This document shows positions 1 through 64,000 of a stretch of 64,000 nucleotides of DNA, in pieces. The position numbers and the translations under genes were made by a program. Origin of the DNA: a bacterium (lineage in GTDB: Bacteria; UBA10199; 2-02-FULL-44-16; JAAZCA01); assembly GCA_963674695.2 (NCBI GenBank), contig CAXXGI010000003.1, positions 384,001 through 448,000 on the forward strand. The letters run 5' to 3'. Position 1 is the stretch's first letter, and the number at the start of each line of letters is the position of its first letter. The notes under the pieces are model-generated. The model saw only the letters and a program-made list of their open reading frames with translations. It was not told the DNA's origin and searched no databases.

Positions 1-586
1 GGATCTCCATGAGGTTGAGGAGCGTGGCTTCATAATCTGGAATCGTCTCGCCCAAGACGCTTCGGGCGGTGCAGACGTCGTAGCGCTCGCTCCTCTCGAT
101 CGGCTTTTCGGTATAGCTCTCGGTCGTCTTCCCCATCATGCGCACGGCCGAGCCGCTCATCTCACGGCAGGAGCGCGGGGGACCCTCGAATGCCCGCACA
201 AATCGCGACCATCCGTCCTTGGCGAACGCCTTGGGGAAGGTCTCGATCATGCGATCGATGAAGGCGATCACCTCGTCGGCGGAGTGTTTCTGGAGCAAGA
301 GGGTGAGCGCGGTGTTCGTCGAAATCTCGAATCCCTGCGGTCTGCCGAACGTGTCGACGAGATGCTTCCACAGGCGGATGCGCTCCCCCATCGTGTTGAA
401 ACGATCGGCATTTGGTTGCTGCTCGGCGGGTTTGGCGATGAGTTTTTCGGCCTCAGGAGGAGGGGGGTTCAAAGCCGGCGCGGCGGCAGGCGTCTCTTGA
501 GACGCGGGTGTAGTGGCCTCCGCGTGAGCGGGTGAACCTTCGCGTGTGGCGGTGATTTCGTTGTGATTGATTCCATTGATGGCCAT
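1..586 (-). CDS. Hypothetical protein, 5' part (runs off the window edge); Pro/Ala/Thr-rich low-complexity N-terminus
   Basis: ATG at 586 with GGGAG RBS; open frame MAINGINHNEITATREGSPAHAEATTPASQETPAAAPALNPPPP... continues to the window edge; GCAAC-N16-CGATAA motif upstream. Confidence 0.7.
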   Translation of the reverse strand, partial: MAINGINHNEITATREGSPAHAEATTPASQETPAAAPALNPPPPEAEKLIAKPAEQQPNADRFNTMGERIRLWKHLVDTFGRPQGFEISTNTALTLLLQKHSADEVIAFIDRMIETFPKAFAKDGWSRFVRAFEGPPRSCREMSGSAVRMMGKTTESYTEKPIERSERYDVCTARSVLGETIPDYEATLLNLMEI

Positions 587-628
587 CTTGACTCCCGAAG
601 ATGACCCTCCCCCTGATGCACATCATTA

Positions 629-655
629 TTATCGGCAACGATCGCTGAATGTTGC
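629..655 (-). promoter_or_regulatory. GCAAC-N16-CGATAA promoter-like motif (site 1)
   Basis: Reverse strand reads GCAAC attcagcgatcgttgc CGATAA, ~43 nt before ATG 586. Confidence 0.7.
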
Positions 656-690
656 GCAGTAAAGATGGCTACATGACCACATAGGATCGT

Positions 691-1338
691 CTATTCGGAT
701 GGAAGTGTGGATGTTTTTATCTTCTCAGGTGCTTTCCGATACATCTGATACGTATTCACCCTGCCTTCCGCCTTCCACTTCATCGAAAAATAGGTCGGAT
801 AGGCGTCGGGCTTGTCGTGGACGATGACGTCGGGATAGGCGCTTGTCAGTTCCGCAATCGTCGCAGCGGATCGGCGTACATCCTCGGCATAGGCATGGTC
901 GTCCGTGGCGATCGAGACCGTTCCGTCGGGTTTCAGGATGCGTTGACATTCATGCAGGAGGTCGATGGAGACCGCGCGGTTCTTCTCGTGGCGATTCTTC
1001 GGCCAGGGGTCGGGAAAGAGGATGTGAATCTCGTCCACGCTGGCGTCCGGAAAGAAGCGGGGGAGTGCTGCGCGCGCATCGTCCTGGATGATGCGGACGT
1101 TGGCGAGCGCTCGTTTCTCCGCGCGCACGATCAGTTTGTCCACGCGCTTGCGCTTGATCTCGATGCCCACCACCGCAGCGTTGGGGTTGTGCTCGGCCAG
1201 GTGAAAGAGAAAGTCGCCGCGACCAGGCCCGACCTCGATGATCGTGCGGCGACCGATGAGCGCGGCACCCGCCGGATAGACGATGGGCGTTTTCTGCGTG
1301 CGCTGCGGACAGGCCGCGATGTAGGGTTTGGGCGTCAT
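691..1338 (-). CDS. trmB: tRNA (guanine-N7)-methyltransferase
   Basis: EVGPGRGDFL SAM motif, GIEI, FPDPWPKNRHEKNR and ATDD motifs; start trimmed to MTPKPY. Confidence 0.9.
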   Translation of the reverse strand: MTPKPYIAACPQRTQKTPIVYPAGAALIGRRTIIEVGPGRGDFLFHLAEHNPNAAVVGIEIKRKRVDKLIVRAEKRALANVRIIQDDARAALPRFFPDASVDEIHILFPDPWPKNRHEKNRAVSIDLLHECQRILKPDGTVSIATDDHAYAEDVRRSAATIAELTSAYPDVIVHDKPDAYPTYFSMKWKAEGRVNTYQMYRKAPEKIKTSTLPSE

Positions 1339-1428
1339 GGCCGCGCACCATAGCCTCATCGACCCCATGGTTGTCAACCCTTCAGCCACATTCGAGCTAG
1401 AGCAGTGCACAAGCACGGCACAGGCCTG

Positions 1429-1680
1429 GCGTTCACCTCCCGCGTCCTCCCTCCCTCTGTCGCTCAAGCTCAAGCATCGTCCGGGAAGGTGTTCTTCGGG
1501 GAGCGCCGCCTCGGCTCACACGCCGCCTCGACGGCTTTTCTTTTTTCGTCGCAGCATAAGAGGCTTCGATGGCGACGAAAAAAGATATCCCCTACAAACA
1601 CCTTCCCGGACGATGCTTTCGAAGGGCGGTTGAGGCTCCTCCGGGAGTGATGCCGCGGGAGGTGAACGCAAAAGGCAGTC
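1429..1680. repeat. ~250-nt nested-hairpin structured element, copy 1
   Basis: Nested IRs gcgttcacctcccgcg/cgcgggaggtgaacgc and catcgtccgggaaggtgtt/aacaccttcccggacgatg; homologs at ~7479 and ~25395. Confidence 0.75.
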
Positions 1681-1997
1681 AATAGCTTTGACTCAATTGT
1701 TATTTGTCTCTGCAGTTCGTTATTCATGAACGCATATTACTTGTCATGATCAATCCGTTTGGAACCTTTTGTCTTTGACGCCTCGCGGAGAGAGCCGTTT
1801 TGGCCTGCGAAGAGCTGCCGGTTGAGATCGAAGATCTCAATTCCGAATGATGTTTGAGCCCGCCAGAATATGATGTGCTTTTCACCTTCGGCGGGTGCGT
1901 TCATGAGGAAAGGCGGATCGAGTCAGATGCCAAAACGTGTGAGCGGAGCGAATGCGCAAAGACAAAAGGTTCCAAACGGTTTGATCATGCTCATTTC

Positions 1998-2777
1998 TTA
2001 TGTTGTTCCGCGTCGGTCGATGGTGAGGAGTGTGCCGCCGACGACGAGGATGGGGGCGAAGAGGAGGCTGAAGAAGGGGATGGCAAACCCCGCGCCTAAT
2101 CCTATGAGCGACCACTTGTGCTGCCAGCCGAAGCGGAAGCGATCGCCCGTCGGGACGATCCGCCGCCCGAGCGGCAGGTCGGCGAACGCGAATCCCAGGT
2201 CCCATGCGCCGAAGATGAGTGTCAGCACCACATAGATCACGCCGCCGATACCGGGGATGAGGTTGACCACGAGCAGGACGATCGGGATGGCGATGAGGAT
2301 CGCCGCCTTGATCGACTCCACCTTGATGATGCGCAGCATGTCCCCCAGGAATTTCGTCCACACAAACGGCGGGCCTTCTTTGCCCGTGACGATTATCTCC
2401 ACGCGCTCGGAGAGCGCATCGTTGAAGGGTGCGGCGATGATGAGGCCGGCGGCATAGCCGACGATGAGCAGCAGAATGAGCGCGACGAGCACGAGCAGGA
2501 GCTGAAACAGGACGTTGACGACCCAGAGCAGGGCATTCAGCGCCTGCCAGTACCAGGTGCTCGGGTTCTCGATCGTGAGATCCCCGACGTAAGAGACCAG
2601 CCACCCGTAGAGATCGCCATAATAATGAACGAAGCCCCAGATCATCACGAGGATGAGTGCCAGGTTGATGAGAAACGGAATGAGCGCCCACGGCCAGAGT
2701 CGCGGCTTGGAGAAGAGAAACGAAAATCCGCGAAAAAAATACCGCATGCCGTCGAAGAGGTCTTTGAAGGGAGTCAT
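1998..2777 (-). CDS. EI24/CysZ-like membrane protein, copy 1
   Basis: KPRLWPWALIP, IAAPFNDALSERVE and D.PL.RR motifs typical of CysZ/EI24; multiple TM segments. Confidence 0.85.
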   Translation of the reverse strand: MTPFKDLFDGMRYFFRGFSFLFSKPRLWPWALIPFLINLALILVMIWGFVHYYGDLYGWLVSYVGDLTIENPSTWYWQALNALLWVVNVLFQLLLVLVALILLLIVGYAAGLIIAAPFNDALSERVEIIVTGKEGPPFVWTKFLGDMLRIIKVESIKAAILIAIPIVLLVVNLIPGIGGVIYVVLTLIFGAWDLGFAFADLPLGRRIVPTGDRFRFGWQHKWSLIGLGAGFAIPFFSLLFAPILVVGGTLLTIDRRGTT

Positions 2778-2934
2778 GGTGGTGTTGTAGCGGAAGACGA
2801 GCATCTGGGCAAGGGATTGCGTGTAAGGGGGGATTCGTCAAATGAATCAGGCCAGCGTGTTGATGGACTCGAAATAACAGGAACGAATGTGGTTCCGAGC
2901 GTTCTCTTTTGAAAACGGTTTTTTTCTTCAAGAC

Positions 2935-2961
2935 GCAACTTTTTCCGAACATCCGCGATAA
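2935..2961 (+). promoter_or_regulatory. GCAAC-N16-CGATAA motif (site 2)
   Basis: GCAAC tttttccgaacatccg CGATAA, 43 nt before ATG 3005. Confidence 0.7.
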
Positions 2962-3004
2962 GAGATCGAACAGAAACAATAACCCTTTTTATGAGGAGGT
3001 CATC

Positions 3005-4420
3005 ATGTCGATTTTTTTCACCGTTTCCCAGATGGGACAGACCGCATCACAGGTTGCATCACAAGCCATGAACACGACCGCGTTCGATACGCTTCAGCCG
3101 GCGTTCGAAGCCGGCGACGGGGCGATGTTTGCGGACACCTATGTCGCACCGGAAGTGGCCAACGATACGATCATGTATTCTCAGAGCGCTAGTGATGGTC
3201 AGGGTAAGGGAGGTATTGGAGCGTTTGGTCTGGGCAGGAAAAAGAATGCCGTTGTCGTGAAAGATAAAGGGACCTCGCTACAGGCGACGCAGGGATTTGA
3301 TGTCGATTCCCTCAAGATCAGTGGTGAGCGAAGACTGGAGATTGAACAAAGCGCACGCGAGATCGTGGATATGATTCACGATAACCCGCAGTCTGTCCAT
3401 ATCCGAACAAATGTCGGAGCGATTGGATCGGATGCGATTGAGCAATCGAGAGCGGTGGCAAAACTGCTGCATCAAAGCGTGGGAAGCTTGATGAGCTCGC
3501 TTGGATCGGAGGGGAGGGTGCTCAAGACGCTGATGGAGGTGCGCAAGATGATGAAGACGGTTGAAGGTCCATGGTATGTGCGCGCGATGGATACGGTGTC
3601 GGAGCAGCTGCCCTTCGGCAGGGGGGCTGGAAAGCGGCTCGCCGTAAGATGGGAACAGTTGGGTGACACCCCGAATAACCTGGCAGAGGGATTGAAAGAT
3701 CAACGCACGGAGATGCAGCAGGGCATCGTTGCGCTACAGGACCTTTCGCGTATGGCAAAAGAGTGTGGACAAAAGGTCGATGAGACCGTTCTCGTCCTGC
3801 ATATGATCATCAGCGATCTGGAGAAGGGTAGCGAGAAGAGCGAACGATCACCCGATGAGAGTATGGCGCTTACGCATGTTCAGTCGCGACTGAAACGCCG
3901 GAAGACACAGATGATCCTCCAGCGTGAGCGGCTTGTCAAGTCTGTGATAACCAATCTTCTCCATATGGATGTCAATGATCGAACGATCGAGGAGATCGAA
4001 TTGACGATTGATGATATAAATATCGGTTTGCCGCAGAATCTGGCGCAGTTGGCTCTTCGGGAAAAGCAGAAGAAGGCGCAACAACTCACCGGTGCCGTGC
4101 GAGAGTTTACACGCGAGTTAGAGATGGCGACCGCCGAAGGAGTCTCCAGTGCCGTCGATGGGCAGCTCGCGCTTGAGCGCGATAGCGTTAAGGATTTTGA
4201 AAGCTTTGTGGCTACGCTGAAGATCGTCGATGTGGCGATGAAACGCTTTGAGAAGGGGACGTTTGAGAATCAGAAGCTGATGGACGACATGTTGAAAGGC
4301 GCTGAAGAGGTCATGGGCAATGCGGATAAGATGATCGCTGAATATCAGGAGGCCAGAAAGGTCATGGGGTTGGTCAAACCGCGCGCAGCGCTCGAGAAGA
4401 AAGAAGAGGGTGAGGGATGA
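3005..4420 (+). CDS. TelA/KlaB-like (toxic anion resistance-like) coiled-coil protein with low-complexity N-terminal extension, copy 1
   Basis: GAGGAGG RBS; helical heptad-rich body; LPFG.G..KR...RW pattern and LAQLALR..QKKAQ segment reminiscent of TelA; paralog at 10521. Confidence 0.55.
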   Translation: MSIFFTVSQMGQTASQVASQAMNTTAFDTLQPAFEAGDGAMFADTYVAPEVANDTIMYSQSASDGQGKGGIGAFGLGRKKNAVVVKDKGTSLQATQGFDVDSLKISGERRLEIEQSAREIVDMIHDNPQSVHIRTNVGAIGSDAIEQSRAVAKLLHQSVGSLMSSLGSEGRVLKTLMEVRKMMKTVEGPWYVRAMDTVSEQLPFGRGAGKRLAVRWEQLGDTPNNLAEGLKDQRTEMQQGIVALQDLSRMAKECGQKVDETVLVLHMIISDLEKGSEKSERSPDESMALTHVQSRLKRRKTQMILQRERLVKSVITNLLHMDVNDRTIEEIELTIDDINIGLPQNLAQLALREKQKKAQQLTGAVREFTRELEMATAEGVSSAVDGQLALERDSVKDFESFVATLKIVDVAMKRFEKGTFENQKLMDDMLKGAEEVMGNADKMIAEYQEARKVMGLVKPRAALEKKEEGEG

Positions 4421-6180
4421 GTGGTATCGCGCACTACCTGACGAACGCCTATACCTGGGCGCCGACGGTGCCGGATCTGTTCAATATGGATGCGGTGCAG
4501 ACCATGCCCATGGAGGCATTCGATCTGGGTGATGCGGGTGAGGTGCAGGTGGCTCCGTCCGTCGAGATGGCGGGCGATGCGTTTGTGGCGAAGCCGAAGC
4601 CCGTTGCGGTGGCGGTCAAGGAACGCCCGAACACGGCTTCGCTCGAGACGTTCTTCGCCTCGCGCGAACACCATGCGATGGTCGTGAGCACGGGCGACAG
4701 CCTTGCCCCGGCCGAAGATCCCGTGACGCTCAGCGTGACAAAAGCGGTCAAGGCGCCGAAGCCGTCGAAGGAGAAACCGCTCTGGACCTGGAATCCGGTG
4801 ACGATTCTGACGAAGGGTGGGTTCGTCTCTTCGGTTGCTTCGAAGGCCTTCCTTGTTGGGCTCTGGATTGAGGGGTGTTCGACGCTCAACGTCATCGTGC
4901 AGGATGATAGCCGGAGGGTGGAAGAGTCGCTTGAAGGGATGGCGGTAGGCGCTCTTTTGTTGGGAACGACCTATTGCTTTGCGAATGCATGGGAGCATTG
5001 CCCTGATTGGATGGAGGCATTGGGTCGACAGATGACGAAGGACCTGCGTGCACAGGAGGCGCTGGATGGAAAGCTTCGGAACGATGGTGTTGCGCGCCTC
5101 ATGCTCGACGAGGGTCTCTCCGATCGTGAATATCAACTCACGTTGAACGCGGTGGTCAAGCAGTGGAAGCAGCTCAATCCCGTCGAGCAGGCGGCATTTC
5201 TGCGCGCGGATGCGATCGCTGGTCATGGGGGCAGTGTAAAGCCTGTCGTGTTGCAGGGGAGCGAAACGCCCGTTTCGGTCGGTTTGGCGCTACAGCGTCT
5301 GGCCGATCGCTATAAGGGGATGGAACTCACGCATGCAGCGGAACAGGTGCAGACGTGGAACAAGGCGTATGAAGCGAAATGGCAGAATGCGACGCACGAA
5401 CGGATCTCCGTCACGAGCGGAAGGAAACGGGACCGGGCGGTGACGATTGCGGCACGGCTTGCCAACATACCGGCGGCGCGCAGGACGTTGCGCGGTGTTG
5501 AGCCGAAGGTCTATCGAGGGCTCGTTCGGGATGCCGCCAAACAGTGGAAACGCCTCAACCCGATGCAGCAGGGAATAGCGCATATCGCCGATCGACTGAT
5601 GGAAACTCCGAGTGCAAGCGGGTCCGGTATATCGCTGACGCCGAAATGGGAATCGATGGCTCCGGGGTTTGTCCTGGCGCATATGATCGAACGGTTGGGG
5701 ATGACCGATCTCGTGATAGGGAGCGATGCACATGATCCGGTGGTTTGGTATGGCCGGTATCAGCAGGCGTTGCAACAAGCACAGACACATCCGGTGAAGA
5801 CCAGCGTGCGATTTGATGCGAGGCGTTCGCGTGTAAATATCGATGCCTATCTCCTGCAGATGCCCGAAGTCAGGAGCGTTTTCGCAACGCTGACACCGGG
5901 GCAGTATCGTCGGGCGATCGGTGCGCTTGTAAAGGAATGGTACGCTATCAATGGCGTCAGGAAGGCGCACTATCGCACCCACGATATGCGTAAAGGTCTC
6001 GTGCCCGATGATGACGACGCCATCTCCCCCAGCTTCATCGCCCTGCGCTTCTGCGAACGCTATCTGGGCATGGGCGAGAAGGGCACGCGCGAGCGGTTCA
6101 AGCTCGATGCCAAGGTCCGCGAGGAGCTGGAGGCGTGGTATCGGTCGTATCGGGAGGCGTTGGAGGAGGCAGAGGGATGA
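4417..6180 (+). CDS. Family-X protein 1 (unknown function; hydrophobic segment + 3 internal repeats)
   Basis: ATGA overlap with upstream gene; W..LNPVEQ..ADx repeats; C-terminal RFCERYLGMGEK..FKLDAKVR..LEAWYRSY. Confidence 0.85.
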   Translation: MSGIAHYLTNAYTWAPTVPDLFNMDAVQTMPMEAFDLGDAGEVQVAPSVEMAGDAFVAKPKPVAVAVKERPNTASLETFFASREHHAMVVSTGDSLAPAEDPVTLSVTKAVKAPKPSKEKPLWTWNPVTILTKGGFVSSVASKAFLVGLWIEGCSTLNVIVQDDSRRVEESLEGMAVGALLLGTTYCFANAWEHCPDWMEALGRQMTKDLRAQEALDGKLRNDGVARLMLDEGLSDREYQLTLNAVVKQWKQLNPVEQAAFLRADAIAGHGGSVKPVVLQGSETPVSVGLALQRLADRYKGMELTHAAEQVQTWNKAYEAKWQNATHERISVTSGRKRDRAVTIAARLANIPAARRTLRGVEPKVYRGLVRDAAKQWKRLNPMQQGIAHIADRLMETPSASGSGISLTPKWESMAPGFVLAHMIERLGMTDLVIGSDAHDPVVWYGRYQQALQQAQTHPVKTSVRFDARRSRVNIDAYLLQMPEVRSVFATLTPGQYRRAIGALVKEWYAINGVRKAHYRTHDMRKGLVPDDDDAISPSFIALRFCERYLGMGEKGTRERFKLDAKVREELEAWYRSYREALEEAEG

Positions 6181-7451
6181 CCATACTGCTGAGCATTCCC
6201 ACAAGCCTGATGGCTCCAGCCCCGACGAATCTGTCGGGAGTGGATGATGGTGCGTGGGTGACGGCGATCGATCTGGCAGGTAACGATGAGACGGCGCTTG
6301 CCATCGTCGATACGACGGCGGTCTCACCGATGACGGTCTCATATGAAGCTCCCTCTCAGAATTTCCTTTCGCGTGCATGGAATCGCCTGCGCCAGGGAAC
6401 GACCGCTCGTCCGCGAACGACGCGCGATGGATGGATCACACCAGAGGGGACGACCTCACCGGCGCTTTCAGCCGCCTATACGCTGGCCGCGTATATCGAT
6501 CCCGACAATCGCCCGCGCCAGAGCTCGATTGCGGCGACGATGCTGCGTAGTGCGCGGCGTGCGGCGAACATCCGTTTGCAGAAAAGCATCCGTCCGCTCG
6601 ATGTCGCCGAGGTGGCGGCTGTTGGGTTTGAACTCGAAATGACCGATGCCTTGCTCGATGAGATCGGTGTGGCTCCCGAAGAAATCGCCGATTTTCGGGC
6701 CCTGGATCGAACGCGATCCCCTGGAACGAGCGGAACGCCGGTGGCCAAGGCGCGCTGGCTCGCCAAGCTCTCGCTCTATGCGCCGGAGCGCGAGGTGCAC
6801 TTCTGGCGCTGGGCTGAGCAGGCATCTGCACAGCTCGTTGCGCGCACGATCCTGCGCGCTTCCCTCCCCGACGAACCGCTGCAAGGGGCACTTAGCCTGG
6901 AAGGCGCGCTCATGCTCGCGGGGCGCGAGCGGGCGATGGCGGGGCGCGACCACATCGTGCGCATCGATCATGTGCTCGGTGCCGTCGCCGCGGCGGGCGG
7001 TGTTGACCCGTTTTCGTGGAAGGACCTGGCGAAGGTATCGGAGCTGCCGACGTCACTCACGAACGCCGCGCGCGCATGGACACAGACCGACGCCGCTCGG
7101 ATGAGGGATCAAGACAGCGCCTTTGCCTCCATCGAACTCGTCGAGCGCCTCTATGCGATGACCGAAGGCGTGCGTACGTTCGAGAAGCGCATGGGCCGCA
7201 GTCAGCGCGATAACCTGCGCGTGCACGCCTCGCGCGCACTCGACCGCGATACGATCAGCGATGCGGATCTCACGCTCCTGCTCTGGGAAATGCTCGGTCG
7301 CTCAAACGTTGATCCGAATGAAGCGGTGATCATGTACATCGAACGCATCGCCGATGGCATCTTCACCCTGCGCAACGATGCCAGCCGTCTCCACAACGAA
7401 GCGTTCAATCTCTACCGCCGATTCATTTTACCGCAGAAGACACTCCCCTAG
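6177..7451 (+). CDS. Family-Y protein 1 (unknown function, helical)
   Basis: ATGA-coupled start at 6177; paralog at 17393. Confidence 0.8.
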   Translation: MTILLSIPTSLMAPAPTNLSGVDDGAWVTAIDLAGNDETALAIVDTTAVSPMTVSYEAPSQNFLSRAWNRLRQGTTARPRTTRDGWITPEGTTSPALSAAYTLAAYIDPDNRPRQSSIAATMLRSARRAANIRLQKSIRPLDVAEVAAVGFELEMTDALLDEIGVAPEEIADFRALDRTRSPGTSGTPVAKARWLAKLSLYAPEREVHFWRWAEQASAQLVARTILRASLPDEPLQGALSLEGALMLAGRERAMAGRDHIVRIDHVLGAVAAAGGVDPFSWKDLAKVSELPTSLTNAARAWTQTDAARMRDQDSAFASIELVERLYAMTEGVRTFEKRMGRSQRDNLRVHASRALDRDTISDADLTLLLWEMLGRSNVDPNEAVIMYIERIADGIFTLRNDASRLHNEAFNLYRRFILPQKTLP

Positions 7452-7478
7452 GCACGGCACAAGCAGAGCACAAGCACG

Positions 7479-7755
7479 GCGTTCACCTCCCGCGCCCTCC
7501 CTCCCTCTGTCGCTCGAGCTCAAGCATCGTCCGGGAAGGTGTTCTTCGGGGAGCGCCGCCTCGGCCCCGCCTAGCCAACCGGCGGGCAGGTCAAACGCCG
7601 CCTCGACGGCTTTTCTTTTTTCGTCGCAGCATAAGAGGCTTCGATGGCGACGAAAAAAGATATCCCCTACAAACACCTTCCCGGACGATGCTTTCGAAAG
7701 GCGGTTGAGGCTCCTCCGGGAGTGATGCCGCGGGAGGTGAACGCAAAAGGCAGTC
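7479..7755. repeat. Structured element copy 2, carrying a small CCCGCC..GGCGGGCAGG insert
   Basis: Near-identical to 1429-1680 except an insertion at ~7566-7591. Confidence 0.75.
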
Positions 7756-7974
7756 AATAGCTTTGACTCAATTGTTATTTGTCTCTGCAGTTCGTTATTC
7801 ATGAACGCATATTACTTGTCATGATCAATCCGTTTGGAACCTTTTGTCTTTGACGCCTCGCGGAGAGAGCCGTTTTGGCCTGCGAAGAGCTGCCGGTTGA
7901 GATCGAAGATCTCAATTCCGAATGATATTTGAGCCCGCCAGAATATGATGTGCTTTTCACCTTCGGCGGGTGAG

Positions 7975-9409
7975 AATATATGGATGCCCAGCCCTTGATG
8001 TAACGAGCGCTGGTTAACTCATAAATAATTCACTATGGGTGAAATTATTTAACTCATCGAAGGGGGGCATCCAGATGAAAAACATAGTCTATGTTGGTAT
8101 TGATGTCGATGATAATGCGTTCCATGGTCATGCGGTAGAGAACGATTCCGAAAAAACGTTTTCTTTTACGTGCAGGCCCAATGTAGCTCATTTGGTGAAG
8201 AAGTTAAATGCCCTCAGGGGGGAGAATGGAGAATTGAAAATATGCTACGAGAGCACTTATTTGGGATTTTCTCTTCAACGGGATCTCTCGGCCCATGGCT
8301 GGCATTGCGACGTCATAGCCTCTTCTCTCATTCCAAAGAAGCCCGGTAAATTTGTAAAAACAGACAAGATCGATTGTAGAAGCTTCGCGCGGAATTACAG
8401 AAACGGTGAACTGAGCATAGTGCATGTGCCTGATGCTGAGGAAGAATGTGTCCGAAGCATCGTTCGTTCCAGGAAGTTCCTCAAAGAACAATCAAAGGAG
8501 CTCAAGAGGCATATCCTCTCAGCCTGTCGTTGCGCTGGGATTCATTATCGAACCGAAGAGGGAAAAGGACGAGAATACTGGACAGCGGTGCACCGGGAGT
8601 GGCTATCAAGACAAACATCCAAGCATAAAAGCCAGGTTTTCCAATTTAACATTCACTCCTTATTGATGCATTTAAAGCAGGTAGAGCTAGAGATCGGTTG
8701 CTATGAAAAGGAGATCGCGCGGTTGGCTCAAAGCTCATTTTATAAAAAGAAAGTGGATTCCTTGCGGTGTTATCGAGGCTTAGACACGTTATCCTCCATG
8801 ACCCTTATTACAGAGATAGGAGATATTTCCCGTTTTGCACATCCACGGAAGCTCTGTTCCTATGCGGGCATGGACTTGAGGGAATATAGTTCAGGAGGAA
8901 AAGAGCATCGATTCAGCATGAGCAAGATGGGAAATCGGCATATACGAACCGGTGTGATAGAAGCATGCCAGTCATCTGCTCGAATTCCAAGGGTAAGCAA
9001 ACGACTCAAGGAAATGAGAAAAGGTACAGATGAACGATACATAGCCATTGCCGATCGATGTATGAAGCGGTTGCATCAAAAATCGAGTAGATTGCTGTGC
9101 CGGGGAAAAGAGAAAAACAAGGTGAAGGTTGCATGTGGACGAGAGTTGCTGTGTTTTATTTGGGAATCATTGAGGGGGGTTGATAGGGAGTTTAAAGCTG
9201 TGGAGGCTTGATTAAGCAGGGAATGAAGCAGCCCACGCCATGAACATGGATGTAGATATCCGAGGCGAGATTGTGGATAGGCTTCAATCGGATTCAACTT
9301 AATGCGTTAACCAGCACGCGGATATGAGGTTGAAAGCCCTTGAAGCTCATTGAAGACAACATCGCTTTAAGCACGATCACCCTATTGACACACTGGGCAT
9401 CCATATGAG
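7975..9409 (+). mobile_element. IS110-family (IS1111-type) insertion sequence
   Basis: 14-bp subterminal IRs ATATGGATGCCCAG (7978-7991) / CTGGGCATCCATAT (9393-9406); TGAG at both junctions; flanks join to reproduce the empty paralogous site at 1880-1910; lower GC than surroundings. Confidence 0.92.
8075..9211 (+). CDS. IS110 DEDD transposase/recombinase
   Basis: YVGIDV, CYES, KTDKIDC, EIGDISRF..PRKLCSYAG and SSGGK...SK.GN motifs. Confidence 0.93.
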   Translation: MKNIVYVGIDVDDNAFHGHAVENDSEKTFSFTCRPNVAHLVKKLNALRGENGELKICYESTYLGFSLQRDLSAHGWHCDVIASSLIPKKPGKFVKTDKIDCRSFARNYRNGELSIVHVPDAEEECVRSIVRSRKFLKEQSKELKRHILSACRCAGIHYRTEEGKGREYWTAVHREWLSRQTSKHKSQVFQFNIHSLLMHLKQVELEIGCYEKEIARLAQSSFYKKKVDSLRCYRGLDTLSSMTLITEIGDISRFAHPRKLCSYAGMDLREYSSGGKEHRFSMSKMGNRHIRTGVIEACQSSARIPRVSKRLKEMRKGTDERYIAIADRCMKRLHQKSSRLLCRGKEKNKVKVACGRELLCFIWESLRGVDREFKAVEA

Positions 9410-9507
9410 TTCATGAGGAAAGGCGGATCGAGTCAGATGCCAAAACGTGTGAGCGGAGCGAATGCGCAAAGACAAAAGGTTCCAAACGGTTTGATCATGC
9501 TCATTTC

Positions 9508-10287
9508 TTATGTTGATCCGCGGCGGTCGATGGTGAGGAGCGTGCCGCCGACGACGAGGATGGGGGCGAACAGCAGACTGAAGAAGGGGATCACGAAACC
9601 CGCACCCAAGCCCACGAGCGACCACTTGTGACGCCACCCGAAGCGGAAGCGATCGCCCGTCGGGACGATCCGCCGCCCGAGCGGCAGGTCGGCGAACGCG
9701 AACCCCAGGTCCCACGCGCCGAAGATGAGCGTGAGCACGACGTAGATCACGCCCCCCACGCCCGGGATGAGGTTGAGGACGAGCAGGGCGATCGGAATGA
9801 CGATGAGAATCGCCGCCTTGACCGACTCCACCCTGATGATGCGCAGCATGTCCCCCAGAAATTTCTTCCACACAAACGGCGGGCCTTCTTTGCCCGTGAC
9901 GATTATCTCCACGCGCTCGGAGAGCGCATCGTTGAAGGGCGCGGCGATGATGAGGCCGGCGGCATAGCCGACGATGAGCAGCAGGATGAGCGCGACGAGC
10001 ACGAGCAGGAGCTGAAACAGGACGTTGACGACCCAGAGCAGGGCATTCAGCGCCTGCCAGTACCAGGTGCTCGGGTTGTCGATCGTGAGATCGCCGACAT
10101 ACGACACCAGCCACCCATAGAGATCGCCATAGTAATGAACGAACACCCAAATCATCACGAGGATGAGCGCCAAGTTGATGAGGAACGGGATGAGCGCCCA
10201 CGGCCAGAGACGTGGCTTGGACAAGAGAAACGAAAACCCGCGAAAAAAATACCGCACGCCGTCGAAGAGGTCTTTGATAGGAGACAT
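9508..10287 (-). CDS. EI24/CysZ-like membrane protein, copy 2
   Basis: Close paralog of 1998-2777. Confidence 0.85.
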   Translation of the reverse strand: MSPIKDLFDGVRYFFRGFSFLLSKPRLWPWALIPFLINLALILVMIWVFVHYYGDLYGWLVSYVGDLTIDNPSTWYWQALNALLWVVNVLFQLLLVLVALILLLIVGYAAGLIIAAPFNDALSERVEIIVTGKEGPPFVWKKFLGDMLRIIRVESVKAAILIVIPIALLVLNLIPGVGGVIYVVLTLIFGAWDLGFAFADLPLGRRIVPTGDRFRFGWRHKWSLVGLGAGFVIPFFSLLFAPILVVGGTLLTIDRRGST

Positions 10288-10447
10288 GGTTGGGACCTAT
10301 CGAAGTGGCTGCCAAGAAACAAGCGGGAAATGGATGGAGGCGAATAGCGCGTATTTTCACTGCTGTATCTCCTGTGAGCCGACCGGATCGCCCAATGTCT
10401 CATGCGGATGATGTCAGTTCGAAATGGCTATCTTAAGTAGAATCTAC

Positions 10448-10474
10448 GCAACATTTATCGCCCTATTGCGATAA
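10448..10474 (+). promoter_or_regulatory. GCAAC-N16-CGATAA motif (site 3)
   Basis: GCAAC atttatcgccctattg CGATAA, 46 nt before ATG 10521. Confidence 0.7.
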
Positions 10475-10520
10475 CCCCTTCGCATCACAAAACGAAAACA
10501 TATTTTACGAGGAGGAAATC

Positions 10521-11909
10521 ATGTCGATCTTTTTCACACCTTCAACCATGGGGCAGGCGGCGGCGGGGCTTGCCAACACACCAGTATTTGATGCCATGCA
10601 GCCCGCATACGCAACCGGCTTCGGCGACGGTGTTGGCGATGCATTTGAAGCACAGCAGGCCGTCACCGATTCGACCGTCTTCTATCAGAAGGAGGGTGAT
10701 GGTGATTCGCTCGTCAAGCAATCGAAGGGCGCGGGGGGAAAGAGCATCGTGGCCTATGGAAACGAAGCGCCGGTTGTGACGCTTGCCAATGGGCGGGAGG
10801 CGGAGATCAAGGAAAAGGCGCGTGAGGTCGTCGCGACGATGAAGCAGGATCCTTCAAGCGTAAAGGTTCGATTAGCGATGAGCGAGGTGGGGATAGATGC
10901 GCTCACGAATACGGGAGAGGTGGCCGAACTCCTGCAGGAGAACGTCGGTTCGCTCATGCGCTCGCTTGGGAGCGAAGGAAAAGTCCTCAAACAGTTAGGC
11001 GAGGTGCAGTCGATGATGAAGGTCGTCGAGGGCCCCTGGTATGCGCGCGCGATGGATGCGGTCTCAGAGAAGCTTCCGTTCGGGATGGGCGCGGGCAAGC
11101 GCATGGCGATTCGCTGGGAACGATTGAAGGATGTACCGAAGAACGTGATGGCCGGGCTCAAAGAGCATCGCGCTGAGTTGGAAAACGGGATCGTGGCGTT
11201 CGATCATCTCACGACGGCGGCCAAGTCCTGCCAGGTTCGCGTGGAGGAGGCGATCTTCATGTTCGATGAAGTCATCGCGGCGCTCAAGGAGGAACGGGCG
11301 AACTACGGCGAAGGGACGCAGGAGCGTGCGGTCTGGGAGAACGTGATCAAGAACCTGGAGCGGCGCAAGACGCAGATGATCGTGCAGCGCGGACGCCTCA
11401 CGCAGGGGATTTTGGTCAACTTGGTCCACATCGATATCAACGAGGCCGGGATCAACGAGATCGAGATGACGCTGGATGATGTCGCGATCGGCATGCCGAT
11501 GGCGCTGGCGCAACTGGCGGGGCGCGCCCGGCAGAAGGCGGCGCAGCTGGTGACGGGGAAGACGCGGGCGTTCAACCGTCAGCTGAATACGGCGGTGATC
11601 GAGGGCGCGCGCAGCGGGGTCGAGGGCCAGCTTGAACTCGAGCGCGACGGAGCCAAGGATGTTGAGTCTGTTATCGCAAATATGAAACGCCTCGTGGAAA
11701 CGCTCGAGCGCTATCGAACCGGGAGGCTAGAGAATCATCAGTTGATCGGCAAGACGCTCAGGGCCGCCAAAGGCCTAAGGGGTGGGGCCGAAAAGGCTAT
11801 CGCGGAATTCCAGGAGACGCGCCGGGCGCTGGGGCTCGCCAATCCGCGCGCGGCGCTAGAAGAGAAGGACAAGAAGCTCAGCGATGGCATCACGGAGACG
11901 AACGGTTGA
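10521..11909 (+). CDS. TelA/KlaB-like coiled-coil protein, copy 2
   Basis: Paralog of 3005-4420 (shared MSIFFT, VGSLM.SLGSEG.VLK, VEGPWY.RAMD.VSE.LPFG, RRKTQMI.QR). Confidence 0.55.
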   Translation: MSIFFTPSTMGQAAAGLANTPVFDAMQPAYATGFGDGVGDAFEAQQAVTDSTVFYQKEGDGDSLVKQSKGAGGKSIVAYGNEAPVVTLANGREAEIKEKAREVVATMKQDPSSVKVRLAMSEVGIDALTNTGEVAELLQENVGSLMRSLGSEGKVLKQLGEVQSMMKVVEGPWYARAMDAVSEKLPFGMGAGKRMAIRWERLKDVPKNVMAGLKEHRAELENGIVAFDHLTTAAKSCQVRVEEAIFMFDEVIAALKEERANYGEGTQERAVWENVIKNLERRKTQMIVQRGRLTQGILVNLVHIDINEAGINEIEMTLDDVAIGMPMALAQLAGRARQKAAQLVTGKTRAFNRQLNTAVIEGARSGVEGQLELERDGAKDVESVIANMKRLVETLERYRTGRLENHQLIGKTLRAAKGLRGGAEKAIAEFQETRRALGLANPRAALEEKDKKLSDGITETNG

Positions 11910-11944
11910 AGAGGTGCTGCGTTCGTAAACAGGAGGTATAGGGC

Positions 11945-13690
11945 ATGGGCGGAATAGTGACGACAGTGGGAATGGGCTATACGTTGATGCCGATGTTGCC
12001 GTTATCATTCGATGCGGATGGTACAGATGCCGACGACGTGAATGCGACGCAGACGATGGCCTTTGCCGCAGCGGGAGATTCCTTTGAAGAGGAGGCGTCG
12101 CCCGCCGCGGTTGCCGTGATGGAGAGGCCCGTGAATACCCCGCTCGGATCGATCTTTCATGCGTTGCCGCCGGAGTTTCACGCGATGGTGGTGGGGAAAG
12201 GGGATCCACCTGCTTCGGCGTTGGAGCCTATAGCGATGACCGTCAACACGTCCTCGGTGCCAATAGATAAAAGGAAAAAACTAGCGCTGATCGTGAGGCC
12301 GTGGAATCACTTGAGTGTGGGTTTTATTGCTAATGTGTTTTCATTATGGGGATGTGCCATTTTTTCTAGTGTAATACCGAAGGTGCTCAATCTTCATTTA
12401 TCTGCGGAAGATCAGGTTGCGCTATTAGGCGGAAGTTTTGCAGCAGCTCAGGGGTTGCTGATGATCACTGGAACAATCGTGTATCATGGCGGTGATTGGC
12501 TACAGCTTATCGAGAGAACCTGTTTTTCCAGTAGCAGGCAGCAAATGACTTCAATCAAAGACGTCCTTGCACAACCCATCGCCAAACAGGTCCTCGGCAG
12601 CGAGATCTCCCAGGAGGATTATCGAAGTGCGTTGTCCGCAAATGTGAGCGAGTGGAACAAACTGAACCCGGTCGAGCAGTCTGCCTATCTGCGCGCCGAT
12701 CGGCGAAGTGGTCTCGATGATCAAGAGAAACCCATCGTTTTGCAATCACGCGCCACCCCGGTTTCAGTCGGCTTTACGTTGCAGCGACTCCTCGAACGCT
12801 TTCACGGCCTGGGTGGTGTGGGTGCGCAGCGGGAGATGGATGGGGCGAGTCCAGAGTTGAGCAAGTGGCATGGGGACTATCTCGCCAAATTGGAGAATGG
12901 GGGCGAAGATACCACGAAGTTTCGGACGGATAAAAGTCACATCCCCGCAATGGCGATCGGTGCAAAACTTGCCGCCATCCCCGCTGCGCGACGTGCGCTC
13001 AGAGGTGTTCCCAGAAAGCAATATGAGGGGATGGTCAAGGCGGTCATCAAGGAGTGGAAAACGCTCAATCCTGTCCAGCGCGGAACGCTGCACATCGCCG
13101 ATCGTCTCATGGGGATTGCAACAGAGGAGCATGGCATCGACATTTCACCGAGCTGGTGGACGATCTCTACCGGGTTCGCGTTGATGCGTATGATTGGGCG
13201 ATTGGGTCTGGCGGATGTTGTAGCCGAGGGAGCCTCAAAAGGGCCGGGGGTATGGTATCAGCGCTATAGTGCATATCTGGCCGAGGCGTCGACTCATCCC
13301 CTCGACCTATCGGTGAAGAAGGGTATGGATTCAAAGTCAGTCATTTCCGCCCACCTCTTGCAGATTCCGGAAGTGCGGAGCGCACTCTTGAATTTATCGA
13401 TGAAGGAGTACCGAGCAGTCATAGACAGGATCACTTCCGAGTGGAGGAAGACAAACGAAGTATCACAAATAGATCATTTGGAGACCGACAAGAAAAACGG
13501 CCTTCTCTCCGACATCGACCAAGAGGGCCTCATCTCCCCCGGTTACATCGCCCGCCTTTTCTGCGAGCGATATCTCGGTATGGGTGAGAAGGCTGTGCGC
13601 GAGCGGTTCAAACTCGATGCCAAGGTGCGTGAGAAGCTGGAGGCGTGGTATCGGTCGTATCGGAAGGCGTTGGATGGCGTGAGCGTGTGA
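11945..13690 (+). CDS. Family-X protein 2
   Basis: AGGAGG RBS; same repeat and C-terminal motifs. Confidence 0.85.
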   Translation: MGGIVTTVGMGYTLMPMLPLSFDADGTDADDVNATQTMAFAAAGDSFEEEASPAAVAVMERPVNTPLGSIFHALPPEFHAMVVGKGDPPASALEPIAMTVNTSSVPIDKRKKLALIVRPWNHLSVGFIANVFSLWGCAIFSSVIPKVLNLHLSAEDQVALLGGSFAAAQGLLMITGTIVYHGGDWLQLIERTCFSSSRQQMTSIKDVLAQPIAKQVLGSEISQEDYRSALSANVSEWNKLNPVEQSAYLRADRRSGLDDQEKPIVLQSRATPVSVGFTLQRLLERFHGLGGVGAQREMDGASPELSKWHGDYLAKLENGGEDTTKFRTDKSHIPAMAIGAKLAAIPAARRALRGVPRKQYEGMVKAVIKEWKTLNPVQRGTLHIADRLMGIATEEHGIDISPSWWTISTGFALMRMIGRLGLADVVAEGASKGPGVWYQRYSAYLAEASTHPLDLSVKKGMDSKSVISAHLLQIPEVRSALLNLSMKEYRAVIDRITSEWRKTNEVSQIDHLETDKKNGLLSDIDQEGLISPGYIARLFCERYLGMGEKAVRERFKLDAKVREKLEAWYRSYRKALDGVSV

Positions 13691-13711
13691 TTGGTTCAAG
13701 GAGGATAAAGG

Positions 13712-15508
13712 ATGAGTGGATTGGGAAATATTGTGGGATTGAACAACTTCGTGCCGAGCATGGCATTGGCGACGGCGGGCGGCGGTCTGGGGCTCGGTGA
13801 CGGCGTTGCGTCCGCCGCGAGCGACGATCCGATCGACATGACCTCCCCGATGGCGTTTGCTGCGGATGGTGATGCGTTTGAGGCGGGAGATCCAGGCACG
13901 GTTGCAGTGGTGAATAGGCCCGCGAATAATACCTCCCTCGCATCCCTCTTCGCCCCGTGTGCACATCACGCGATGGTGCGGAATGATAGTGCTATTGAGA
14001 TAAACGTTAGTAGGCTGCAAGAGCCTCAAAAACCAAAACGAAAAGGCAAAGATCGTTTGTGGCATTTCTATCCGGGTAAAGCTGTGGGAGAGTATGTTTA
14101 CAGAAATGATGAGATTGGCCCCGTTGATTGGTTAGTTCCAGTAGATATGAATGGTACAGGATTAGCGCTCACTACTATGTGGGTTGTTGGAGCCGCTGGC
14201 ATGGTCGCCATTGCGGCCTTCGCCACGAGTGGTATTGAATTGATCTTTTACGAGGCCGGTGCGTGGCTCTTCAATAAGACCTGTGGGAACGCAGTTGCTC
14301 ATGGCAGAGAATGGATGAAAATTGCAAGACACACGTTAACACAGGGCACATTCGGACAAGAGAACTCCTCAATCAAAGACGTCCTTGCACAACCCATCGC
14401 CAAACAGGCCATCGGCAGCGAGATCTCCCAGACAGAGTATCGAAGTGCGCTCTTTGCGAATGTTCGCGAATGGAACAAACTGAACCCGGTCGAGCAGGCG
14501 GCCTTCCTGCGCGCCGATCGGCGGAGCGGTTTTGACTATCGAAAGGAACCCATCGTTCTGCAATCACGCGGCACCCCGGTTTCAGTCGGTTTCAATCTAC
14601 AGCGACTCCTCGAGCGCTTTCACGGCCTGGGTGGCGTGGGTGCGCAGCAGGAGATGGAAGGGGCGAGTCAAGAGCTGAGCAAGTGGCATAGGGACTATCG
14701 CGCCAAATTGGAGAATGGGGGCGAAGATACCACGAAGTTTCGGACGGATAAAAGTCACATCCCCGCAATGGCGATCGGTGCAAAACTTGCCGCCATCCCC
14801 GCTGCGCGACGTGCGCTCAGAGGTGTTCCCAGAAAGCAATATGAGGGGATGGTCAAGGCGGTCATCAAGGAGTGGAAAACGCTCAATCCTGTCCAGCGCG
14901 GAACGCTGCACATCGCCGATCGTCTCATGGGGATTGCAACAGAGGAGCATGGCATCGACATTTCACCGAGCTGGTGGACGATCTCTACCGGGTTCGCGTT
15001 GATGCGTATGATTGGGCGATTGGGTCTGGCGGATGTTGTAGCCGAGGGAGCCTCAAAAGGGCCGGGGGTATGGTATCAGCGCTATAGTGCATATCTGGCC
15101 GAGGCGTCGACTCATCCCCTCGACCTATCGGTGAAGAAGGGTATGGATTCAAAGTCAGTCATTTCCGCCCACCTCTTGCAGATTCCGGAAGTGCGGAGCG
15201 CACTCTTGAATTTATCGATGAAGGAGTACCGAGCAGTCATAGACAGGATCACTTCCGAGTGGAGGAAGACAAACGAAGTATCACAAATAGATCATTTGGA
15301 GACCGACAAGAAAAACGGCCTTCTCTCCGACATTCAGGGTGCAGGCCTCATCTCCCCCGGCTTCATCGCCCGCCGCTTTTGTGAGCGCTATCTCGGCATG
15401 GGTGAGAAGGCTGTGCGCGAGCGGTTCAAACTCGATGCCAAGGTGCGTGAGAAGCTGGAGGCGTGGTATCGGTCGTATCTCGATGCGCTCGATGGCGTGA
15501 GCGTGTGA
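13712..15508 (+). CDS. Family-X protein 3
   Basis: AGGAGG RBS; C-terminal half nearly identical to X2. Confidence 0.85.
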   Translation: MSGLGNIVGLNNFVPSMALATAGGGLGLGDGVASAASDDPIDMTSPMAFAADGDAFEAGDPGTVAVVNRPANNTSLASLFAPCAHHAMVRNDSAIEINVSRLQEPQKPKRKGKDRLWHFYPGKAVGEYVYRNDEIGPVDWLVPVDMNGTGLALTTMWVVGAAGMVAIAAFATSGIELIFYEAGAWLFNKTCGNAVAHGREWMKIARHTLTQGTFGQENSSIKDVLAQPIAKQAIGSEISQTEYRSALFANVREWNKLNPVEQAAFLRADRRSGFDYRKEPIVLQSRGTPVSVGFNLQRLLERFHGLGGVGAQQEMEGASQELSKWHRDYRAKLENGGEDTTKFRTDKSHIPAMAIGAKLAAIPAARRALRGVPRKQYEGMVKAVIKEWKTLNPVQRGTLHIADRLMGIATEEHGIDISPSWWTISTGFALMRMIGRLGLADVVAEGASKGPGVWYQRYSAYLAEASTHPLDLSVKKGMDSKSVISAHLLQIPEVRSALLNLSMKEYRAVIDRITSEWRKTNEVSQIDHLETDKKNGLLSDIQGAGLISPGFIARRFCERYLGMGEKAVRERFKLDAKVREKLEAWYRSYLDALDGVSV

Positions 15509-15530
15509 TCGGATACAAGGAGAACGAAGG

Positions 15531-17396
15531 ATGAGCGGACTGGGAAATATTGTGGGACTGAATAACTTTGTGCCGAGCATGGCATTGGCGACGGCGGGTG
15601 GTGGTGTGGATTTCGGCGAGGAGGTCGTCTCCGGCGCGAGCGACGGTCTGGGTGTCGACATGCAATCCTCGATGGCGTTCGCGGCTGAAGGCGATGCGTT
15701 TGAGAACGGAGAACAGCCCGACACGCTTACAGTAGCGGAGAGGCCTGCTGGTTCCTCACGCGAATCCCTCTTCGCGCCGTCGGAGTCTCACGAGATGGTG
15801 GCGAAGAAACAAGGTCAAAAGGTTTCGTTGCCGGATTCGTCCCGGGATGCTGATGAATCGGCACCAAGCGCGTTGCAGATCGATATTGCCGTTCCTCAGA
15901 TTCTTCCATCGAAGAAACGGTTGTGGCATTTCTATCCGCTCGAAGGTGCAGGGCATCGTGTGTATTTGAAGGACAAGAAGGGAGCGTATCTCTATGATGA
16001 TAATGGATGGGTAAAACATCGCACAACCGATACCGGTTATTGGCTCTTGACGATGTGGTGGGCGGGGTTGGGAGGCATGATTGCGGCTCCCATTATTTCG
16101 GTTGCAGTATTCAATACTGGTCTTGCCGGGACGGTTGCGGTCGAGTCGGGTATGTGGCTCTTCAATAAGTTCTGCGGAAATGCCGTGGTGCATGGCGGTG
16201 AATGGATGCGTGTCCTTTTTCCGAGGTCCTTCATTTCGAAACAGATGAAGGGGGCGACACAAGCGCTTCTGAAAGAGGAATTGATGGGGAGCGTCGTGGG
16301 AGATGACGTCGGTCAGCGAACGTATCATGACCTGCAGAAGCAATACATCCGTGAATGGAGCGAGAAAAATCCGGTCGAGCAGGCGGTCTTTCTCCGAGCC
16401 GATCGTATCAAGGCGAACGAAAAATCAGACACGCCGATCCTGTTGTGTCAGAGCCGATCGCCCGTCTCCGTTGGATTTCTGATGTGCCGATTCATCGAGC
16501 AGATGTATGGTATGGGCGGGATAGCGCAGGACGTCATCTCCCGGAAGCCGTCGTCGACGATCGATGACTGGCATGCTCAATATAAGAACATGCTCGACAA
16601 CGAGAGCCAACGACAGGTGAAATTCTCCACGGAGGATACGCATGTTCCGGAGATGGTGATCGGCGCCAAGCTCGCGGCGATTCCTGCAGCACGTCGCGCT
16701 CTCATGGGGGTGTCGAAAAAACAGTATCGGAGGATGCTCGGGAGGATCATCGGGGAGTGGGCTAGGTTCAATCCGATATCCTGTGGCGTCTTTCATGCGG
16801 TGGATCACCAAATGAACGTTGTGCCGGAAACCGATCCGGTGATGGTGTCATCGCACTGGTTGGGCATGTCTCCCGGATTTGTCCTGATGCGTCTGATCGA
16901 ACGTTTGGGGATAGAGGATGTGGTGACGACTGGCGATGCAAACGATCCGGCGGTCTGGCATGCGGCGTACACGAAGATGGGAATGGCCAAGTTGCAGAAG
17001 CGGGCGTTGACGATCAGCGTGAACAAAGATGCCGACGGAAACGATGCCATTGCGCTCGGATTGATGCGGGAACCTCGAATACGAGCGGCCTTGATGCATT
17101 TTTCCAAGGCCGAATATCGCGGTATGATAAAAAAAATTGTCGGTGAATGGAATGGTGTAAATCTCTTTTCACGGAGACGCCATGTGAAGACGGATATCGG
17201 TCAAGGGCTGTTGCCTCCGGATAGTGATGGCAATGCCATCTCCCCCGGCTTCATCGCCCGGCGTTTCTGCGAGCGCTATCTCGGCATGGGCGAGAAGGGC
17301 ACGCGCGAGCAGTTCAAATTCGACGCCGAGGTGCGCAACAAGCTGGAGGCCTGGTATCGGTCGTATATGAGGGCGCTGGAGGGAGGGGCAGGATGA
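15531..17396 (+). CDS. Family-X protein 4
   Basis: N-terminus shared with X3; same repeat and C-terminal motifs. Confidence 0.85.
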   Translation: MSGLGNIVGLNNFVPSMALATAGGGVDFGEEVVSGASDGLGVDMQSSMAFAAEGDAFENGEQPDTLTVAERPAGSSRESLFAPSESHEMVAKKQGQKVSLPDSSRDADESAPSALQIDIAVPQILPSKKRLWHFYPLEGAGHRVYLKDKKGAYLYDDNGWVKHRTTDTGYWLLTMWWAGLGGMIAAPIISVAVFNTGLAGTVAVESGMWLFNKFCGNAVVHGGEWMRVLFPRSFISKQMKGATQALLKEELMGSVVGDDVGQRTYHDLQKQYIREWSEKNPVEQAVFLRADRIKANEKSDTPILLCQSRSPVSVGFLMCRFIEQMYGMGGIAQDVISRKPSSTIDDWHAQYKNMLDNESQRQVKFSTEDTHVPEMVIGAKLAAIPAARRALMGVSKKQYRRMLGRIIGEWARFNPISCGVFHAVDHQMNVVPETDPVMVSSHWLGMSPGFVLMRLIERLGIEDVVTTGDANDPAVWHAAYTKMGMAKLQKRALTISVNKDADGNDAIALGLMREPRIRAALMHFSKAEYRGMIKKIVGEWNGVNLFSRRRHVKTDIGQGLLPPDSDGNAISPGFIARRFCERYLGMGEKGTREQFKFDAEVRNKLEAWYRSYMRALEGGAG

Positions 17397-18658
17397 TGAA
17401 GCCGCCGGGTATCTCCACAAGCCTCATGGCGCTCACCCCGACCGAGCTTCCGGGGATGGACGATGGCGCGTGGGTGACGGCGATTGAGCTCTCCTCCGGC
17501 GATGATGCGGGCATGACCGTCGTCGAAACGCCAGTTGCAACGCCGATGACCGCGATTTCGTATGAGGCGCCGTCGCAGAATATCTTTGCACGCGCCTGGA
17601 GCCGCCTGCGCCAGGGAACGACCGCTCGTCCGCGAACGACGCGCGATGGATGGATCACACCAGAGGGGACGACCTCACCGGCGCTTTCAGCCGCCTATAC
17701 GCTGGCCGCGTATATCGATCCCGACAATCGCCCGCGCCAGAGCTCGATTGCGGCGACGATGCTGCGTAGTGCGCGGCGTGCGGCGAACATCCGTTTGCAG
17801 AAAAGCATCCGTCCGCTCGATGTCGCCGAGGTGGCGGCTGTTGGGTTTGAACTCGAAATGACCGATGCCTTGCTCGATGAGATCGGTGTGGCTCCCGAAG
17901 AAATCGCCGATTTTCGGGCCCTGGATCGAACGCGATCCCCTGGAACGAGCGGAACGCCGGTGGCCAAGGCGCGCTGGCTCGCCAAGCTCTCGCTCTATGC
18001 GCCGGAGCGCGAGGTGCACTTCTGGCGCTGGGCTGAGCAGGCATCTGCACAGCTCGTTGCGCGCACGATCCTGCGCGCTTCCCTCCCCGACGAACCGCTG
18101 CAAGGGGCACTTAGCCTGGAAGGCGCGCTCATGCTCGCGGGGCGCGAGCGGGCGATGGCGGGGCGCGACCACATCGTGCGCATCGATCATGTGTTGGGCG
18201 CGGTCGCGGCGGTTGGTGGTGCTGCATCCATTTCATGGCCGGAGTTGGCCAAAGTCTCGGAGCTGCCGACACCTCTCACCGATGCCACGCGCGCATGGAC
18301 GGAAACGAGTGCGGCTCGTCTGCGCAATCAGGATGGGGCCTTCGCGCCGATCGATCTCGTCGAGCGCCTCTACGCCATGACCGACGGCGTGCGCGCGTTC
18401 GAGAAGCGGATGGGGCGGGTGCAGCGCAATAACCTGCGCGTGCACGCCTCGCGCGCTCTCGATCGCGAGACGATCAGCGACACCGACCTCACGCTCCTGC
18501 TCTGGGAGATGCTCGGGCGCTCGAACGTCGATCCGCACGAGGCCGTCCTGATGCACATCGACCGCATCCGCGATGGGGTCTTCGCCCTGCGGGATGAGGC
18601 TAGCCGCGCCCATAACGAGGCCTTTGCCCTGTACCGACGTATCCTCTCTCCACATTGA
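17393..18658 (+). CDS. Family-Y protein 2
   Basis: ATGA overlap; central ~590 bp appears identical to Y1. Confidence 0.8.
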   Translation: MMKPPGISTSLMALTPTELPGMDDGAWVTAIELSSGDDAGMTVVETPVATPMTAISYEAPSQNIFARAWSRLRQGTTARPRTTRDGWITPEGTTSPALSAAYTLAAYIDPDNRPRQSSIAATMLRSARRAANIRLQKSIRPLDVAEVAAVGFELEMTDALLDEIGVAPEEIADFRALDRTRSPGTSGTPVAKARWLAKLSLYAPEREVHFWRWAEQASAQLVARTILRASLPDEPLQGALSLEGALMLAGRERAMAGRDHIVRIDHVLGAVAAVGGAASISWPELAKVSELPTPLTDATRAWTETSAARLRNQDGAFAPIDLVERLYAMTDGVRAFEKRMGRVQRNNLRVHASRALDRETISDTDLTLLLWEMLGRSNVDPHEAVLMHIDRIRDGVFALRDEASRAHNEAFALYRRILSPH

Positions 18659-18711
18659 TGCATTTCTGAATACAGAGAGTCTGTTAGGAAATGACGATTC
18701 TGTCGATTGTT

Positions 18712-18834
18712 TTCATCCCCGCGAATGCGGGGATCTCGATGTGGCGAGATAATCGAGATTCCCGCGTTCGCGGGAATGACATGCTTCAGTATGGGAATGA
18801 CATGCTTCAGTATGGGAATGACATGCTTCAGTAT
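18712..18834. repeat. REP-like palindrome pair followed by a 21-bp tandem repeat (gggaatgacatgcttcagtat x3)
   Basis: tcatccccgcgaatgcgggg...cccgcgttcgcgggaatgac; units at 18772, 18793, 18814. Confidence 0.85.
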
Positions 18835-18911
18835 TACGATAATGATTGCACGAAAGGACGTTCTCATTCCCCTCACTGTTCTCTTTTGAGAACGGTTTTT
18901 TTCTGAAAGAC

Positions 18912-18938
18912 GCAACTTTTTTTGCAGCGCTGCGATAA
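18912..18938 (+). promoter_or_regulatory. GCAAC-N16-CGATAA motif (site 4)
   Basis: GCAAC tttttttgcagcgctg CGATAA; upstream ~35 nt homologous to the site-2 region. Confidence 0.7.
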
Positions 18939-18991
18939 AGAGAGGGTTGAAGAACATTGGTTCTCACTATTGGAGAAAAAGGAGGAATGGC

Positions 18992-20749
18992 ATGAGTGGA
19001 ATCGCGACAGCGCTGAGCAACGCCTATTTCGGAGCTCCCATGTTTTCCCTGCCGGATGCGGCGGATGCATTTGGGATGCGTCTGGATGCTTCGGCTTCAG
19101 ATATATCGGTGGGGCACTCTTTTGATTCTCAGTTTCAGGGCGATGCGTTTGAGGGAGAATCTCAATCCGTTATGACAGCGGTCAAAGAAAGGCCCGATAC
19201 TGCCTCGCTCAAATTCCTTTGTGCTCCGCGCGAACACCACGCGATGGTGGTGAAAAAACAAGGTCAGCCGGTTTCGTTGCCGGATCCAATGGCGGTGAGG
19301 GTTAATGACTTTCCTGAATCGAAAAAGGAGAGGCGCAATTACATCGCGTTTGATGGTAAGGGTCATATCATTGGTGGTGCTAACTTTGCTGTGCTCTGGT
19401 GCTTGGCTGGTTCTATGATGTTGTCAGTTGAAGTGGATGGCGATGATGCATTTCGGAATGCCTGGCCCTATGTTATGCTTGGTGGAAATGTTGCGGCCCA
19501 CATGTTGTTTGCGTTAGTAAACAGTCTCCTAACACATCAGCGGAATTGGGTGCAGCTGTTGGGGAAGACGGTAACACGGTCTAGGCACACCGCGCTACAT
19601 GAACAGCATGCGATGAACGATGTCTCCTCGCATCCGATTATGGAACAAGTCCTCGGCAGCGACATCTCCCAAAAGGAATATCTTAGTGCGCTATCCGTAA
19701 ATCTGCACGAGTGGAACACACTCAATCCCGTCGAGCAGGGCACCTATCTGCGCGCCGATCGACGAAGCGGTCTCGATGTTCAAGAGGAACCCATCGTTCT
19801 GCAATCGCATGGCACTCCCGTCTCTGTCGGTTTTCATCTTCGGCGTTTGCTCGAACGCTTCCACGGACTGGGTGACGTGGGTGCGCAACAGGAGTTAAAA
19901 GAGGCGAGTTCAGAGTTGAAAAAGTGGCATGAAGACTATCGCGTCGGATTGGAAGCGAGGGGCAACGACGACACGGACTTTCGAACGAACGATACCCAAA
20001 TCCCCGAAATGGCGATTGGCGTCAAACTCGCCGACATCCCCACTGCACAGCGTGCGCTGCGGGGCGTGTCTAGAAAGCAATATGAGAGGATGATCAAAGG
20101 TATCATTAAGCAATGGGAAACGCTCAATCCGATCCAGCGCGGAACGCTGCACATCGCCGATCGCCTCATGGGGATTGCAATGGAGGAGCATAGCATCGAT
20201 CTCTCACCGAACTGGTGGACGATATCGCCCAGTTTTGTGGTGAAAGAGATGGTCGAGCGTCTCGGGATGAAAGATGTGTTCACAGATGGTGCGCCCTCCG
20301 ATTCGGCTCTGTGGTATCGGCGCTATAGCGAGTGTTGGGCTCGGGCGGCAACGCATCCCATCGATGTGACGGTGAAGAAGGGCGTTGATTCGTTGTCCGC
20401 CATTTCTGTCCACCTTTTGCAGATTCCTGAAATCCGCCGCGCGCTTCTGAATGTTTCGATGAAGGAGTACCGAACGGTAGTTAGTACCATTGTAGGCGAT
20501 TGGTCCGGAATGAACGTAATCGCCAGGAAATCTCATCTAAATGCGGACCGGAAAAGCGGTTTTCTCTCTGACATCGACCAAATGAATGTTGTTTCCCCCG
20601 GCTTCATCGCGCAGCGTTTCTGCGAGCGCTATCTTGGGATCGGTGAGAATGCTGTGCGCAAACAGTTCAAACTCGATGCCAAGGTCCGCAAGGATCTGGA
20701 GAGCTGGTACACCTCGTACCTGTCCAAACTGAATGGAGGGAACACGTGA
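18992..20749 (+). CDS. Family-X protein 5
   Basis: AGGAGG RBS before ATG 18992 (MSGIATALSNAY); family motifs. Confidence 0.85.
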   Translation: MSGIATALSNAYFGAPMFSLPDAADAFGMRLDASASDISVGHSFDSQFQGDAFEGESQSVMTAVKERPDTASLKFLCAPREHHAMVVKKQGQPVSLPDPMAVRVNDFPESKKERRNYIAFDGKGHIIGGANFAVLWCLAGSMMLSVEVDGDDAFRNAWPYVMLGGNVAAHMLFALVNSLLTHQRNWVQLLGKTVTRSRHTALHEQHAMNDVSSHPIMEQVLGSDISQKEYLSALSVNLHEWNTLNPVEQGTYLRADRRSGLDVQEEPIVLQSHGTPVSVGFHLRRLLERFHGLGDVGAQQELKEASSELKKWHEDYRVGLEARGNDDTDFRTNDTQIPEMAIGVKLADIPTAQRALRGVSRKQYERMIKGIIKQWETLNPIQRGTLHIADRLMGIAMEEHSIDLSPNWWTISPSFVVKEMVERLGMKDVFTDGAPSDSALWYRRYSECWARAATHPIDVTVKKGVDSLSAISVHLLQIPEIRRALLNVSMKEYRTVVSTIVGDWSGMNVIARKSHLNADRKSGFLSDIDQMNVVSPGFIAQRFCERYLGIGENAVRKQFKLDAKVRKDLESWYTSYLSKLNGGNT

Positions 20750-22410
20750 GCGGAATCGCGATAGCGCTGAGTAACGCCTATTTCGGAGCTCCCATGTTTT
20801 CCCTGCCGGATGCGGCGGATGCATTAGCGATGGGTGTGAGCATTTCTGCTGGGGATAGAGGGACGGATCAGTCCTATGTTTCCGAGCCTCAGGCCGATGT
20901 GTTTGAGATGGAAGCGAGCCATGCTCCGGTGGTAGAAATATCGATGAAGCGTGCGGATGCGAGTGCCTCCGACGAAACGGCGCTTTCTTTGCCGTATGTA
21001 CGGGTTGGAAATCTAACGCAACCGCAAAAGGTTTGGAAACCGCCGCGATGGACGTGGAATCCGCTTAGGTTGGAAGGGAGTGTAGAATCAACAAATGGGA
21101 TTGCTATGCTCGGGAGTACGTTGACTGTAGCGTCTTGCTTCATTGCTGAAGAGATGTTGCCAGGGCATGGTCTCTACGTATTATTAGGGGGAATGCTTTG
21201 TACGCTGGGTATTATCAAGGCGGTAGATTACGGGGCACAGTGGAAGCATTCTGTTGACGAATGCCTTCATGAGGTGACGGCTCGCTTGGATCAGGATGAT
21301 GTGGCCAGGATCGCGTTGGGCGACGATGCCATCTCTGATCGCGATTATCGTCGAGCGCTCGGGCAGATTGCTCGTGATTGGATGGCGCTCAACCCCGTGG
21401 ATCAGGCCGCCTACCTGCGGGCCGATCGTTTGAGTGCGCGTGGCCAGGCGCAGGGTGCGATTATCGTGAACAGACAAAAGACGCCGATCTCGACAGGATT
21501 CGCCCTGTTGTACCTGCTCGAACGCTTCCATGGCATGGGCGAGATGGGCGCGCAGCAGGAGATGCATCATTCGTCTCCAATGCTGGAACAATGGAATAAG
21601 GACTACCGATCACAACTCGTGAAGGGAACGGGTGGGGAGACAAAGCTCATATTCAAGACGGAGGATTCCGCTGTTCCCGAAGTGCACATGGCGGTGAAGC
21701 TCGCTGCCATCCCCGCCGCGCGAAGGGCGCTGCGGGGTGTTCCGCGGAAACAGTATGAACGCATGGTGAAGGATGCCATGGCGGAATGGAAAGTGCTCAA
21801 TCCGGTTCGACGTGGCATGGCACACATTGCCGATCGACTCATGGAAAATGTGGGGTCGGACGTTGCGATCGATCTCTCTGCGAATTGGTGGGCGATTGCT
21901 CCTGGATTTGTCCTGAAGGGAATGATTGAGCGCCTGGGAATGACGGATGTGTTCACGGATGGCACTTCACATGATCCCGCTGCATGGTATGCGCGCTATC
22001 GCAAGGAACGTGTTCGTGCGTCGAGTATGCCCCTGTCGATAAAGGGCACCCTGACGGGCGATGCCAAACAGGCGGTTTCGGTTGAACTGATGAAGATTCC
22101 GCAGGTTCGCAGAGCGGTAGCTGCGATTTCGGGAAAGGCATATGACAGGGCGCTGCAAACGCTCGCACAGGAATGGAAAAGGCACAACCCGATTGCAAAA
22201 GCTCGATATGTCGCTTTGGACCGATCGCAGGGGTTGCATGCAAGGGACGATGTTTCCCCCGGCTTCATCGCGCAGCGTTTCTGCGAGCGCTATCTGGGTA
22301 TGGGTGAGAAAGCTGCGCGCGAGCGGTTCAAGCTCGATGCCAAGGTCCGCGACGAGCTGGAGATTTGGTATACATCATATCTGAATGCGCTGAATGGAGG
22401 TAAGGAATGA
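20746..22410 (+). CDS. Family-X protein 6
   Basis: GTGA overlap; family motifs. Confidence 0.85.
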   Translation: MSGIAIALSNAYFGAPMFSLPDAADALAMGVSISAGDRGTDQSYVSEPQADVFEMEASHAPVVEISMKRADASASDETALSLPYVRVGNLTQPQKVWKPPRWTWNPLRLEGSVESTNGIAMLGSTLTVASCFIAEEMLPGHGLYVLLGGMLCTLGIIKAVDYGAQWKHSVDECLHEVTARLDQDDVARIALGDDAISDRDYRRALGQIARDWMALNPVDQAAYLRADRLSARGQAQGAIIVNRQKTPISTGFALLYLLERFHGMGEMGAQQEMHHSSPMLEQWNKDYRSQLVKGTGGETKLIFKTEDSAVPEVHMAVKLAAIPAARRALRGVPRKQYERMVKDAMAEWKVLNPVRRGMAHIADRLMENVGSDVAIDLSANWWAIAPGFVLKGMIERLGMTDVFTDGTSHDPAAWYARYRKERVRASSMPLSIKGTLTGDAKQAVSVELMKIPQVRRAVAAISGKAYDRALQTLAQEWKRHNPIAKARYVALDRSQGLHARDDVSPGFIAQRFCERYLGMGEKAARERFKLDAKVRDELEIWYTSYLNALNGGKE

Positions 22411-24068
22411 GCGGAATCGCGACAACGTTGAATAATGCTTATGTCGGAATGCCGATGTTTGCGCTGCCGGATGCGGCGGATGAATTTGCGATGGATGGGA
22501 GCATTTCTGCTGGGGATAGAGGGACGGATCAGTCCCATGTTTCCGAGCCTCAGGCCGATGTGTTTGAGATGGAAGCGAGCCTTGCTCCGGTGGTAGAAAG
22601 ATCGATGACGCATGCGGATGCGAGTGCCTCCGACGAAATGGGGCTTTCTTTGCCGCAGGTGCGGGTTGGAAATCTGACACAGCCGCAAAAGGTCTGGAAA
22701 CCGCCGCGATGGACGTGGAATCCGCTTAGGTTGCAAGGGAGTGTAGAATCAACAAATGGGATTGCTATGCTCGGGGGTACGTTGACTGTAGCGTCTTGTT
22801 TCATTGCTGAAGAGATGTTTCCAGGGCATGGTCTCTACGCATTATTAGGGGGAATGTTTTGTACGCTGGGTATTGTCAAGGCGGTAGATCACGGGGCACA
22901 GCGGAAGCATTCTGTTGACGAATGCCTTCATGAGGTGACGGCTCGCTTGGGCAAGGATGCCGTGGCCAGGCTTGCTTTGGGAAATGATGCCATCTCTGAT
23001 CGCGATTATCGTCGAGCGCTCGGGCAGATTGCTCGTGATTGGATGGCGCTCAACCCCGTGGATCAGGCCGCCTACCTGCGGGCCGATCGTTTGAGCGCGC
23101 GATGCCAACTGGAGGGCCCGATTGTTGTGAACAAGCAAAAAACGCCGATCTCGACGGGATTCGCCCTGTTGTACCTGCTCGAACGCTTCCATGGCATGGG
23201 CGAGATGGGCGCGCAGCAGGAGATGCATCATTCGTCTCCAATGCTGGAACAATGGAATAAGGACTACCGAGCGACACTCAAGAATGGAACGGGTGGAAAG
23301 ACGAAGCTCATATTCAAGACGGAGGATTCCGATGTTCCCGAAGTGCACATGGCGGTGAAGCTCGCCGCTATCCCCGCCGCGCGAAGGGCGCTGCTGGGCG
23401 TTTCGCGGAAACAGTATGAACGCATGGTGAAGGATGCCATGGCGGAATGGAAAGTGCTCAATCCGGTTCGACGTGGCATGGCACACATTGCCGATCGACT
23501 CATGGAAAATGTGGGGTCGGACGTTGCGATCGATCTCTCTGCGAATTGGTGGGCGATTGCTCCTGGATTTGTCCTGAAGGGAATGATTGAGCGCCTGGGA
23601 ATGACGGATGTGTTCACGGATGGCACTGAGCACGATCCGGCTGTATGGTATCAACGATATCTCAATGCGGAATCGGCTCGACCACTGAAGGTTTCAATCG
23701 CAAAGACGATGGATGTCCAGCAAACCGTTGCGGGCCTGTTGTTGGGAATTCCGCAAGTGCGCCAGGCGCTTAAAACGCTTTCGGGTACGACCTATGATAA
23801 AGCTCTGCGTGAACTCGTACGGGAATGGAACGGACAGCACTCGCGCGCCAAGGCGCGATACCTCTCCCACGATCGCTTGCAGGGATTTATAGACAACAAG
23901 ACGGGTACGATCTCCCCCGGCTTCATCGTCCATCGCTTCTGCGAGCGCTATATAGGGATCGGTGAGAATGCTGTGCGCAAACAGTTCAAACTCGATGCCA
24001 AGGTCCGCGACGAGCTGGAGACCTGGTATCGCTCCTATATCAACGCACTGAATGGAGGCACAAAATGA
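22407..24068 (+). CDS. Family-X protein 7
   Basis: ATGA overlap; near-identical to X6 until ~23627. Confidence 0.85.
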   Translation: MSGIATTLNNAYVGMPMFALPDAADEFAMDGSISAGDRGTDQSHVSEPQADVFEMEASLAPVVERSMTHADASASDEMGLSLPQVRVGNLTQPQKVWKPPRWTWNPLRLQGSVESTNGIAMLGGTLTVASCFIAEEMFPGHGLYALLGGMFCTLGIVKAVDHGAQRKHSVDECLHEVTARLGKDAVARLALGNDAISDRDYRRALGQIARDWMALNPVDQAAYLRADRLSARCQLEGPIVVNKQKTPISTGFALLYLLERFHGMGEMGAQQEMHHSSPMLEQWNKDYRATLKNGTGGKTKLIFKTEDSDVPEVHMAVKLAAIPAARRALLGVSRKQYERMVKDAMAEWKVLNPVRRGMAHIADRLMENVGSDVAIDLSANWWAIAPGFVLKGMIERLGMTDVFTDGTEHDPAVWYQRYLNAESARPLKVSIAKTMDVQQTVAGLLLGIPQVRQALKTLSGTTYDKALRELVREWNGQHSRAKARYLSHDRLQGFIDNKTGTISPGFIVHRFCERYIGIGENAVRKQFKLDAKVRDELETWYRSYINALNGGTK

Positions 24069-24568
24069 GTGAAGTGACGCAATCATGTGAGTGTTATGTG
24101 GATCTGACCAAGGCGTATCACACCGCTCAAATGGCGCCGGCGGCATCCATGAGGCGCAGCGAAGAAGAGGATATTCGTGAGCAATTCGAAGCGAATCCCC
24201 CTTCGGATGAATGTAAGGAACAGCTGCGAGCGCTCTTGCAGAATAGTTCCATCACATTTGATCCATCGGATGTGAGTGTATTCTATTCTCGATTTGGTGT
24301 GCGTGGTTGGTGTGAAAAAAGAGTCGAGAATCGGTATGGGAATTCAACGGCTCGCGAGGGAACCTATACCGTGTATAGAGGAACCGTCTGCGACGATCGC
24401 TATACCGACGATCTTTCGATCGTTCAAGATCTTCTGGTCGAGCGAGACCAGGCATTTGAAGAGAATATGCGAACATACCTTCAGACCAACGAGCTCCCCG
24501 TTGGCCATATGCTCTCACGAATGGTCGAGGATATGGGCGATTACCTTCGCTTCATGTTCTCGTTTTAA
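24065..24568 (+). CDS. Hypothetical protein closing the third operon
   Basis: ATGA overlap with X7; 167 aa with 5 Cys. Confidence 0.7.
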   Translation: MSEVTQSCECYVDLTKAYHTAQMAPAASMRRSEEEDIREQFEANPPSDECKEQLRALLQNSSITFDPSDVSVFYSRFGVRGWCEKRVENRYGNSTAREGTYTVYRGTVCDDRYTDDLSIVQDLLVERDQAFEENMRTYLQTNELPVGHMLSRMVEDMGDYLRFMFSF

Positions 24569-24602
24569 TTTTGGGCACATCTAAAAGCTACAATTATTCG
24601 CA

Positions 24603-24672
24603 TTGTCATTCTGAGTGAAGCGAAGAATCTCATGTAAACACGGGGATTCTTCGCTTCACTCAGAATGACAAT
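24603..24672. repeat. REP-like inverted pair (gtcattctgagtgaagcgaagaatc type)
   Basis: Long IR; related copies at ~29808-29889 and ~38329. Confidence 0.8.
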
Positions 24673-24701
24673 TCCGAAACAATCGAGTTTATAGAGCTAC
24701 C

Positions 24702-25082
24702 CTATATTCGAATGACTTGCTTTGAAGGGAAGATGCTAAAATCGAATTGTTCAAGGAAGTTCATTTCGATAAGGCCTTCAACGCCCTGTTCCAACAGGGA
24801 ATGGCATGCCACTTCGAAATCGACGAGCCGTTTTCCGAGCGTTTCAAAAGACGCAACTCGAATGCGAAATCCCTCTTCCTTTCCTGCAGCAGATGTGACG
24901 CGAGAGGGCGATGTGGCGTTGGCGGATGAATACCCAATTGTTTCGGCGATACGATGATCGACGATGGTAAGGGAGGCGCCTGTGTCGAGTACAAACCGTG
25001 CCCGAACCACGCCTGATAAGCTGTGCAGCTTGACCGGTACGATAATGAGTCGTTTGTCTACGCTGTATGGGAGATCTGCCAT
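24702..25082 (-). CDS. Retropepsin-like (clan AA) aspartyl protease
   Basis: FVLDTGASLT catalytic motif; C-terminal GLIEMNFL. Confidence 0.85.
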   Translation of the reverse strand: MADLPYSVDKRLIIVPVKLHSLSGVVRARFVLDTGASLTIVDHRIAETIGYSSANATSPSRVTSAAGKEEGFRIRVASFETLGKRLVDFEVACHSLLEQGVEGLIEMNFLEQFDFSIFPSKQVIRI

Positions 25083-25312
25083 AGGAGGGGGATGTCAGGA
25101 TTTTTGATACGGGCACCGGTGAATTCCATCGCGACATCACCATGCTTCATGACCAGTTTTTTGAGTTCTTTATAGAAGAGGTCCTTGTCATTTGCGTGGT
25201 AGACGACATCCCCATCGACACCACCACTTTCATTGGAGGTGTATTGAACGACGGCTACCCATTCATCCGGATACGCCTGTTTCATCTCTTCCCACGTCAT
25301 GTGCTGTCCCAT
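25058..25312 (-). CDS. Small protein (DUF5678-like), partner of the aspartyl protease
   Basis: MTWEEMKQAYPDEWVAV pattern; overlaps the protease start. Confidence 0.6.
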   Translation of the reverse strand: MGQHMTWEEMKQAYPDEWVAVVQYTSNESGGVDGDVVYHANDKDLFYKELKKLVMKHGDVAMEFTGARIKNPDIPLLWQISHTA

Positions 25313-25394
25313 GTGGATCTCCCTGTCGAGCTTCTTCGATAGTAGGCCATGGGTCGTTCACTATCCAAGAAATATTTTGGAGTTCCCAGTCGTT

Positions 25395-25636
25395 TACTGC
25401 CCTCCTGCCTGCCGCGACCGCTTTTCCCGAGGAGCCTAAAGATCTCTTGAAGACATCGTCTGGTAGTGTGTTTGTAGGGGATATCTTCTTTCGTTGCGAT
25501 CGAAGCCCCTGATGCTGCGACGAAAGAAGCAAAGCCGTCGAGGCGGCGTTTGAGCCGAGACGGCGGTCCCCGTAAAACACACTGCCGGACGATGTCTCAC
25601 TTTCACGACGAAGGGAAAGCGGTCGCGGCAGGCAGT
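25395..25636. repeat. Structured element copy 3 (inverted, diverged, compensatory changes)
   Basis: Reverse complement aligns to 1475-1615 with its stems conserved. Confidence 0.75.
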
Positions 25637-25716
25637 CGTCCGGCCTGCAGTTGTTTGGTCTGCAGTCATCCTGCTTCCTTGTCTTTGCCCGCATTTCCCG
25701 GCATAATGCCGTCATC

Positions 25717-26616
25717 ATGCCGCATGTGATCGATCAACACATCGATTCCTATCTCACCCACCTGCGTGTGGAGCGTCAGCTCTCGGCCAATACGCTGGAG
25801 GCCTATGCGCGCGACCTGCGGCGCTTTGCGGCGTATGCGGTCGGAAAGGGGAAGGGGGAAACGGGCGCGGTTCGCGAGGAGGACGTGCTCGCGTTTCTCG
25901 TGACGTTGCATGAGGCCCATCTCAGTTCCCGGTCGGTCACGCGCACGCTCGTGACGCTGCGCGGTTTTTTTTCGCACCTGACCCGGGAGAGGATTCTCAA
26001 GAAGGATCCGACCGCGCAGATCGAGTTCCCCGGGCGCTGGAAGAAGCTGCCGCATGTCCTCAATATCCAGCAGGTCGACGAGCTCTTGGCGGCGCCCGAC
26101 CGGCGCACGGTTCTGGGGATGCGCGATCATGCCATTTTGCAGCTCTTCTATGCCTCCGGGCTTCGGATCTCCGAGATGAGCGGTCTCACCACCGACCGCA
26201 TCAACCTCCAACAGGGCTTTTGCCGTCCGTTGGGGAAGGGGAACAAGGAGCGCGTCGTGCCGGTCGGACGCGTGGCGATCGAGGCGATAAACGAATATCT
26301 GGCGGAGTCGCGGCCGCAGCTCGCGTGCAAGCGTATCACCGACGATCTCTTCCTCTCCCAGCGCGGAACGGGTATCTCGCGCCAGCGGCTCTGGGACCTG
26401 ATCAAGGGGTATGCGCGACGGGCCGGGATTGTCATCAATGTCACGCCGCACATGCTGCGGCACTCCTTTGCCACTCACCTCATCGAGGGCGGCGCCGATC
26501 TGCGCGTCGTTCAGGCCATGCTCGGGCATGCCGACGTCGCCACCACCCAGATCTACACGCACGTCTCCCAGGCGCACCTGCAGAAGCTCTACAAGCAGTT
26601 CCATCCGAGGGGGTAG
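25717..26616 (+). CDS. xerD: Tyrosine recombinase XerD
   Basis: LSANTLEAYARDL, SGLRISE, GKGNKER, TPHMLRHSFATHL, LGHADVATTQIYTHV, FHPR. Confidence 0.92.
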   Translation: MPHVIDQHIDSYLTHLRVERQLSANTLEAYARDLRRFAAYAVGKGKGETGAVREEDVLAFLVTLHEAHLSSRSVTRTLVTLRGFFSHLTRERILKKDPTAQIEFPGRWKKLPHVLNIQQVDELLAAPDRRTVLGMRDHAILQLFYASGLRISEMSGLTTDRINLQQGFCRPLGKGNKERVVPVGRVAIEAINEYLAESRPQLACKRITDDLFLSQRGTGISRQRLWDLIKGYARRAGIVINVTPHMLRHSFATHLIEGGADLRVVQAMLGHADVATTQIYTHVSQAHLQKLYKQFHPRG

Positions 26617-26628
26617 GGCGTGATAAGG

Positions 26629-26699
26629 TGTCATTCCCGCGAAAGCGGGAATCTCGCTTGTCATGGCGAATCGAGATCCCCGCGTTCGCGGGGATGACA
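26629..26699. repeat. REP-like palindrome pair (gtcattcccgcgaaagcgggaatc family)
   Basis: Similar pairs at ~28702, 33217, 51822, 55229, 56558. Confidence 0.85.
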
Positions 26700-26809
26700 C
26701 AAGCCAAGACTCATTTTTGTTTTAGAGGGTTATGGTCAAATATCGACACAGCCTAGATTCTCGATCAAAAGTTTGACTTTACTACCCTTTTTCAATAGTC
26801 CAGCCCGCT

Positions 26810-27481
26810 ATGCAGAGCCGTATTATCGACCTCATCCTCTTTTATCCGCTCTTCCTCTTTTCGCTCTCCTTTCATGAGGCGGCGCATGGGCTGGTGGCGG
26901 AGAAGTTCGGCGACAACACCGCGCGCCTGATGGGGCGGGTGAGCTTGTCGCCCTTTCCCCATATCGACCCGATCGGAACGGTTCTGTTGCCGATTGTGGG
27001 GATCCTGACCGGCGCTCCGGTCATCGGATGGGGCAAACCCGTGCCCGTGAACCCCTATCGGCTCAAAGGGGACATCCGGCGTTCCTCCCTCTGGGTGGCC
27101 GCCTTCGGGCCGATGAGCAACATGCTGCTCGCCGTCGGTTTTGCGATCCTCACGCACATCCTGGTCTGGCTGCTGCCCAGCCTCCCGCAGGCGTGGTTTG
27201 TGCCGGGCAGCGCTGCCGTGAACGTGATCGGGGGGATCTTCAAGATCTGCCAGATGGGGGTCATCCTCAACCTCGTGCTGGCCTTCTTCAATCTGATTCC
27301 GCTGCCGCCCCTGGACGGCGGGACGGTTTTGAGAGGCCTGTTGCCCGAATCAAGCCTTCAAGCGTTTGATTCATTTTCACGCTATGGGTTCGTGATTCTG
27401 CTTGTTTTGTTCGTTACGGGATTGTTAAAGTATCTCCTCATCCCGGTCTTCATGATTGCCGGGATCCTGTTGCCCACATAG
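26810..27481 (+). CDS. Site-2 protease (M50 family)
   Basis: HEAAH, GP.SN and NLIPLPPLDGG motifs. Confidence 0.92.
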   Translation: MQSRIIDLILFYPLFLFSLSFHEAAHGLVAEKFGDNTARLMGRVSLSPFPHIDPIGTVLLPIVGILTGAPVIGWGKPVPVNPYRLKGDIRRSSLWVAAFGPMSNMLLAVGFAILTHILVWLLPSLPQAWFVPGSAAVNVIGGIFKICQMGVILNLVLAFFNLIPLPPLDGGTVLRGLLPESSLQAFDSFSRYGFVILLVLFVTGLLKYLLIPVFMIAGILLPT

Positions 27482-27485
27482 AGGT

Positions 27486-27609
27486 TGTCGGGAAAAGAGT
27501 TTTTGTTGTCATTCCCGAGGAATCGGGAATCTCGAAGTACTTGAAAAATCGAGATTCCCGATTCCTCGGGAATGACAACAACCGGTGAAATCGCCTTTTC
27601 CCGACAGGT
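27486..27609. repeat. Composite REPIN/MITE-like element (TGTCGG...CCGACA ends around a REP pair)
   Basis: Copies at 29649-29773, 37229-37351 and 48626-48752 (inverted). Confidence 0.85.
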
Positions 27610-27650
27610 TCTCCAGAAGAGGTTTATGGTTGCGAAAGGTGAGGATGTGC

Positions 27651-28658
27651 ATGTCGGATAAGAAAATCGTCCTGAGCGGAAATCGCCCGACCGGAAAGCT
27701 GCACTGGGGAAACTACTTCGGCGCCCTGCGCAATTGGGTCGATATCCAGGACCAGTATGAATGCTATTACTTCGTCGCCGACTGGCATGCGCTGACTACG
27801 GGCTATGACCGCACCCAAGAGATCGCTCCGGCGGTCGTCGATGTCCTCAAGGATTGGTGCGCCGCCGGCCTCGATCCCGATCGCTGCACGATCTTCATCC
27901 AGTCCTGGGTCCCCGAACACGCCGAGCTGCATCTGCTGCTCTCCATGATCACGCCGCTGGGCTGGCTCGAGCGCGTGCCTTCATTCAAGGATATGCAGCA
28001 GCAGCTGACCGACCGCGACCTCAACATGTATGGATTCCTCGGCTATCCGCTCCTGCAGGCGGCCGACATCCTCCTCTACAAGGCCAACTTCGTCCCCGTC
28101 GGCGAGGATCAGGTGGCGCACCTGGAGTTCTGTCGCGAGCTCGCCCGGCGCTTTGCGCACATTACCGAAAAGGCAGCGCTCTTCGTCGAGCCACAGCCGC
28201 TGCTGACGAAATCGGCGCGCGTGCCGGGGCTCGATGGCCGGAAGATGAGCAAGAGCTTCGACAACGCCATCTATATGGCAGACGACGACGACACGATCGC
28301 CAAGAAGATGATGCAGGCCATCACCGATCCGCAGCGCAAGCGTCGCGACGATCCGGGTGATCCCGAGGTGTGCAATATCTTCGCGTATCACAAGCTCTTC
28401 ACCGACGAGGCGCGCGTGGGCGAGATCGACGGGGCCTGTCGTCGTGGCGCAATCGGTTGTGTGGATTGCAAGAAGGAGTGCATTGCAAACGCCCAGCAGT
28501 TTTGGAAGCCGATCCGGGAACGGCGCGATGCGTGGGACGGTCGCGAAGAAGAGCTGCTCGCGATGGCGCGGAAGGGCTCCACGCACGCCCGTGCCAAGGC
28601 CGAGCAGACCATGGGTGAAGTGCGCACGGCATTGGGATTGAAATATACAGAGGGATGA
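27651..28658 (+). CDS. trpS: Tryptophan--tRNA ligase
   Basis: SGNRPTGKLHWGNY, YPLLQAADIL, VPVGEDQ, KMSKS. Confidence 0.96.
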   Translation: MSDKKIVLSGNRPTGKLHWGNYFGALRNWVDIQDQYECYYFVADWHALTTGYDRTQEIAPAVVDVLKDWCAAGLDPDRCTIFIQSWVPEHAELHLLLSMITPLGWLERVPSFKDMQQQLTDRDLNMYGFLGYPLLQAADILLYKANFVPVGEDQVAHLEFCRELARRFAHITEKAALFVEPQPLLTKSARVPGLDGRKMSKSFDNAIYMADDDDTIAKKMMQAITDPQRKRRDDPGDPEVCNIFAYHKLFTDEARVGEIDGACRRGAIGCVDCKKECIANAQQFWKPIRERRDAWDGREEELLAMARKGSTHARAKAEQTMGEVRTALGLKYTEG

Positions 28659-28838
28659 AAGGGAGCAGGTGCCCCAGACTGCTGACAACGTTTTCTCGTG
28701 CTGTCATTCCCGCGGGGGTAAGCGGGAATCTCGATTGTCAGAGTACGTCGAGATCCCCGCGTTCGCGGGGATGACAACAACAGGGTTTGTCAACGATCTG
28801 GTGCCACGGGAGGCACCGCTTACTTCACTCATAATCTT

Positions 28839-29645
28839 ATGGATATGAACACACCCCACATCGACTATCGCGTGAACCTCGAGGTCTTCGAAGGGCCGCT
28901 CGATCTCCTGATGCATCTCATCAAGAAGAACGACCTCGATGTCTATGACATCCCGGTGGCCTTCGTCCTCGAAGAGTACATGCGCTATCTGGACACGCTC
29001 AAGGAACTCGACATCGATCTCGCGGGCGATTTTCTCCTGATGGCCGCGGAGCTGGCGCACATCAAGTCGCGCCTGCTGCTGCCCGATGATATCTCCGAGA
29101 ATGAAGCCGAGGAGGAGGGCGATCCGCGTGCCGAACTCGTGCGACGGCTGCTGGAATATCAGCAGTTCAAGGAGGCGGGCGAGAATCTCACCAACCGCTC
29201 CATGCTCGGTCGCGACGTCTTCGTGCCCAAGACGCGCGAACGAATCGAGACGGACGAACAGGGTCCGATCGAGGGCAGCGTCTATGAACTGGTCGAGGCC
29301 TTCTCCAAGATCCTCAAGAAGACGCCGGCCGAGGGCGTGCACGATGTCGCCGTCGATCGCATCTCGATCAACGATCGCATCTATCAGATCCTCGATCTGG
29401 TGAAGAAGGGGACGACGATCAATATCGGCGATCTGATTGCAGAACTCATCGATCGCTATCACATCGTCATCACCTTCATCGCGTTGCTCGAGATGTGTCG
29501 CCTCAAGATGATCCGCGTCTACCAGTCTGAACCCTGCGGTGCGATTCACATCCAGGGCCTGCTCGAAGAGGTGAGCGAGGACGAGGTGATGCACCTGGTC
29601 GAGGTCGAAGCGACGGGATTTGAAAAACCAGACGAGAGTAAGTAG
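28839..29645 (+). CDS. scpA: Segregation and condensation protein A
   Basis: FEGPLDLL, KSRLLLP, DPRAELVRRLLEY, FIALLE. Confidence 0.95.
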   Translation: MDMNTPHIDYRVNLEVFEGPLDLLMHLIKKNDLDVYDIPVAFVLEEYMRYLDTLKELDIDLAGDFLLMAAELAHIKSRLLLPDDISENEAEEEGDPRAELVRRLLEYQQFKEAGENLTNRSMLGRDVFVPKTRERIETDEQGPIEGSVYELVEAFSKILKKTPAEGVHDVAVDRISINDRIYQILDLVKKGTTINIGDLIAELIDRYHIVITFIALLEMCRLKMIRVYQSEPCGAIHIQGLLEEVSEDEVMHLVEVEATGFEKPDESK

Positions 29646-29923
29646 TGCCTGTCGGGAAAAGGGTTTTTGCTGTCATTCCCGAGGAATCGGGAATCTCGAA
29701 GTACTTGAAAAATCGAGATTCCCGATTCCTCGGGAATGACAAAAACCGGCGAAATCGTCATTTCCCGACAGGTTCTAAGTAGTGTTTATCGAGAAACGTT
29801 ACTTTTTGTCATTCTGAGGGAGGGACGACCGAAGAATCTCCAGATGAAACGCATTATGCAGGGGATCCTTCGCTTCACTCAGGATGACAATGCGAGTTAG
29901 AGGTAAATGACGAAGGAGTCATC

Positions 29924-30901
29924 ATGGAACAGCACGAACTCAAGCCGATCGTCGAGGCGATGATCTTTGTCGCCGAAGAGCCGATCACACGCGCAAACCT
30001 TCAGAAGGCGCTCGAATCCGAGGGCGTTGAGCGCAAGGAGCTCGATGCCTGTATCGAGGCGATCGAGAAGGACTGGAACGAGGACGAAACGCGCGGAATG
30101 TTGCTCGCACAGGTGGCCGGCGGCTATCAGTTTCGCACGAAGGAGGTCTGTGCGCAGTGGCTCAAGCGCCTGATCGTGCCCAAACCGTTGCGCTTGTCCG
30201 GGCCGGCGCTCGAGACGTTGGCGATTGTCGCTTACCGCCAACCGATCGTGCGCAGCGAGGTCGAAAAGATTCGTGGCGTCGATAGCGGCGGTGTGCTCAA
30301 GACCTTGCTCGAGCGTCGCGTGTTGCGCATCGTTGGTCGTGGCGATGAGCCCGGGCAGCCGCTCCTCTACGGGACGACCAAGGAATTCCTCGAGATCTTC
30401 AACCTGAATACGTTGCGCGAACTGCCGACGCTTAAAGATATCGAGGAGCTCGCGCGCGAGCGCCGTGCCATGACCGAGAGCCCCGAGGGCGGGAACGGTT
30501 CGGAGCGCAAAGCGGGCGACGATGAGGAGCTCACCGAACGCCTCGAAGACTTCGACGATGAAGAGGAACAGACCGAAGTCATTCAGCGCAAGCCGCTCGA
30601 CGAGGATGTTGAGGAGGAAGAGAAGGACATGAATGCGTTGGCGAGCCTCGAGAAGAGCATGAAGGATCTGCGTCGTCTCGAAAAGAAGGTGTTTCCGAAG
30701 CCGTTGCCACAGGTGAATGAGGTCGCCGCCGGAGGGGGGAACGATGGCGCAACAGAAACGCTTCCAGAGGGGGGCGAGGGGGTCGTCGAGACCGTCGTCG
30801 AATCGGACGGGGCCGCGGAGGCACCGGTCATCGGCTCCGCCGCCACCGATGGCGATCCCTTCCCAGATGCGTCTGCATCGGATGATCGCCCTGTCGAGTG
30901 A
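29924..30901 (+). CDS. scpB: Segregation and condensation protein B (acidic C-terminal extension)
   Basis: VAGGYQFRT, LETLAIVAYRQP, IRGVDS, YGTTKEFLE.F. Confidence 0.95.
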   Translation: MEQHELKPIVEAMIFVAEEPITRANLQKALESEGVERKELDACIEAIEKDWNEDETRGMLLAQVAGGYQFRTKEVCAQWLKRLIVPKPLRLSGPALETLAIVAYRQPIVRSEVEKIRGVDSGGVLKTLLERRVLRIVGRGDEPGQPLLYGTTKEFLEIFNLNTLRELPTLKDIEELARERRAMTESPEGGNGSERKAGDDEELTERLEDFDDEEEQTEVIQRKPLDEDVEEEEKDMNALASLEKSMKDLRRLEKKVFPKPLPQVNEVAAGGGNDGATETLPEGGEGVVETVVESDGAAEAPVIGSAATDGDPFPDASASDDRPVE

Positions 30902-31619
30902 ACTCTCGCGTCGGGCCGCCGAGGAAGCGATTCTCGCTTGGCGCGTGAGCGTGGGCGGTCAGATCATCACGACGCTGGGCACCTCGATCGATCCGCGTGC
31001 GGATGAGGTGACCCTCGATGGACGTCGGCTTCACCTCAAGGCACAGCGTACCTACCTGGCGTTCAATAAACCCCGCAGCGTGATGTGCACCAAGCGCGAT
31101 CCGGAAGGGCGATGCACCATCTGGGAGCTCGATGCCCTCAAAGAATTGAAGCGTTCGCTCAATACCGTGGGGCGTCTCGACTACGATTCCGAAGGGCTCC
31201 TGCTGCTCAGCGACGACGGTGATTTTATCAATCGCCTCACCCATCCCCGCCACGAGGTCTGGAAGGTTTACAGCGCTCGAGTGAAGGGCCAGCCGACGCA
31301 GGACGACCTGATGAAACTCCGCAAGGGGGTGCGATTGGACGATGGCATGACGCTTCCCGCCAAAGTGCGTCGCCTCGATCCGGGCGGCGCCAACGCGCTT
31401 CTCGAGATCGGTATCCGTGAAGGACGCAATCGCCAAGTGCGCCGCATGTGCGATGCGATTGGATTTCCCGTCATTGCGCTGCGCCGCACGCAGGTTGGCC
31501 CTGTGAAGATCGGGCGATTGAAATCCGGCGTCGCCCGCCGGCTGCGCGCCGACGAGGTGCAAAAACTCTTGGCGGAGGAGGGGAGGGGAAAAAACCGAAG
31601 GGTGAAGGGTGAAGGGTGA
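30849..31619 (+). CDS. rluB: 23S rRNA pseudouridine synthase (RluB/RsuA family)
   Basis: S4 domain SRRAAEE, VGRLDYDSEGLLLL, EGRNRQVRRM; follows scpAB. Confidence 0.85.
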   Translation: MAIPSQMRLHRMIALSSELSRRAAEEAILAWRVSVGGQIITTLGTSIDPRADEVTLDGRRLHLKAQRTYLAFNKPRSVMCTKRDPEGRCTIWELDALKELKRSLNTVGRLDYDSEGLLLLSDDGDFINRLTHPRHEVWKVYSARVKGQPTQDDLMKLRKGVRLDDGMTLPAKVRRLDPGGANALLEIGIREGRNRQVRRMCDAIGFPVIALRRTQVGPVKIGRLKSGVARRLRADEVQKLLAEEGRGKNRRVKGEG

Positions 31620-31703
31620 AGGGCGAAGGATTTTGGCTTTAGCCTGTCATCCCCGACTCAAGCACTCGGGAATGACAAACAAAAAGATCTTATCCCCCAA
31701 GAA

Positions 31704-31964
31704 TTATCGCTGATACGCTTCCCTTCGATGCGCTACCCGGATGATCTCGATCTGCACGAGTTTTCTTCTGATGAAATAGACCACTCGATAATCACCAACC
31801 CGGTAGGACCAGTATTCCTTGAGTTCTCCTTTGAGCCGCTTTCCCAGATGGGGATCCGTGGCGAGTTTGGCGATAGCCTGTGCGATGCGGAGGCGTACGA
31901 TCTTGGTCAACCGGAGGAATTGTTTTTCGGCAATCGGGGCGAAGATGATTCGATACTTATGCAT
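31704..31964 (-). CDS. RelE/ParE-family toxin
   Basis: GKRLKGEL..YWSYRVGDYRVVY, AHRREAY. Confidence 0.88.
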   Translation of the reverse strand: MHKYRIIFAPIAEKQFLRLTKIVRLRIAQAIAKLATDPHLGKRLKGELKEYWSYRVGDYRVVYFIRRKLVQIEIIRVAHRREAYQR

Positions 31965-32223
31965 GGAGCTTCTCCAGGATCTTCTCGAATGGTGTCCCCT
32001 TTCCTGCATCGAGTTCCTTGCGTGCCTTGATGATTTCGTCCATGGCATCTTCGCTGGCGAGGAGTTCCATCGTTTCGATCCAGCCCTCATAATCGTCCAC
32101 GGACATGAGCACGGCCTTCGGTTGGCCGTTGCGCGTGATGACATAGCGTTCAAAGGATTCGTCGGAATCGCGGATGAGTTCGAGAAGCCGTTTTTTCGCA
32201 TCGGTTGCGGTGATAGTCTTCAT
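31957..32223 (-). CDS. Phd/YefM antitoxin
   Basis: TITATDAK..L.ELI, ITRNGQPKAVLMS, ETMELL; overlaps the toxin. Confidence 0.9.
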   Translation of the reverse strand: MKTITATDAKKRLLELIRDSDESFERYVITRNGQPKAVLMSVDDYEGWIETMELLASEDAMDEIIKARKELDAGKGTPFEKILEKLHA

Positions 32224-32301
32224 AGGTCCTCCATTCAAGCCAGTGATGGTCATAATTATAACCATCGCCGTATGGAGTGTCAAGGTACAGCATGCGCCCC
32301 G

Positions 32302-33186
32302 TCAATCGACCCAGACGACTTCCCGTTCCAGATGAATATCGAAGCGGTCCGCTACACGTGCGGACATGAGTTCGGTTAAATCCAAGACATTGCGTGCGGT
32401 GGCGGTACCATCGGTGACGACGATGTTGGCGTGGTGTTTCCAGAGGTGCGCGCCGCCAACGGAAAGTTCCCGACAGCCGCAGGCCTCGATCAGTTTTCCC
32501 GCTGCTATGCGCTTGCCATTGGCATCGTTCGGGTTCTTGAAGAAAGAGCCAGCGGTGGGGATTTCGTTCGGGTTAGGATGCTTTTTTTTCCGGTCGGCCA
32601 TGCGTTCCTGCGTCAGCGCGGCCATGGTCTTCGGTGATTGCGCATCGAGGGCCAATGTGGCTGAGAGGATGGCATCGCCTTTGCGTTTAATCGCGCTGCT
32701 GCGATAGATGAAATCGAGTTCGCTGCCGCCGATCGTATCGATCGATCCATCGCGCCGCAGGATCCGGACGGATTGAACACACTGACTGATGCTCGTGCCA
32801 TAGGCACCGGCATTGCCGGAGATGGCGCCGCCCACCGTTCCCGGGATGCCCGCCAGATCTTCAAGGCCGCCCAGACCCCATTCGACGCAGCGGGTGATGA
32901 GATCCCAGAGCGGCGTTCCCCCGGATACCTCGAGCGAAGTGTTTTCGCGTTTCGGCGCGGTGTTGTCGACAAAGCGGATGATCGCCTTGCTCGTGCCGGT
33001 GTCGGCGGCGAGAATGTTCGAGCCCAGGCCGATAATACGCCAGGAGATGCCCGCATCGATGGCCTCACGCACGGCATCGACGAGCATTCCTTCGTTCTTC
33101 GCGTTGGCGAAGAAACGGGCCGGTCCCCCGATGCGCAGCGTGGTCATCGTCGAGAGCGGAACGGATTGTTGAAAGAGAGTAGTCAT
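32302..33186 (-). CDS. murB: UDP-N-acetylenolpyruvoylglucosamine reductase
   Basis: TLRIGGPA, G.GSNIL, GIPGTVGG..NAGAYG, AGSFFKNP, HAN, LEREV. Confidence 0.94.
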   Translation of the reverse strand: MTTLFQQSVPLSTMTTLRIGGPARFFANAKNEGMLVDAVREAIDAGISWRIIGLGSNILAADTGTSKAIIRFVDNTAPKRENTSLEVSGGTPLWDLITRCVEWGLGGLEDLAGIPGTVGGAISGNAGAYGTSISQCVQSVRILRRDGSIDTIGGSELDFIYRSSAIKRKGDAILSATLALDAQSPKTMAALTQERMADRKKKHPNPNEIPTAGSFFKNPNDANGKRIAAGKLIEACGCRELSVGGAHLWKHHANIVVTDGTATARNVLDLTELMSARVADRFDIHLEREVVWVD

Positions 33187-33310
33187 AGCTTCATTTTATT
33201 TCGTAATCGGAGTGTTGTCATTCCCGCGAACGCGGGAATCTCGATTGTGAGGAAACATCGAGATCCCCGCGTTCGCGGGGATGACAAAACCAAGGTTCCT
33301 CATCAATGTA

Positions 33311-33808
33311 TCACTCATCCGGGATGTAGCTGTCCTCCATCGTCGGCATATCGACATAGACCGAAAATTCCATCTGGGTGCGATCGCTGCGTCGCAGGCG
33401 CCGGCTGATCTCGCGTGCGATATTGAGGATAAGCAGGCCAAAGATCTTCGGATTATCCTCACAGATTGTTTCGAGCGCCCCCTGGGGGAGCTTTGCGAGC
33501 TTCATGTCGGAGGTGGCGCAGACCGAAGCCGAGCGCGTCTGGCAGTCGACCAGGCTCATCTCGCCGAAGCAATCTCCCACGACGAGGTCCGCGAGTTTGA
33601 ATCCGTTTTGCTGCCCTTGGCGCTCCATCCAGACCGCTGCCGTTCCGGCCCAGATGATGAACATCGCGTCGGCCTGATCGCCCTCGCGAACGACGCAGTC
33701 ATCGCGTTTGATCGGAACGGCCTCGAGGAATTGTGAGAGGTAGCCGAGCTGCTCCTCGTCGAAACCGTGAAAGATATTGGCCATGCCCATCAAACGGATG
33801 ATTTCCAT
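33311..33808 (-). CDS. Cyclic nucleotide-binding domain protein
   Basis: VREGD, GDCFGEMSL, RSASV. Confidence 0.85.
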   Translation of the reverse strand: MEIIRLMGMANIFHGFDEEQLGYLSQFLEAVPIKRDDCVVREGDQADAMFIIWAGTAAVWMERQGQQNGFKLADLVVGDCFGEMSLVDCQTRSASVCATSDMKLAKLPQGALETICEDNPKIFGLLILNIAREISRRLRRSDRTQMEFSVYVDMPTMEDSYIPDE

Positions 33809-33962
33809 GCAGTTCTCCTCAAGGTTTCCCCGTGCTTACGCGAAAACACGCGCAAAATCAATGATGGACGGGCGTTTCCCTCTCTCCTGCGAGTCAAGGC
33901 CTGGGGAGGGAGGAGGGTGAATAATTTAATCTTTTCAAGGCGTTTGAAACGATTTATAGAAT

Positions 33963-35564
33963 TTGGAGATGGCCGTTCCCTTCCGAAACCGCTTCTCGAC
34001 GAAGCTGATCCTGCTGATCGGACTCGTCTTCTTCATCCCCGTGGTCACCTCGCTGGCGACGGTGGTCTTTACCTCGAAGGCCAGCGTCGAACGTCTCGAT
34101 GAGGTGCTGGCCCGTGCCCCGAGCGAGCAGAATGGGCTTATCCGCAGCCTCTTTCCAAAGGATACCTTCGAGGGGGTGGAAAATCCCGCGGCCGCCGTGC
34201 GCCTGCTGCGCGACTATGAAAAACGCCGCACTTTCGGGCTCTTCGTCTCGCTCATTATCATCGCTTGCGTGCTGGCCGCCATCATCGTCCTGCTTTCCAT
34301 GCTCCTGCTCAAACGCGGCATGCTCTCGTTGCATCAGCTCTCGCTCGCGGCCGACGAGGTCGGCGAGGGGAACTATGACGTGACGCTCATTCGTCACAGT
34401 CGAGATGAGTTTGCTGAACTCATCGGTGCCTTCACCGCGATGAAGCTCAAACTCAAGGAGACGACGGTTTCGCGTGATTTTTACAATCATGTGCTCGAAT
34501 CGGTGCCGGCGGCGGTCTTCACGCTCGATCAGGATGACATCGTCACGACCTGGAATCGACGCACGGAGGAACTCACGGGGCTTTCCGCTTCCGAGACGGT
34601 TGGGCGCAAGGTCGAGCTGTTCTCCGATGTCATCGGTCCGTCGGTAGCCGCCAGCGATATTCCGCATTTCGGACGCGAGTCGCACGTGCACACGAGGGAT
34701 GGCATCGAGCGCACGGTAACCCGCGGCGTCGATTTTCTCTATGGTCGCAAAGGTGCGATCACTGGGCGCATCGAGACGTTCGTGGATATCAGCGCGCAGA
34801 AGCGGCTCGAGCGCGAGTTGATCGTCGCGCGCGACGAGGCCTTCGAGGCCAGCCGCCTGCGCAGCGAGTTTTTGGCCAACATGAGCCACGAGATTCGCAC
34901 GCCCTTGAATGGCATCATGGGCTTGGCCGACACGCTGCAGGATGATGAACACGATGAGGATCGGCGCGCAAGCCTCGAGGCGATCATCCAGTGTGGCAAG
35001 AACCTCCTGCATATGATCAACGAGATTCTGGAGCTGGCCAAACTCGAGGCGGGAAAGATGATCGTCCAGACGGCGGTCGTTTCTCCCGAATCGATCGTGC
35101 GCGAGGCGATGGCGACCATCGAGGTGGCCGCCAGGCGCAAGGGACTTGAACTCACGGTCGACATTGATCCGGATGTGCCGCCGATGGTGGAGGTCGATCA
35201 TCACAAGCTGTCGCGCATTCTGATAAACCTGTTTGGCAATGCGCTGAAATTTACCGAAGCCGGTTCGATCCATGTGCAGGTCCGTCAAACGCCGGATGAA
35301 CGCGCGGGGAATCTGCTCTTTGCGGTCATCGATACCGGTGTGGGCATTCCGAAGGATCGGCAGTCGCGCATCTTCGAGAGCTTCGTGCAGGCCGATGAAT
35401 ACCTCACGCGGGGCGACGGAACGGGGCTGGGGTTGGCGATCGTCGTGAAGCTCGCCCATCTGATGGGGGGAGAGGTCTGGATGGAAAGCGAGCCGGAAAA
35501 GGGCAGCTCATTCTTCTTTACGATTGCGAGCGCCGAGGTGCCCCAGGATCTTGATCGGCGATAA
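33963..35564 (+). CDS. Sensor histidine kinase (HAMP-PAS-HisKA-HATPase)
   Basis: FLANMSHEIRTPLNG, NALKFT, DTGVGI, GTGLGL. Confidence 0.92.
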   Translation: MEMAVPFRNRFSTKLILLIGLVFFIPVVTSLATVVFTSKASVERLDEVLARAPSEQNGLIRSLFPKDTFEGVENPAAAVRLLRDYEKRRTFGLFVSLIIIACVLAAIIVLLSMLLLKRGMLSLHQLSLAADEVGEGNYDVTLIRHSRDEFAELIGAFTAMKLKLKETTVSRDFYNHVLESVPAAVFTLDQDDIVTTWNRRTEELTGLSASETVGRKVELFSDVIGPSVAASDIPHFGRESHVHTRDGIERTVTRGVDFLYGRKGAITGRIETFVDISAQKRLERELIVARDEAFEASRLRSEFLANMSHEIRTPLNGIMGLADTLQDDEHDEDRRASLEAIIQCGKNLLHMINEILELAKLEAGKMIVQTAVVSPESIVREAMATIEVAARRKGLELTVDIDPDVPPMVEVDHHKLSRILINLFGNALKFTEAGSIHVQVRQTPDERAGNLLFAVIDTGVGIPKDRQSRIFESFVQADEYLTRGDGTGLGLAIVVKLAHLMGGEVWMESEPEKGSSFFFTIASAEVPQDLDRR

Positions 35565-35733
35565 TGTGTCGCTCAAAAAATGTTCGTTTCCCGCCTCCCG
35601 GGGAAATTCGAAACCATTTTTCCGGCCCTCCGAAGGCGGGCAAGTGAGGCTGTAAAAATGGCTTCGCCTTTCCCCTCGCGGCGACAACGTTATTACGAGT
35701 CACGAGTTACGAGTCACGAGTCACGGTTCTTTT

Positions 35734-37212
35734 ATGATTCATCAACCCTTCGCCTTCATCGACTGGATCGTCCTGATCGCCTACCTCGTGGTGGTGATCC
35801 TGATCGGCATCGTTGCCCGTTCGGGAAAAGAGGGGATCTCCGACTATTTTTTCGCGCGTGGGCGCATGCCCTGGTGGACGGTCGGCATCAGTCTCATTGC
35901 GACCTCCGTCTCTGCGTCCACCTTTCTGGGGAATCCCGCCGAGGCGTTTGGGCATGACCTGCGTCTGATGCAGCTCAACATCGGCGTTCCGGTTTCGATC
36001 CTGATCGTCTGTGCGGTCTTCATTCCCTTCTTTCGGCGCTCGGGTGCGGCCTCCGCCTACGAGGTGCTCGAGCAGCGCTTCGACCTCAAGACGCGCATGC
36101 TCGCCTCATCCTTCTATATCGTTCATGTCCTGTTGCGCACCGGCATATTGATCTTCGGTCCGGCGATTATCCTGGCACAGGTGACCGGGCTCGACGTGCG
36201 CATCGTGATCGTCGTTGTGGGGGTCGTGGCGGTCGCCTACACGGCTATCGGCGGCATTCGGGCCGTCATCTGGACGGATGTGCTTCAGTTTTTCATCCTT
36301 TTCGGCGGCGGCGTGCTCATCTGTCTCTTCATCGACCTGGATGTGCCCGGCGGGATGGGGGCCATCTTCGATCAAGCGGGGCACGCGGGGAAGCTCACCT
36401 GGTTCGATCCCTCGTGGGATCTGGCCGATGCGCGCACGTTTTGGGCGGCGGGCGTGGCTTACATCGTTTTGGATCTGGCTATCCGTGCGGCCGACCAGCA
36501 GTTCGTGCAGCGCTATCTCTCCTGTTCCTCGCTGCGCCGCACGCAGTATGCGGCGATTCTCTCGGCGGTGCTGGGGCTCTTCGTGGCCCTGCTTTTCTTC
36601 ATCGTCGGCATCTTTCTCTGGGGCTATTTTCAAGCCTACCCGATGCAGCTGGCTGGCATAGCAGATCCGAATCGAGTCCTGCCGCAGTTCATCGCCACGA
36701 AGATGCCCTGGGGGGTTGCCGGCCTGATCGTAGCGGCGGTTTTGGCGGCAGCGATGAGTTCGGTCGACTCAGCCGTGAGCGCGTTGTCGAATACCGCGAC
36801 GATCGATTTTTATCGGCGTTTTGGCGGGAGCGAGGGCAGTTCCATGCGCTTTGCGCGCGGCATCACCATCCTCTGGGGGATCCTGAGTATCATCATCGGG
36901 CTCGTCGTGGCGTCGATGGGGAAGAACCTCCTGGTGCTCGCGCTCTCCTTCACGTCCCTCTTCACCGGAGCACTCCTGGGGTTGTTTATCCTCGCCGTCG
37001 GCGTGAAGCGCGCGAGCGGTTGGGGCGCGTTTTTGGGGGCGATCTCCGGAATGCTCGTCTTAGCCCTGGTGACAAAGGGTCTTGATCTTCACATCTCTTG
37101 GCCCTGGTATCCGGTCATTTCGATGACGACGACGGTTTCTGTCGGCTGGATTGTCAGCGTGTTGTCTCCGCGGCGTGATCGCGGTATGATTAGCTCAATA
37201 GCTGAATCGTGA
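35734..37212 (+). CDS. Sodium:solute symporter
   Basis: SAYEVLEQRF, GGIRAVIWTD, DQQFVQRY, AAAMSS. Confidence 0.92.
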   Translation: MIHQPFAFIDWIVLIAYLVVVILIGIVARSGKEGISDYFFARGRMPWWTVGISLIATSVSASTFLGNPAEAFGHDLRLMQLNIGVPVSILIVCAVFIPFFRRSGAASAYEVLEQRFDLKTRMLASSFYIVHVLLRTGILIFGPAIILAQVTGLDVRIVIVVVGVVAVAYTAIGGIRAVIWTDVLQFFILFGGGVLICLFIDLDVPGGMGAIFDQAGHAGKLTWFDPSWDLADARTFWAAGVAYIVLDLAIRAADQQFVQRYLSCSSLRRTQYAAILSAVLGLFVALLFFIVGIFLWGYFQAYPMQLAGIADPNRVLPQFIATKMPWGVAGLIVAAVLAAAMSSVDSAVSALSNTATIDFYRRFGGSEGSSMRFARGITILWGILSIIIGLVVASMGKNLLVLALSFTSLFTGALLGLFILAVGVKRASGWGAFLGAISGMLVLALVTKGLDLHISWPWYPVISMTTTVSVGWIVSVLSPRRDRGMISSIAES

Positions 37213-37381
37213 GATAGCTCAATAGTGTCTGTCGGAAAAAGGGTTTTTGCTGTCATTCCCGCGAAGGCGGGAATCTCGAAGTACTTGAAAAATCGAGATT
37301 CCCGCCTTCGCGGGAATGACACAGCCCAGTGAAATCGTCATTTCCCGACAGACTCTCAATAGCTAAAGGAGTGCATCGTCG

Positions 37382-38314
37382 ATGAAACGTTTGGTGACCA
37401 TATTGGTATTCATCATCGGGTTGGGAACTGCCGGATGTGCCAAGGATCTGGTGACGGGAAAGTCGACGCTGAACTACTTTAATGTGAAGAAAGAGGCCGG
37501 ATTCGGACAGAAGGTGCTCCTGGCGCAATCCAATGCCTTGAAGAAAAAGAAGAAGAAGATGGATGCCGAGGCCGATCCGGTGGAATACAAACGGCTGCAA
37601 AAGATCGTTGCCAAGCTCGGGCCGCAGACCCACTTTCCGGACTTTCCCTATGAGGTCCACCTGGCCGATGTCGATGTGGTCAATGCCTGGTGTGCGCCGG
37701 GCGGAAAGATGATGGTCTATACGGGCCTGTGGAATTCCAAAAAGGGGTTGGTCGAGAAGGGGAACGAGGACCAACTCGCCGCCGTGATGGCGCACGAGAT
37801 GGCGCACGCCAACGCGCGGCATGTCACGGAGACCCTCAGTCGCAATATGACGATCATGATCCTGGGCGCAGCGGCGTCGACCGCTATTCACTATGGCGGT
37901 GCACCGCAGGGGGCGAACGTCTTCGGTGAGATATTCAACCAGGGAATGAGTCTGTTTGTTCCCAGCTACTCGCGAAAGAATGAATATGAGGCCGATCGGC
38001 TGGGGCTGATGTACATGGCCAAGGCGGGCTACGACCCGCGCGAGGCCGTCAAGCTCTGGCGAAAGGCGGCCAAGCGCAAGAAGGATCGTACCAGCATCTA
38101 TGCCTCGCATCCTTCAACGGGGTCTCGCGCCAAGACGCTCGAGCGCCTCCTGCCAGAAGCGATGGGGCATTACGAGGCAGCGCTGGAAAAGGATGGTCGA
38201 AAGGTGAAGCCGGATGCTGAATTCCCGCCGGAGAAACTCCAACAGATTTCCGCTGAAAAAGAAGTCCCCCCCGAGCCCACCGATCGCAAGCGTTCCGGAA
38301 AATATCGCCGGTGA
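37382..38314 (+). CDS. M48-family metallopeptidase lipoprotein
   Basis: Lipobox TAGC; VNAWCAPGG, HEMAH, YSR..E.EAD, SHP. Confidence 0.9.
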   Translation: MKRLVTILVFIIGLGTAGCAKDLVTGKSTLNYFNVKKEAGFGQKVLLAQSNALKKKKKKMDAEADPVEYKRLQKIVAKLGPQTHFPDFPYEVHLADVDVVNAWCAPGGKMMVYTGLWNSKKGLVEKGNEDQLAAVMAHEMAHANARHVTETLSRNMTIMILGAAASTAIHYGGAPQGANVFGEIFNQGMSLFVPSYSRKNEYEADRLGLMYMAKAGYDPREAVKLWRKAAKRKKDRTSIYASHPSTGSRAKTLERLLPEAMGHYEAALEKDGRKVKPDAEFPPEKLQQISAEKEVPPEPTDRKRSGKYRR

Positions 38315-38425
38315 TCACGAACGGTTTTGTCATTCTGGGTGAAGCCCCGTTGTACGGGGCTCAGCGAAGAATCTCCCGCTTACCCCGTACGGGAATAGAA
38401 TCACAGAAACGGTAAGGGCGGCCTA

Positions 38426-38593
38426 TTACACATTATATGTCAAACGGAGACGGGTCAGCATCAGGCGCAGGGCTGCGATCGATTTCGGGTTGCGGGTCTT
38501 GAGGCAGTGTAGGATGAGCTGCGCAACCCACGGACAGCGGTTACAGAGTGCGACGACTCTCTTTTCTAGATCCTTGGCGGTCACAGGCTTCAT
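38426..38593 (-). CDS. Possible small basic protein (55 aa)
   Basis: GGGGGA RBS; MKPVTAKDLEKRVVALCNRCPW...; below the ORF-track cut-off; divergent from the RHH gene. Confidence 0.35.
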   Translation of the reverse strand: MKPVTAKDLEKRVVALCNRCPWVAQLILHCLKTRNPKSIAALRLMLTRLRLTYNV

Positions 38594-38710
38594 GAGATCC
38601 CCCCATCGAGTCGGTTTGAATAATAGGTATTCTAATATATAAGATAATGTAAGTCAAATATTGCATTGCATTTGGATCAATGCTAGCATCTCCTGTTGGA
38701 GGGTGGGTTG

Positions 38711-38896
38711 ATGCCGCTGATCGAGAAAAAACCGAAGTCGGATAGTCGTTCAAAGAAGAAGAGCTTTGCCTTCTACCTCTCCCAGGGGCTTGTCGACGAT
38801 ATCGCTCGTGTGGCCAAGGAGGCCGGGCGCTCCAAGAGTGAAGTCCTCGAGATTCTGGCTCGCGCCGGCCTTGAAATTCATCAAAAAGATCAATAA
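38711..38896 (+). CDS. Ribbon-helix-helix (CopG-like) DNA-binding protein
   Basis: FAFYLSQGLVDDIARVAKEAGRSKSEVLE. Confidence 0.7.
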   Translation: MPLIEKKPKSDSRSKKKSFAFYLSQGLVDDIARVAKEAGRSKSEVLEILARAGLEIHQKDQ

Positions 38897-39084
38897 CGTC
38901 CATTGTTTCGTCAATTCTCTGTCGCTGGTGGGTATTTCTGCACGATTCCGCATGCATGATGGAAATCATGACGTCCGAGTGCATTGAAATTGCACATCAT
39001 AAGCTGACCCTCATTTTCTCCTCGATGGCATGCTCTTTGCTTACATATAAAGTGATGTCATTTTGTTCGTGAAGGGGGGAGTTC

Positions 39085-40800
39085 GTGGTGCGCTTAGCTC
39101 GAATCTTCAGCATACTTCTGATGGTGGTGTGCTTCTCCGCCTGCAGCGCTGGCCTCGACGGGGGATCGGTTGGGGCCGGTGGAGCCGGAAGTGGTGGCGA
39201 GCTCGAATCGGATGATGGCGATGGCGGTGCGGGTGGGGGCAGCACGACGGCCTTTACGATCGCTTCCGTCACTCCCGCCGATGGTGCGGTTGGCGTCTTC
39301 CTCAACACCGGGTATGTGGCGGCGATCTTCCCGAGCGATCAACCGATGGTTGCGTCCAGCATCGATTCCAATTCCTTTCAGGTGGTTCAGGTCGACGAAG
39401 CAGATCCTTCCGAGGGGGTTTCGCTCTCGACGGCGGTCTCGGGAACCGTGAGCTATGATGACGCCCTGACGCTCGAGGGGACGACCTACAACGTGGCGAT
39501 CTTTCAGCCGGCGAGTGAGCTGACACCGGGAACGACCTATCAGGCGCGGTTGACGACGGAGGTGCGCTCCATGGATGGGGAGGCGCTCGCCGAGGATTAT
39601 GTCTGGACGTTCGAAACGCCATGGCTCTATCGCCAGGAGTGGGCCGAGGATATCTTTCTTCTCGATATTGCCTCATTACCGAATGGCGGTGTGGTGGTCG
39701 TCGGGTATACGGACCCCCCCGATGCCGTCGATGAAGAGCCCTGGATGGCTGTCTATGACAACGATGGATCGCTGATTGCCCAGCACGTTGAGGATTTTTT
39801 CTCGGCCGAAGCGCGAGCGAGCGTCGTCGACGTGGTCGGCGACTACATCTTTGTTGCCGGAATGGCGGTGGCGGGGAGTAGTCAACTCTGGATCGCCGCC
39901 TACGATCTGGAGACCTTGGAGCTCCATCACTACACGCTTTTTGATGAAGAGCAGGTCATTATCACGGAGATGGCACACGACAGCGCGGGAAATCTCTACA
40001 TCGTGGGCACGATCGACACGGGTGAAGAACCGGCATTTCTCTGGAAGCTCAATCCGCAGATGGACGAACGCGAGATTCTCACCTATGTGCGAGAAGAGGG
40101 GGATGGGTTCGGCGATTACTTCCTCGATATCTTTATAGAGGATGATGACACCATAACGCTCTTCGGCATGTCACAGCAGGCGGATAATGTTGCGCACCAG
40201 TTCATTCGGCGGGTCACGACGTCGCTCGTGCTGTCTGGTGAGATATACTCCAATGATGTCGATATGGGTTCATTCAATGGGTCGTTCTTTTGGAAGGGAA
40301 TCGTGTCGGGGGATGTCGCTTACGTCGGGGGATATCAGATGCTCTACGATGGTGACCGGCATTATCCGTTCCTGGCGGCGATCGATCTTGCACGGGGGGA
40401 AAGGATCGATCATGTCAATCCGACGGTCTCCTATTCACCGGAATTCGATGCAGGTAATACAGCCAGCCAGGTGAGCGGTCTCGCCTTCGATGCGCAAGAT
40501 CGCGTCGTCGCCCTCGGGTGGCGAGCCGCTGATGTTGGCGGGATGAACCGGGAACTCTTCGTGGCGCGCTATGCTACCGAGGATGATGGCGGTGGGCTCA
40601 ACGAAGAGCTGATGGTCATCGACGATGGGGGGGAGAGCAAGGGGACGGCGCGCGGTTTGGGTTTTACCTTCGACTCCGAAGGCTCCATCGTGGTTATCGT
40701 CGACTTCAGTAGTGGTGGCGATGAGGCAGGATTGCTCAAGGTCGATGGGAATCTCTATCCGGATCCGACCAGCGGGATGACACTGGTCGGTTCAGACTGA
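39085..40800 (+). CDS. Acidic surface lipoprotein with Ig-like (Big_5-like) domain and probable beta-propeller
   Basis: Lipobox FSAC, Gly-rich linker, SVTPADGA..V, L.PGTTY, YVWTFET. Confidence 0.75.
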   Translation: MVRLARIFSILLMVVCFSACSAGLDGGSVGAGGAGSGGELESDDGDGGAGGGSTTAFTIASVTPADGAVGVFLNTGYVAAIFPSDQPMVASSIDSNSFQVVQVDEADPSEGVSLSTAVSGTVSYDDALTLEGTTYNVAIFQPASELTPGTTYQARLTTEVRSMDGEALAEDYVWTFETPWLYRQEWAEDIFLLDIASLPNGGVVVVGYTDPPDAVDEEPWMAVYDNDGSLIAQHVEDFFSAEARASVVDVVGDYIFVAGMAVAGSSQLWIAAYDLETLELHHYTLFDEEQVIITEMAHDSAGNLYIVGTIDTGEEPAFLWKLNPQMDEREILTYVREEGDGFGDYFLDIFIEDDDTITLFGMSQQADNVAHQFIRRVTTSLVLSGEIYSNDVDMGSFNGSFFWKGIVSGDVAYVGGYQMLYDGDRHYPFLAAIDLARGERIDHVNPTVSYSPEFDAGNTASQVSGLAFDAQDRVVALGWRAADVGGMNRELFVARYATEDDGGGLNEELMVIDDGGESKGTARGLGFTFDSEGSIVVIVDFSSGGDEAGLLKVDGNLYPDPTSGMTLVGSD

Positions 40801-42746
40801 TGCCCATCCATCAAGGGAAGCGTGAGAAAGAGGGTTGTTCCTGTTCCTTCCTCCGATTCAATCTGCAACGATCCTTCAAAGCTGCGCAGGATGCTCGCGA
40901 TGACGGTGAGGCCTAACCCCAATCCGCCGCCGCCGGTCGTGTAGCGGCCGGTCGAATGGAAGCTCGCGTCCTTCACCTCGAAGAAGGGTTCGACGACCTC
41001 GGTGATATACGTCTGGGGAATGCCCTCGCCCTGATCGCGAACGATGATCGTGGCGCTTGCCTCCTGGACGTCGACATCGATATCGATCGCCTTGCCATCA
41101 GGGGAATACTTGATGGCGTTGGACAGCGCCTCTTCCAAAAGAATACGCACGGCCTCCTGCTTGCATCGAACGGTGGCCCAGATGCGCTCTCCGGCGCGAA
41201 GCGTAATCGCACGTCGTTCAGCTGCGGGTGTGAGCACCTGCACCATATCGTGAATAATGGGCCCCAGATCAGCGCAATCGGCGTCTTCGTCGTCGCTTCG
41301 CAACTCTCCGGCGATGGCGCTCGAGGCACGGGTGAGACGTTCGACGAGATTCTTAACCTTTTCGATGCTCGTTCCGAGCGCATCGAAGCATTCGCGAAAC
41401 TCCTCCGATGTTTTGGTTTCATCGATGGCCTCCGCCTGCATCAGGTCATAGAAGCCGACCACGCCGTTCATCGGCGTGCGCAGCTCATGGCTGATGATGC
41501 GCAGGAGTTGCCGTCGCACGAAGGCGATGCGCGAGAGTCGGTCGTGGGCCTCCTTCGTGGCTACGCTCATCTGGTTGAAGGAGTCGGTCAAACTCCCGAT
41601 CTCATCGTCGGCGTGTTTGTCGATGGTGATGCCCAACTCACCCTGTGCAATGCGGTTCGATGCACGGGTCAGCGCCAGGATCGGTGCGATGAGTTTGTGA
41701 ATGGTGAAGAAGATGCCGAGTGCCATGAGTCCCATCGACAGGGCGATGACGATCAGGATGTTGTTGCGCAGTTCATAGACGCTGCCATAGATGTGATCCC
41801 GATTGCCCATCATCAGCACGCGCCAGCCGGAGGCGGCGAGCACACGGTGCATGAGCAGATGACGGCCATGGTCAATGATGTCGTCACCGCTGCGTTCCAG
41901 CAGTTGTCGGATTTGAGGGAGGCCGAGGTCGGGTTGGATGGCGTCATCGCCGCTGCGTAGGATGATCTGATCGTTGCGATCGAGGATCTCGAGCAGCGCA
42001 TGTGTTCCGGGATCGACGACGATATCGCTTAAGAAATCAGCAGACGTCGTTATGCGCAGGACGCCGCGGACGGTTTCTCCCACACGCAACGGCATGGCGA
42101 TCGTGATCAGTTCCTTTTCGATCTGTTCTTCTCGCCCTTGAAAGGAGATCGGATCGTAGGTTCGAAGAAAAAGCGACGTGGGTCGTGGCGGGGTGACGAC
42201 GGTCTTTCCTGCGAGCGCTGCCTGAAACCAGTCTTCGTCCTTGCGGGCGAGTTTTTCGGAGCCGGTGGCTTCAAAGTCGCGGTCGTTTGAACCGCCCAGA
42301 TAGATGTGCTGACGCACATCCCCTTCAGGCGAGATGAATTCAATCGAGGGAAAGTCGCCGTCATCGACGATGGCTCGACCGCCTTCGTTGGCCAGCAGCC
42401 CGATCGGGAAGTTGACCAGTCCCCCGACCTCGGGTTCACCCAAAAGGAGGCCGTTTCCCTTTTGGAAATTGAAGACGGTCACATCGACATCGCTCTTATA
42501 ATGCGGGGCGACGGAGAACTTGATGAAGATCGGGTCGCGCAAGAGGGTTTCGATCTCCCGGATGCGGCTGTCCAGCGTGCTCTCGATCTGGGTTGCGACC
42601 AGGTCGATGGTTCGCCTGAAGTCGCGTTCAGCCTGTTCGCTTAAAATATCGCTGCTGAAGTGATAGCCGACAAACCCTAGCGCCGCCAATGCGATGAGCT
42701 GGATCGATAAAATCGGAACGAGAAATTTCGTCTGCAATTTTTTCAT
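40755..42746 (-). CDS. Membrane sensor histidine kinase (large periplasmic domain, HAMP)
   Basis: DEIGSL..SFN.M, SHELRTP, NAIKYS, D.GEGI, GLGLGL. Confidence 0.9.
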   Translation of the reverse strand: MKKLQTKFLVPILSIQLIALAALGFVGYHFSSDILSEQAERDFRRTIDLVATQIESTLDSRIREIETLLRDPIFIKFSVAPHYKSDVDVTVFNFQKGNGLLLGEPEVGGLVNFPIGLLANEGGRAIVDDGDFPSIEFISPEGDVRQHIYLGGSNDRDFEATGSEKLARKDEDWFQAALAGKTVVTPPRPTSLFLRTYDPISFQGREEQIEKELITIAMPLRVGETVRGVLRITTSADFLSDIVVDPGTHALLEILDRNDQIILRSGDDAIQPDLGLPQIRQLLERSGDDIIDHGRHLLMHRVLAASGWRVLMMGNRDHIYGSVYELRNNILIVIALSMGLMALGIFFTIHKLIAPILALTRASNRIAQGELGITIDKHADDEIGSLTDSFNQMSVATKEAHDRLSRIAFVRRQLLRIISHELRTPMNGVVGFYDLMQAEAIDETKTSEEFRECFDALGTSIEKVKNLVERLTRASSAIAGELRSDDEDADCADLGPIIHDMVQVLTPAAERRAITLRAGERIWATVRCKQEAVRILLEEALSNAIKYSPDGKAIDIDVDVQEASATIIVRDQGEGIPQTYITEVVEPFFEVKDASFHSTGRYTTGGGGLGLGLTVIASILRSFEGSLQIESEEGTGTTLFLTLPLMDGHQSEPTSVIPLVGSG

Positions 42747-42766
42747 GTCTGCTCACCGTTCACCGT

Positions 42767-44161
42767 TTACGGTTCACGGTAATATCCCGCCTGCGTCATC
42801 AGTTTTGTTACGGCAGCGTTGAGCTGTTTGAGCGCTACCGGGGGTGTTTTTTTGCCCGCGATGCATTCGGAGGTCGCCGTTCCCAGGAGACTTGCGATGA
42901 CCGAATATTCGGGCAGGCGCGGCATATAGCGCCAGTCGATGAGCGCCACGTTTTCTTCTAATACATAGCCTTCGTCCGGTGCTCGATAGGGGTGGAGTTT
43001 CCGGTACTGTGCACTCTCGCGGAGCGACTGCATCGGGATGGAGGTGACGGCGTTTGTGACGACATCCTCCATGAACGCCTTTCCCGCGATGAATTTTAGG
43101 AACTCCCAGGCCGCGGCCTTGTTCTTCGAATGACGGTTGATACCATAGCCCATCGAGAAGGCCTCCTGCACACATCCCTTTGAACCGCGTGCAGGCAGGG
43201 CAGCGGCATAGCGATCGTGGAGCTTGAGATCCGGTCGATCCACGGCGCCGACGTTGAAACCGGAATAGAGCAGCATCGCCACGCGCCCCTCGCGGCCATC
43301 CTGCACGAGTTCATACCAGGTATAGTCCTGACTCGCCGGGGGGCCATACCGTTTGAGGAGATCGCAGTAAACGGTAAATCCCTTGCGGAATGCCGACGTG
43401 TCGAAGGCAGGACGCGCCTTCTTTGTGCGGATTTCTGCCGCGGTCGCCGCACCCCCTTCAAACCAGGTGCCGCCGAAGGCCCAGGCAAACCCCGAGACGA
43501 GGATCGCCGGTTCCTCGCCGGCCCGCCCGCGCCCGGCCACACCGTAGAGGTCGATCGTCCCATCGCCGTTCGTGTCGCGCGTGAGCGTGCGCGCGGCGGC
43601 GACGAGTTCGTCGATCGTGCGCGGGACCTTCACGCCGTACTGTGCGAAGAGGTCCTTGCGGTAGGTCAGTGCCGCGCCAAAGCTCTCGGTCGGCAAGGCG
43701 TAGAGCTTATCATTATATGAGAGCGCCTCCAAAAATGTCGGATAGAAAGCGGATCGATCGAAGGTGGCATCCTTGGCGATGAAGGGATCGAGCGGTTCCA
43801 GATATCCCGCGGCGATGTGCTCGGGCAAAATCCAAACATCGGTGAGCACCAGATCGTATTGCCCCGCAGCTGAGGCCAGGTCGATAAGGACCTTTTCGCG
43901 CACGACATCCTCGGAGAGGAGTTTCCACGAGACCTTGATTCCCGTTTCTTTCTCAAAGCGCGGGACCTCACGCTTGAGCGTGGGCAGATAGTCCTCGTTC
44001 CAGGTGATGAACGTGATGTGCGGGTTTTTGTTCGCACCATCGGTGGTCTGTGCCGTGACGGTTTCGAGGGGCTTGGGCTCCGGTGACGGCGCGAAGCGCG
44101 AACAGCCGGAGAGGGCAGAGAGAAACAGGATGGAGAACAGCACCGCCAGGAGCAGGGTCAT
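42767..44161 (-). CDS. Sugar-type extracellular solute-binding lipoprotein
   Basis: Lipobox LSGC; FEKETGIKV, YRKDLF, AAWEFLKF. Confidence 0.88.
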   Translation of the reverse strand: MTLLLAVLFSILFLSALSGCSRFAPSPEPKPLETVTAQTTDGANKNPHITFITWNEDYLPTLKREVPRFEKETGIKVSWKLLSEDVVREKVLIDLASAAGQYDLVLTDVWILPEHIAAGYLEPLDPFIAKDATFDRSAFYPTFLEALSYNDKLYALPTESFGAALTYRKDLFAQYGVKVPRTIDELVAAARTLTRDTNGDGTIDLYGVAGRGRAGEEPAILVSGFAWAFGGTWFEGGAATAAEIRTKKARPAFDTSAFRKGFTVYCDLLKRYGPPASQDYTWYELVQDGREGRVAMLLYSGFNVGAVDRPDLKLHDRYAAALPARGSKGCVQEAFSMGYGINRHSKNKAAAWEFLKFIAGKAFMEDVVTNAVTSIPMQSLRESAQYRKLHPYRAPDEGYVLEENVALIDWRYMPRLPEYSVIASLLGTATSECIAGKKTPPVALKQLNAAVTKLMTQAGYYREP

Positions 44162-44347
44162 GGGGGCGCAGCGCTGCCGGTGCGAGGAAACATTCATAAC
44201 TGCCAGAATACAAAAGGGAAACGGCCGTGGCAAGGGGGATGGTGAATATGAGCGACATAGAAGTGTCGTATAAGAAATGCTTGAATTTTTCCAGGGGGGT
44301 GTCTAAAACCGCTGCACTTAATCTCTCATATACCAGAGGAGGCGATC

Positions 44348-46432
44348 ATGATCGGAGCGTGTGTCAATTCAGGAGGGGCAAGCATGCTGTTCGGCGCAGG
44401 TGCGGGTTTCGGTGCGACGGATGCCGGAGGGAATGAGATGACTTCGCTGCAGGATCTGCCTCCTGCCGACGAGGGTTTCTTTTTCGCGGCGGCGCCCGGT
44501 GAAGCAGGCGCAGATGAAGGCGAGACCGTGCGCATGGGCGGTGGTTCCGGCGGCGGCAACGGGGGTGGGTCGTCAAGTGCGCGTTCCCTCAGCGACAGGA
44601 TCTTCATCACGATTTCGGATCTCATCAAGCGGAATTCTTCTGAGGGCGACACGAAGGGGTTGACGGCGCTCCTCGACGATATCACCCCCCTGATCTCTCC
44701 CAGAGATGCAGGAGCAAAACCCAATTTTTGGGAAGCGGCGCTCCTGATGGGGCAACATTTCAATCGGAATCCGGTTGCACTCGATATCCGCAAGGCCCTC
44801 GTCGGCCTCATCGCCGATGTCCAGACCTATCAGGGCGATCGGGCTCGCACCTCCACTGCGCCGGTGGCGACCATTTTCGGAACATCGGGCTGGCGCGACC
44901 GGATCGGCGAAGCCTTCAGCGTGAGCAACGTGCAGAAGGTGACCCGCGGTATCATCGAGATGATGCAGACGCCGGATTTCTTGAATGGGAACGATTTTTT
45001 CACCTTCGAGGAGGTCAAGGAGAAGGGGGTCGTCGTCTTTCGCGATAACCGTTTCATGGGGCGTGCGTTCATGGATGCAGCCATCCGCGAGCTGACCTCC
45101 GCAGGGATCCGCGTCTACGATGCAGGGGAAACGCCCACCGGTGTTGGATCTGCGCTCGTGACGGAGCTGGATGCGGCCGGCTCCATCAACTTTACCCCCT
45201 CGCACAACCCGATGGATTATGCCGGAATCAAGTTCAACCCGCGCGACGGGGGCCCCGCAGGACCGGAGTTCACGAATCTCATCGAACAATATGCGAACGA
45301 GTATATGCAGCCGGATCGGATCTTTGCTCCGGCCGATCCCAGTCAGGATCGGCTGCAGGCGTTGGTCGAGACCATCGATGCGAAAGAGATCTATAACGCA
45401 TTCCTCGCCAAGAGCGAGATCTTCGATGTGGGCGCCTTGCGGACATGGCTGACTGAGAACAAAGAAGACCTCTCGATCGTCGTCGACTATATGCATGGGT
45501 CGGCGCGTGGCTATGTGGAAGCGGTTTTGGGCAAGGACGTGGTCGAACAGCTCATGGCGAGCGGTTCGATCGTCTTTCTCAACACGGAGGATGACACGAC
45601 CTTCCACGGCATCAAGCCGGAGCCGAGCCTGGCGAATCAGATGCCGCTCATCGAACGGCTTCAGGAGGCGAACCGGAAGTATTCGCTCGCGGTCTTCATG
45701 GATCCGGATGCCGATCGCATTCGGTTCGGAGACAAGGTGCAGGATCTGTCGATGAACCTCTTCGGCCCGATGGCGTATGCGAGTCTCCTCGACGACGGAT
45801 TTTCGGGCGCGATCGCGAGCACTGTTGCCAGTTCTCCTTTCGGCTTTGCGATCGCTCGCGCAAATGACCAGCCTGTCATCGAGACCAAGGTGGGATTCAA
45901 ATACCTGCGTGATGGTCTCATCAAGTTCGAGGAGTCGGACGGAATATCCGGCAAGGGACATACGCTCGAGAAGGATGCTCTCTTCGGATTCCTCATGGCC
46001 GTTCGCGTCATGATGTCGACGGGCAAGAGCCTGTCGGAATATTATGCCGAATTGCAGGAGCGTTATGGGTATTTCTACCCGACGCGCAGCGGTGTGGATG
46101 TGAAGGGCGTGGATCCCTCGGCATGGAAGGCGTACAAAGGCAAGGTCGTCCCCGTCCTCCAGAACGACGTGGTCAAGGTGGGCGACAAACTCATGGTCGG
46201 CGATCAGGAGCGGACGGTCACAGAGGTGGTGACCAAGGATGGCCTCAAGGTCGTCCTCGACGATCGCAGCGTCCTGGTCCTGCGCGGTTCCGGAACGGAG
46301 CCCAAATTTCGCAACTACGTCACCGTGGCCTCCGATGGCTCCATCGAGGATGTCGCGGCGGCACAGGCCGCGTATGCCAAGGCCAATGCTGAGCTCCTCG
46401 ACCGTGCTCGCGAGCTGGTGGACGGAGTATAA
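44348..46432 (+). CDS. Phosphoglucomutase/phosphomannomutase with ~170-aa N-terminal extension
   Basis: FGTSGWR, TPSHNP, DPDADR, VGFK, LRGSGTEPK. Confidence 0.88.
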   Translation: MIGACVNSGGASMLFGAGAGFGATDAGGNEMTSLQDLPPADEGFFFAAAPGEAGADEGETVRMGGGSGGGNGGGSSSARSLSDRIFITISDLIKRNSSEGDTKGLTALLDDITPLISPRDAGAKPNFWEAALLMGQHFNRNPVALDIRKALVGLIADVQTYQGDRARTSTAPVATIFGTSGWRDRIGEAFSVSNVQKVTRGIIEMMQTPDFLNGNDFFTFEEVKEKGVVVFRDNRFMGRAFMDAAIRELTSAGIRVYDAGETPTGVGSALVTELDAAGSINFTPSHNPMDYAGIKFNPRDGGPAGPEFTNLIEQYANEYMQPDRIFAPADPSQDRLQALVETIDAKEIYNAFLAKSEIFDVGALRTWLTENKEDLSIVVDYMHGSARGYVEAVLGKDVVEQLMASGSIVFLNTEDDTTFHGIKPEPSLANQMPLIERLQEANRKYSLAVFMDPDADRIRFGDKVQDLSMNLFGPMAYASLLDDGFSGAIASTVASSPFGFAIARANDQPVIETKVGFKYLRDGLIKFEESDGISGKGHTLEKDALFGFLMAVRVMMSTGKSLSEYYAELQERYGYFYPTRSGVDVKGVDPSAWKAYKGKVVPVLQNDVVKVGDKLMVGDQERTVTEVVTKDGLKVVLDDRSVLVLRGSGTEPKFRNYVTVASDGSIEDVAAAQAAYAKANAELLDRARELVDGV

Positions 46433-46462
46433 GCTCAAAATCGTGAGCACTGCGATACAACG

Positions 46463-46495
46463 AAAAAACCGCCCCTTCGCAGGGCGGTTTTTTTA
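46463..46495. terminator. Bidirectional intrinsic terminator
   Basis: aaaaaaccgccc ttcgc agggcggtttttt between convergent genes. Confidence 0.8.
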
Positions 46496-46525
46496 TATCG
46501 TTGTCATCCCTTCGCGGCGACAGCA

Positions 46526-47527
46526 TTACTTTCCTGTCTCTGCGGCTTCGGGGTGTTCGGCGATGAAGGCGACAAATTTCTTGATGAGCTCGGCATCCCA
46601 GAAGCCCTTCTCGGTCTCCTCCTCAAGCGTCTTGATCGTCTCCTCGATCGAGAAGGCGTGTTTGTAGGGGCGTTCGGTCGTCATCGCATCGAAGGCATCC
46701 AAAATTTGAAACACGCGCGCGAGATACGGAATGGAGTCGGCGAGCAGGCCATCGGGATAACCGAAGCCGCTCCATTTTTCGTGATGATGCCGGATGATCG
46801 GGCAGACATCATTGAGTGATTTCAGCGGATGACAGATCTCTTCGCCCAGGATCGGGTGCGTGCGCATGATCTCCCATTCCTCCTCATCGAGCTTTCCGGG
46901 CTTGAGGAGGACCGCATCCGGAATGCCGATCTTGCCGACATCGTGCAGGATGCTGGCGCGCTCGAGCGTACGGACCTGACGGTCTTCGAGGCCGAGGTAT
47001 TTCCCAAATGCTTGAGAGAGGCGGATGAGTCGATCGCAGTGATCGCCGGTGGTCGAATCTTTCGCTTCCACCGCACGCGCGAGCGACAGCACCACCGCTT
47101 CGGCATGATCGAGTTCATCATTGAGGCGTTTGACCTGTGCGAGCGCATGCACGCGGGCCAGGAGTTCGAGTCGATCGATCGGTTTGGAGAGAAACTCGTC
47201 GCAGCCGGCCTGGATCCCCTTGATGCGATCCTCTTTCTCCTGCAGCGCGGTGACGATCACCACCGGGACGAGTCGCGTCGACTGGCTCCCCTTGAGACGA
47301 CGGCAGACCTCGAAGCCATCCATCTCGGGCATCATGACATCCAGGAGGATGACGTCCGGCAGTTCCTTCCAGACCTCGTCGATGGCCTGCTGGCCTGAGG
47401 TGCAGGTGCGCACGATGCAGTCATGGGGTTTCAGCATCTTCTCGATGACCATGAGGTTGGTCGTGTCGTCGTCCACGGCCAGGATGGTGATGGGGGTGTC
47501 GAATTTCGGGAGATTGAGTTTTTCCAT
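46526..47527 (-). CDS. Response regulator with HD-GYP domain (RpfG-like)
   Basis: REC (VDDD, DVMMP, KP) plus LHDVGKIG, HHEKWSGFGYP. Confidence 0.92.
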   Translation of the reverse strand: MEKLNLPKFDTPITILAVDDDTTNLMVIEKMLKPHDCIVRTCTSGQQAIDEVWKELPDVILLDVMMPEMDGFEVCRRLKGSQSTRLVPVVIVTALQEKEDRIKGIQAGCDEFLSKPIDRLELLARVHALAQVKRLNDELDHAEAVVLSLARAVEAKDSTTGDHCDRLIRLSQAFGKYLGLEDRQVRTLERASILHDVGKIGIPDAVLLKPGKLDEEEWEIMRTHPILGEEICHPLKSLNDVCPIIRHHHEKWSGFGYPDGLLADSIPYLARVFQILDAFDAMTTERPYKHAFSIEETIKTLEEETEKGFWDAELIKKFVAFIAEHPEAAETGK

Positions 47528-47633
47528 AGGCGTGAATGTACTGAAGTTTCCCAGGGGCGTCAACGGTTACGCCCTTCCGGGCGGCCTCGCTTCGGCTTGC
47601 TCCTGAGGCCCGCTTGATATATGGAAGAGGGCG

Positions 47634-48623
47634 ATGACACCCAAAGACGAAATCAGCGCCCTCTCGCTCCTGTCGGGGGGGCTCGATAGCTTGCTCGCCG
47701 TCAAGATCCTGCAGGAGCAGGGCGTGCGCGTGGTGGGACTCACCTTCACCACGCCCTTTTTTGGTGCCGAGAACGCGCGACGGGGGGCCGAGCAGCTCGG
47801 CATCGAGCTCATCGTCCTGGATATCACTGATGAACACCTCAAAATGGTGAAGAATCCGCCGCATGGATACGGCAAGCAGATGAACCCGTGTATCGACTGC
47901 CATATGATGATGGTGCGCAAGGCGGGAGAGATCCTTATGCGCGACGGGTATGACTGCATCGCCACGGGTGAGGTGTTGGGGGAGCGGCCGATGTCGCAGA
48001 ACCGCCAGTCGCTCGATACCGTGGCGCGACAGTCGGGATATCCAGATGTTGTCCTGCGTCCGCTCTCGGCCCTCTTGCTGGAACCCACGCTGCCCGAACG
48101 CGATGGTCGCATCGACCGCGAGCGCTTGCTGGCGATCGAGGGGCGCAGCCGAAAACCCCAGATGGAGTTGGCTCAAAAATACGGCATTCGCACCTATGTC
48201 CAGCCGGCCGGCGGGTGTCTGCTCACCGACCCGCGCTTCTCCGATCGTTTGCGCGAGCTCATTCAGAAGAAGCCGGATGCGACGCCGGACGACATGTGGC
48301 TTCTGCGATGTGGTCGGCATTTTCGGCTGTCCTCCGGGGCCAAGGCGGTGGTCGGGAGAAATGAGCAGGACAACGGGCGGATCGAGGCGTGTGCGAAAGA
48401 GGGCGACGCGCTCATCATCTCCGATGTGACGCCGGGACCGGTGGTCCTGCTGCGCGGTTTGATTCAGGATGCGGATATACAGATTGCAGTAGAGCTCTGC
48501 GCGAGTTTTTCCGATCGCGTCGAAGGGGATATCCACCTCGAACTGCGTCTCCCCGGCGGGGAGGTGCGGCATGTTTCGGTGCAACAGCGAGCGCGCGAAT
48601 CGTTTGAACAGATGCGCATTTAG
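47634..48623 (+). CDS. tRNA thiouridylase-like PP-loop protein (ThiI/MnmA-like)
   Basis: SGGLDS, CIDCH, TGEVLGERPMSQ, PAGGCLLT, GRHFRL. Confidence 0.8.
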   Translation: MTPKDEISALSLLSGGLDSLLAVKILQEQGVRVVGLTFTTPFFGAENARRGAEQLGIELIVLDITDEHLKMVKNPPHGYGKQMNPCIDCHMMMVRKAGEILMRDGYDCIATGEVLGERPMSQNRQSLDTVARQSGYPDVVLRPLSALLLEPTLPERDGRIDRERLLAIEGRSRKPQMELAQKYGIRTYVQPAGGCLLTDPRFSDRLRELIQKKPDATPDDMWLLRCGRHFRLSSGAKAVVGRNEQDNGRIEACAKEGDALIISDVTPGPVVLLRGLIQDADIQIAVELCASFSDRVEGDIHLELRLPGGEVRHVSVQQRARESFEQMRI

Positions 48624-48777
48624 AACCTGTCGGAAAATGTCGATTTTACTGATTTTTGTCATTCCCGAGGAATCGGGAATCCCGATTTTTCAAGCACTTC
48701 GAGATTCCCGACTCCTCGGGAATGACAACAAAAGCTCTTTTCCCGACAGGTTCAATTTGAGATGGGAGTGTGATGCG

Positions 48778-49311
48778 ATGAAGAGGGATGAGACATATTA
48801 CGACATTTTGGGTATCACGCCGACGGTGCCACAGGAGATCATCACGGTCGTCTATCGAGCCTGGATGATGACGCTCAAGGTGCACCCCGATCTCGGCGGC
48901 GATGAGGATCTGGCCAAGAGGGTGAATGAGGCCTACGAGGTCCTCAAGGATCCGGAGCGTCGGTATGAGTACGATGTTCTGCTCAAGCGTCGGCTTGGGC
49001 CCCAGGGACTCTCCCCTGAAAAACGTCGCGCACCCCGCACGACCGTCGTGACGCCGATTGCCTACTGCGTCCTGCCCGAGAGCGAGTGGCAGAAGGCGGA
49101 GACGATCGACGCCTGCATCATGGGGTTGGGGCTGCACACCTCATCTGAGCTGGTGGTCGGGTCGCATGTGGCGATCGCCTTTCCGGGTCGCACGGAGAAC
49201 GCGGTCGAAGCGATTGTGCGCTGGTCGAATGTGAAGGGCGAACGGTGGATCGGCGGGATCATGTTCACCGCGCCCGTTCCGGACATTCTCTTTCGTCTCG
49301 GCCTGCGGTAG
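48778..49311 (+). CDS. J-domain + PilZ-like protein
   Basis: YYDILG, HPD, NEAYEVL.DP..R..YD; RRAPR. Confidence 0.8.
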   Translation: MKRDETYYDILGITPTVPQEIITVVYRAWMMTLKVHPDLGGDEDLAKRVNEAYEVLKDPERRYEYDVLLKRRLGPQGLSPEKRRAPRTTVVTPIAYCVLPESEWQKAETIDACIMGLGLHTSSELVVGSHVAIAFPGRTENAVEAIVRWSNVKGERWIGGIMFTAPVPDILFRLGLR

Positions 49312-49380
49312 TCATCGGGGAAAAAAGTGGACGTCGGACAGGAAATGCAGTAGGGATAGTAACTGGGGGAGGGAGGCTCT

Positions 49381-50688
49381 ATGGCGATTGAGTCGATCCT
49401 ACCGGTCATTCCATTTCTGACGGCTCTTCTTCCCTCTGTTCGTTCGAAGGGTCTCCCCGCATCGGAACCGATATCAGCCACAGCATCTGCTTTTTCCATG
49501 GCCCCGCGCACGCGTCTGCCCTGGTCGGGGTTTGGGTGGCAAGCGCAGCCGCTGCTCGCGTCGAGCCGTCCATCGATGGTGAAGACGCGCGTGCACGCGG
49601 TGGCGAAGGTCTCGAAGGAGCCGATTGCCAAAGAGGATCTGCTCGAGCACATCCGCTGGCTTTCGCACGACAAACTCAAAGGGCGCGACAGCCCGTCGCC
49701 CGGCCTCGATGAGGCCGCGGGAATCATCGCCGAGGTCTGCGCGGCCTCCGGCCTGCGCGGAGCCAATGGCGGCAACGCGGCCAACCCCTATTTTCAGCCC
49801 TTCGATCTGTACGGCTATACCTCCTATGCCCAGCATCGACAGAACTATGAAGCCAAACTCAAGAAGCGCGATGGACTTGCTGCCCAACGGACACCGATGA
49901 AATATGAACCGGTGCGTCGCTTTCAATATGCCCTGCACGAGGATGAGTATCGGCGTCGCGCGGGCGATGCGAATTTTATCGGCACGAACTACACGAAGTG
50001 GGGCGGCGTGAACAACGTCGCCGCGGTCTTCGAGGGCTCCGACCCGAAGCTCAAGGATGAATACATCCTCGTCTCCGCGCACTACGATCATATCGGTGAA
50101 CGCCGCTGGGGCAGCGGCGATCGCATCTACAACGGCGCGGACGATAACGCCTCCGGGTCGGCAATCCTCTTGAGCGTGTTGCCGGCGCTCGCCGAACTCA
50201 AGCGCCAGGGCAAGGGGCCGAAGCGCTCCATCATCTTCGTCTGGACCGCAGCCGAGGAGAAGGGCCTGGTCGGGGCGGATTACTATTGGAAAAATCCGCT
50301 TGTTTCCATCAAGAGGACACGCGCAGCGATCAACGTCGACATGGTCGCGCGTCTCGGGGCAGAACATCTCTCCGTCATCGATATCGATAAAAAGAAGCGG
50401 CCGAACCTCTTTCGCCCGATCATCGCCGATGCGGGAAAACGTGCGGGATTCTCACGCATCGATCACAATATCGACGAATACCTCTTTCGCCAGGACGGCG
50501 GCATCTGGGTGAAGGCCGGGATCCCAACGATCTTCCTCTTCGAGGGCCTTCCGCTCAACCCCGACTACCACGGCGAGGACGACGAGATCGAGAAGATCAT
50601 CGAAGACAACGGCGGCGAGAAGGTCCATCGCGTCGCCAACCTCACCCTCGACCTCATCCTCCAGACGGCAAATGGCGACATTTCGTAA
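49381..50688 (+). CDS. M28-family peptidase
   Basis: SAHYDH, GADDNASG, AEEKGLVG, INVDM, YH..DD. Confidence 0.9.
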   Translation: MAIESILPVIPFLTALLPSVRSKGLPASEPISATASAFSMAPRTRLPWSGFGWQAQPLLASSRPSMVKTRVHAVAKVSKEPIAKEDLLEHIRWLSHDKLKGRDSPSPGLDEAAGIIAEVCAASGLRGANGGNAANPYFQPFDLYGYTSYAQHRQNYEAKLKKRDGLAAQRTPMKYEPVRRFQYALHEDEYRRRAGDANFIGTNYTKWGGVNNVAAVFEGSDPKLKDEYILVSAHYDHIGERRWGSGDRIYNGADDNASGSAILLSVLPALAELKRQGKGPKRSIIFVWTAAEEKGLVGADYYWKNPLVSIKRTRAAINVDMVARLGAEHLSVIDIDKKKRPNLFRPIIADAGKRAGFSRIDHNIDEYLFRQDGGIWVKAGIPTIFLFEGLPLNPDYHGEDDEIEKIIEDNGGEKVHRVANLTLDLILQTANGDIS

Positions 50689-50777
50689 AATGAATGCGAT
50701 CGCTTGACATCTCCGACCCCCCGGGGTATCAGCCCTTTCCCCTTTGGAAGGGGAGAGAAGTCCTGATATCGACATAT

Positions 50778-50837
<60 letters not shown>

Positions 50838-50851
<14 letters not shown>

Positions 50852-51433
50852 CACATAAAAAAGGGTCCCGTTGTTTGGGACCCTTTTTTATGTGTATTTG
50901 GGTCAGGTTTCGAGGCGACTGGTTCCGACCTTCTGAAAAGCGGCTCGCCGAATAGGCGAGCTCTATAATGCTGAAGTCCTGGAACGTGTGAAGCGCGTTC
51001 CAGGAGTGTCCGGCCCCCGCTACACATAAAAAAGGGTCCCGTTGTTTGGGACCCTTTTTTATGTGTATTTGGGTCAGGTTTCGAGGCGACTGGTTCCGAC
51101 CTTCTGAAAAGCGGCTCGCCGAATAGGCGAGCTCTATAATGCTGAAGTCCTGGAACGTGTGAAGCGCGTTCCAGGAGTGTCCGGCCCCCGCTACACAAAG
51201 AAAAGGTCCCGTTGTTTGGGACCCTTTTTTATGTGTATTTGGGTCAGGTTTCGAGGCGACTGGTTCCGACCTTCTGAAAAGCGGCTCGCCGAATAGGCGA
51301 GCTCTATAATGCTGAAGTCCTGGAACGTGTGAAGCGCGTTCCAGGAGTGTCCGGCCCCCGCTACACAAAGAAAAGGTCCCGTTGTTTGGGGCCTTTTTTT
51401 ATATGTTGGGGTCAGGGTTTGAACCGACCGGTT
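50838..51433 (+). repeat. tRNA-linked ~171-bp tandem repeat (3 full units + a diverged partial)
   Basis: Units start at 50838, 51009, 51180, 51350, each with the tRNA 3' end TCCGGCCCCCGCTACAC plus a terminator hairpin. Confidence 0.9.
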
Positions 51434-51771
51434 CCGACCTTCAGCGGTTTCGGCACTCCGAAGAGGAGTGCCTACAATAGTTGAAGTGCCGGGGAGTGTG
51501 AGCGCGAGCCGGCCGACCTTCAGCGGTTTCGGCACTCCGAAGAGGAGTGCCTACAATAGTTGAAGTGCCGGGGAGTGTGAGCGCGAGCCGGCCGACCTTC
51601 AGCGGTTTCGGCACTCCGAAGAGGAGTGCCTACAATAGTTGAAGTGCCGGGGAGTGTGAGCGCGAGCCGGCCGACCTTCAGCGGTTTCGGCACTCCGAAG
51701 AGGAGTGCCTACAATAGTTGAAGTGCCGGGGAGTGTGAGCGCGAGCCGGCCGACCTTCCGAAAAGGCGAGC
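51434..51771 (+). repeat. 79-bp tandem repeat x4 plus a partial unit
   Basis: Units at 51434, 51513, 51592, 51671, 51750 (partial). Confidence 0.9.
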
Positions 51772-51961
51772 CAGACTGCTGACAAAGTCACTTCATGTTA
51801 TCATTATCCAAGATTGAAGGTTGTCATTCCCGCGCAGGCGGGAATCTCGCTTTTAACGGCACACCGAGATCCCCGCTTTCGCGAGGATGACAAAACATGG
51901 GTTTGTCATCAGTCTGGGGTCCCGCAGTTTGGGACCTTTTTCTTTGTGTGGGGTGTCGAGG

Positions 51962-52606
51962 TTAAACCGTGTCTTCGATGCGGATTTTCTTTTTTGGCTT
52001 TGATTTTTGCTCTCGATGATCCCCTTCGGGTTGCTTCGTCTCCTTCTGTTTCTCATGCGTTTTGATCACATCGAGAAATTCGGAGACGCGCTTGGCCGTG
52101 GCGGGGTGATAGGTGAGCAGGGCCTGGTCGAAACGAAGTCCCTCCATCGTTTCGAAGTCGAAGATGCAGTCGATCCGAGGGGCGAACAGTGAGCGTTCAT
52201 CATCAAGCGGAATTTCCAGGAGCGAGAGATCGCATGACTTTGCGCACATCGCTCCCCTCAGGAGGAAGAGTTCATCCACTGTTGTCTTCCCATCGGCATC
52301 TCCAGCGATATCGGCAGCGATGACCTCCATGCAGCTGCGGTCATCCGTGATCAGGGTGCCGTCATCCTCGTAGAGCCCATTCCAGTAGGTGAGGTTGAAG
52401 TTGGAATCGGGATTTTCCCGCAGCATCCGTTTGACGACGACATATGCCGTCAGATAGCCGTCGGTGACATCACCTTCATCCTCGATGATCGTCTTTTCGA
52501 CGAGCTGTTCGAAGGCTTCGAGTTCGGTGCGATCCAGTTTTCCATCGATCTTTTGGCCAATGAGTTGGTCGATCTGAAACTGGTCAGAGATGGAGAGCGT
52601 TCGCAT
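51962..52606 (-). CDS. Acidic hypothetical protein with EF-hand-like loops and basic tail
   Basis: AAGGA RBS; IDGKLDRTEL and DADGKTTVDEL. Confidence 0.65.
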   Translation of the reverse strand: MRTLSISDQFQIDQLIGQKIDGKLDRTELEAFEQLVEKTIIEDEGDVTDGYLTAYVVVKRMLRENPDSNFNLTYWNGLYEDDGTLITDDRSCMEVIAADIAGDADGKTTVDELFLLRGAMCAKSCDLSLLEIPLDDERSLFAPRIDCIFDFETMEGLRFDQALLTYHPATAKRVSEFLDVIKTHEKQKETKQPEGDHREQKSKPKKKIRIEDTV

Positions 52607-52670
52607 GGTCTTATCCTTTATGCCATCGGGGCAGGGCCTTCGATGAGGGTTTATGCTGGCTGTGGTGAGC

Positions 52671-52697
52671 TTATCGCCGTTTGCGGCGAGAAGTTGC
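52671..52697 (-). promoter_or_regulatory. GCAAC-N16-CGATAA motif (site 5), overlapping the rnd 3' end
   Basis: Reverse strand reads GCAAC ttctcgccgcaaacgg CGATAA. Confidence 0.65.
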
Positions 52698-53876
52698 CTG
52701 TTTTTTGGGGAATTCTTGAAACAATATTGAAAGAGCGGGTTCGATGAGCGTTGCCTGCCAGTTGAGGAGTCCGGCCTGCGCGACGAATGCCTCAGCCGTT
52801 TGCAGCTTTTCGCGCGCAATGGCGCTCAGGGCGGTTTTTGGGGCGATGACGGCGGGGGGGATCTCAAGCTCCCGGGCGATTGTTGCCACGGCGTCGCGCA
52901 GGGCGCCGACGAGCTCACGGTTGTCCTCGCCGCGATGTTTGGCTCGCGTCGGCCGCGCGGGCCACGCATGCTGTGGCAGCGCACGGGCCTCGGCGATCGC
53001 CCCCTTCAGAGCGGACAGCCGAGATCCGGTGATGTGGCGCGGGAGCTTCGGTCCTTCGTCGAGCGATGCGCGCGGGTGGGCTGCGGCCCATCGGGAGAGT
53101 CGGACGAGGAGTTCATTGGTCGCGACCCAGAAGGGAGGGCGGTCGGCCTTTGAGGCCAGCCCATCGCGCCAGTGCCAGAGGGCACGGAGGAAACGGAGTT
53201 CGGCTGATTCCAATGGCCCCGCACCCTTGATGCGCCATCGGTTTTCCTCATCGCGTTCGCGTTCGATGCCGGTCGCCGTCACCAGCGCGGCGCAGTTCTC
53301 GCGATGCCAGGTGAGTCGATCGTGTTCGCGAAGATCCTCTTCGAGGCTGTCAGCGACGGAGAGCAGATAGCGCACATCGTCGGCGGCATAAGAGAGGAGA
53401 TCGTCCGCCAGAGGGCGGCGTGACCAGTTCGACTTTTGCCCATGCTTCGAAAGTTTCACGCCATGAACGCGATCGACCAGGGCGGCGAGCCCCAACCCAT
53501 CATATCCCAAGAGCTGCGCGGCGATCATCGTGTCGAAGATCGGTGCACGCGGTCGAAAGCCATACGCCTGGGCGAGCATGCGCAGGTCGAAATCGGCGCC
53601 GTGCAGGACGAGCGGTTTTTCGGCAAAGCATTCCAAGAGAGGATCGAGTGTGAGCCCCGCCAACGGATCGATGAGGGCGATCGTATCATCCGTGGCGATC
53701 TGGATGAGGCAAACCTTCTCATAATAATGATGGAGGCTGTCGGCCTCGGTGTCGATCGCGATGCGACTGGCGCGCTCGCAATCGCGGATGAGCTGCGCCA
53801 AACGGGCGTCGGTATCGATAAACGAGGATTGAAGAGGGGCAGAGGGTTTCAACGGATGTCCAGTTCCTTCTACCAT
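52671..53876 (-). CDS. rnd: Ribonuclease D
   Basis: AIDTEADS, LIQIA, LHGADFDL, DTMIAA, WSRRPL, YAADDV; HRDC region. Confidence 0.9.
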   Translation of the reverse strand: MVEGTGHPLKPSAPLQSSFIDTDARLAQLIRDCERASRIAIDTEADSLHHYYEKVCLIQIATDDTIALIDPLAGLTLDPLLECFAEKPLVLHGADFDLRMLAQAYGFRPRAPIFDTMIAAQLLGYDGLGLAALVDRVHGVKLSKHGQKSNWSRRPLADDLLSYAADDVRYLLSVADSLEEDLREHDRLTWHRENCAALVTATGIERERDEENRWRIKGAGPLESAELRFLRALWHWRDGLASKADRPPFWVATNELLVRLSRWAAAHPRASLDEGPKLPRHITGSRLSALKGAIAEARALPQHAWPARPTRAKHRGEDNRELVGALRDAVATIARELEIPPAVIAPKTALSAIAREKLQTAEAFVAQAGLLNWQATLIEPALSILFQEFPKKQATSRRKRR

Positions 53877-55138
53877 CGGCTGGGGCGGCGCTTGCCACTG
53901 TTCTTTTTTGGGGCGACGTGTTCGATATAGGGTTCAACGCCCGGTGCCGTACACCGCGGCAGCTCTGCTTCGATCGCCTTTTCGATTTGCTCGATGATAT
54001 TGGCATCCATCCAGGTAGCGATCAGGGAAACGAGACCGAGTGCATCGAGACGCGCGGTGCGTCCTGCGCGATGGATGTATTCCTCTACCGTCCCCGGAGG
54101 ACCGAAGTTGATGATGTGTTCGATGCCGCGCACATCGATGCCGCGTGCGGCGATATCGGTGGCGACGAGGATGCGATGCTGCCCCTCCCGGAAGCCGCCG
54201 AGGGCGTCGGTGCGTTCGCGCTGCGTGCGATCGGAGTGGATCTTGGCCACCGGATGCCCTTGCTTGTCGAGCTGGCGCTCGAGCCAGTCGGCGTCGCGTT
54301 TGGTGCGCGTGAAGACGAGCGTCGATCCCAACTCCTGGTTGATCAGCGAGATGAGACAGCGCTTCATGTGTGGCTGCTCGACCAGATAGAGCCGATGGGT
54401 GATCCCTTCGGCCGCGCGCCCTGAGGGCAAAATGTCGATGTGCTGTGGGTCGGTGAGAAACTGTTGTGCGAGCCGCTCGATCGCCTGTGGCATCGTGGCC
54501 GAGAACATCATCGTGTGACGATTTTTCGGCACGGTCTTGAGGATCTTATTCACCTGCGGCAGAAATCCCAGATCGAGCATGTGATCCGCCTCGTCGAGCA
54601 CCAATTCCGAGACCTCGTTGAGGCGAACGTTCTTGCGGTTCATATGGTCGAAGAGCCGGCCCGGCGTGGCTACCACGATATCGGGTTTCTTCTTGAGCGC
54701 GGAAATTTGCGGCCCCATCGCGACGCCGCCGATGAGGCAGGCGGTGGAGAGGTTATGGTGTTTGCCGAAGAGGTCCAAAAAGGCCTTCGTCTGGAGGGCG
54801 ATCTCGCGCGTGGGGCAGAGGATCAGTCCGCGAAGGCCCTCACCGTGGCCCAAGCGCTCGGCCATCGGGATGACGAACGCCGCAGTCTTGCCGGATCCGG
54901 TCTGGGCCAGGCCGATGATATCATGCCCTTCAAGCGACGGCGGAATCACCTGTTGCTGAATTGGCGTGGGGTGCTCAAATCCAACTTGAGCGATCGCCTT
55001 GACGATGGAGGGGGACAGCCCCAGCTCATCGAAGGTCGCTGCTGTGGTTTCAACCGGATGCGCTCCAAGCGCGCTGGATGTTTCTGATAGGGTTGTCATA
55101 ATGGGCGCGTTCATAGCGGAAGGCCGCAGAAAGTGCAA
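53870..55138 (-). CDS. DEAD-box RNA helicase (start uncertain)
   Basis: AQTGSGKT, PTREIA, DEAD, SAT, ARGID, HRAGRTAR. Confidence 0.93.
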   Translation of the reverse strand: MHFLRPSAMNAPIMTTLSETSSALGAHPVETTAATFDELGLSPSIVKAIAQVGFEHPTPIQQQVIPPSLEGHDIIGLAQTGSGKTAAFVIPMAERLGHGEGLRGLILCPTREIALQTKAFLDLFGKHHNLSTACLIGGVAMGPQISALKKKPDIVVATPGRLFDHMNRKNVRLNEVSELVLDEADHMLDLGFLPQVNKILKTVPKNRHTMMFSATMPQAIERLAQQFLTDPQHIDILPSGRAAEGITHRLYLVEQPHMKRCLISLINQELGSTLVFTRTKRDADWLERQLDKQGHPVAKIHSDRTQRERTDALGGFREGQHRILVATDIAARGIDVRGIEHIINFGPPGTVEEYIHRAGRTARLDALGLVSLIATWMDANIIEQIEKAIEAELPRCTAPGVEPYIEHVAPKKNSGKRRPSRW

Positions 55139-55492
55139 TATTTACTCCATATCGTTGCTTTTGGGGAGGGTGGTGTGAAAAAGGGAGCCTTCGTGTGAAG
55201 GCTCCGGATTGATGCCAAACCCTCGTTGTGTCATCCCCGCGAAGGCGGGGATCTCGATTGGCCATTATAAGGCGAGATTCCCCCGCCACACAACCGGCGG
55301 GCAGGCTGTCTTCGCGGGAATGACGACACCCTTCAGTTTTCGGAAATGACGGCATGAGGAGACTTTGTCAGCAGTCTGGAGCCTTCACACGAAGGCGCCC
55401 TGTATGTTCTTCACCTGAGTAGGGATCTTGACGAGAATGGCTGATTCATGACAACCAAGGCGTAGTCGAGCATCGATTCAAATCGGGAGGGC

Positions 55493-55909
55493 GTGATGAG
55501 ATACGGAATGTGGATATTGGCGTTGGTGTTCATCGTTGGCATCGGATGTGGGAGTTCGCAGACGGTCACTCCGCCGACGGCCGATGAGATCCAAGGCGCG
55601 ATCGCGGCGGCCAATCCGGATGGCATCGTGGCCGGTCAGGCCATGAACGCGGCGACGCTTCCGCCCTGTTTGGATAGCGACGGCAACGCACTCGTCGGCG
55701 GCATCTACAGCTACGGCCTGGTCGAGGACGGAACGGATACCATTCCGGAGTGGCTCACCTTCGGCGCCCAGACGCGCGTGTTCGCAATGGCCGATGGATA
55801 CGATGCCGTGCCGGCTTCCGCCGTCGGCGAGACCACGATGGGATATACCTGCCAGTGGGAAGCCACCGACCGCCGCGTGACGACCTTTACGCTTAGCGTG
55901 ACCGAATAA
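55493..55909 (+). CDS. Hypothetical lipoprotein
   Basis: Signal peptide and lipobox IGC. Confidence 0.7.
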   Translation: MMRYGMWILALVFIVGIGCGSSQTVTPPTADEIQGAIAAANPDGIVAGQAMNAATLPPCLDSDGNALVGGIYSYGLVEDGTDTIPEWLTFGAQTRVFAMADGYDAVPASAVGETTMGYTCQWEATDRRVTTFTLSVTE

Positions 55910-55952
55910 ACGACATCGGTTGCATGCTTTATTGAATTGTCCTTTTTTTTTA

Positions 55953-55979
55953 GCAACTTCTGTTACCATCTGTCGATAA
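55953..55979 (+). promoter_or_regulatory. GCAAC-N16-CGATAA motif (site 6)
   Basis: GCAAC ttctgttaccatctgt CGATAA, 42 nt before ATG 56022. Confidence 0.7.
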
Positions 55980-56021
55980 TGGATATGTTGGGGGAGAACA
56001 ACATAATGAAGGAGGTCTCCT

Positions 56022-56453
56022 ATGGGTGGATTAAACTTGAATCGTTTTTATGACGATATCCATTTCGACCGGGACTGGCGGTATATGAAGAATGGGGAGC
56101 ATATCGCGGCGGCTGCGGAGATCGTGAAGGATGCGACGATCGCTTCTCTTTTCTACAATGATGCCGATGGCATCTGTGAGTCGGAGAGCATCGCGCAACA
56201 GAGCCGTGTTGATTCCGAAGATTGTTTTTCGATGGAACCGAATGCCTCGTTTGTCGATGGGACCGTCGGTCATGTCGAATCAGATGGGAGGATCGTTGGA
56301 GCAATGCGTTATCAGGAAATATCCACCGAGGCAATGGAGACTATTCATAACCGATTATTGAAAGCATTCGAGGTGCTTGATAAGCTTCGTCAGGATGAGC
56401 CATCTCTACTCAGATCTAAGCTCTTTCAGCCGAGACCGCCGGTTCTCGAATAA
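56022..56453 (+). CDS. Hypothetical protein
   Basis: AAGGAGG RBS; promoter motif upstream. Confidence 0.7.
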   Translation: MGGLNLNRFYDDIHFDRDWRYMKNGEHIAAAAEIVKDATIASLFYNDADGICESESIAQQSRVDSEDCFSMEPNASFVDGTVGHVESDGRIVGAMRYQEISTEAMETIHNRLLKAFEVLDKLRQDEPSLLRSKLFQPRPPVLE

Positions 56454-56654
56454 TCGTCCATTCAGAATGCCTTCACCCGACCGGCCGGGCCACACGCCTC
56501 GCCGGTCGTTGTGCGAGGAGTGCCTATCGGAACTTGTCATAAGGGGTCTTTGTTTTTGTCATCCCCGCGAAAGCGGGGATCTCGATTGACCCCTCATAAG
56601 CGAGATTCCCGCTTTCGCGGGAATGACACCTTACCAAATGGGGACACGCCTTAG

Positions 56655-56777
56655 TTCAATATGGAAGCGCGCTATCCCGAGGATCTGAAGGCCTTCTATA
56701 AGAAAGCGACAAAGGTGTATACCAAGCAATACCTGGATATGACCAAGGAGATGTGGGCGTGGTTCCGAAAAAAATAA
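56655..56777 (+). pseudogene. 3' remnant of a HEPN-domain gene
   Basis: Frame reads FNMEARYPEDLKAFYKKATKVYTKQYLDMTKEMWAWFRKK*, overlapping the MNT start; in-frame TAG directly upstream. Confidence 0.65.
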
Positions 56778-57073
56778 AAGCAGTGATCGAGCGATTCAAA
56801 CGGGCCTTGAAAGAGGCTCATTTCCCTTCTGCGCGAATCATTCTCTTCGGCTCCTATGCACGAAACGAGGCGAGGACGGATAGCGACATCGATCTCTGTC
56901 TGATCTCTTCTGCGTTTTCGTCTGATCCGGAACGGTTTCGGAAGGAGGCGACGATCATCGCCTATCATGTCGATCCGCGCATTCAGGTGGTCGTGGTCGA
57001 TCCGAAACGCCTCAAGTCCGATCAGCTCTCTCCCTTGTTCAGTTACATCCGCAAGGAAGGCATCGCGGCGTAA
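56753..57073 (+). CDS. Minimal nucleotidyltransferase (MNT antitoxin-like)
   Basis: ILFGSYAR....DSDIDL. Confidence 0.88.
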   Translation: MGVVPKKIKAVIERFKRALKEAHFPSARIILFGSYARNEARTDSDIDLCLISSAFSSDPERFRKEATIIAYHVDPRIQVVVVDPKRLKSDQLSPLFSYIRKEGIAA

Positions 57074-57076
57074 TCC

Positions 57077-58498
57077 CTACAGATCATAATACCGCGCGAT
57101 CTCCCAGGGGTGGGGGATGCGGCGCATCTCGTCGATGTCGCGCTGTTTGGCGGCGATCCAGGTGGCGATGAGCGCCTCGGGGAAGACGCCGCGGTATTGC
57201 AGATAGGCGTTGTCATTCTCCAGTCCGCGCAGGGCGTCTTCGAGCGTTGCGGGGAAGGAGCGGATCTTGCGAAGCTCCTCCGGAGGAAGCTTATAGAGGT
57301 TCGTTTCAAAGGGCCCAAATCCCTCGCGGGTCGGGTCGAGTTTTTTGCGCGCGCCGTCGAGCGAGGCCATGATCATTGCGGCGAAGGCCAGATACGGATT
57401 GCAGGTCGCGTCGATCGTGCGGAACTCGAAGCGGCGATGTTCGGGGTCGGTGATATATCCCGGGATGCGGATGGCCGCCGAGCGGTTGGCCTTGGCAAAG
57501 GCGGCCTTTACCGGCGCTTCAAGCCCCGGGATGAGCCGCCGATAGGAGTTGGTCGTGGGGTTGGTCAGCGCCAGGAGCGAGTCGGCGTGGGTCAGAATCC
57601 CGGCGATGGCCGCCAGTGCCGTATCGCTCAAGTCGTAGAGGCCTCCCTCGGCGTTGAAGACGTTCTTTCCCTCCCGAAACCAGCACTGATGGACGTGCAT
57701 GCCGTTGCCGGCTTCATTCGGAATGAGCTTCGGGATGAAGGTGATGATCTTTCCATGTTTGCGCGCGATGCGATGGCAGATGTGTTTGGCCAGCGTCGTG
57801 GCATCGGCCATGAACTGCACGGGGGTGAGCTGGAATTCGATCTCGGCCTGGGAGCTTCCGACCTCGTGGTGGTGGTACTTGATCTGCATCCCCAGCGCTT
57901 TGAGGGCGGTGACGATCTCGTTGCGAATGCCCAGGAGATGATCGTTCGGCTCTGCGCGAAAATAACCGCGGTTGGAGGCGATGCGATAGTTCTCTTCACC
58001 CCCCGGGGGGCTGGGGATCTCGCTGCTCTCGATGCGAAAGGCGGTCTCCCGACGCGTCATCATGCTGTCGAGTTCGTCGAGGACGTTGAACTCCAACTCG
58101 ACGCCCACGCGCATCTCATCGGCCAGCCCCTCTGCCGCCAATGTGGCGATCGCCTTGTCGACGATGTGGCGCAGGTCCTGCCCGAAGTTGCCTTCTTCGT
58201 TCGTCTGCATGATGTCGCACAGAAAGGAGAGGGTGCGCGCCTCCGGATCGACCGGGTCTTCGAAGCCGCAATGCAGGTCGGGAACGAGGAGCATGTCGGA
58301 GTCGTCGACCGTCGCGTAGCCTAAATTCGAGGCGTCAAAGCCGATGCCTTTGGCGACCGTTCGGTCCGAGAAGGTGTCGGCCGGGATGGTCACCGTTCGA
58401 AAACGCCCGTCGATGTCCGAGACCATCAGCGCGATGAAGGCGATGTTGTTCTTGTCGACGAATTTCCGAACATCTCGGGCATCGGCGAAGGCGCGCAT
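57077..58498 (-). CDS. glnA: Glutamine synthetase type I
   Basis: GFDAS, HHHEVG, GNGMHVH, NSYRRL.PG.EAP, NRSAAIRIP, EFR..D. Confidence 0.93.
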   Translation of the reverse strand: MRAFADARDVRKFVDKNNIAFIALMVSDIDGRFRTVTIPADTFSDRTVAKGIGFDASNLGYATVDDSDMLLVPDLHCGFEDPVDPEARTLSFLCDIMQTNEEGNFGQDLRHIVDKAIATLAAEGLADEMRVGVELEFNVLDELDSMMTRRETAFRIESSEIPSPPGGEENYRIASNRGYFRAEPNDHLLGIRNEIVTALKALGMQIKYHHHEVGSSQAEIEFQLTPVQFMADATTLAKHICHRIARKHGKIITFIPKLIPNEAGNGMHVHQCWFREGKNVFNAEGGLYDLSDTALAAIAGILTHADSLLALTNPTTNSYRRLIPGLEAPVKAAFAKANRSAAIRIPGYITDPEHRRFEFRTIDATCNPYLAFAAMIMASLDGARKKLDPTREGFGPFETNLYKLPPEELRKIRSFPATLEDALRGLENDNAYLQYRGVFPEALIATWIAAKQRDIDEMRRIPHPWEIARYYDL

Positions 58499-58520
58499 AG
58501 GATTCTCCCTTATGTCTGTA

Positions 58521-59120
58521 TTAGTCGGATGATTTTCGTCCCTTTGGTTCCTGGAAGGCGAGGCTCGAAAGGATCTCCTGGAATTCCGGGGTGTTCTTTT
58601 CAAATGCCTTTGGAGTCCCGAAGTAGTCGATCATATAGGCATAGCCGTAGGCGGGGGTGACGATCGTGATGGTCAGGAGCGGGCGGTTCAGATAGCGCGT
58701 GCGAATAGCGGCATAGCGGCCGACGGCAATCTCCTCATCGGTGAAGGGTCCCAGATGTGCGGTTGTGGTGGCATTTTGTTGTGAGCGTTGCCAGGCGAGC
58801 CAATCGGCAGCCGTGCGAACCTTCGAAAAGGAGGGGATCGTGTTCTCCAGCACACGCACATCCTCCACGCGCAGTTTCACGACGGCACCCTTCGGGTTTT
58901 CGTTGGGGGTGAAGACGACATCGTCGCGCGTGGTGGCAAACCGTACGGCTGGGGAGCCCGACTGTTTGTCCAGCTGGCCGATCCACCACTTTTTCGGATA
59001 ACGCAGGCTGTAGCCGAAATGCTTGTTCTTGTATTGCTTCGTGCTGCCGGCGAAAACGGTGGGGGAAAATGCCATCGCGGTCAAGGCGAAGGCGACACAG
59101 AGGATGAGGATTCGTTTCAT
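58521..59120 (-). CDS. Exported protein, PsbP/Mog1-like
   Basis: Signal peptide; YKNKHFGYSLRYPKKW; FQEILSSL.F. Confidence 0.6.
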   Translation of the reverse strand: MKRILILCVAFALTAMAFSPTVFAGSTKQYKNKHFGYSLRYPKKWWIGQLDKQSGSPAVRFATTRDDVVFTPNENPKGAVVKLRVEDVRVLENTIPSFSKVRTAADWLAWQRSQQNATTTAHLGPFTDEEIAVGRYAAIRTRYLNRPLLTITIVTPAYGYAYMIDYFGTPKAFEKNTPEFQEILSSLAFQEPKGRKSSD

Positions 59121-59213
59121 GGTTGGCGATTGTGCGTGGATGCGTCGTCGATGTCAACAGGCGCAAAAAAAGCCAGGCCGTTTGGCCTGGCTCTTTGGGA
59201 ATGCAGAAAATGG

Positions 59214-59615
59214 CTATACGGAGATCGTTTCAACCGAGGCGACGAACTCCGGATCCTTGGCCAGGCTTTGCAAGAGGTTGTCCATTGCCTTGAGCATCGG
59301 AGAGGCGGCGGTGATCGGTGCACCGATCGCGATGAGCATATCGAGGGCCAGATCGGCCATGCCCTCAGCCTCGGCTTTGATATCAGCATGCACCGGCTGA
59401 GCCGTGAGAATCGATTTCGACGCGACCTTTGGTCCCGTCATCCGGGAGAGCGATGCCGCATCGCCAGCGGAACTTTCGCGCTTCGGGGTATCCTCTTTCG
59501 GGGCCTCTTCACGCGGTTGGGGAGCTTCCGGAACCTTTTTATGCTCCACCTCTTTGGGGAGAAAGGGCGTCGGAAGGCCGAGTGTCGGATCCATATCAAG
59601 ACCGCCTGCGAACAT
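59214..59615 (-). CDS. Hypothetical low-complexity protein
   Basis: AAGGAGG RBS; promoter motif upstream. Confidence 0.7.
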   Translation of the reverse strand: MFAGGLDMDPTLGLPTPFLPKEVEHKKVPEAPQPREEAPKEDTPKRESSAGDAASLSRMTGPKVASKSILTAQPVHADIKAEAEGMADLALDMLIAIGAPITAASPMLKAMDNLLQSLAKDPEFVASVETISV

Positions 59616-59649
59616 AGTGCCTCCTTATTGATGATATCTCCTATCTCTA

Positions 59650-59676
59650 TTATCGGCGGATTTCTGCGGAAGTTGC
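59650..59676 (-). promoter_or_regulatory. GCAAC-N16-CGATAA motif (site 7)
   Basis: Reverse strand reads GCAAC ttccgcagaaatccgc CGATAA. Confidence 0.7.
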
Positions 59677-59772
59677 TAAAATAATATGCCTTGCATTACA
59701 TGGAGTTATGCGATATCCATCATGTACTACGCGAAATATATTCACGTCGATGAGATCGTTCGAGGGGGTCCT

Positions 59773-60984
59773 ATGCTGCGGAGCATCGAAAACTATATCG
59801 AGGTCGTCGGTCGCGAGGTTGTGGCGGATATTCACCGGAAGGCCAGCCGCATCTACGACAAGCATGTCTTCCACCTCAACTCCACCTTCGTGGGCGGTGG
59901 CGTGGCCGAGATCCTCTCGCGCCTGGTGCCCATGATGAACGATATCGGTGTCGACACCGGGTGGCGTATCCTGCATGGCAACCACGCCTTCTTCGAGGTG
60001 ACCAAAAAGTTTCACAACGCCCTTCAGGGACAGAAGACGAAGATCACCGAGGAGGATCTGCGGCTCTACCTCGAGGTGAACGACGAGTTCTCGGGGTATA
60101 CGCACATCGATCATGACTGTGTCATCGTGCACGATCCCCAGCCGATGCCGCTCATTCGCTTCTTCAAAAAGCGCCAGCCCTGGATCTGGCGCTGTCATAT
60201 CGATATATCCGATCCCTCGCCGGAGCTGTGGGATTTCATGAAGGACTATCTGCTGCGGTATGACGTGGCGATCATTTCGACTGAGGAATATCGCAAGAAG
60301 GATCTTCCGATCGAACAGCGGGTCATTCCGCCGGCGATCGATCCGTTGTCGACGAAGAACCGCCATATCGACGAGAAGACGGTCGCGGAACATATCGCGC
60401 TGGCCAATATCCCGACCGACAAGCCGCTGATCACGCAGGTCTCGCGCATGGATCCCTGGAAGGATCCCGAGGGTGTGCTCGATGTCTATGAGCGCGTTCG
60501 CAAGCGCGTCGATTGTCGTTTGCTCTTCTGCTATGAATTGGCGGCGGATGATCCCGAGGGTGTGCGCATCTATCAGAAGGTGCACCGAAAGGCACATGAG
60601 CTCATCAAGCGGGGAGACGTGATCTTCGTCGTGGGCAACAACGACCTGTTGGTCAACTCGATCCAGCGTTTCTCGAATGTCATCCTACAAAAATCGACGC
60701 GCGAGGGGTTTGGACTCACCGTCGCGGAGTCGCTCTGGAAGGGGGCACCGGTGGTGGCTTCGGCGGTTGGCGGGATTCCATCGCAGATCACCGATGGGCA
60801 CAACGGCTTCCTGGTCGATCCGACCGATTACGACGGCTGTGCCGACCGGGTGGTGGAGCTGCTGAAACATCCGAAACTCGGGAAAAAGCTGGGGTCAAAT
60901 GGGCGCGAGTCCGTGCGGGAACGCTTCCTCGTCACTCGACTGCTCGGCGATTATCTCGACCTGCTGATTGATCTCCTGCGGTAA
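59773..60984 (+). CDS. treT: GT4 glycosyltransferase, trehalose synthase TreT-like
   Basis: NSTFVGGGVAEIL, TKKFHNALQG, HDPQP, WRCHID, QKSTREGFGLTV.E..WK. Confidence 0.82.
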   Translation: MLRSIENYIEVVGREVVADIHRKASRIYDKHVFHLNSTFVGGGVAEILSRLVPMMNDIGVDTGWRILHGNHAFFEVTKKFHNALQGQKTKITEEDLRLYLEVNDEFSGYTHIDHDCVIVHDPQPMPLIRFFKKRQPWIWRCHIDISDPSPELWDFMKDYLLRYDVAIISTEEYRKKDLPIEQRVIPPAIDPLSTKNRHIDEKTVAEHIALANIPTDKPLITQVSRMDPWKDPEGVLDVYERVRKRVDCRLLFCYELAADDPEGVRIYQKVHRKAHELIKRGDVIFVVGNNDLLVNSIQRFSNVILQKSTREGFGLTVAESLWKGAPVVASAVGGIPSQITDGHNGFLVDPTDYDGCADRVVELLKHPKLGKKLGSNGRESVRERFLVTRLLGDYLDLLIDLLR

Positions 60985-61051
60985 ATATCATGAAGGGTGA
61001 GGGGTGAAAAAGCTCTTTCGCCCTTCACCCTTCGCCCCTCACCCTTCGTTA

Positions 61052-62143
61052 TTAGAATCTTCCAATCAACGCCGGGCCGCCGGAGATGATGAAATAGAGG
61101 TCATCATAGGCGACCAGATGTGCCTTCACCTGAAACCCAACGCCGATATTCGGATGGACGTAGTAATCGAATCCGGTGCTCACGTTGCCGCCGATGTCGA
61201 TCTTGGTGCGGTTTCCCGTGCCGGTGCCACGGGAACCGCCGTCGCGCGTGATGTAAGGGCCGACGCCTAAGCCGAACCAATAGCGGCATTTGTCGAGAAA
61301 AAGTTCCGGATCGTGGGTCTCATATTGGCTGGCAAAGAGGACATATTTCAACCCGGCGGTTATGCCGTAGATGTCGAAGTCGGCATTGATCGGACTCTTA
61401 TAGGGGGTGGTGGTGAAGAGGAAGCCGGCCGTTCCGAAAAAGCGCCCCCAGATCTGGGCGTTGAACTCGGTGTCGACCAGGATGTAATCGAACTCGTCGA
61501 GGCGCAGGTTCTGCGGGACGATGTAGGCGATGCCGGGTGAGACACGAAGCCCCATCTCGTGTCCAAAACGCGTGCTCGCCGGTTTCATGGAGACGGCGAC
61601 ATCCCAGGCCTTGCGTTGCTGTGGATGCGTGTCGAAATAGGCGGGATTGAGCTCCGACGCATTGGTCAGCGAATTGGCGGCTTCGGCGTAGTATCCTCGG
61701 TCGAAGGCGATCACCCCGCGGTTGCCCCAGGCCTCGATGAACGATGGATCCAGCTCGGTCGCTTCGCGATACGCGGCAAGCGCCTTGCGTTTATTGTGGA
61801 GCGCCTCGAGGGCGACCCCGCGGTTGTAATGAGCCTTGGCGTTTGTCGGATCGAGTTCGATCGCCTTGTCGAACATGGCCAGCGCTTCCTGCGAGCGATT
61901 GAAACGCCCGAGCAGGATTCCGCGGCTGAGATAGATCTCTATTCGCGCCGAGTCGGAATCGCTGTCGGTCATCCATTGGAGGGCGCGGTTGCATGCCTGC
62001 AGGGATGGTTCGCCCAGCAGCTCGTTGCAGGCGCTGGCGTCCGCGCTCCAGGATGGCTGTTGCGCCCATGCCGGAGCGGCGACCAAGAGAGAGAAAAAGG
62101 CGACAACAATAATTCGGCGGAATGGTCGATTCATCGGTTTCAT
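61052..62143 (-). CDS. Exported TPR protein with C-terminal outer-membrane beta-barrel-like domain
   Basis: Signal peptide; TPR repeats (AIELDP.NAKAHYNRG); terminal Phe. Confidence 0.75.
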   Translation of the reverse strand: MKPMNRPFRRIIVVAFFSLLVAAPAWAQQPSWSADASACNELLGEPSLQACNRALQWMTDSDSDSARIEIYLSRGILLGRFNRSQEALAMFDKAIELDPTNAKAHYNRGVALEALHNKRKALAAYREATELDPSFIEAWGNRGVIAFDRGYYAEAANSLTNASELNPAYFDTHPQQRKAWDVAVSMKPASTRFGHEMGLRVSPGIAYIVPQNLRLDEFDYILVDTEFNAQIWGRFFGTAGFLFTTTPYKSPINADFDIYGITAGLKYVLFASQYETHDPELFLDKCRYWFGLGVGPYITRDGGSRGTGTGNRTKIDIGGNVSTGFDYYVHPNIGVGFQVKAHLVAYDDLYFIISGGPALIGRF

Positions 62144-62155
62144 GTTCCCCCTCGG

Positions 62156-64000
62156 TTAAGCCTTGATGCAGCTGGTGTAATAGCGAACGCGCCCGCCCTC
62201 GTTTTTGAGCTCGATGCCGTGGGTCTCCGTTTCAAATCCCGGGAAGGCGTTGTCGAAGTCTTCATAGACACGCAGATAGTCCACGATGCCCTTCGCTTTC
62301 TCGTTGAACTGCTCTCCCGGCATGATGATCGGGATCCCCGGCGGATAGGGGACCAGCATCACGGCGGGGATGCGCCCCATGAGCTCGGAGAGAGGCACGA
62401 GCTCCGTGTTGCTGTGCACGATCTGCTCGTAGGCCTTGGCCGGAATCATCTTCTGATCGGGGAGCGTGGCATAGACGTTCTGGCTCACCTGCGTGATGTT
62501 CTCGCGCACGAGATGCTCGTGCATCTCATGGGCAAAATCGGCCAATCCCAATCCGGCGTAGCGTTCAGGGTGCATCTCCACGAGATCCGGAAAGACCTCT
62601 TCGAGCGGCGCGTTGCGATCATGCAGCGCCTTGAAGTCGGCCAGTTCCGCCAACAGCGTGCCGGATTTTCCCTTCGTGATGCCGATCGAGAAGAGGATGA
62701 GGAAGGAGTAAAAGCCCGTCTTCTCCACGACCACCCCGCGGCTCCAGAGAAAACGCGAGACGAGGCCGGCGGGGATGCCGAACTCGCTCATGGTGCCATC
62801 GCCGGTGATCCCCGGCGTGATGACGGTCACCTTGATCGGGTCGAGCATGATATAATTCGGTTCCATGTTCGCAAATCCGTGCCAGCTCTCCTTCGGACCC
62901 AATACCCAGTGTTCCTGGCGGTTCTCCAGCGAGCTGTCGTCGCTCTTGGCGATCACCTTGTCCGGTTGCCAGATGCCAAACCACCATTTCTTCGCCGGAT
63001 CCTTCTCGATCTTGGCGGTGTCCTTTGCGGTCATCACCATCTTCTTGCGGAAGATGACCGCCTCGTCGATGGAGTCATCGACCAGCGCATGACCTGCCGT
63101 TCCCTCCATCATCTTCGTGGCCACATCGAGGGACGCGATGATGCCGTACTGCGGAGAGGTCGAGGTGTGCATCATGAAGGCTTCGTTGAAGCGATCGAAT
63201 TCCACCTTGCGTCGGCCGCTTTTGACATGGACCATCGAACCCTGCGAGAGCGAAGCGAGGAGCTTGTGCGTCGATTGCGTGGCGAAGATGGCCGGGTGGT
63301 TCTCGGGATCGTGTTCGTCGCACATGCCGAAGTGGTTCTTATAGATCGGATGAAATCGCGCATAGCCGAACCAGGCCTCGTCGAAGTGGAGGTTCTCCAC
63401 CAACCCCCCGAGGCGTTCCTTGATCGGCACGGTGTTGTAGCAGAGTCCGTCGTAGGTCGAGTTGGTGACGACCGCGAGGGTGACCGGCGTATTCTTGTCT
63501 TCGATGAACGGACACGCCTCGATCTTTTTGCGAATGGTCTCCGGCTCGAATTCGCTGATGTGGATCGGGCCGATGATGCCGTAGTCGTTTCGCGTGGGGA
63601 TAAAGTAAACTGGCTTTGCCCCCGTCATGATGATGGCGTGCATGATCGACTTGTGGCAGTTGCGGTCGACGAGCACGACATCGCCGGGGACGACGGATCC
63701 GTTCCAGACCATCTTGTTCGAGGTCGAGGTGCCGTTGGTGACGAAATAGGTCTGTTCCGCACCGAAGGCCTTGGCCGCGGCGGCCTCGGCCGCGCCCACG
63801 GGTCCGGAGTGTTCCATCAAGGAACCCAGCTCCGGAACGGAGACCGACAGATCCGAGCGCAGCGTGTTCTCCCCCATGAAGTCGAAGAAGATATGCCCCG
63901 GTGGCGACTTCAAAAACGCCAGCCCGCCGCTGTGCCCGGGTGTATGCCAGGAATATTTGTATTCGTAGGTGTAGTGGACGAGCTCCTCGAAGAAGGGGGG
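62156..64000 (-). CDS. Orn/Lys/Arg decarboxylase (5' end outside the window)
   Basis: SWHTPGH.GG, TNGTSTSNK, DRNCHKS, HFDEAW, QSTHKLL, TSPQY. Confidence 0.93.
   Translation of the reverse strand, partial: PPFFEELVHYTYEYKYSWHTPGHSGGLAFLKSPPGHIFFDFMGENTLRSDLSVSVPELGSLMEHSGPVGAAEAAAAKAFGAEQTYFVTNGTSTSNKMVWNGSVVPGDVVLVDRNCHKSIMHAIIMTGAKPVYFIPTRNDYGIIGPIHISEFEPETIRKKIEACPFIEDKNTPVTLAVVTNSTYDGLCYNTVPIKERLGGLVENLHFDEAWFGYARFHPIYKNHFGMCDEHDPENHPAIFATQSTHKLLASLSQGSMVHVKSGRRKVEFDRFNEAFMMHTSTSPQYGIIASLDVATKMMEGTAGHALVDDSIDEAVIFRKKMVMTAKDTAKIEKDPAKKWWFGIWQPDKVIAKSDDSSLENRQEHWVLGPKESWHGFANMEPNYIMLDPIKVTVITPGITGDGTMSEFGIPAGLVSRFLWSRGVVVEKTGFYSFLILFSIGITKGKSGTLLAELADFKALHDRNAPLEEVFPDLVEMHPERYAGLGLADFAHEMHEHLVRENITQVSQNVYATLPDQKMIPAKAYEQIVHSNTELVPLSELMGRIPAVMLVPYPPGIPIIMPGEQFNEKAKGIVDYLRVYEDFDNAFPGFETETHGIELKNEGGRVRYYTSCIKA

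Follow-up and report, generated by a model that had tools for sequence, protein, structure and literature searches.

A sigma-28-type promoter motif with an altered -35 element, repeated before orphan genes and type III secretion operons in a genome of the phylum UBA10199

The window examined here, a 64,000-nt stretch of a 100%-complete genome of the phylum UBA10199 (designated G000), contains seven copies of the sequence GCAAC-N16-CGATAA, against 0.02 expected and a maximum of one in any of 100 shuffles. They lie where a first-pass annotation had placed them: sites 1 (629..655), 5 (52671..52697), and 7 (59650..59676) on the minus strand, and sites 2 (2935..2961), 3 (10448..10474), 4 (18912..18938), and 6 (55953..55979) on the plus strand. 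The gap is 16 nt in all seven, and the distance to a co-oriented start was correctly given as 34-64 nt (42, 43, 46, 53, 64, 42, and 34 nt downstream for sites 1 to 7). Written as octamers, site 1 is GCAACATT-n11-GCCGATAA. Matrix scores are 30, 30, 25, 31, 21, 24, and 24 bits in the same order, site 5 being the lowest, and a matrix scan of the window yielded no site beyond these. An RNase D-like gene contains site 5 at its 3′ end, and its stop codon is the TAA of CGATAA. An Rfam search of the window matched only a tRNA.

Site 1 is followed by an orphan ORF of 1327 aa, whose 5′ part (1..586, minus strand) is in the window and whose remainder lies beyond it; its N-terminus is rich in Pro, Ala, and Thr, with no signal peptide, and its first 900 aa have no Pfam match. 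Site 2 precedes a probable operon of X1 (3005..4420, plus strand) followed by X2, a member of an orphan paralogue family, and X3 (4417..7451, plus strand). X1 combines a low-complexity N-terminus with a TelA-like coiled-coil domain (ESM Atlas 0.96 to TelA clusters; no Pfam match) and is 43% identical to X4, which by this likeness may also be TelA-like. Two further probable operons on the plus strand have sites 3 and 4 upstream: X4, X5, X6, X7 (orphan family), and X8 (10521..18658), and X9, X10, and X11 with a 167-aa orphan (18992..24568). The orphan family that includes X9, X10, and X11 has seven paralogues with 32-79% identity and no further copy in the genome; an ESM Atlas search with X9 gave no usable match. 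X3 and X8 are 84% identical. The remaining sites precede a 214-aa orphan gene (site 5; 51962..52606, minus strand), a 143-aa orphan ORF with a low coding score from the gene caller (site 6; 56022..56453, plus strand), and a 133-aa orphan gene (site 7; 59214..59615, minus strand), after which a signal-peptide gene and glutamine synthetase come in the same orientation.

Flanking homology between sites 2 and 4, as first reported, is real, but it consists mostly of a palindromic box, GTTCTC-N4-GAGAAC, 18 nt before GCAAC. The copy before site 2 (2901..2916) reads GTTCTC-N4-GAAAAC and that before site 4 (18878..18893) is a perfect GTTCTC-TTTT-GAGAAC, each ending 18 nt before its site. The box is also found at the same distance from GCAAC before unrelated genes on other contigs, and is therefore a second element rather than merely a trace of duplication; the copy at 2901..2916 is a probable activator site.

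Genome-wide there are some 200 sites, chiefly intergenic and co-oriented with a following gene. The motif is both above background (195 matrix sites of at least 18 bits vs. one in a shuffle) and oriented: 159 of 201 sites have a co-oriented start within 100 nt, and 14 have one on the opposite strand, compared to 17% for random intergenic positions. By our own gene calls about 16% of the genome is intergenic, as are 130 of 140 regex-defined sites. The gap, described from the window as fixed at 16 nt, is less strict elsewhere (54 strict sites with N16, 20 with N17, and 22 with N18; 0-5 for every other gap within 8-25); spacer sequence is free, with its length held to 16-18. In octamers the motif is GCAACTTT-n11-GCCGATAA, which is sigma-28 geometry and -10 with an altered -35, and the octamer spacer is 11 nt at 150 of 201 sites, 12 at 25, 13 at 25, and 14 at one. 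Assignment of CGATAA as a sigma-28 -10 box stands, the octamer and spacing being those of the E. coli FliA class-3 flagellar promoter, TAAAGTTT-n11-GCCGATAA, in the passages seen of PMC2859248. The -10 logo, gcCGATAa, matches GCCGATAA, while the -35 octamer TAAAGTTT is replaced by GCAACTTT, alike at five of eight positions; in G000 the canonical TAAA pattern does not exceed background (1 vs. 1). A pyrimidine-purine step at positions 7-8 past the -10 (purine in 160 of 201), together with 22 start codons at 6-11 nt past it and none at 12-14, fits a predicted transcription start 7-8 nt past the -10. As judged from its form and placement, the repeated motif is a promoter.

Among seven region-2 matches in the genome, one is a FliA-like sigma factor (G000 C3:8530-9399), and its gene sits within a non-flagellar type III secretion system (T3SS) cluster. 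For its regions 2-4 the top NCBIfam and PDB matches are FliA/WhiG, with WhiG and FliA the nearest solved relatives, and it scores 132.2 bits on TIGR02479, below the 189.6 cut-off. In the region-4.2 helix, the one that reads the -35, SKSW replaces ESRV; SKSW[TV][SC]R is found in 18 of 18 aligned sigmas, with SKSW invariant, and the solved WhiG and FliA have ESRVSQ. The search for a FliA-like factor and inspection of its region 4.2, proposed with the first annotation, thus end at a single candidate, and the suggested variant sigma-28 with a dispersed regulon is well supported. Flagellated members of the phylum have a second FliA with E[SA]R (10/10), which does not belong to the SKSW clade (support 100/100). 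Among 13 flagellin genes of these relatives, a TAAA-type promoter precedes one, and no GCAAC site lies within 330 nt of any, but the TAAA pattern is clearly over control in one genome only (G087), so the orthogonality of the two sigmas is weakly tested. The SKSW sigma very probably binds the motif. Titles and abstract openings contained no description of the motif, the sigma, or this phylum's secretion system; the sigma may already be annotated in the sigma-28 cryo-EM, 2022 Cell Reports T3SS*, or 2005 SigF papers or their supplements.

The export route had been envisaged as flagellar or T3SS-like. The second part agrees with the position of the sigma gene; the first does not, since neither a flagellin nor a rod domain was found in G000. 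The export core and ATPase complex of a Myxo-type non-flagellar T3SS are present: SctR, SctN, and SctV pass their own cut-offs (SctV falling below that for FlhA), SctS passes both its own and that for FliQ, SctJ, SctL, and SctQ are best matches below cut-off, and SctT was recognized by inspection. No T3SS-linked secretin was seen in G000; its three secretins are in clusters read, by inspecting neighbors, as T2SS, type IV pilus, and Tad. In relatives, T3SS genes follow the sigma in 71/71 loci, and the motif precedes T3SS operons in 63/63 cases checked (a needle-like gene in 26/26 loci and the sigma operon in 37/37). In G000 itself, sctV and the SycD-chaperone block showed no site upstream. The C-terminus encoded by the cluster head gene is weakly SctF-like (Pfam E 0.017-0.043, two myxobacterial orthologues; TIGR02105 match in 2/22; PDB 7y6c_F E 0.017), and modeling the needle-like protein from its sequence alone gave a structure of too low quality to search with (pLDDT 58.8). 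In the T3SS promoters the spacer is 13 nt, two above canonical; no shared activator box was seen upstream of the two, nor a sigma-54 site before the first cluster gene in any of 35 loci.

Across the phylum, the motif is enriched in 93/93 genomes, the sigma was found in 91/93, and motif position is kept before orthologous genes; in most of 68 genomes of other phyla it is not enriched. The same sigma clade occurs in T3SS clusters of myxobacteria. In a sample of one myxobacterial order, all 34 sigma-positive genomes have 3-28 sites, whereas 68 of 87 sigma-negative ones have none and five have at least three (3-7 sites; two of these genomes are 86-89% complete). These counts are not independent, the genomes being kin, and most sigma-positive ones are larger. 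In G298, G505, and G379, the T3SS cluster has motif sites at its head. Less regular cases are G130, with sigma and SctJ on one contig yet no N16 and one N18 site; G256, with four N16 sites vs. one control; and G192, with the sigma but no T3SS gene on its 16-kb contig.

In the window, the seven first genes are all without a Pfam match, in keeping with the claim that only orphans are marked, but genome-wide this was overstated. First genes without a Pfam match number 132/181, compared to 17/80 control genes; exceptions include sites before smc and a DEAD helicase, and one inside dnaG. Nor is there support for all marked genes being export substrates, as had been thought plausible: 38/191 first genes (~20%, by a hydrophobicity heuristic) have a signal-peptide-like N-terminus, the T3SS operons are themselves in the regulon, and some sites are at housekeeping genes. 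The signal-less first genes have T3SS-like N-termini (Pro 1.48×, Ser 1.36×, and Lys 0.65× background), and 1% of them vs. 10% have two or more membrane helices. [DSN]xF[EQV] within residues 9-110 is in 44/138 vs. 139/1304 background proteins, a pattern picked after looking; in a blind scan of ~29,000 gapped 3-mers, no N-terminal motif survived correction. Signal-less marked proteins in G000 include SLT, M23, amidase-like, and OmpA-domain proteins, and in myxobacteria signal-less cell-wall hydrolases, among them a LysM-SLT protein and a PG-binding amidase, which are candidate prey-dissolving enzymes. We consider it reasonably likely that the T3SS exports much of the signal-less set and, to a similar degree, that these proteins act on another bacterium; the SET-domain and serpin proteins among the candidate cargo could indicate a eukaryotic host.

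The sigma and promoter could be rightly identified and the regulon still be a general life-stage program (attack, dispersal, or dormancy), with the T3SS one member and most orphans not cargo. The model would be the FliA attack-phase regulon of Bdellovibrio bacteriovorus, in which passages of PMC3627812 report TTAAG-N16-CCGATA at 92 of 140 promoters: there, too, in a delta-lineage organism, a FliA-family factor has broadened to a global program of surface proteins, proteases, and unknown genes. Regulon size in G000 (~200 units, vs. ~10 strict sites in Myxococcaceae-like genomes), the signal-peptide fraction, and marked GGDEF, PilZ, kinase, and glycogen-enzyme genes all suit such a program. The T3SS-like N-termini, scarcity of membrane helices, and, with the reservation already given, the [DSN]xF[EQV] excess do not, and signal-less cell-wall hydrolases require an export route. 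The Bdellovibrio factor is a flagellar FliA with a canonical -35, whereas the one here belongs to a separate clade in a T3SS cluster and coexists with a flagellar FliA in flagellated relatives. We regard this reading, which is partly compatible with the preferred one, as possible though rather unlikely.

That the motif is read by something else (an RpoH-like sigma, an ECF sigma, RpoD, or a two-site DNA-binding regulator), the SKSW sigma co-occurring merely as a target, is improbable. The genome does encode an RpoH-like sigma, three short ECF-sized sigmas, and a marked protein with a sigma-70 C-terminus; the sigma operon is motif-marked, so co-occurrence is expected either way, and G130 is a mismatch. 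However, the -10 and octamer spacing are those of sigma-28, the changed residues are in the -35-reading helix, and the 68 siteless sigma-negative myxobacterial genomes must have housekeeping sigmas. Despite its high copy number and the flanks common to sites 2 and 4, the motif is most improbably a dispersed repeat, mobile-element end, or uptake sequence, an origin rejected as contradicted by its orientation and by a spacer free in sequence and held in length, and opposed by its phylum-wide position before orthologues and lack of enrichment in most genomes of other phyla.

The preferred reading, which we think likely, is that a FliA-family sigma, freed from flagellar control and serving a non-flagellar T3SS, uses the motif as its promoter. 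The sigma retains the -10-reading residues of FliA, so that the -10 stays GCCGATAA; its region-4.2 helix has changed from (V)SESRVSQ to LSKSWTSR, and the -35 from TAAAGTTT to GCAACTTT. It would turn on the operon that holds its own gene and the T3SS core, the operon headed by the needle-like subunit, and some 200 dispersed transcription units, together making up an attack program. Most first genes are signal-less orphans with Pro/Ser/Thr-rich N-termini, probably T3SS cargo and in part aimed at bacterial cell walls; about one-fifth look like Sec-exported surface proteins. As in E. coli, a FliA/WhiG homologue would drive a filament-type T3SS substrate; the -35, the SKSW helix, the lack of a flagellum, and the common 12- and 13-nt spacers set the present system apart. 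HrpL of plant-pathogen T3SSs is likewise a dedicated cluster-encoded sigma, whose hrp box is found at apparatus operons and at effector genes dispersed elsewhere, and has been used to find the latter; the layout here is similar, but HrpL belongs to the ECF sigmas and its box is another one.

The closest known apparatus is the “needleless” T3SS* of Myxococcus xanthus (MXAN_2434-2464), with a homologous gene set, similar in order in G298 and G505, and no cluster secretin seen. The passages available name no sigma factor or promoter for it (PMC3459982, PMC12075869, PMC10433427, PMC12428579), report that it is needed for prey lysis, with localized peptidoglycan degradation (PMC12428579), and call its effectors unknown as of 2023 (PMC10433427); in the portions seen of the PMC8844925 supplements, none of the T3SS* locus tags looked up has a row, their TSS table covering selected genes. 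The system described here differs in apparently extending through the phylum, in its far larger regulon, and in having at its head a gene that is weakly SctF-like. Taken together, and tentatively, since we would put it somewhat short of even, the whole phylum may live by T3SS attack on bacteria under one rewired FliA; the same box may list the myxobacterial T3SS* prey-lysis cargo (a peptidoglycan amidase, a LysM lytic transglycosylase, a lipase-like protein, and a Gly/Ala-rich translocator-like protein); and, as it marks an SctF-like subunit beside its chaperone, the “needleless” system may build a filament after all.

These observations would connect, in more than one phylum, a secretion system with a sigma clade and its promoter, and they predict a lifestyle for a phylum with, to our knowledge, no cultured member. 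They would also provide a sequence handle on the M. xanthus T3SS* effectors, a box scan giving a short candidate list in a tractable laboratory organism. More generally, this may be a natural case of -35 specificity altered through a few residues of one helix, and it suggests how a flagellar regulator persisted while the flagellar export apparatus became a secretion system.

The first-pass annotation placed seven GCAAC-N16-CGATAA sites in the window, and all seven are there as described (0.02 expected by chance), each 34-64 nt before a co-oriented ORF with no Pfam hit; the fifth also takes in the stop codon of an RNase D-like gene. The flanking homology it noted between the second and fourth sites is borne out as a palindromic box (GTTCTC-N4-GAGAAC) that ends 18 nt upstream of GCAAC. 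Among 201 sites in the whole genome (below), 8 have this box at the same distance with at most 4 mismatches (6 of them with at most 2), and two more have it, with one mismatch, 29 nt before GCAAC, one helical turn further. As to the marked operons, X1 resembles TelA, and the seven paralogues of the X family have no match that explains them. A CysZ/EI24 gene, present in two nearly identical copies (window 1998-2804 and 9508-10287), precedes the X operons; the copies, separated by an IS110 transposase (8039-9211), are a segmental duplication.

The genome (G000; 3.03 Mb in 3 contigs, C1-C3; 100% complete) has 54 strict matches with a gap of 16 nt, 20 with 17 and 22 with 18, other gaps giving 0-5. 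A matrix scan found 195 sites of at least 18 bits, vs. one in a shuffled sequence; with six regex sites these form the working set of 201. By a simple gene caller, 130/140 regex seed sites are intergenic, vs. ~16% of the genome. At 159 sites a called gene start on the same strand is no more than 100 nt away, and at 14 sites one on the opposite strand; the baseline for random intergenic positions is 17%. The octamer consensus is GCAACTTT-n11-GCCGATAA. That of Escherichia coli sigma-28 is TAAAGTTT-n11-GCCGATAA (PMC2859248): spacer and second octamer are alike, but the first differs. A purine is found at position 8 after the −10 in 160/201 sites, and 22 marked genes start 6-11 nt after the −10 but none at 12-14 nt, which together fit a transcription start near position 8, with some messages leaderless. 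An ORF lies within 170 nt of 191/201 sites; strong sites that have none (C1:836871, C1:840825, C1:427884, C2:466736) are candidates for small RNA genes.

A search for the FliA-like sigma factor that the motif suggested turned up one among seven region-2 hits in G000, at C3:8530-9399. It scores 132 bits against TIGR02479, below cut-off; among proteins of solved structure, WhiG and FliA are its best-matching relatives. G000 showed neither flagellin nor a rod domain; the sigma gene lies instead in a type III secretion (T3SS) cluster with SctJ-, FliG-, SctL-, SctN-, FliJ-, FliM-, SctQ-, FliO-, SctR-, and SctS-like genes and SycD-like chaperone genes, while SctV, above the SctV and below the FlhA cut-off, is encoded elsewhere. 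Counting only those of 102 related loci that are long enough (the loci are kin, and some overlap), T3SS genes lie downstream of sigma in 71/71, and the motif is upstream of the cluster's head gene in 26/26 and of the sigma operon in 37/37, with a gap of 18 nt at all but two of these sites. The region-2 residues D..R..W.PR are the same as in FliA. The region-4.2 helix is the reader of the −35; here it has LSKSWTSRLH, vs. ESRVSQ[IL]H, and SKSW is invariant in 18/18 aligned sequences.

On the opposite strand, the cluster is directly flanked by a sigma-54 activator gene and one for a Ser/Thr kinase (C3:25067-29246), possibly its upstream control. Gene pairs for TIGR02436-like four-helix bundles form two insertions within it (C3:6717-7472 and C3:18475-19285), with a further pair outside (C2:896623-897380). 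At locus L009, the stretches between T3SS genes hold extended tandem repeats of short units, with a heptamer array in several of them and a hexamer repeated more than 20 times before sctS.

Within the phylum, sigma is found in 91/93 genomes and the N16 motif in all 93 (12-115 sites; reversed control 0-11). Relatives are labeled Deltaproteobacteria RIFCSP, CG11, or ADurb.Bin270, which we take to belong to GTDB UBA10199. Flagellin is present in 12/93; all ten of the flagellated genomes looked at encode a second FliA, which bears ESR in nine and EAR in one and falls outside a 27-row clade (support 100/100) of SKSW proteins plus one long-branch row that lacks the motif.

Motif enrichment is absent from most of 68 genomes of other phyla. 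Of the 150 top-ranking profile hits, 113 have S[KR]SW, including proteins named from Hyalangium, Stigmatella, and a Myxococcales bin, and 6/308 non-phylum genomes have a match. G298 and G505 are taken as Myxococcaceae-like because their sigma is 79-81% identical to the Stigmatella protein. In both it lies within a homologous T3SS cluster, with motif sites (four and two) at the cluster head and before a chaperone-SctV block; G379 has a site at the cluster head, and G256 a variant site after sigma. Among 121 genomes of G298's order, all 34 with sigma have 3-28 sites; of the 87 without, 5 have at least three and 68 none (in its family, seven sigma-negative genomes have 0, 1, 0, 0, 4, 0, and 0). 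Counting against the association, G130 has sigma and SctJ without motif enrichment, G192 has no T3SS gene on sigma's contig, and G419 has no site in the stretch examined.

That only orphan genes are marked holds for most: 132/181 marked G000 genes had no Pfam hit (cut-off 1e-5, first 900 residues), vs. 17/80 controls out of 120 sampled (p 5e-15). It fails for smc, for a DEAD helicase, and for a site that lies within dnaG. By heuristic prediction, 38/191 marked first genes encode a signal peptide and 1% have at least two membrane helices. N-termini of the signal-less products are enriched in Pro, Ser, Thr, and Cys and depleted in Lys and Glu; their domains include SLT, M23, amidase-like, OmpA, glycogen enzymes, SET, serpin, subtilase, kinase, and sigma-70 C-terminus. 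In G298 and G505, with ORFs chosen by hand, 20/28 sites have a plausible one downstream; all 15 outside the cluster are signal-less, including a LysM-SLT protein and a PG-binding amidase, and several pair up as alike across the two genomes. The N-terminal pattern [DSN]xF[EQV], picked after inspecting the data, occurs in 9 of these 15 and in 44/138 signal-less marked G000 proteins vs. 139/1304 background; a blind scan of N-termini did not recover it.

Further observations concern marked G000 proteins. Cys-rich N-termini (at least two Cys in 60 residues) occur in 34/125 signal-less marked proteins vs. 209/1304 background (e.g., C1:971930, C2:82879, C2:91439, C3:205738). A near-leaderless 923-aa protein with C-terminal sigma-70 regions 2, 3, and 4 (C3:147921-150692; L113:101-2872) could be an injected sigma factor. 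Proteins with alpha-amylase (C1:298212-300548), 4-alpha-glucanotransferase (C1:363458-364984), and glycogen-synthase (C3:784255-785979) domains, all without signal peptide, are reminiscent of secreted chlamydial glycogen enzymes. Giant signal-less proteins of 2240-3763 aa (C1:242655-265015, C3:265865-272587) match no Pfam family over the first 900 residues.

The head gene's product matches SctF weakly at its C-terminus. The next gene encodes a TPR protein that weakly matches CdsG; the gene after sigma matches SctI in 9/21 homologues, and another matches FliK/SctP. Complex prediction for the head and TPR proteins gave 0.43 vs. 0.01 for the best control (contact agreement 71%, partner pLDDT at least 57), weak support for a pairing: 116/157 solved and 2/215 mismatched pairs pass the same mark, but just 18 solved pairs and both mismatches lie at this level. 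Since a like complex is already solved, the pass may come from the model's memory. An SctF-like needle subunit at the cluster head stays a lead, because Abby and Rocha report SctF absent from Myxo systems (PMC3459982). In G298 (C57 ~149700-151000; L254-L256), the cluster holds three near-identical 73-aa genes, of which at least two have a motif site of their own; their C-terminus aligns with that of the needle-like head protein.

The “needleless” T3SS* of Myxococcus xanthus is needed for prey lysis (PMC12075869, PMC12428579), with effectors unknown as of PMC10433427. Our literature search, with incomplete coverage of key papers, found no account of the motif or of this sigma's role. The sigma does not qualify as a flagellar FliA. 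In regulatory logic the system would be like HrpL. In regulon scale it would be like Bdellovibrio FliA (PMC3627812). Most likely, a FliA-derived sigma with an altered recognition helix turns on the T3SS operons that are its own and, scattered through the genome, a large set of genes for cargo and surface proteins; a subset of the promoters would also bear an activator box.
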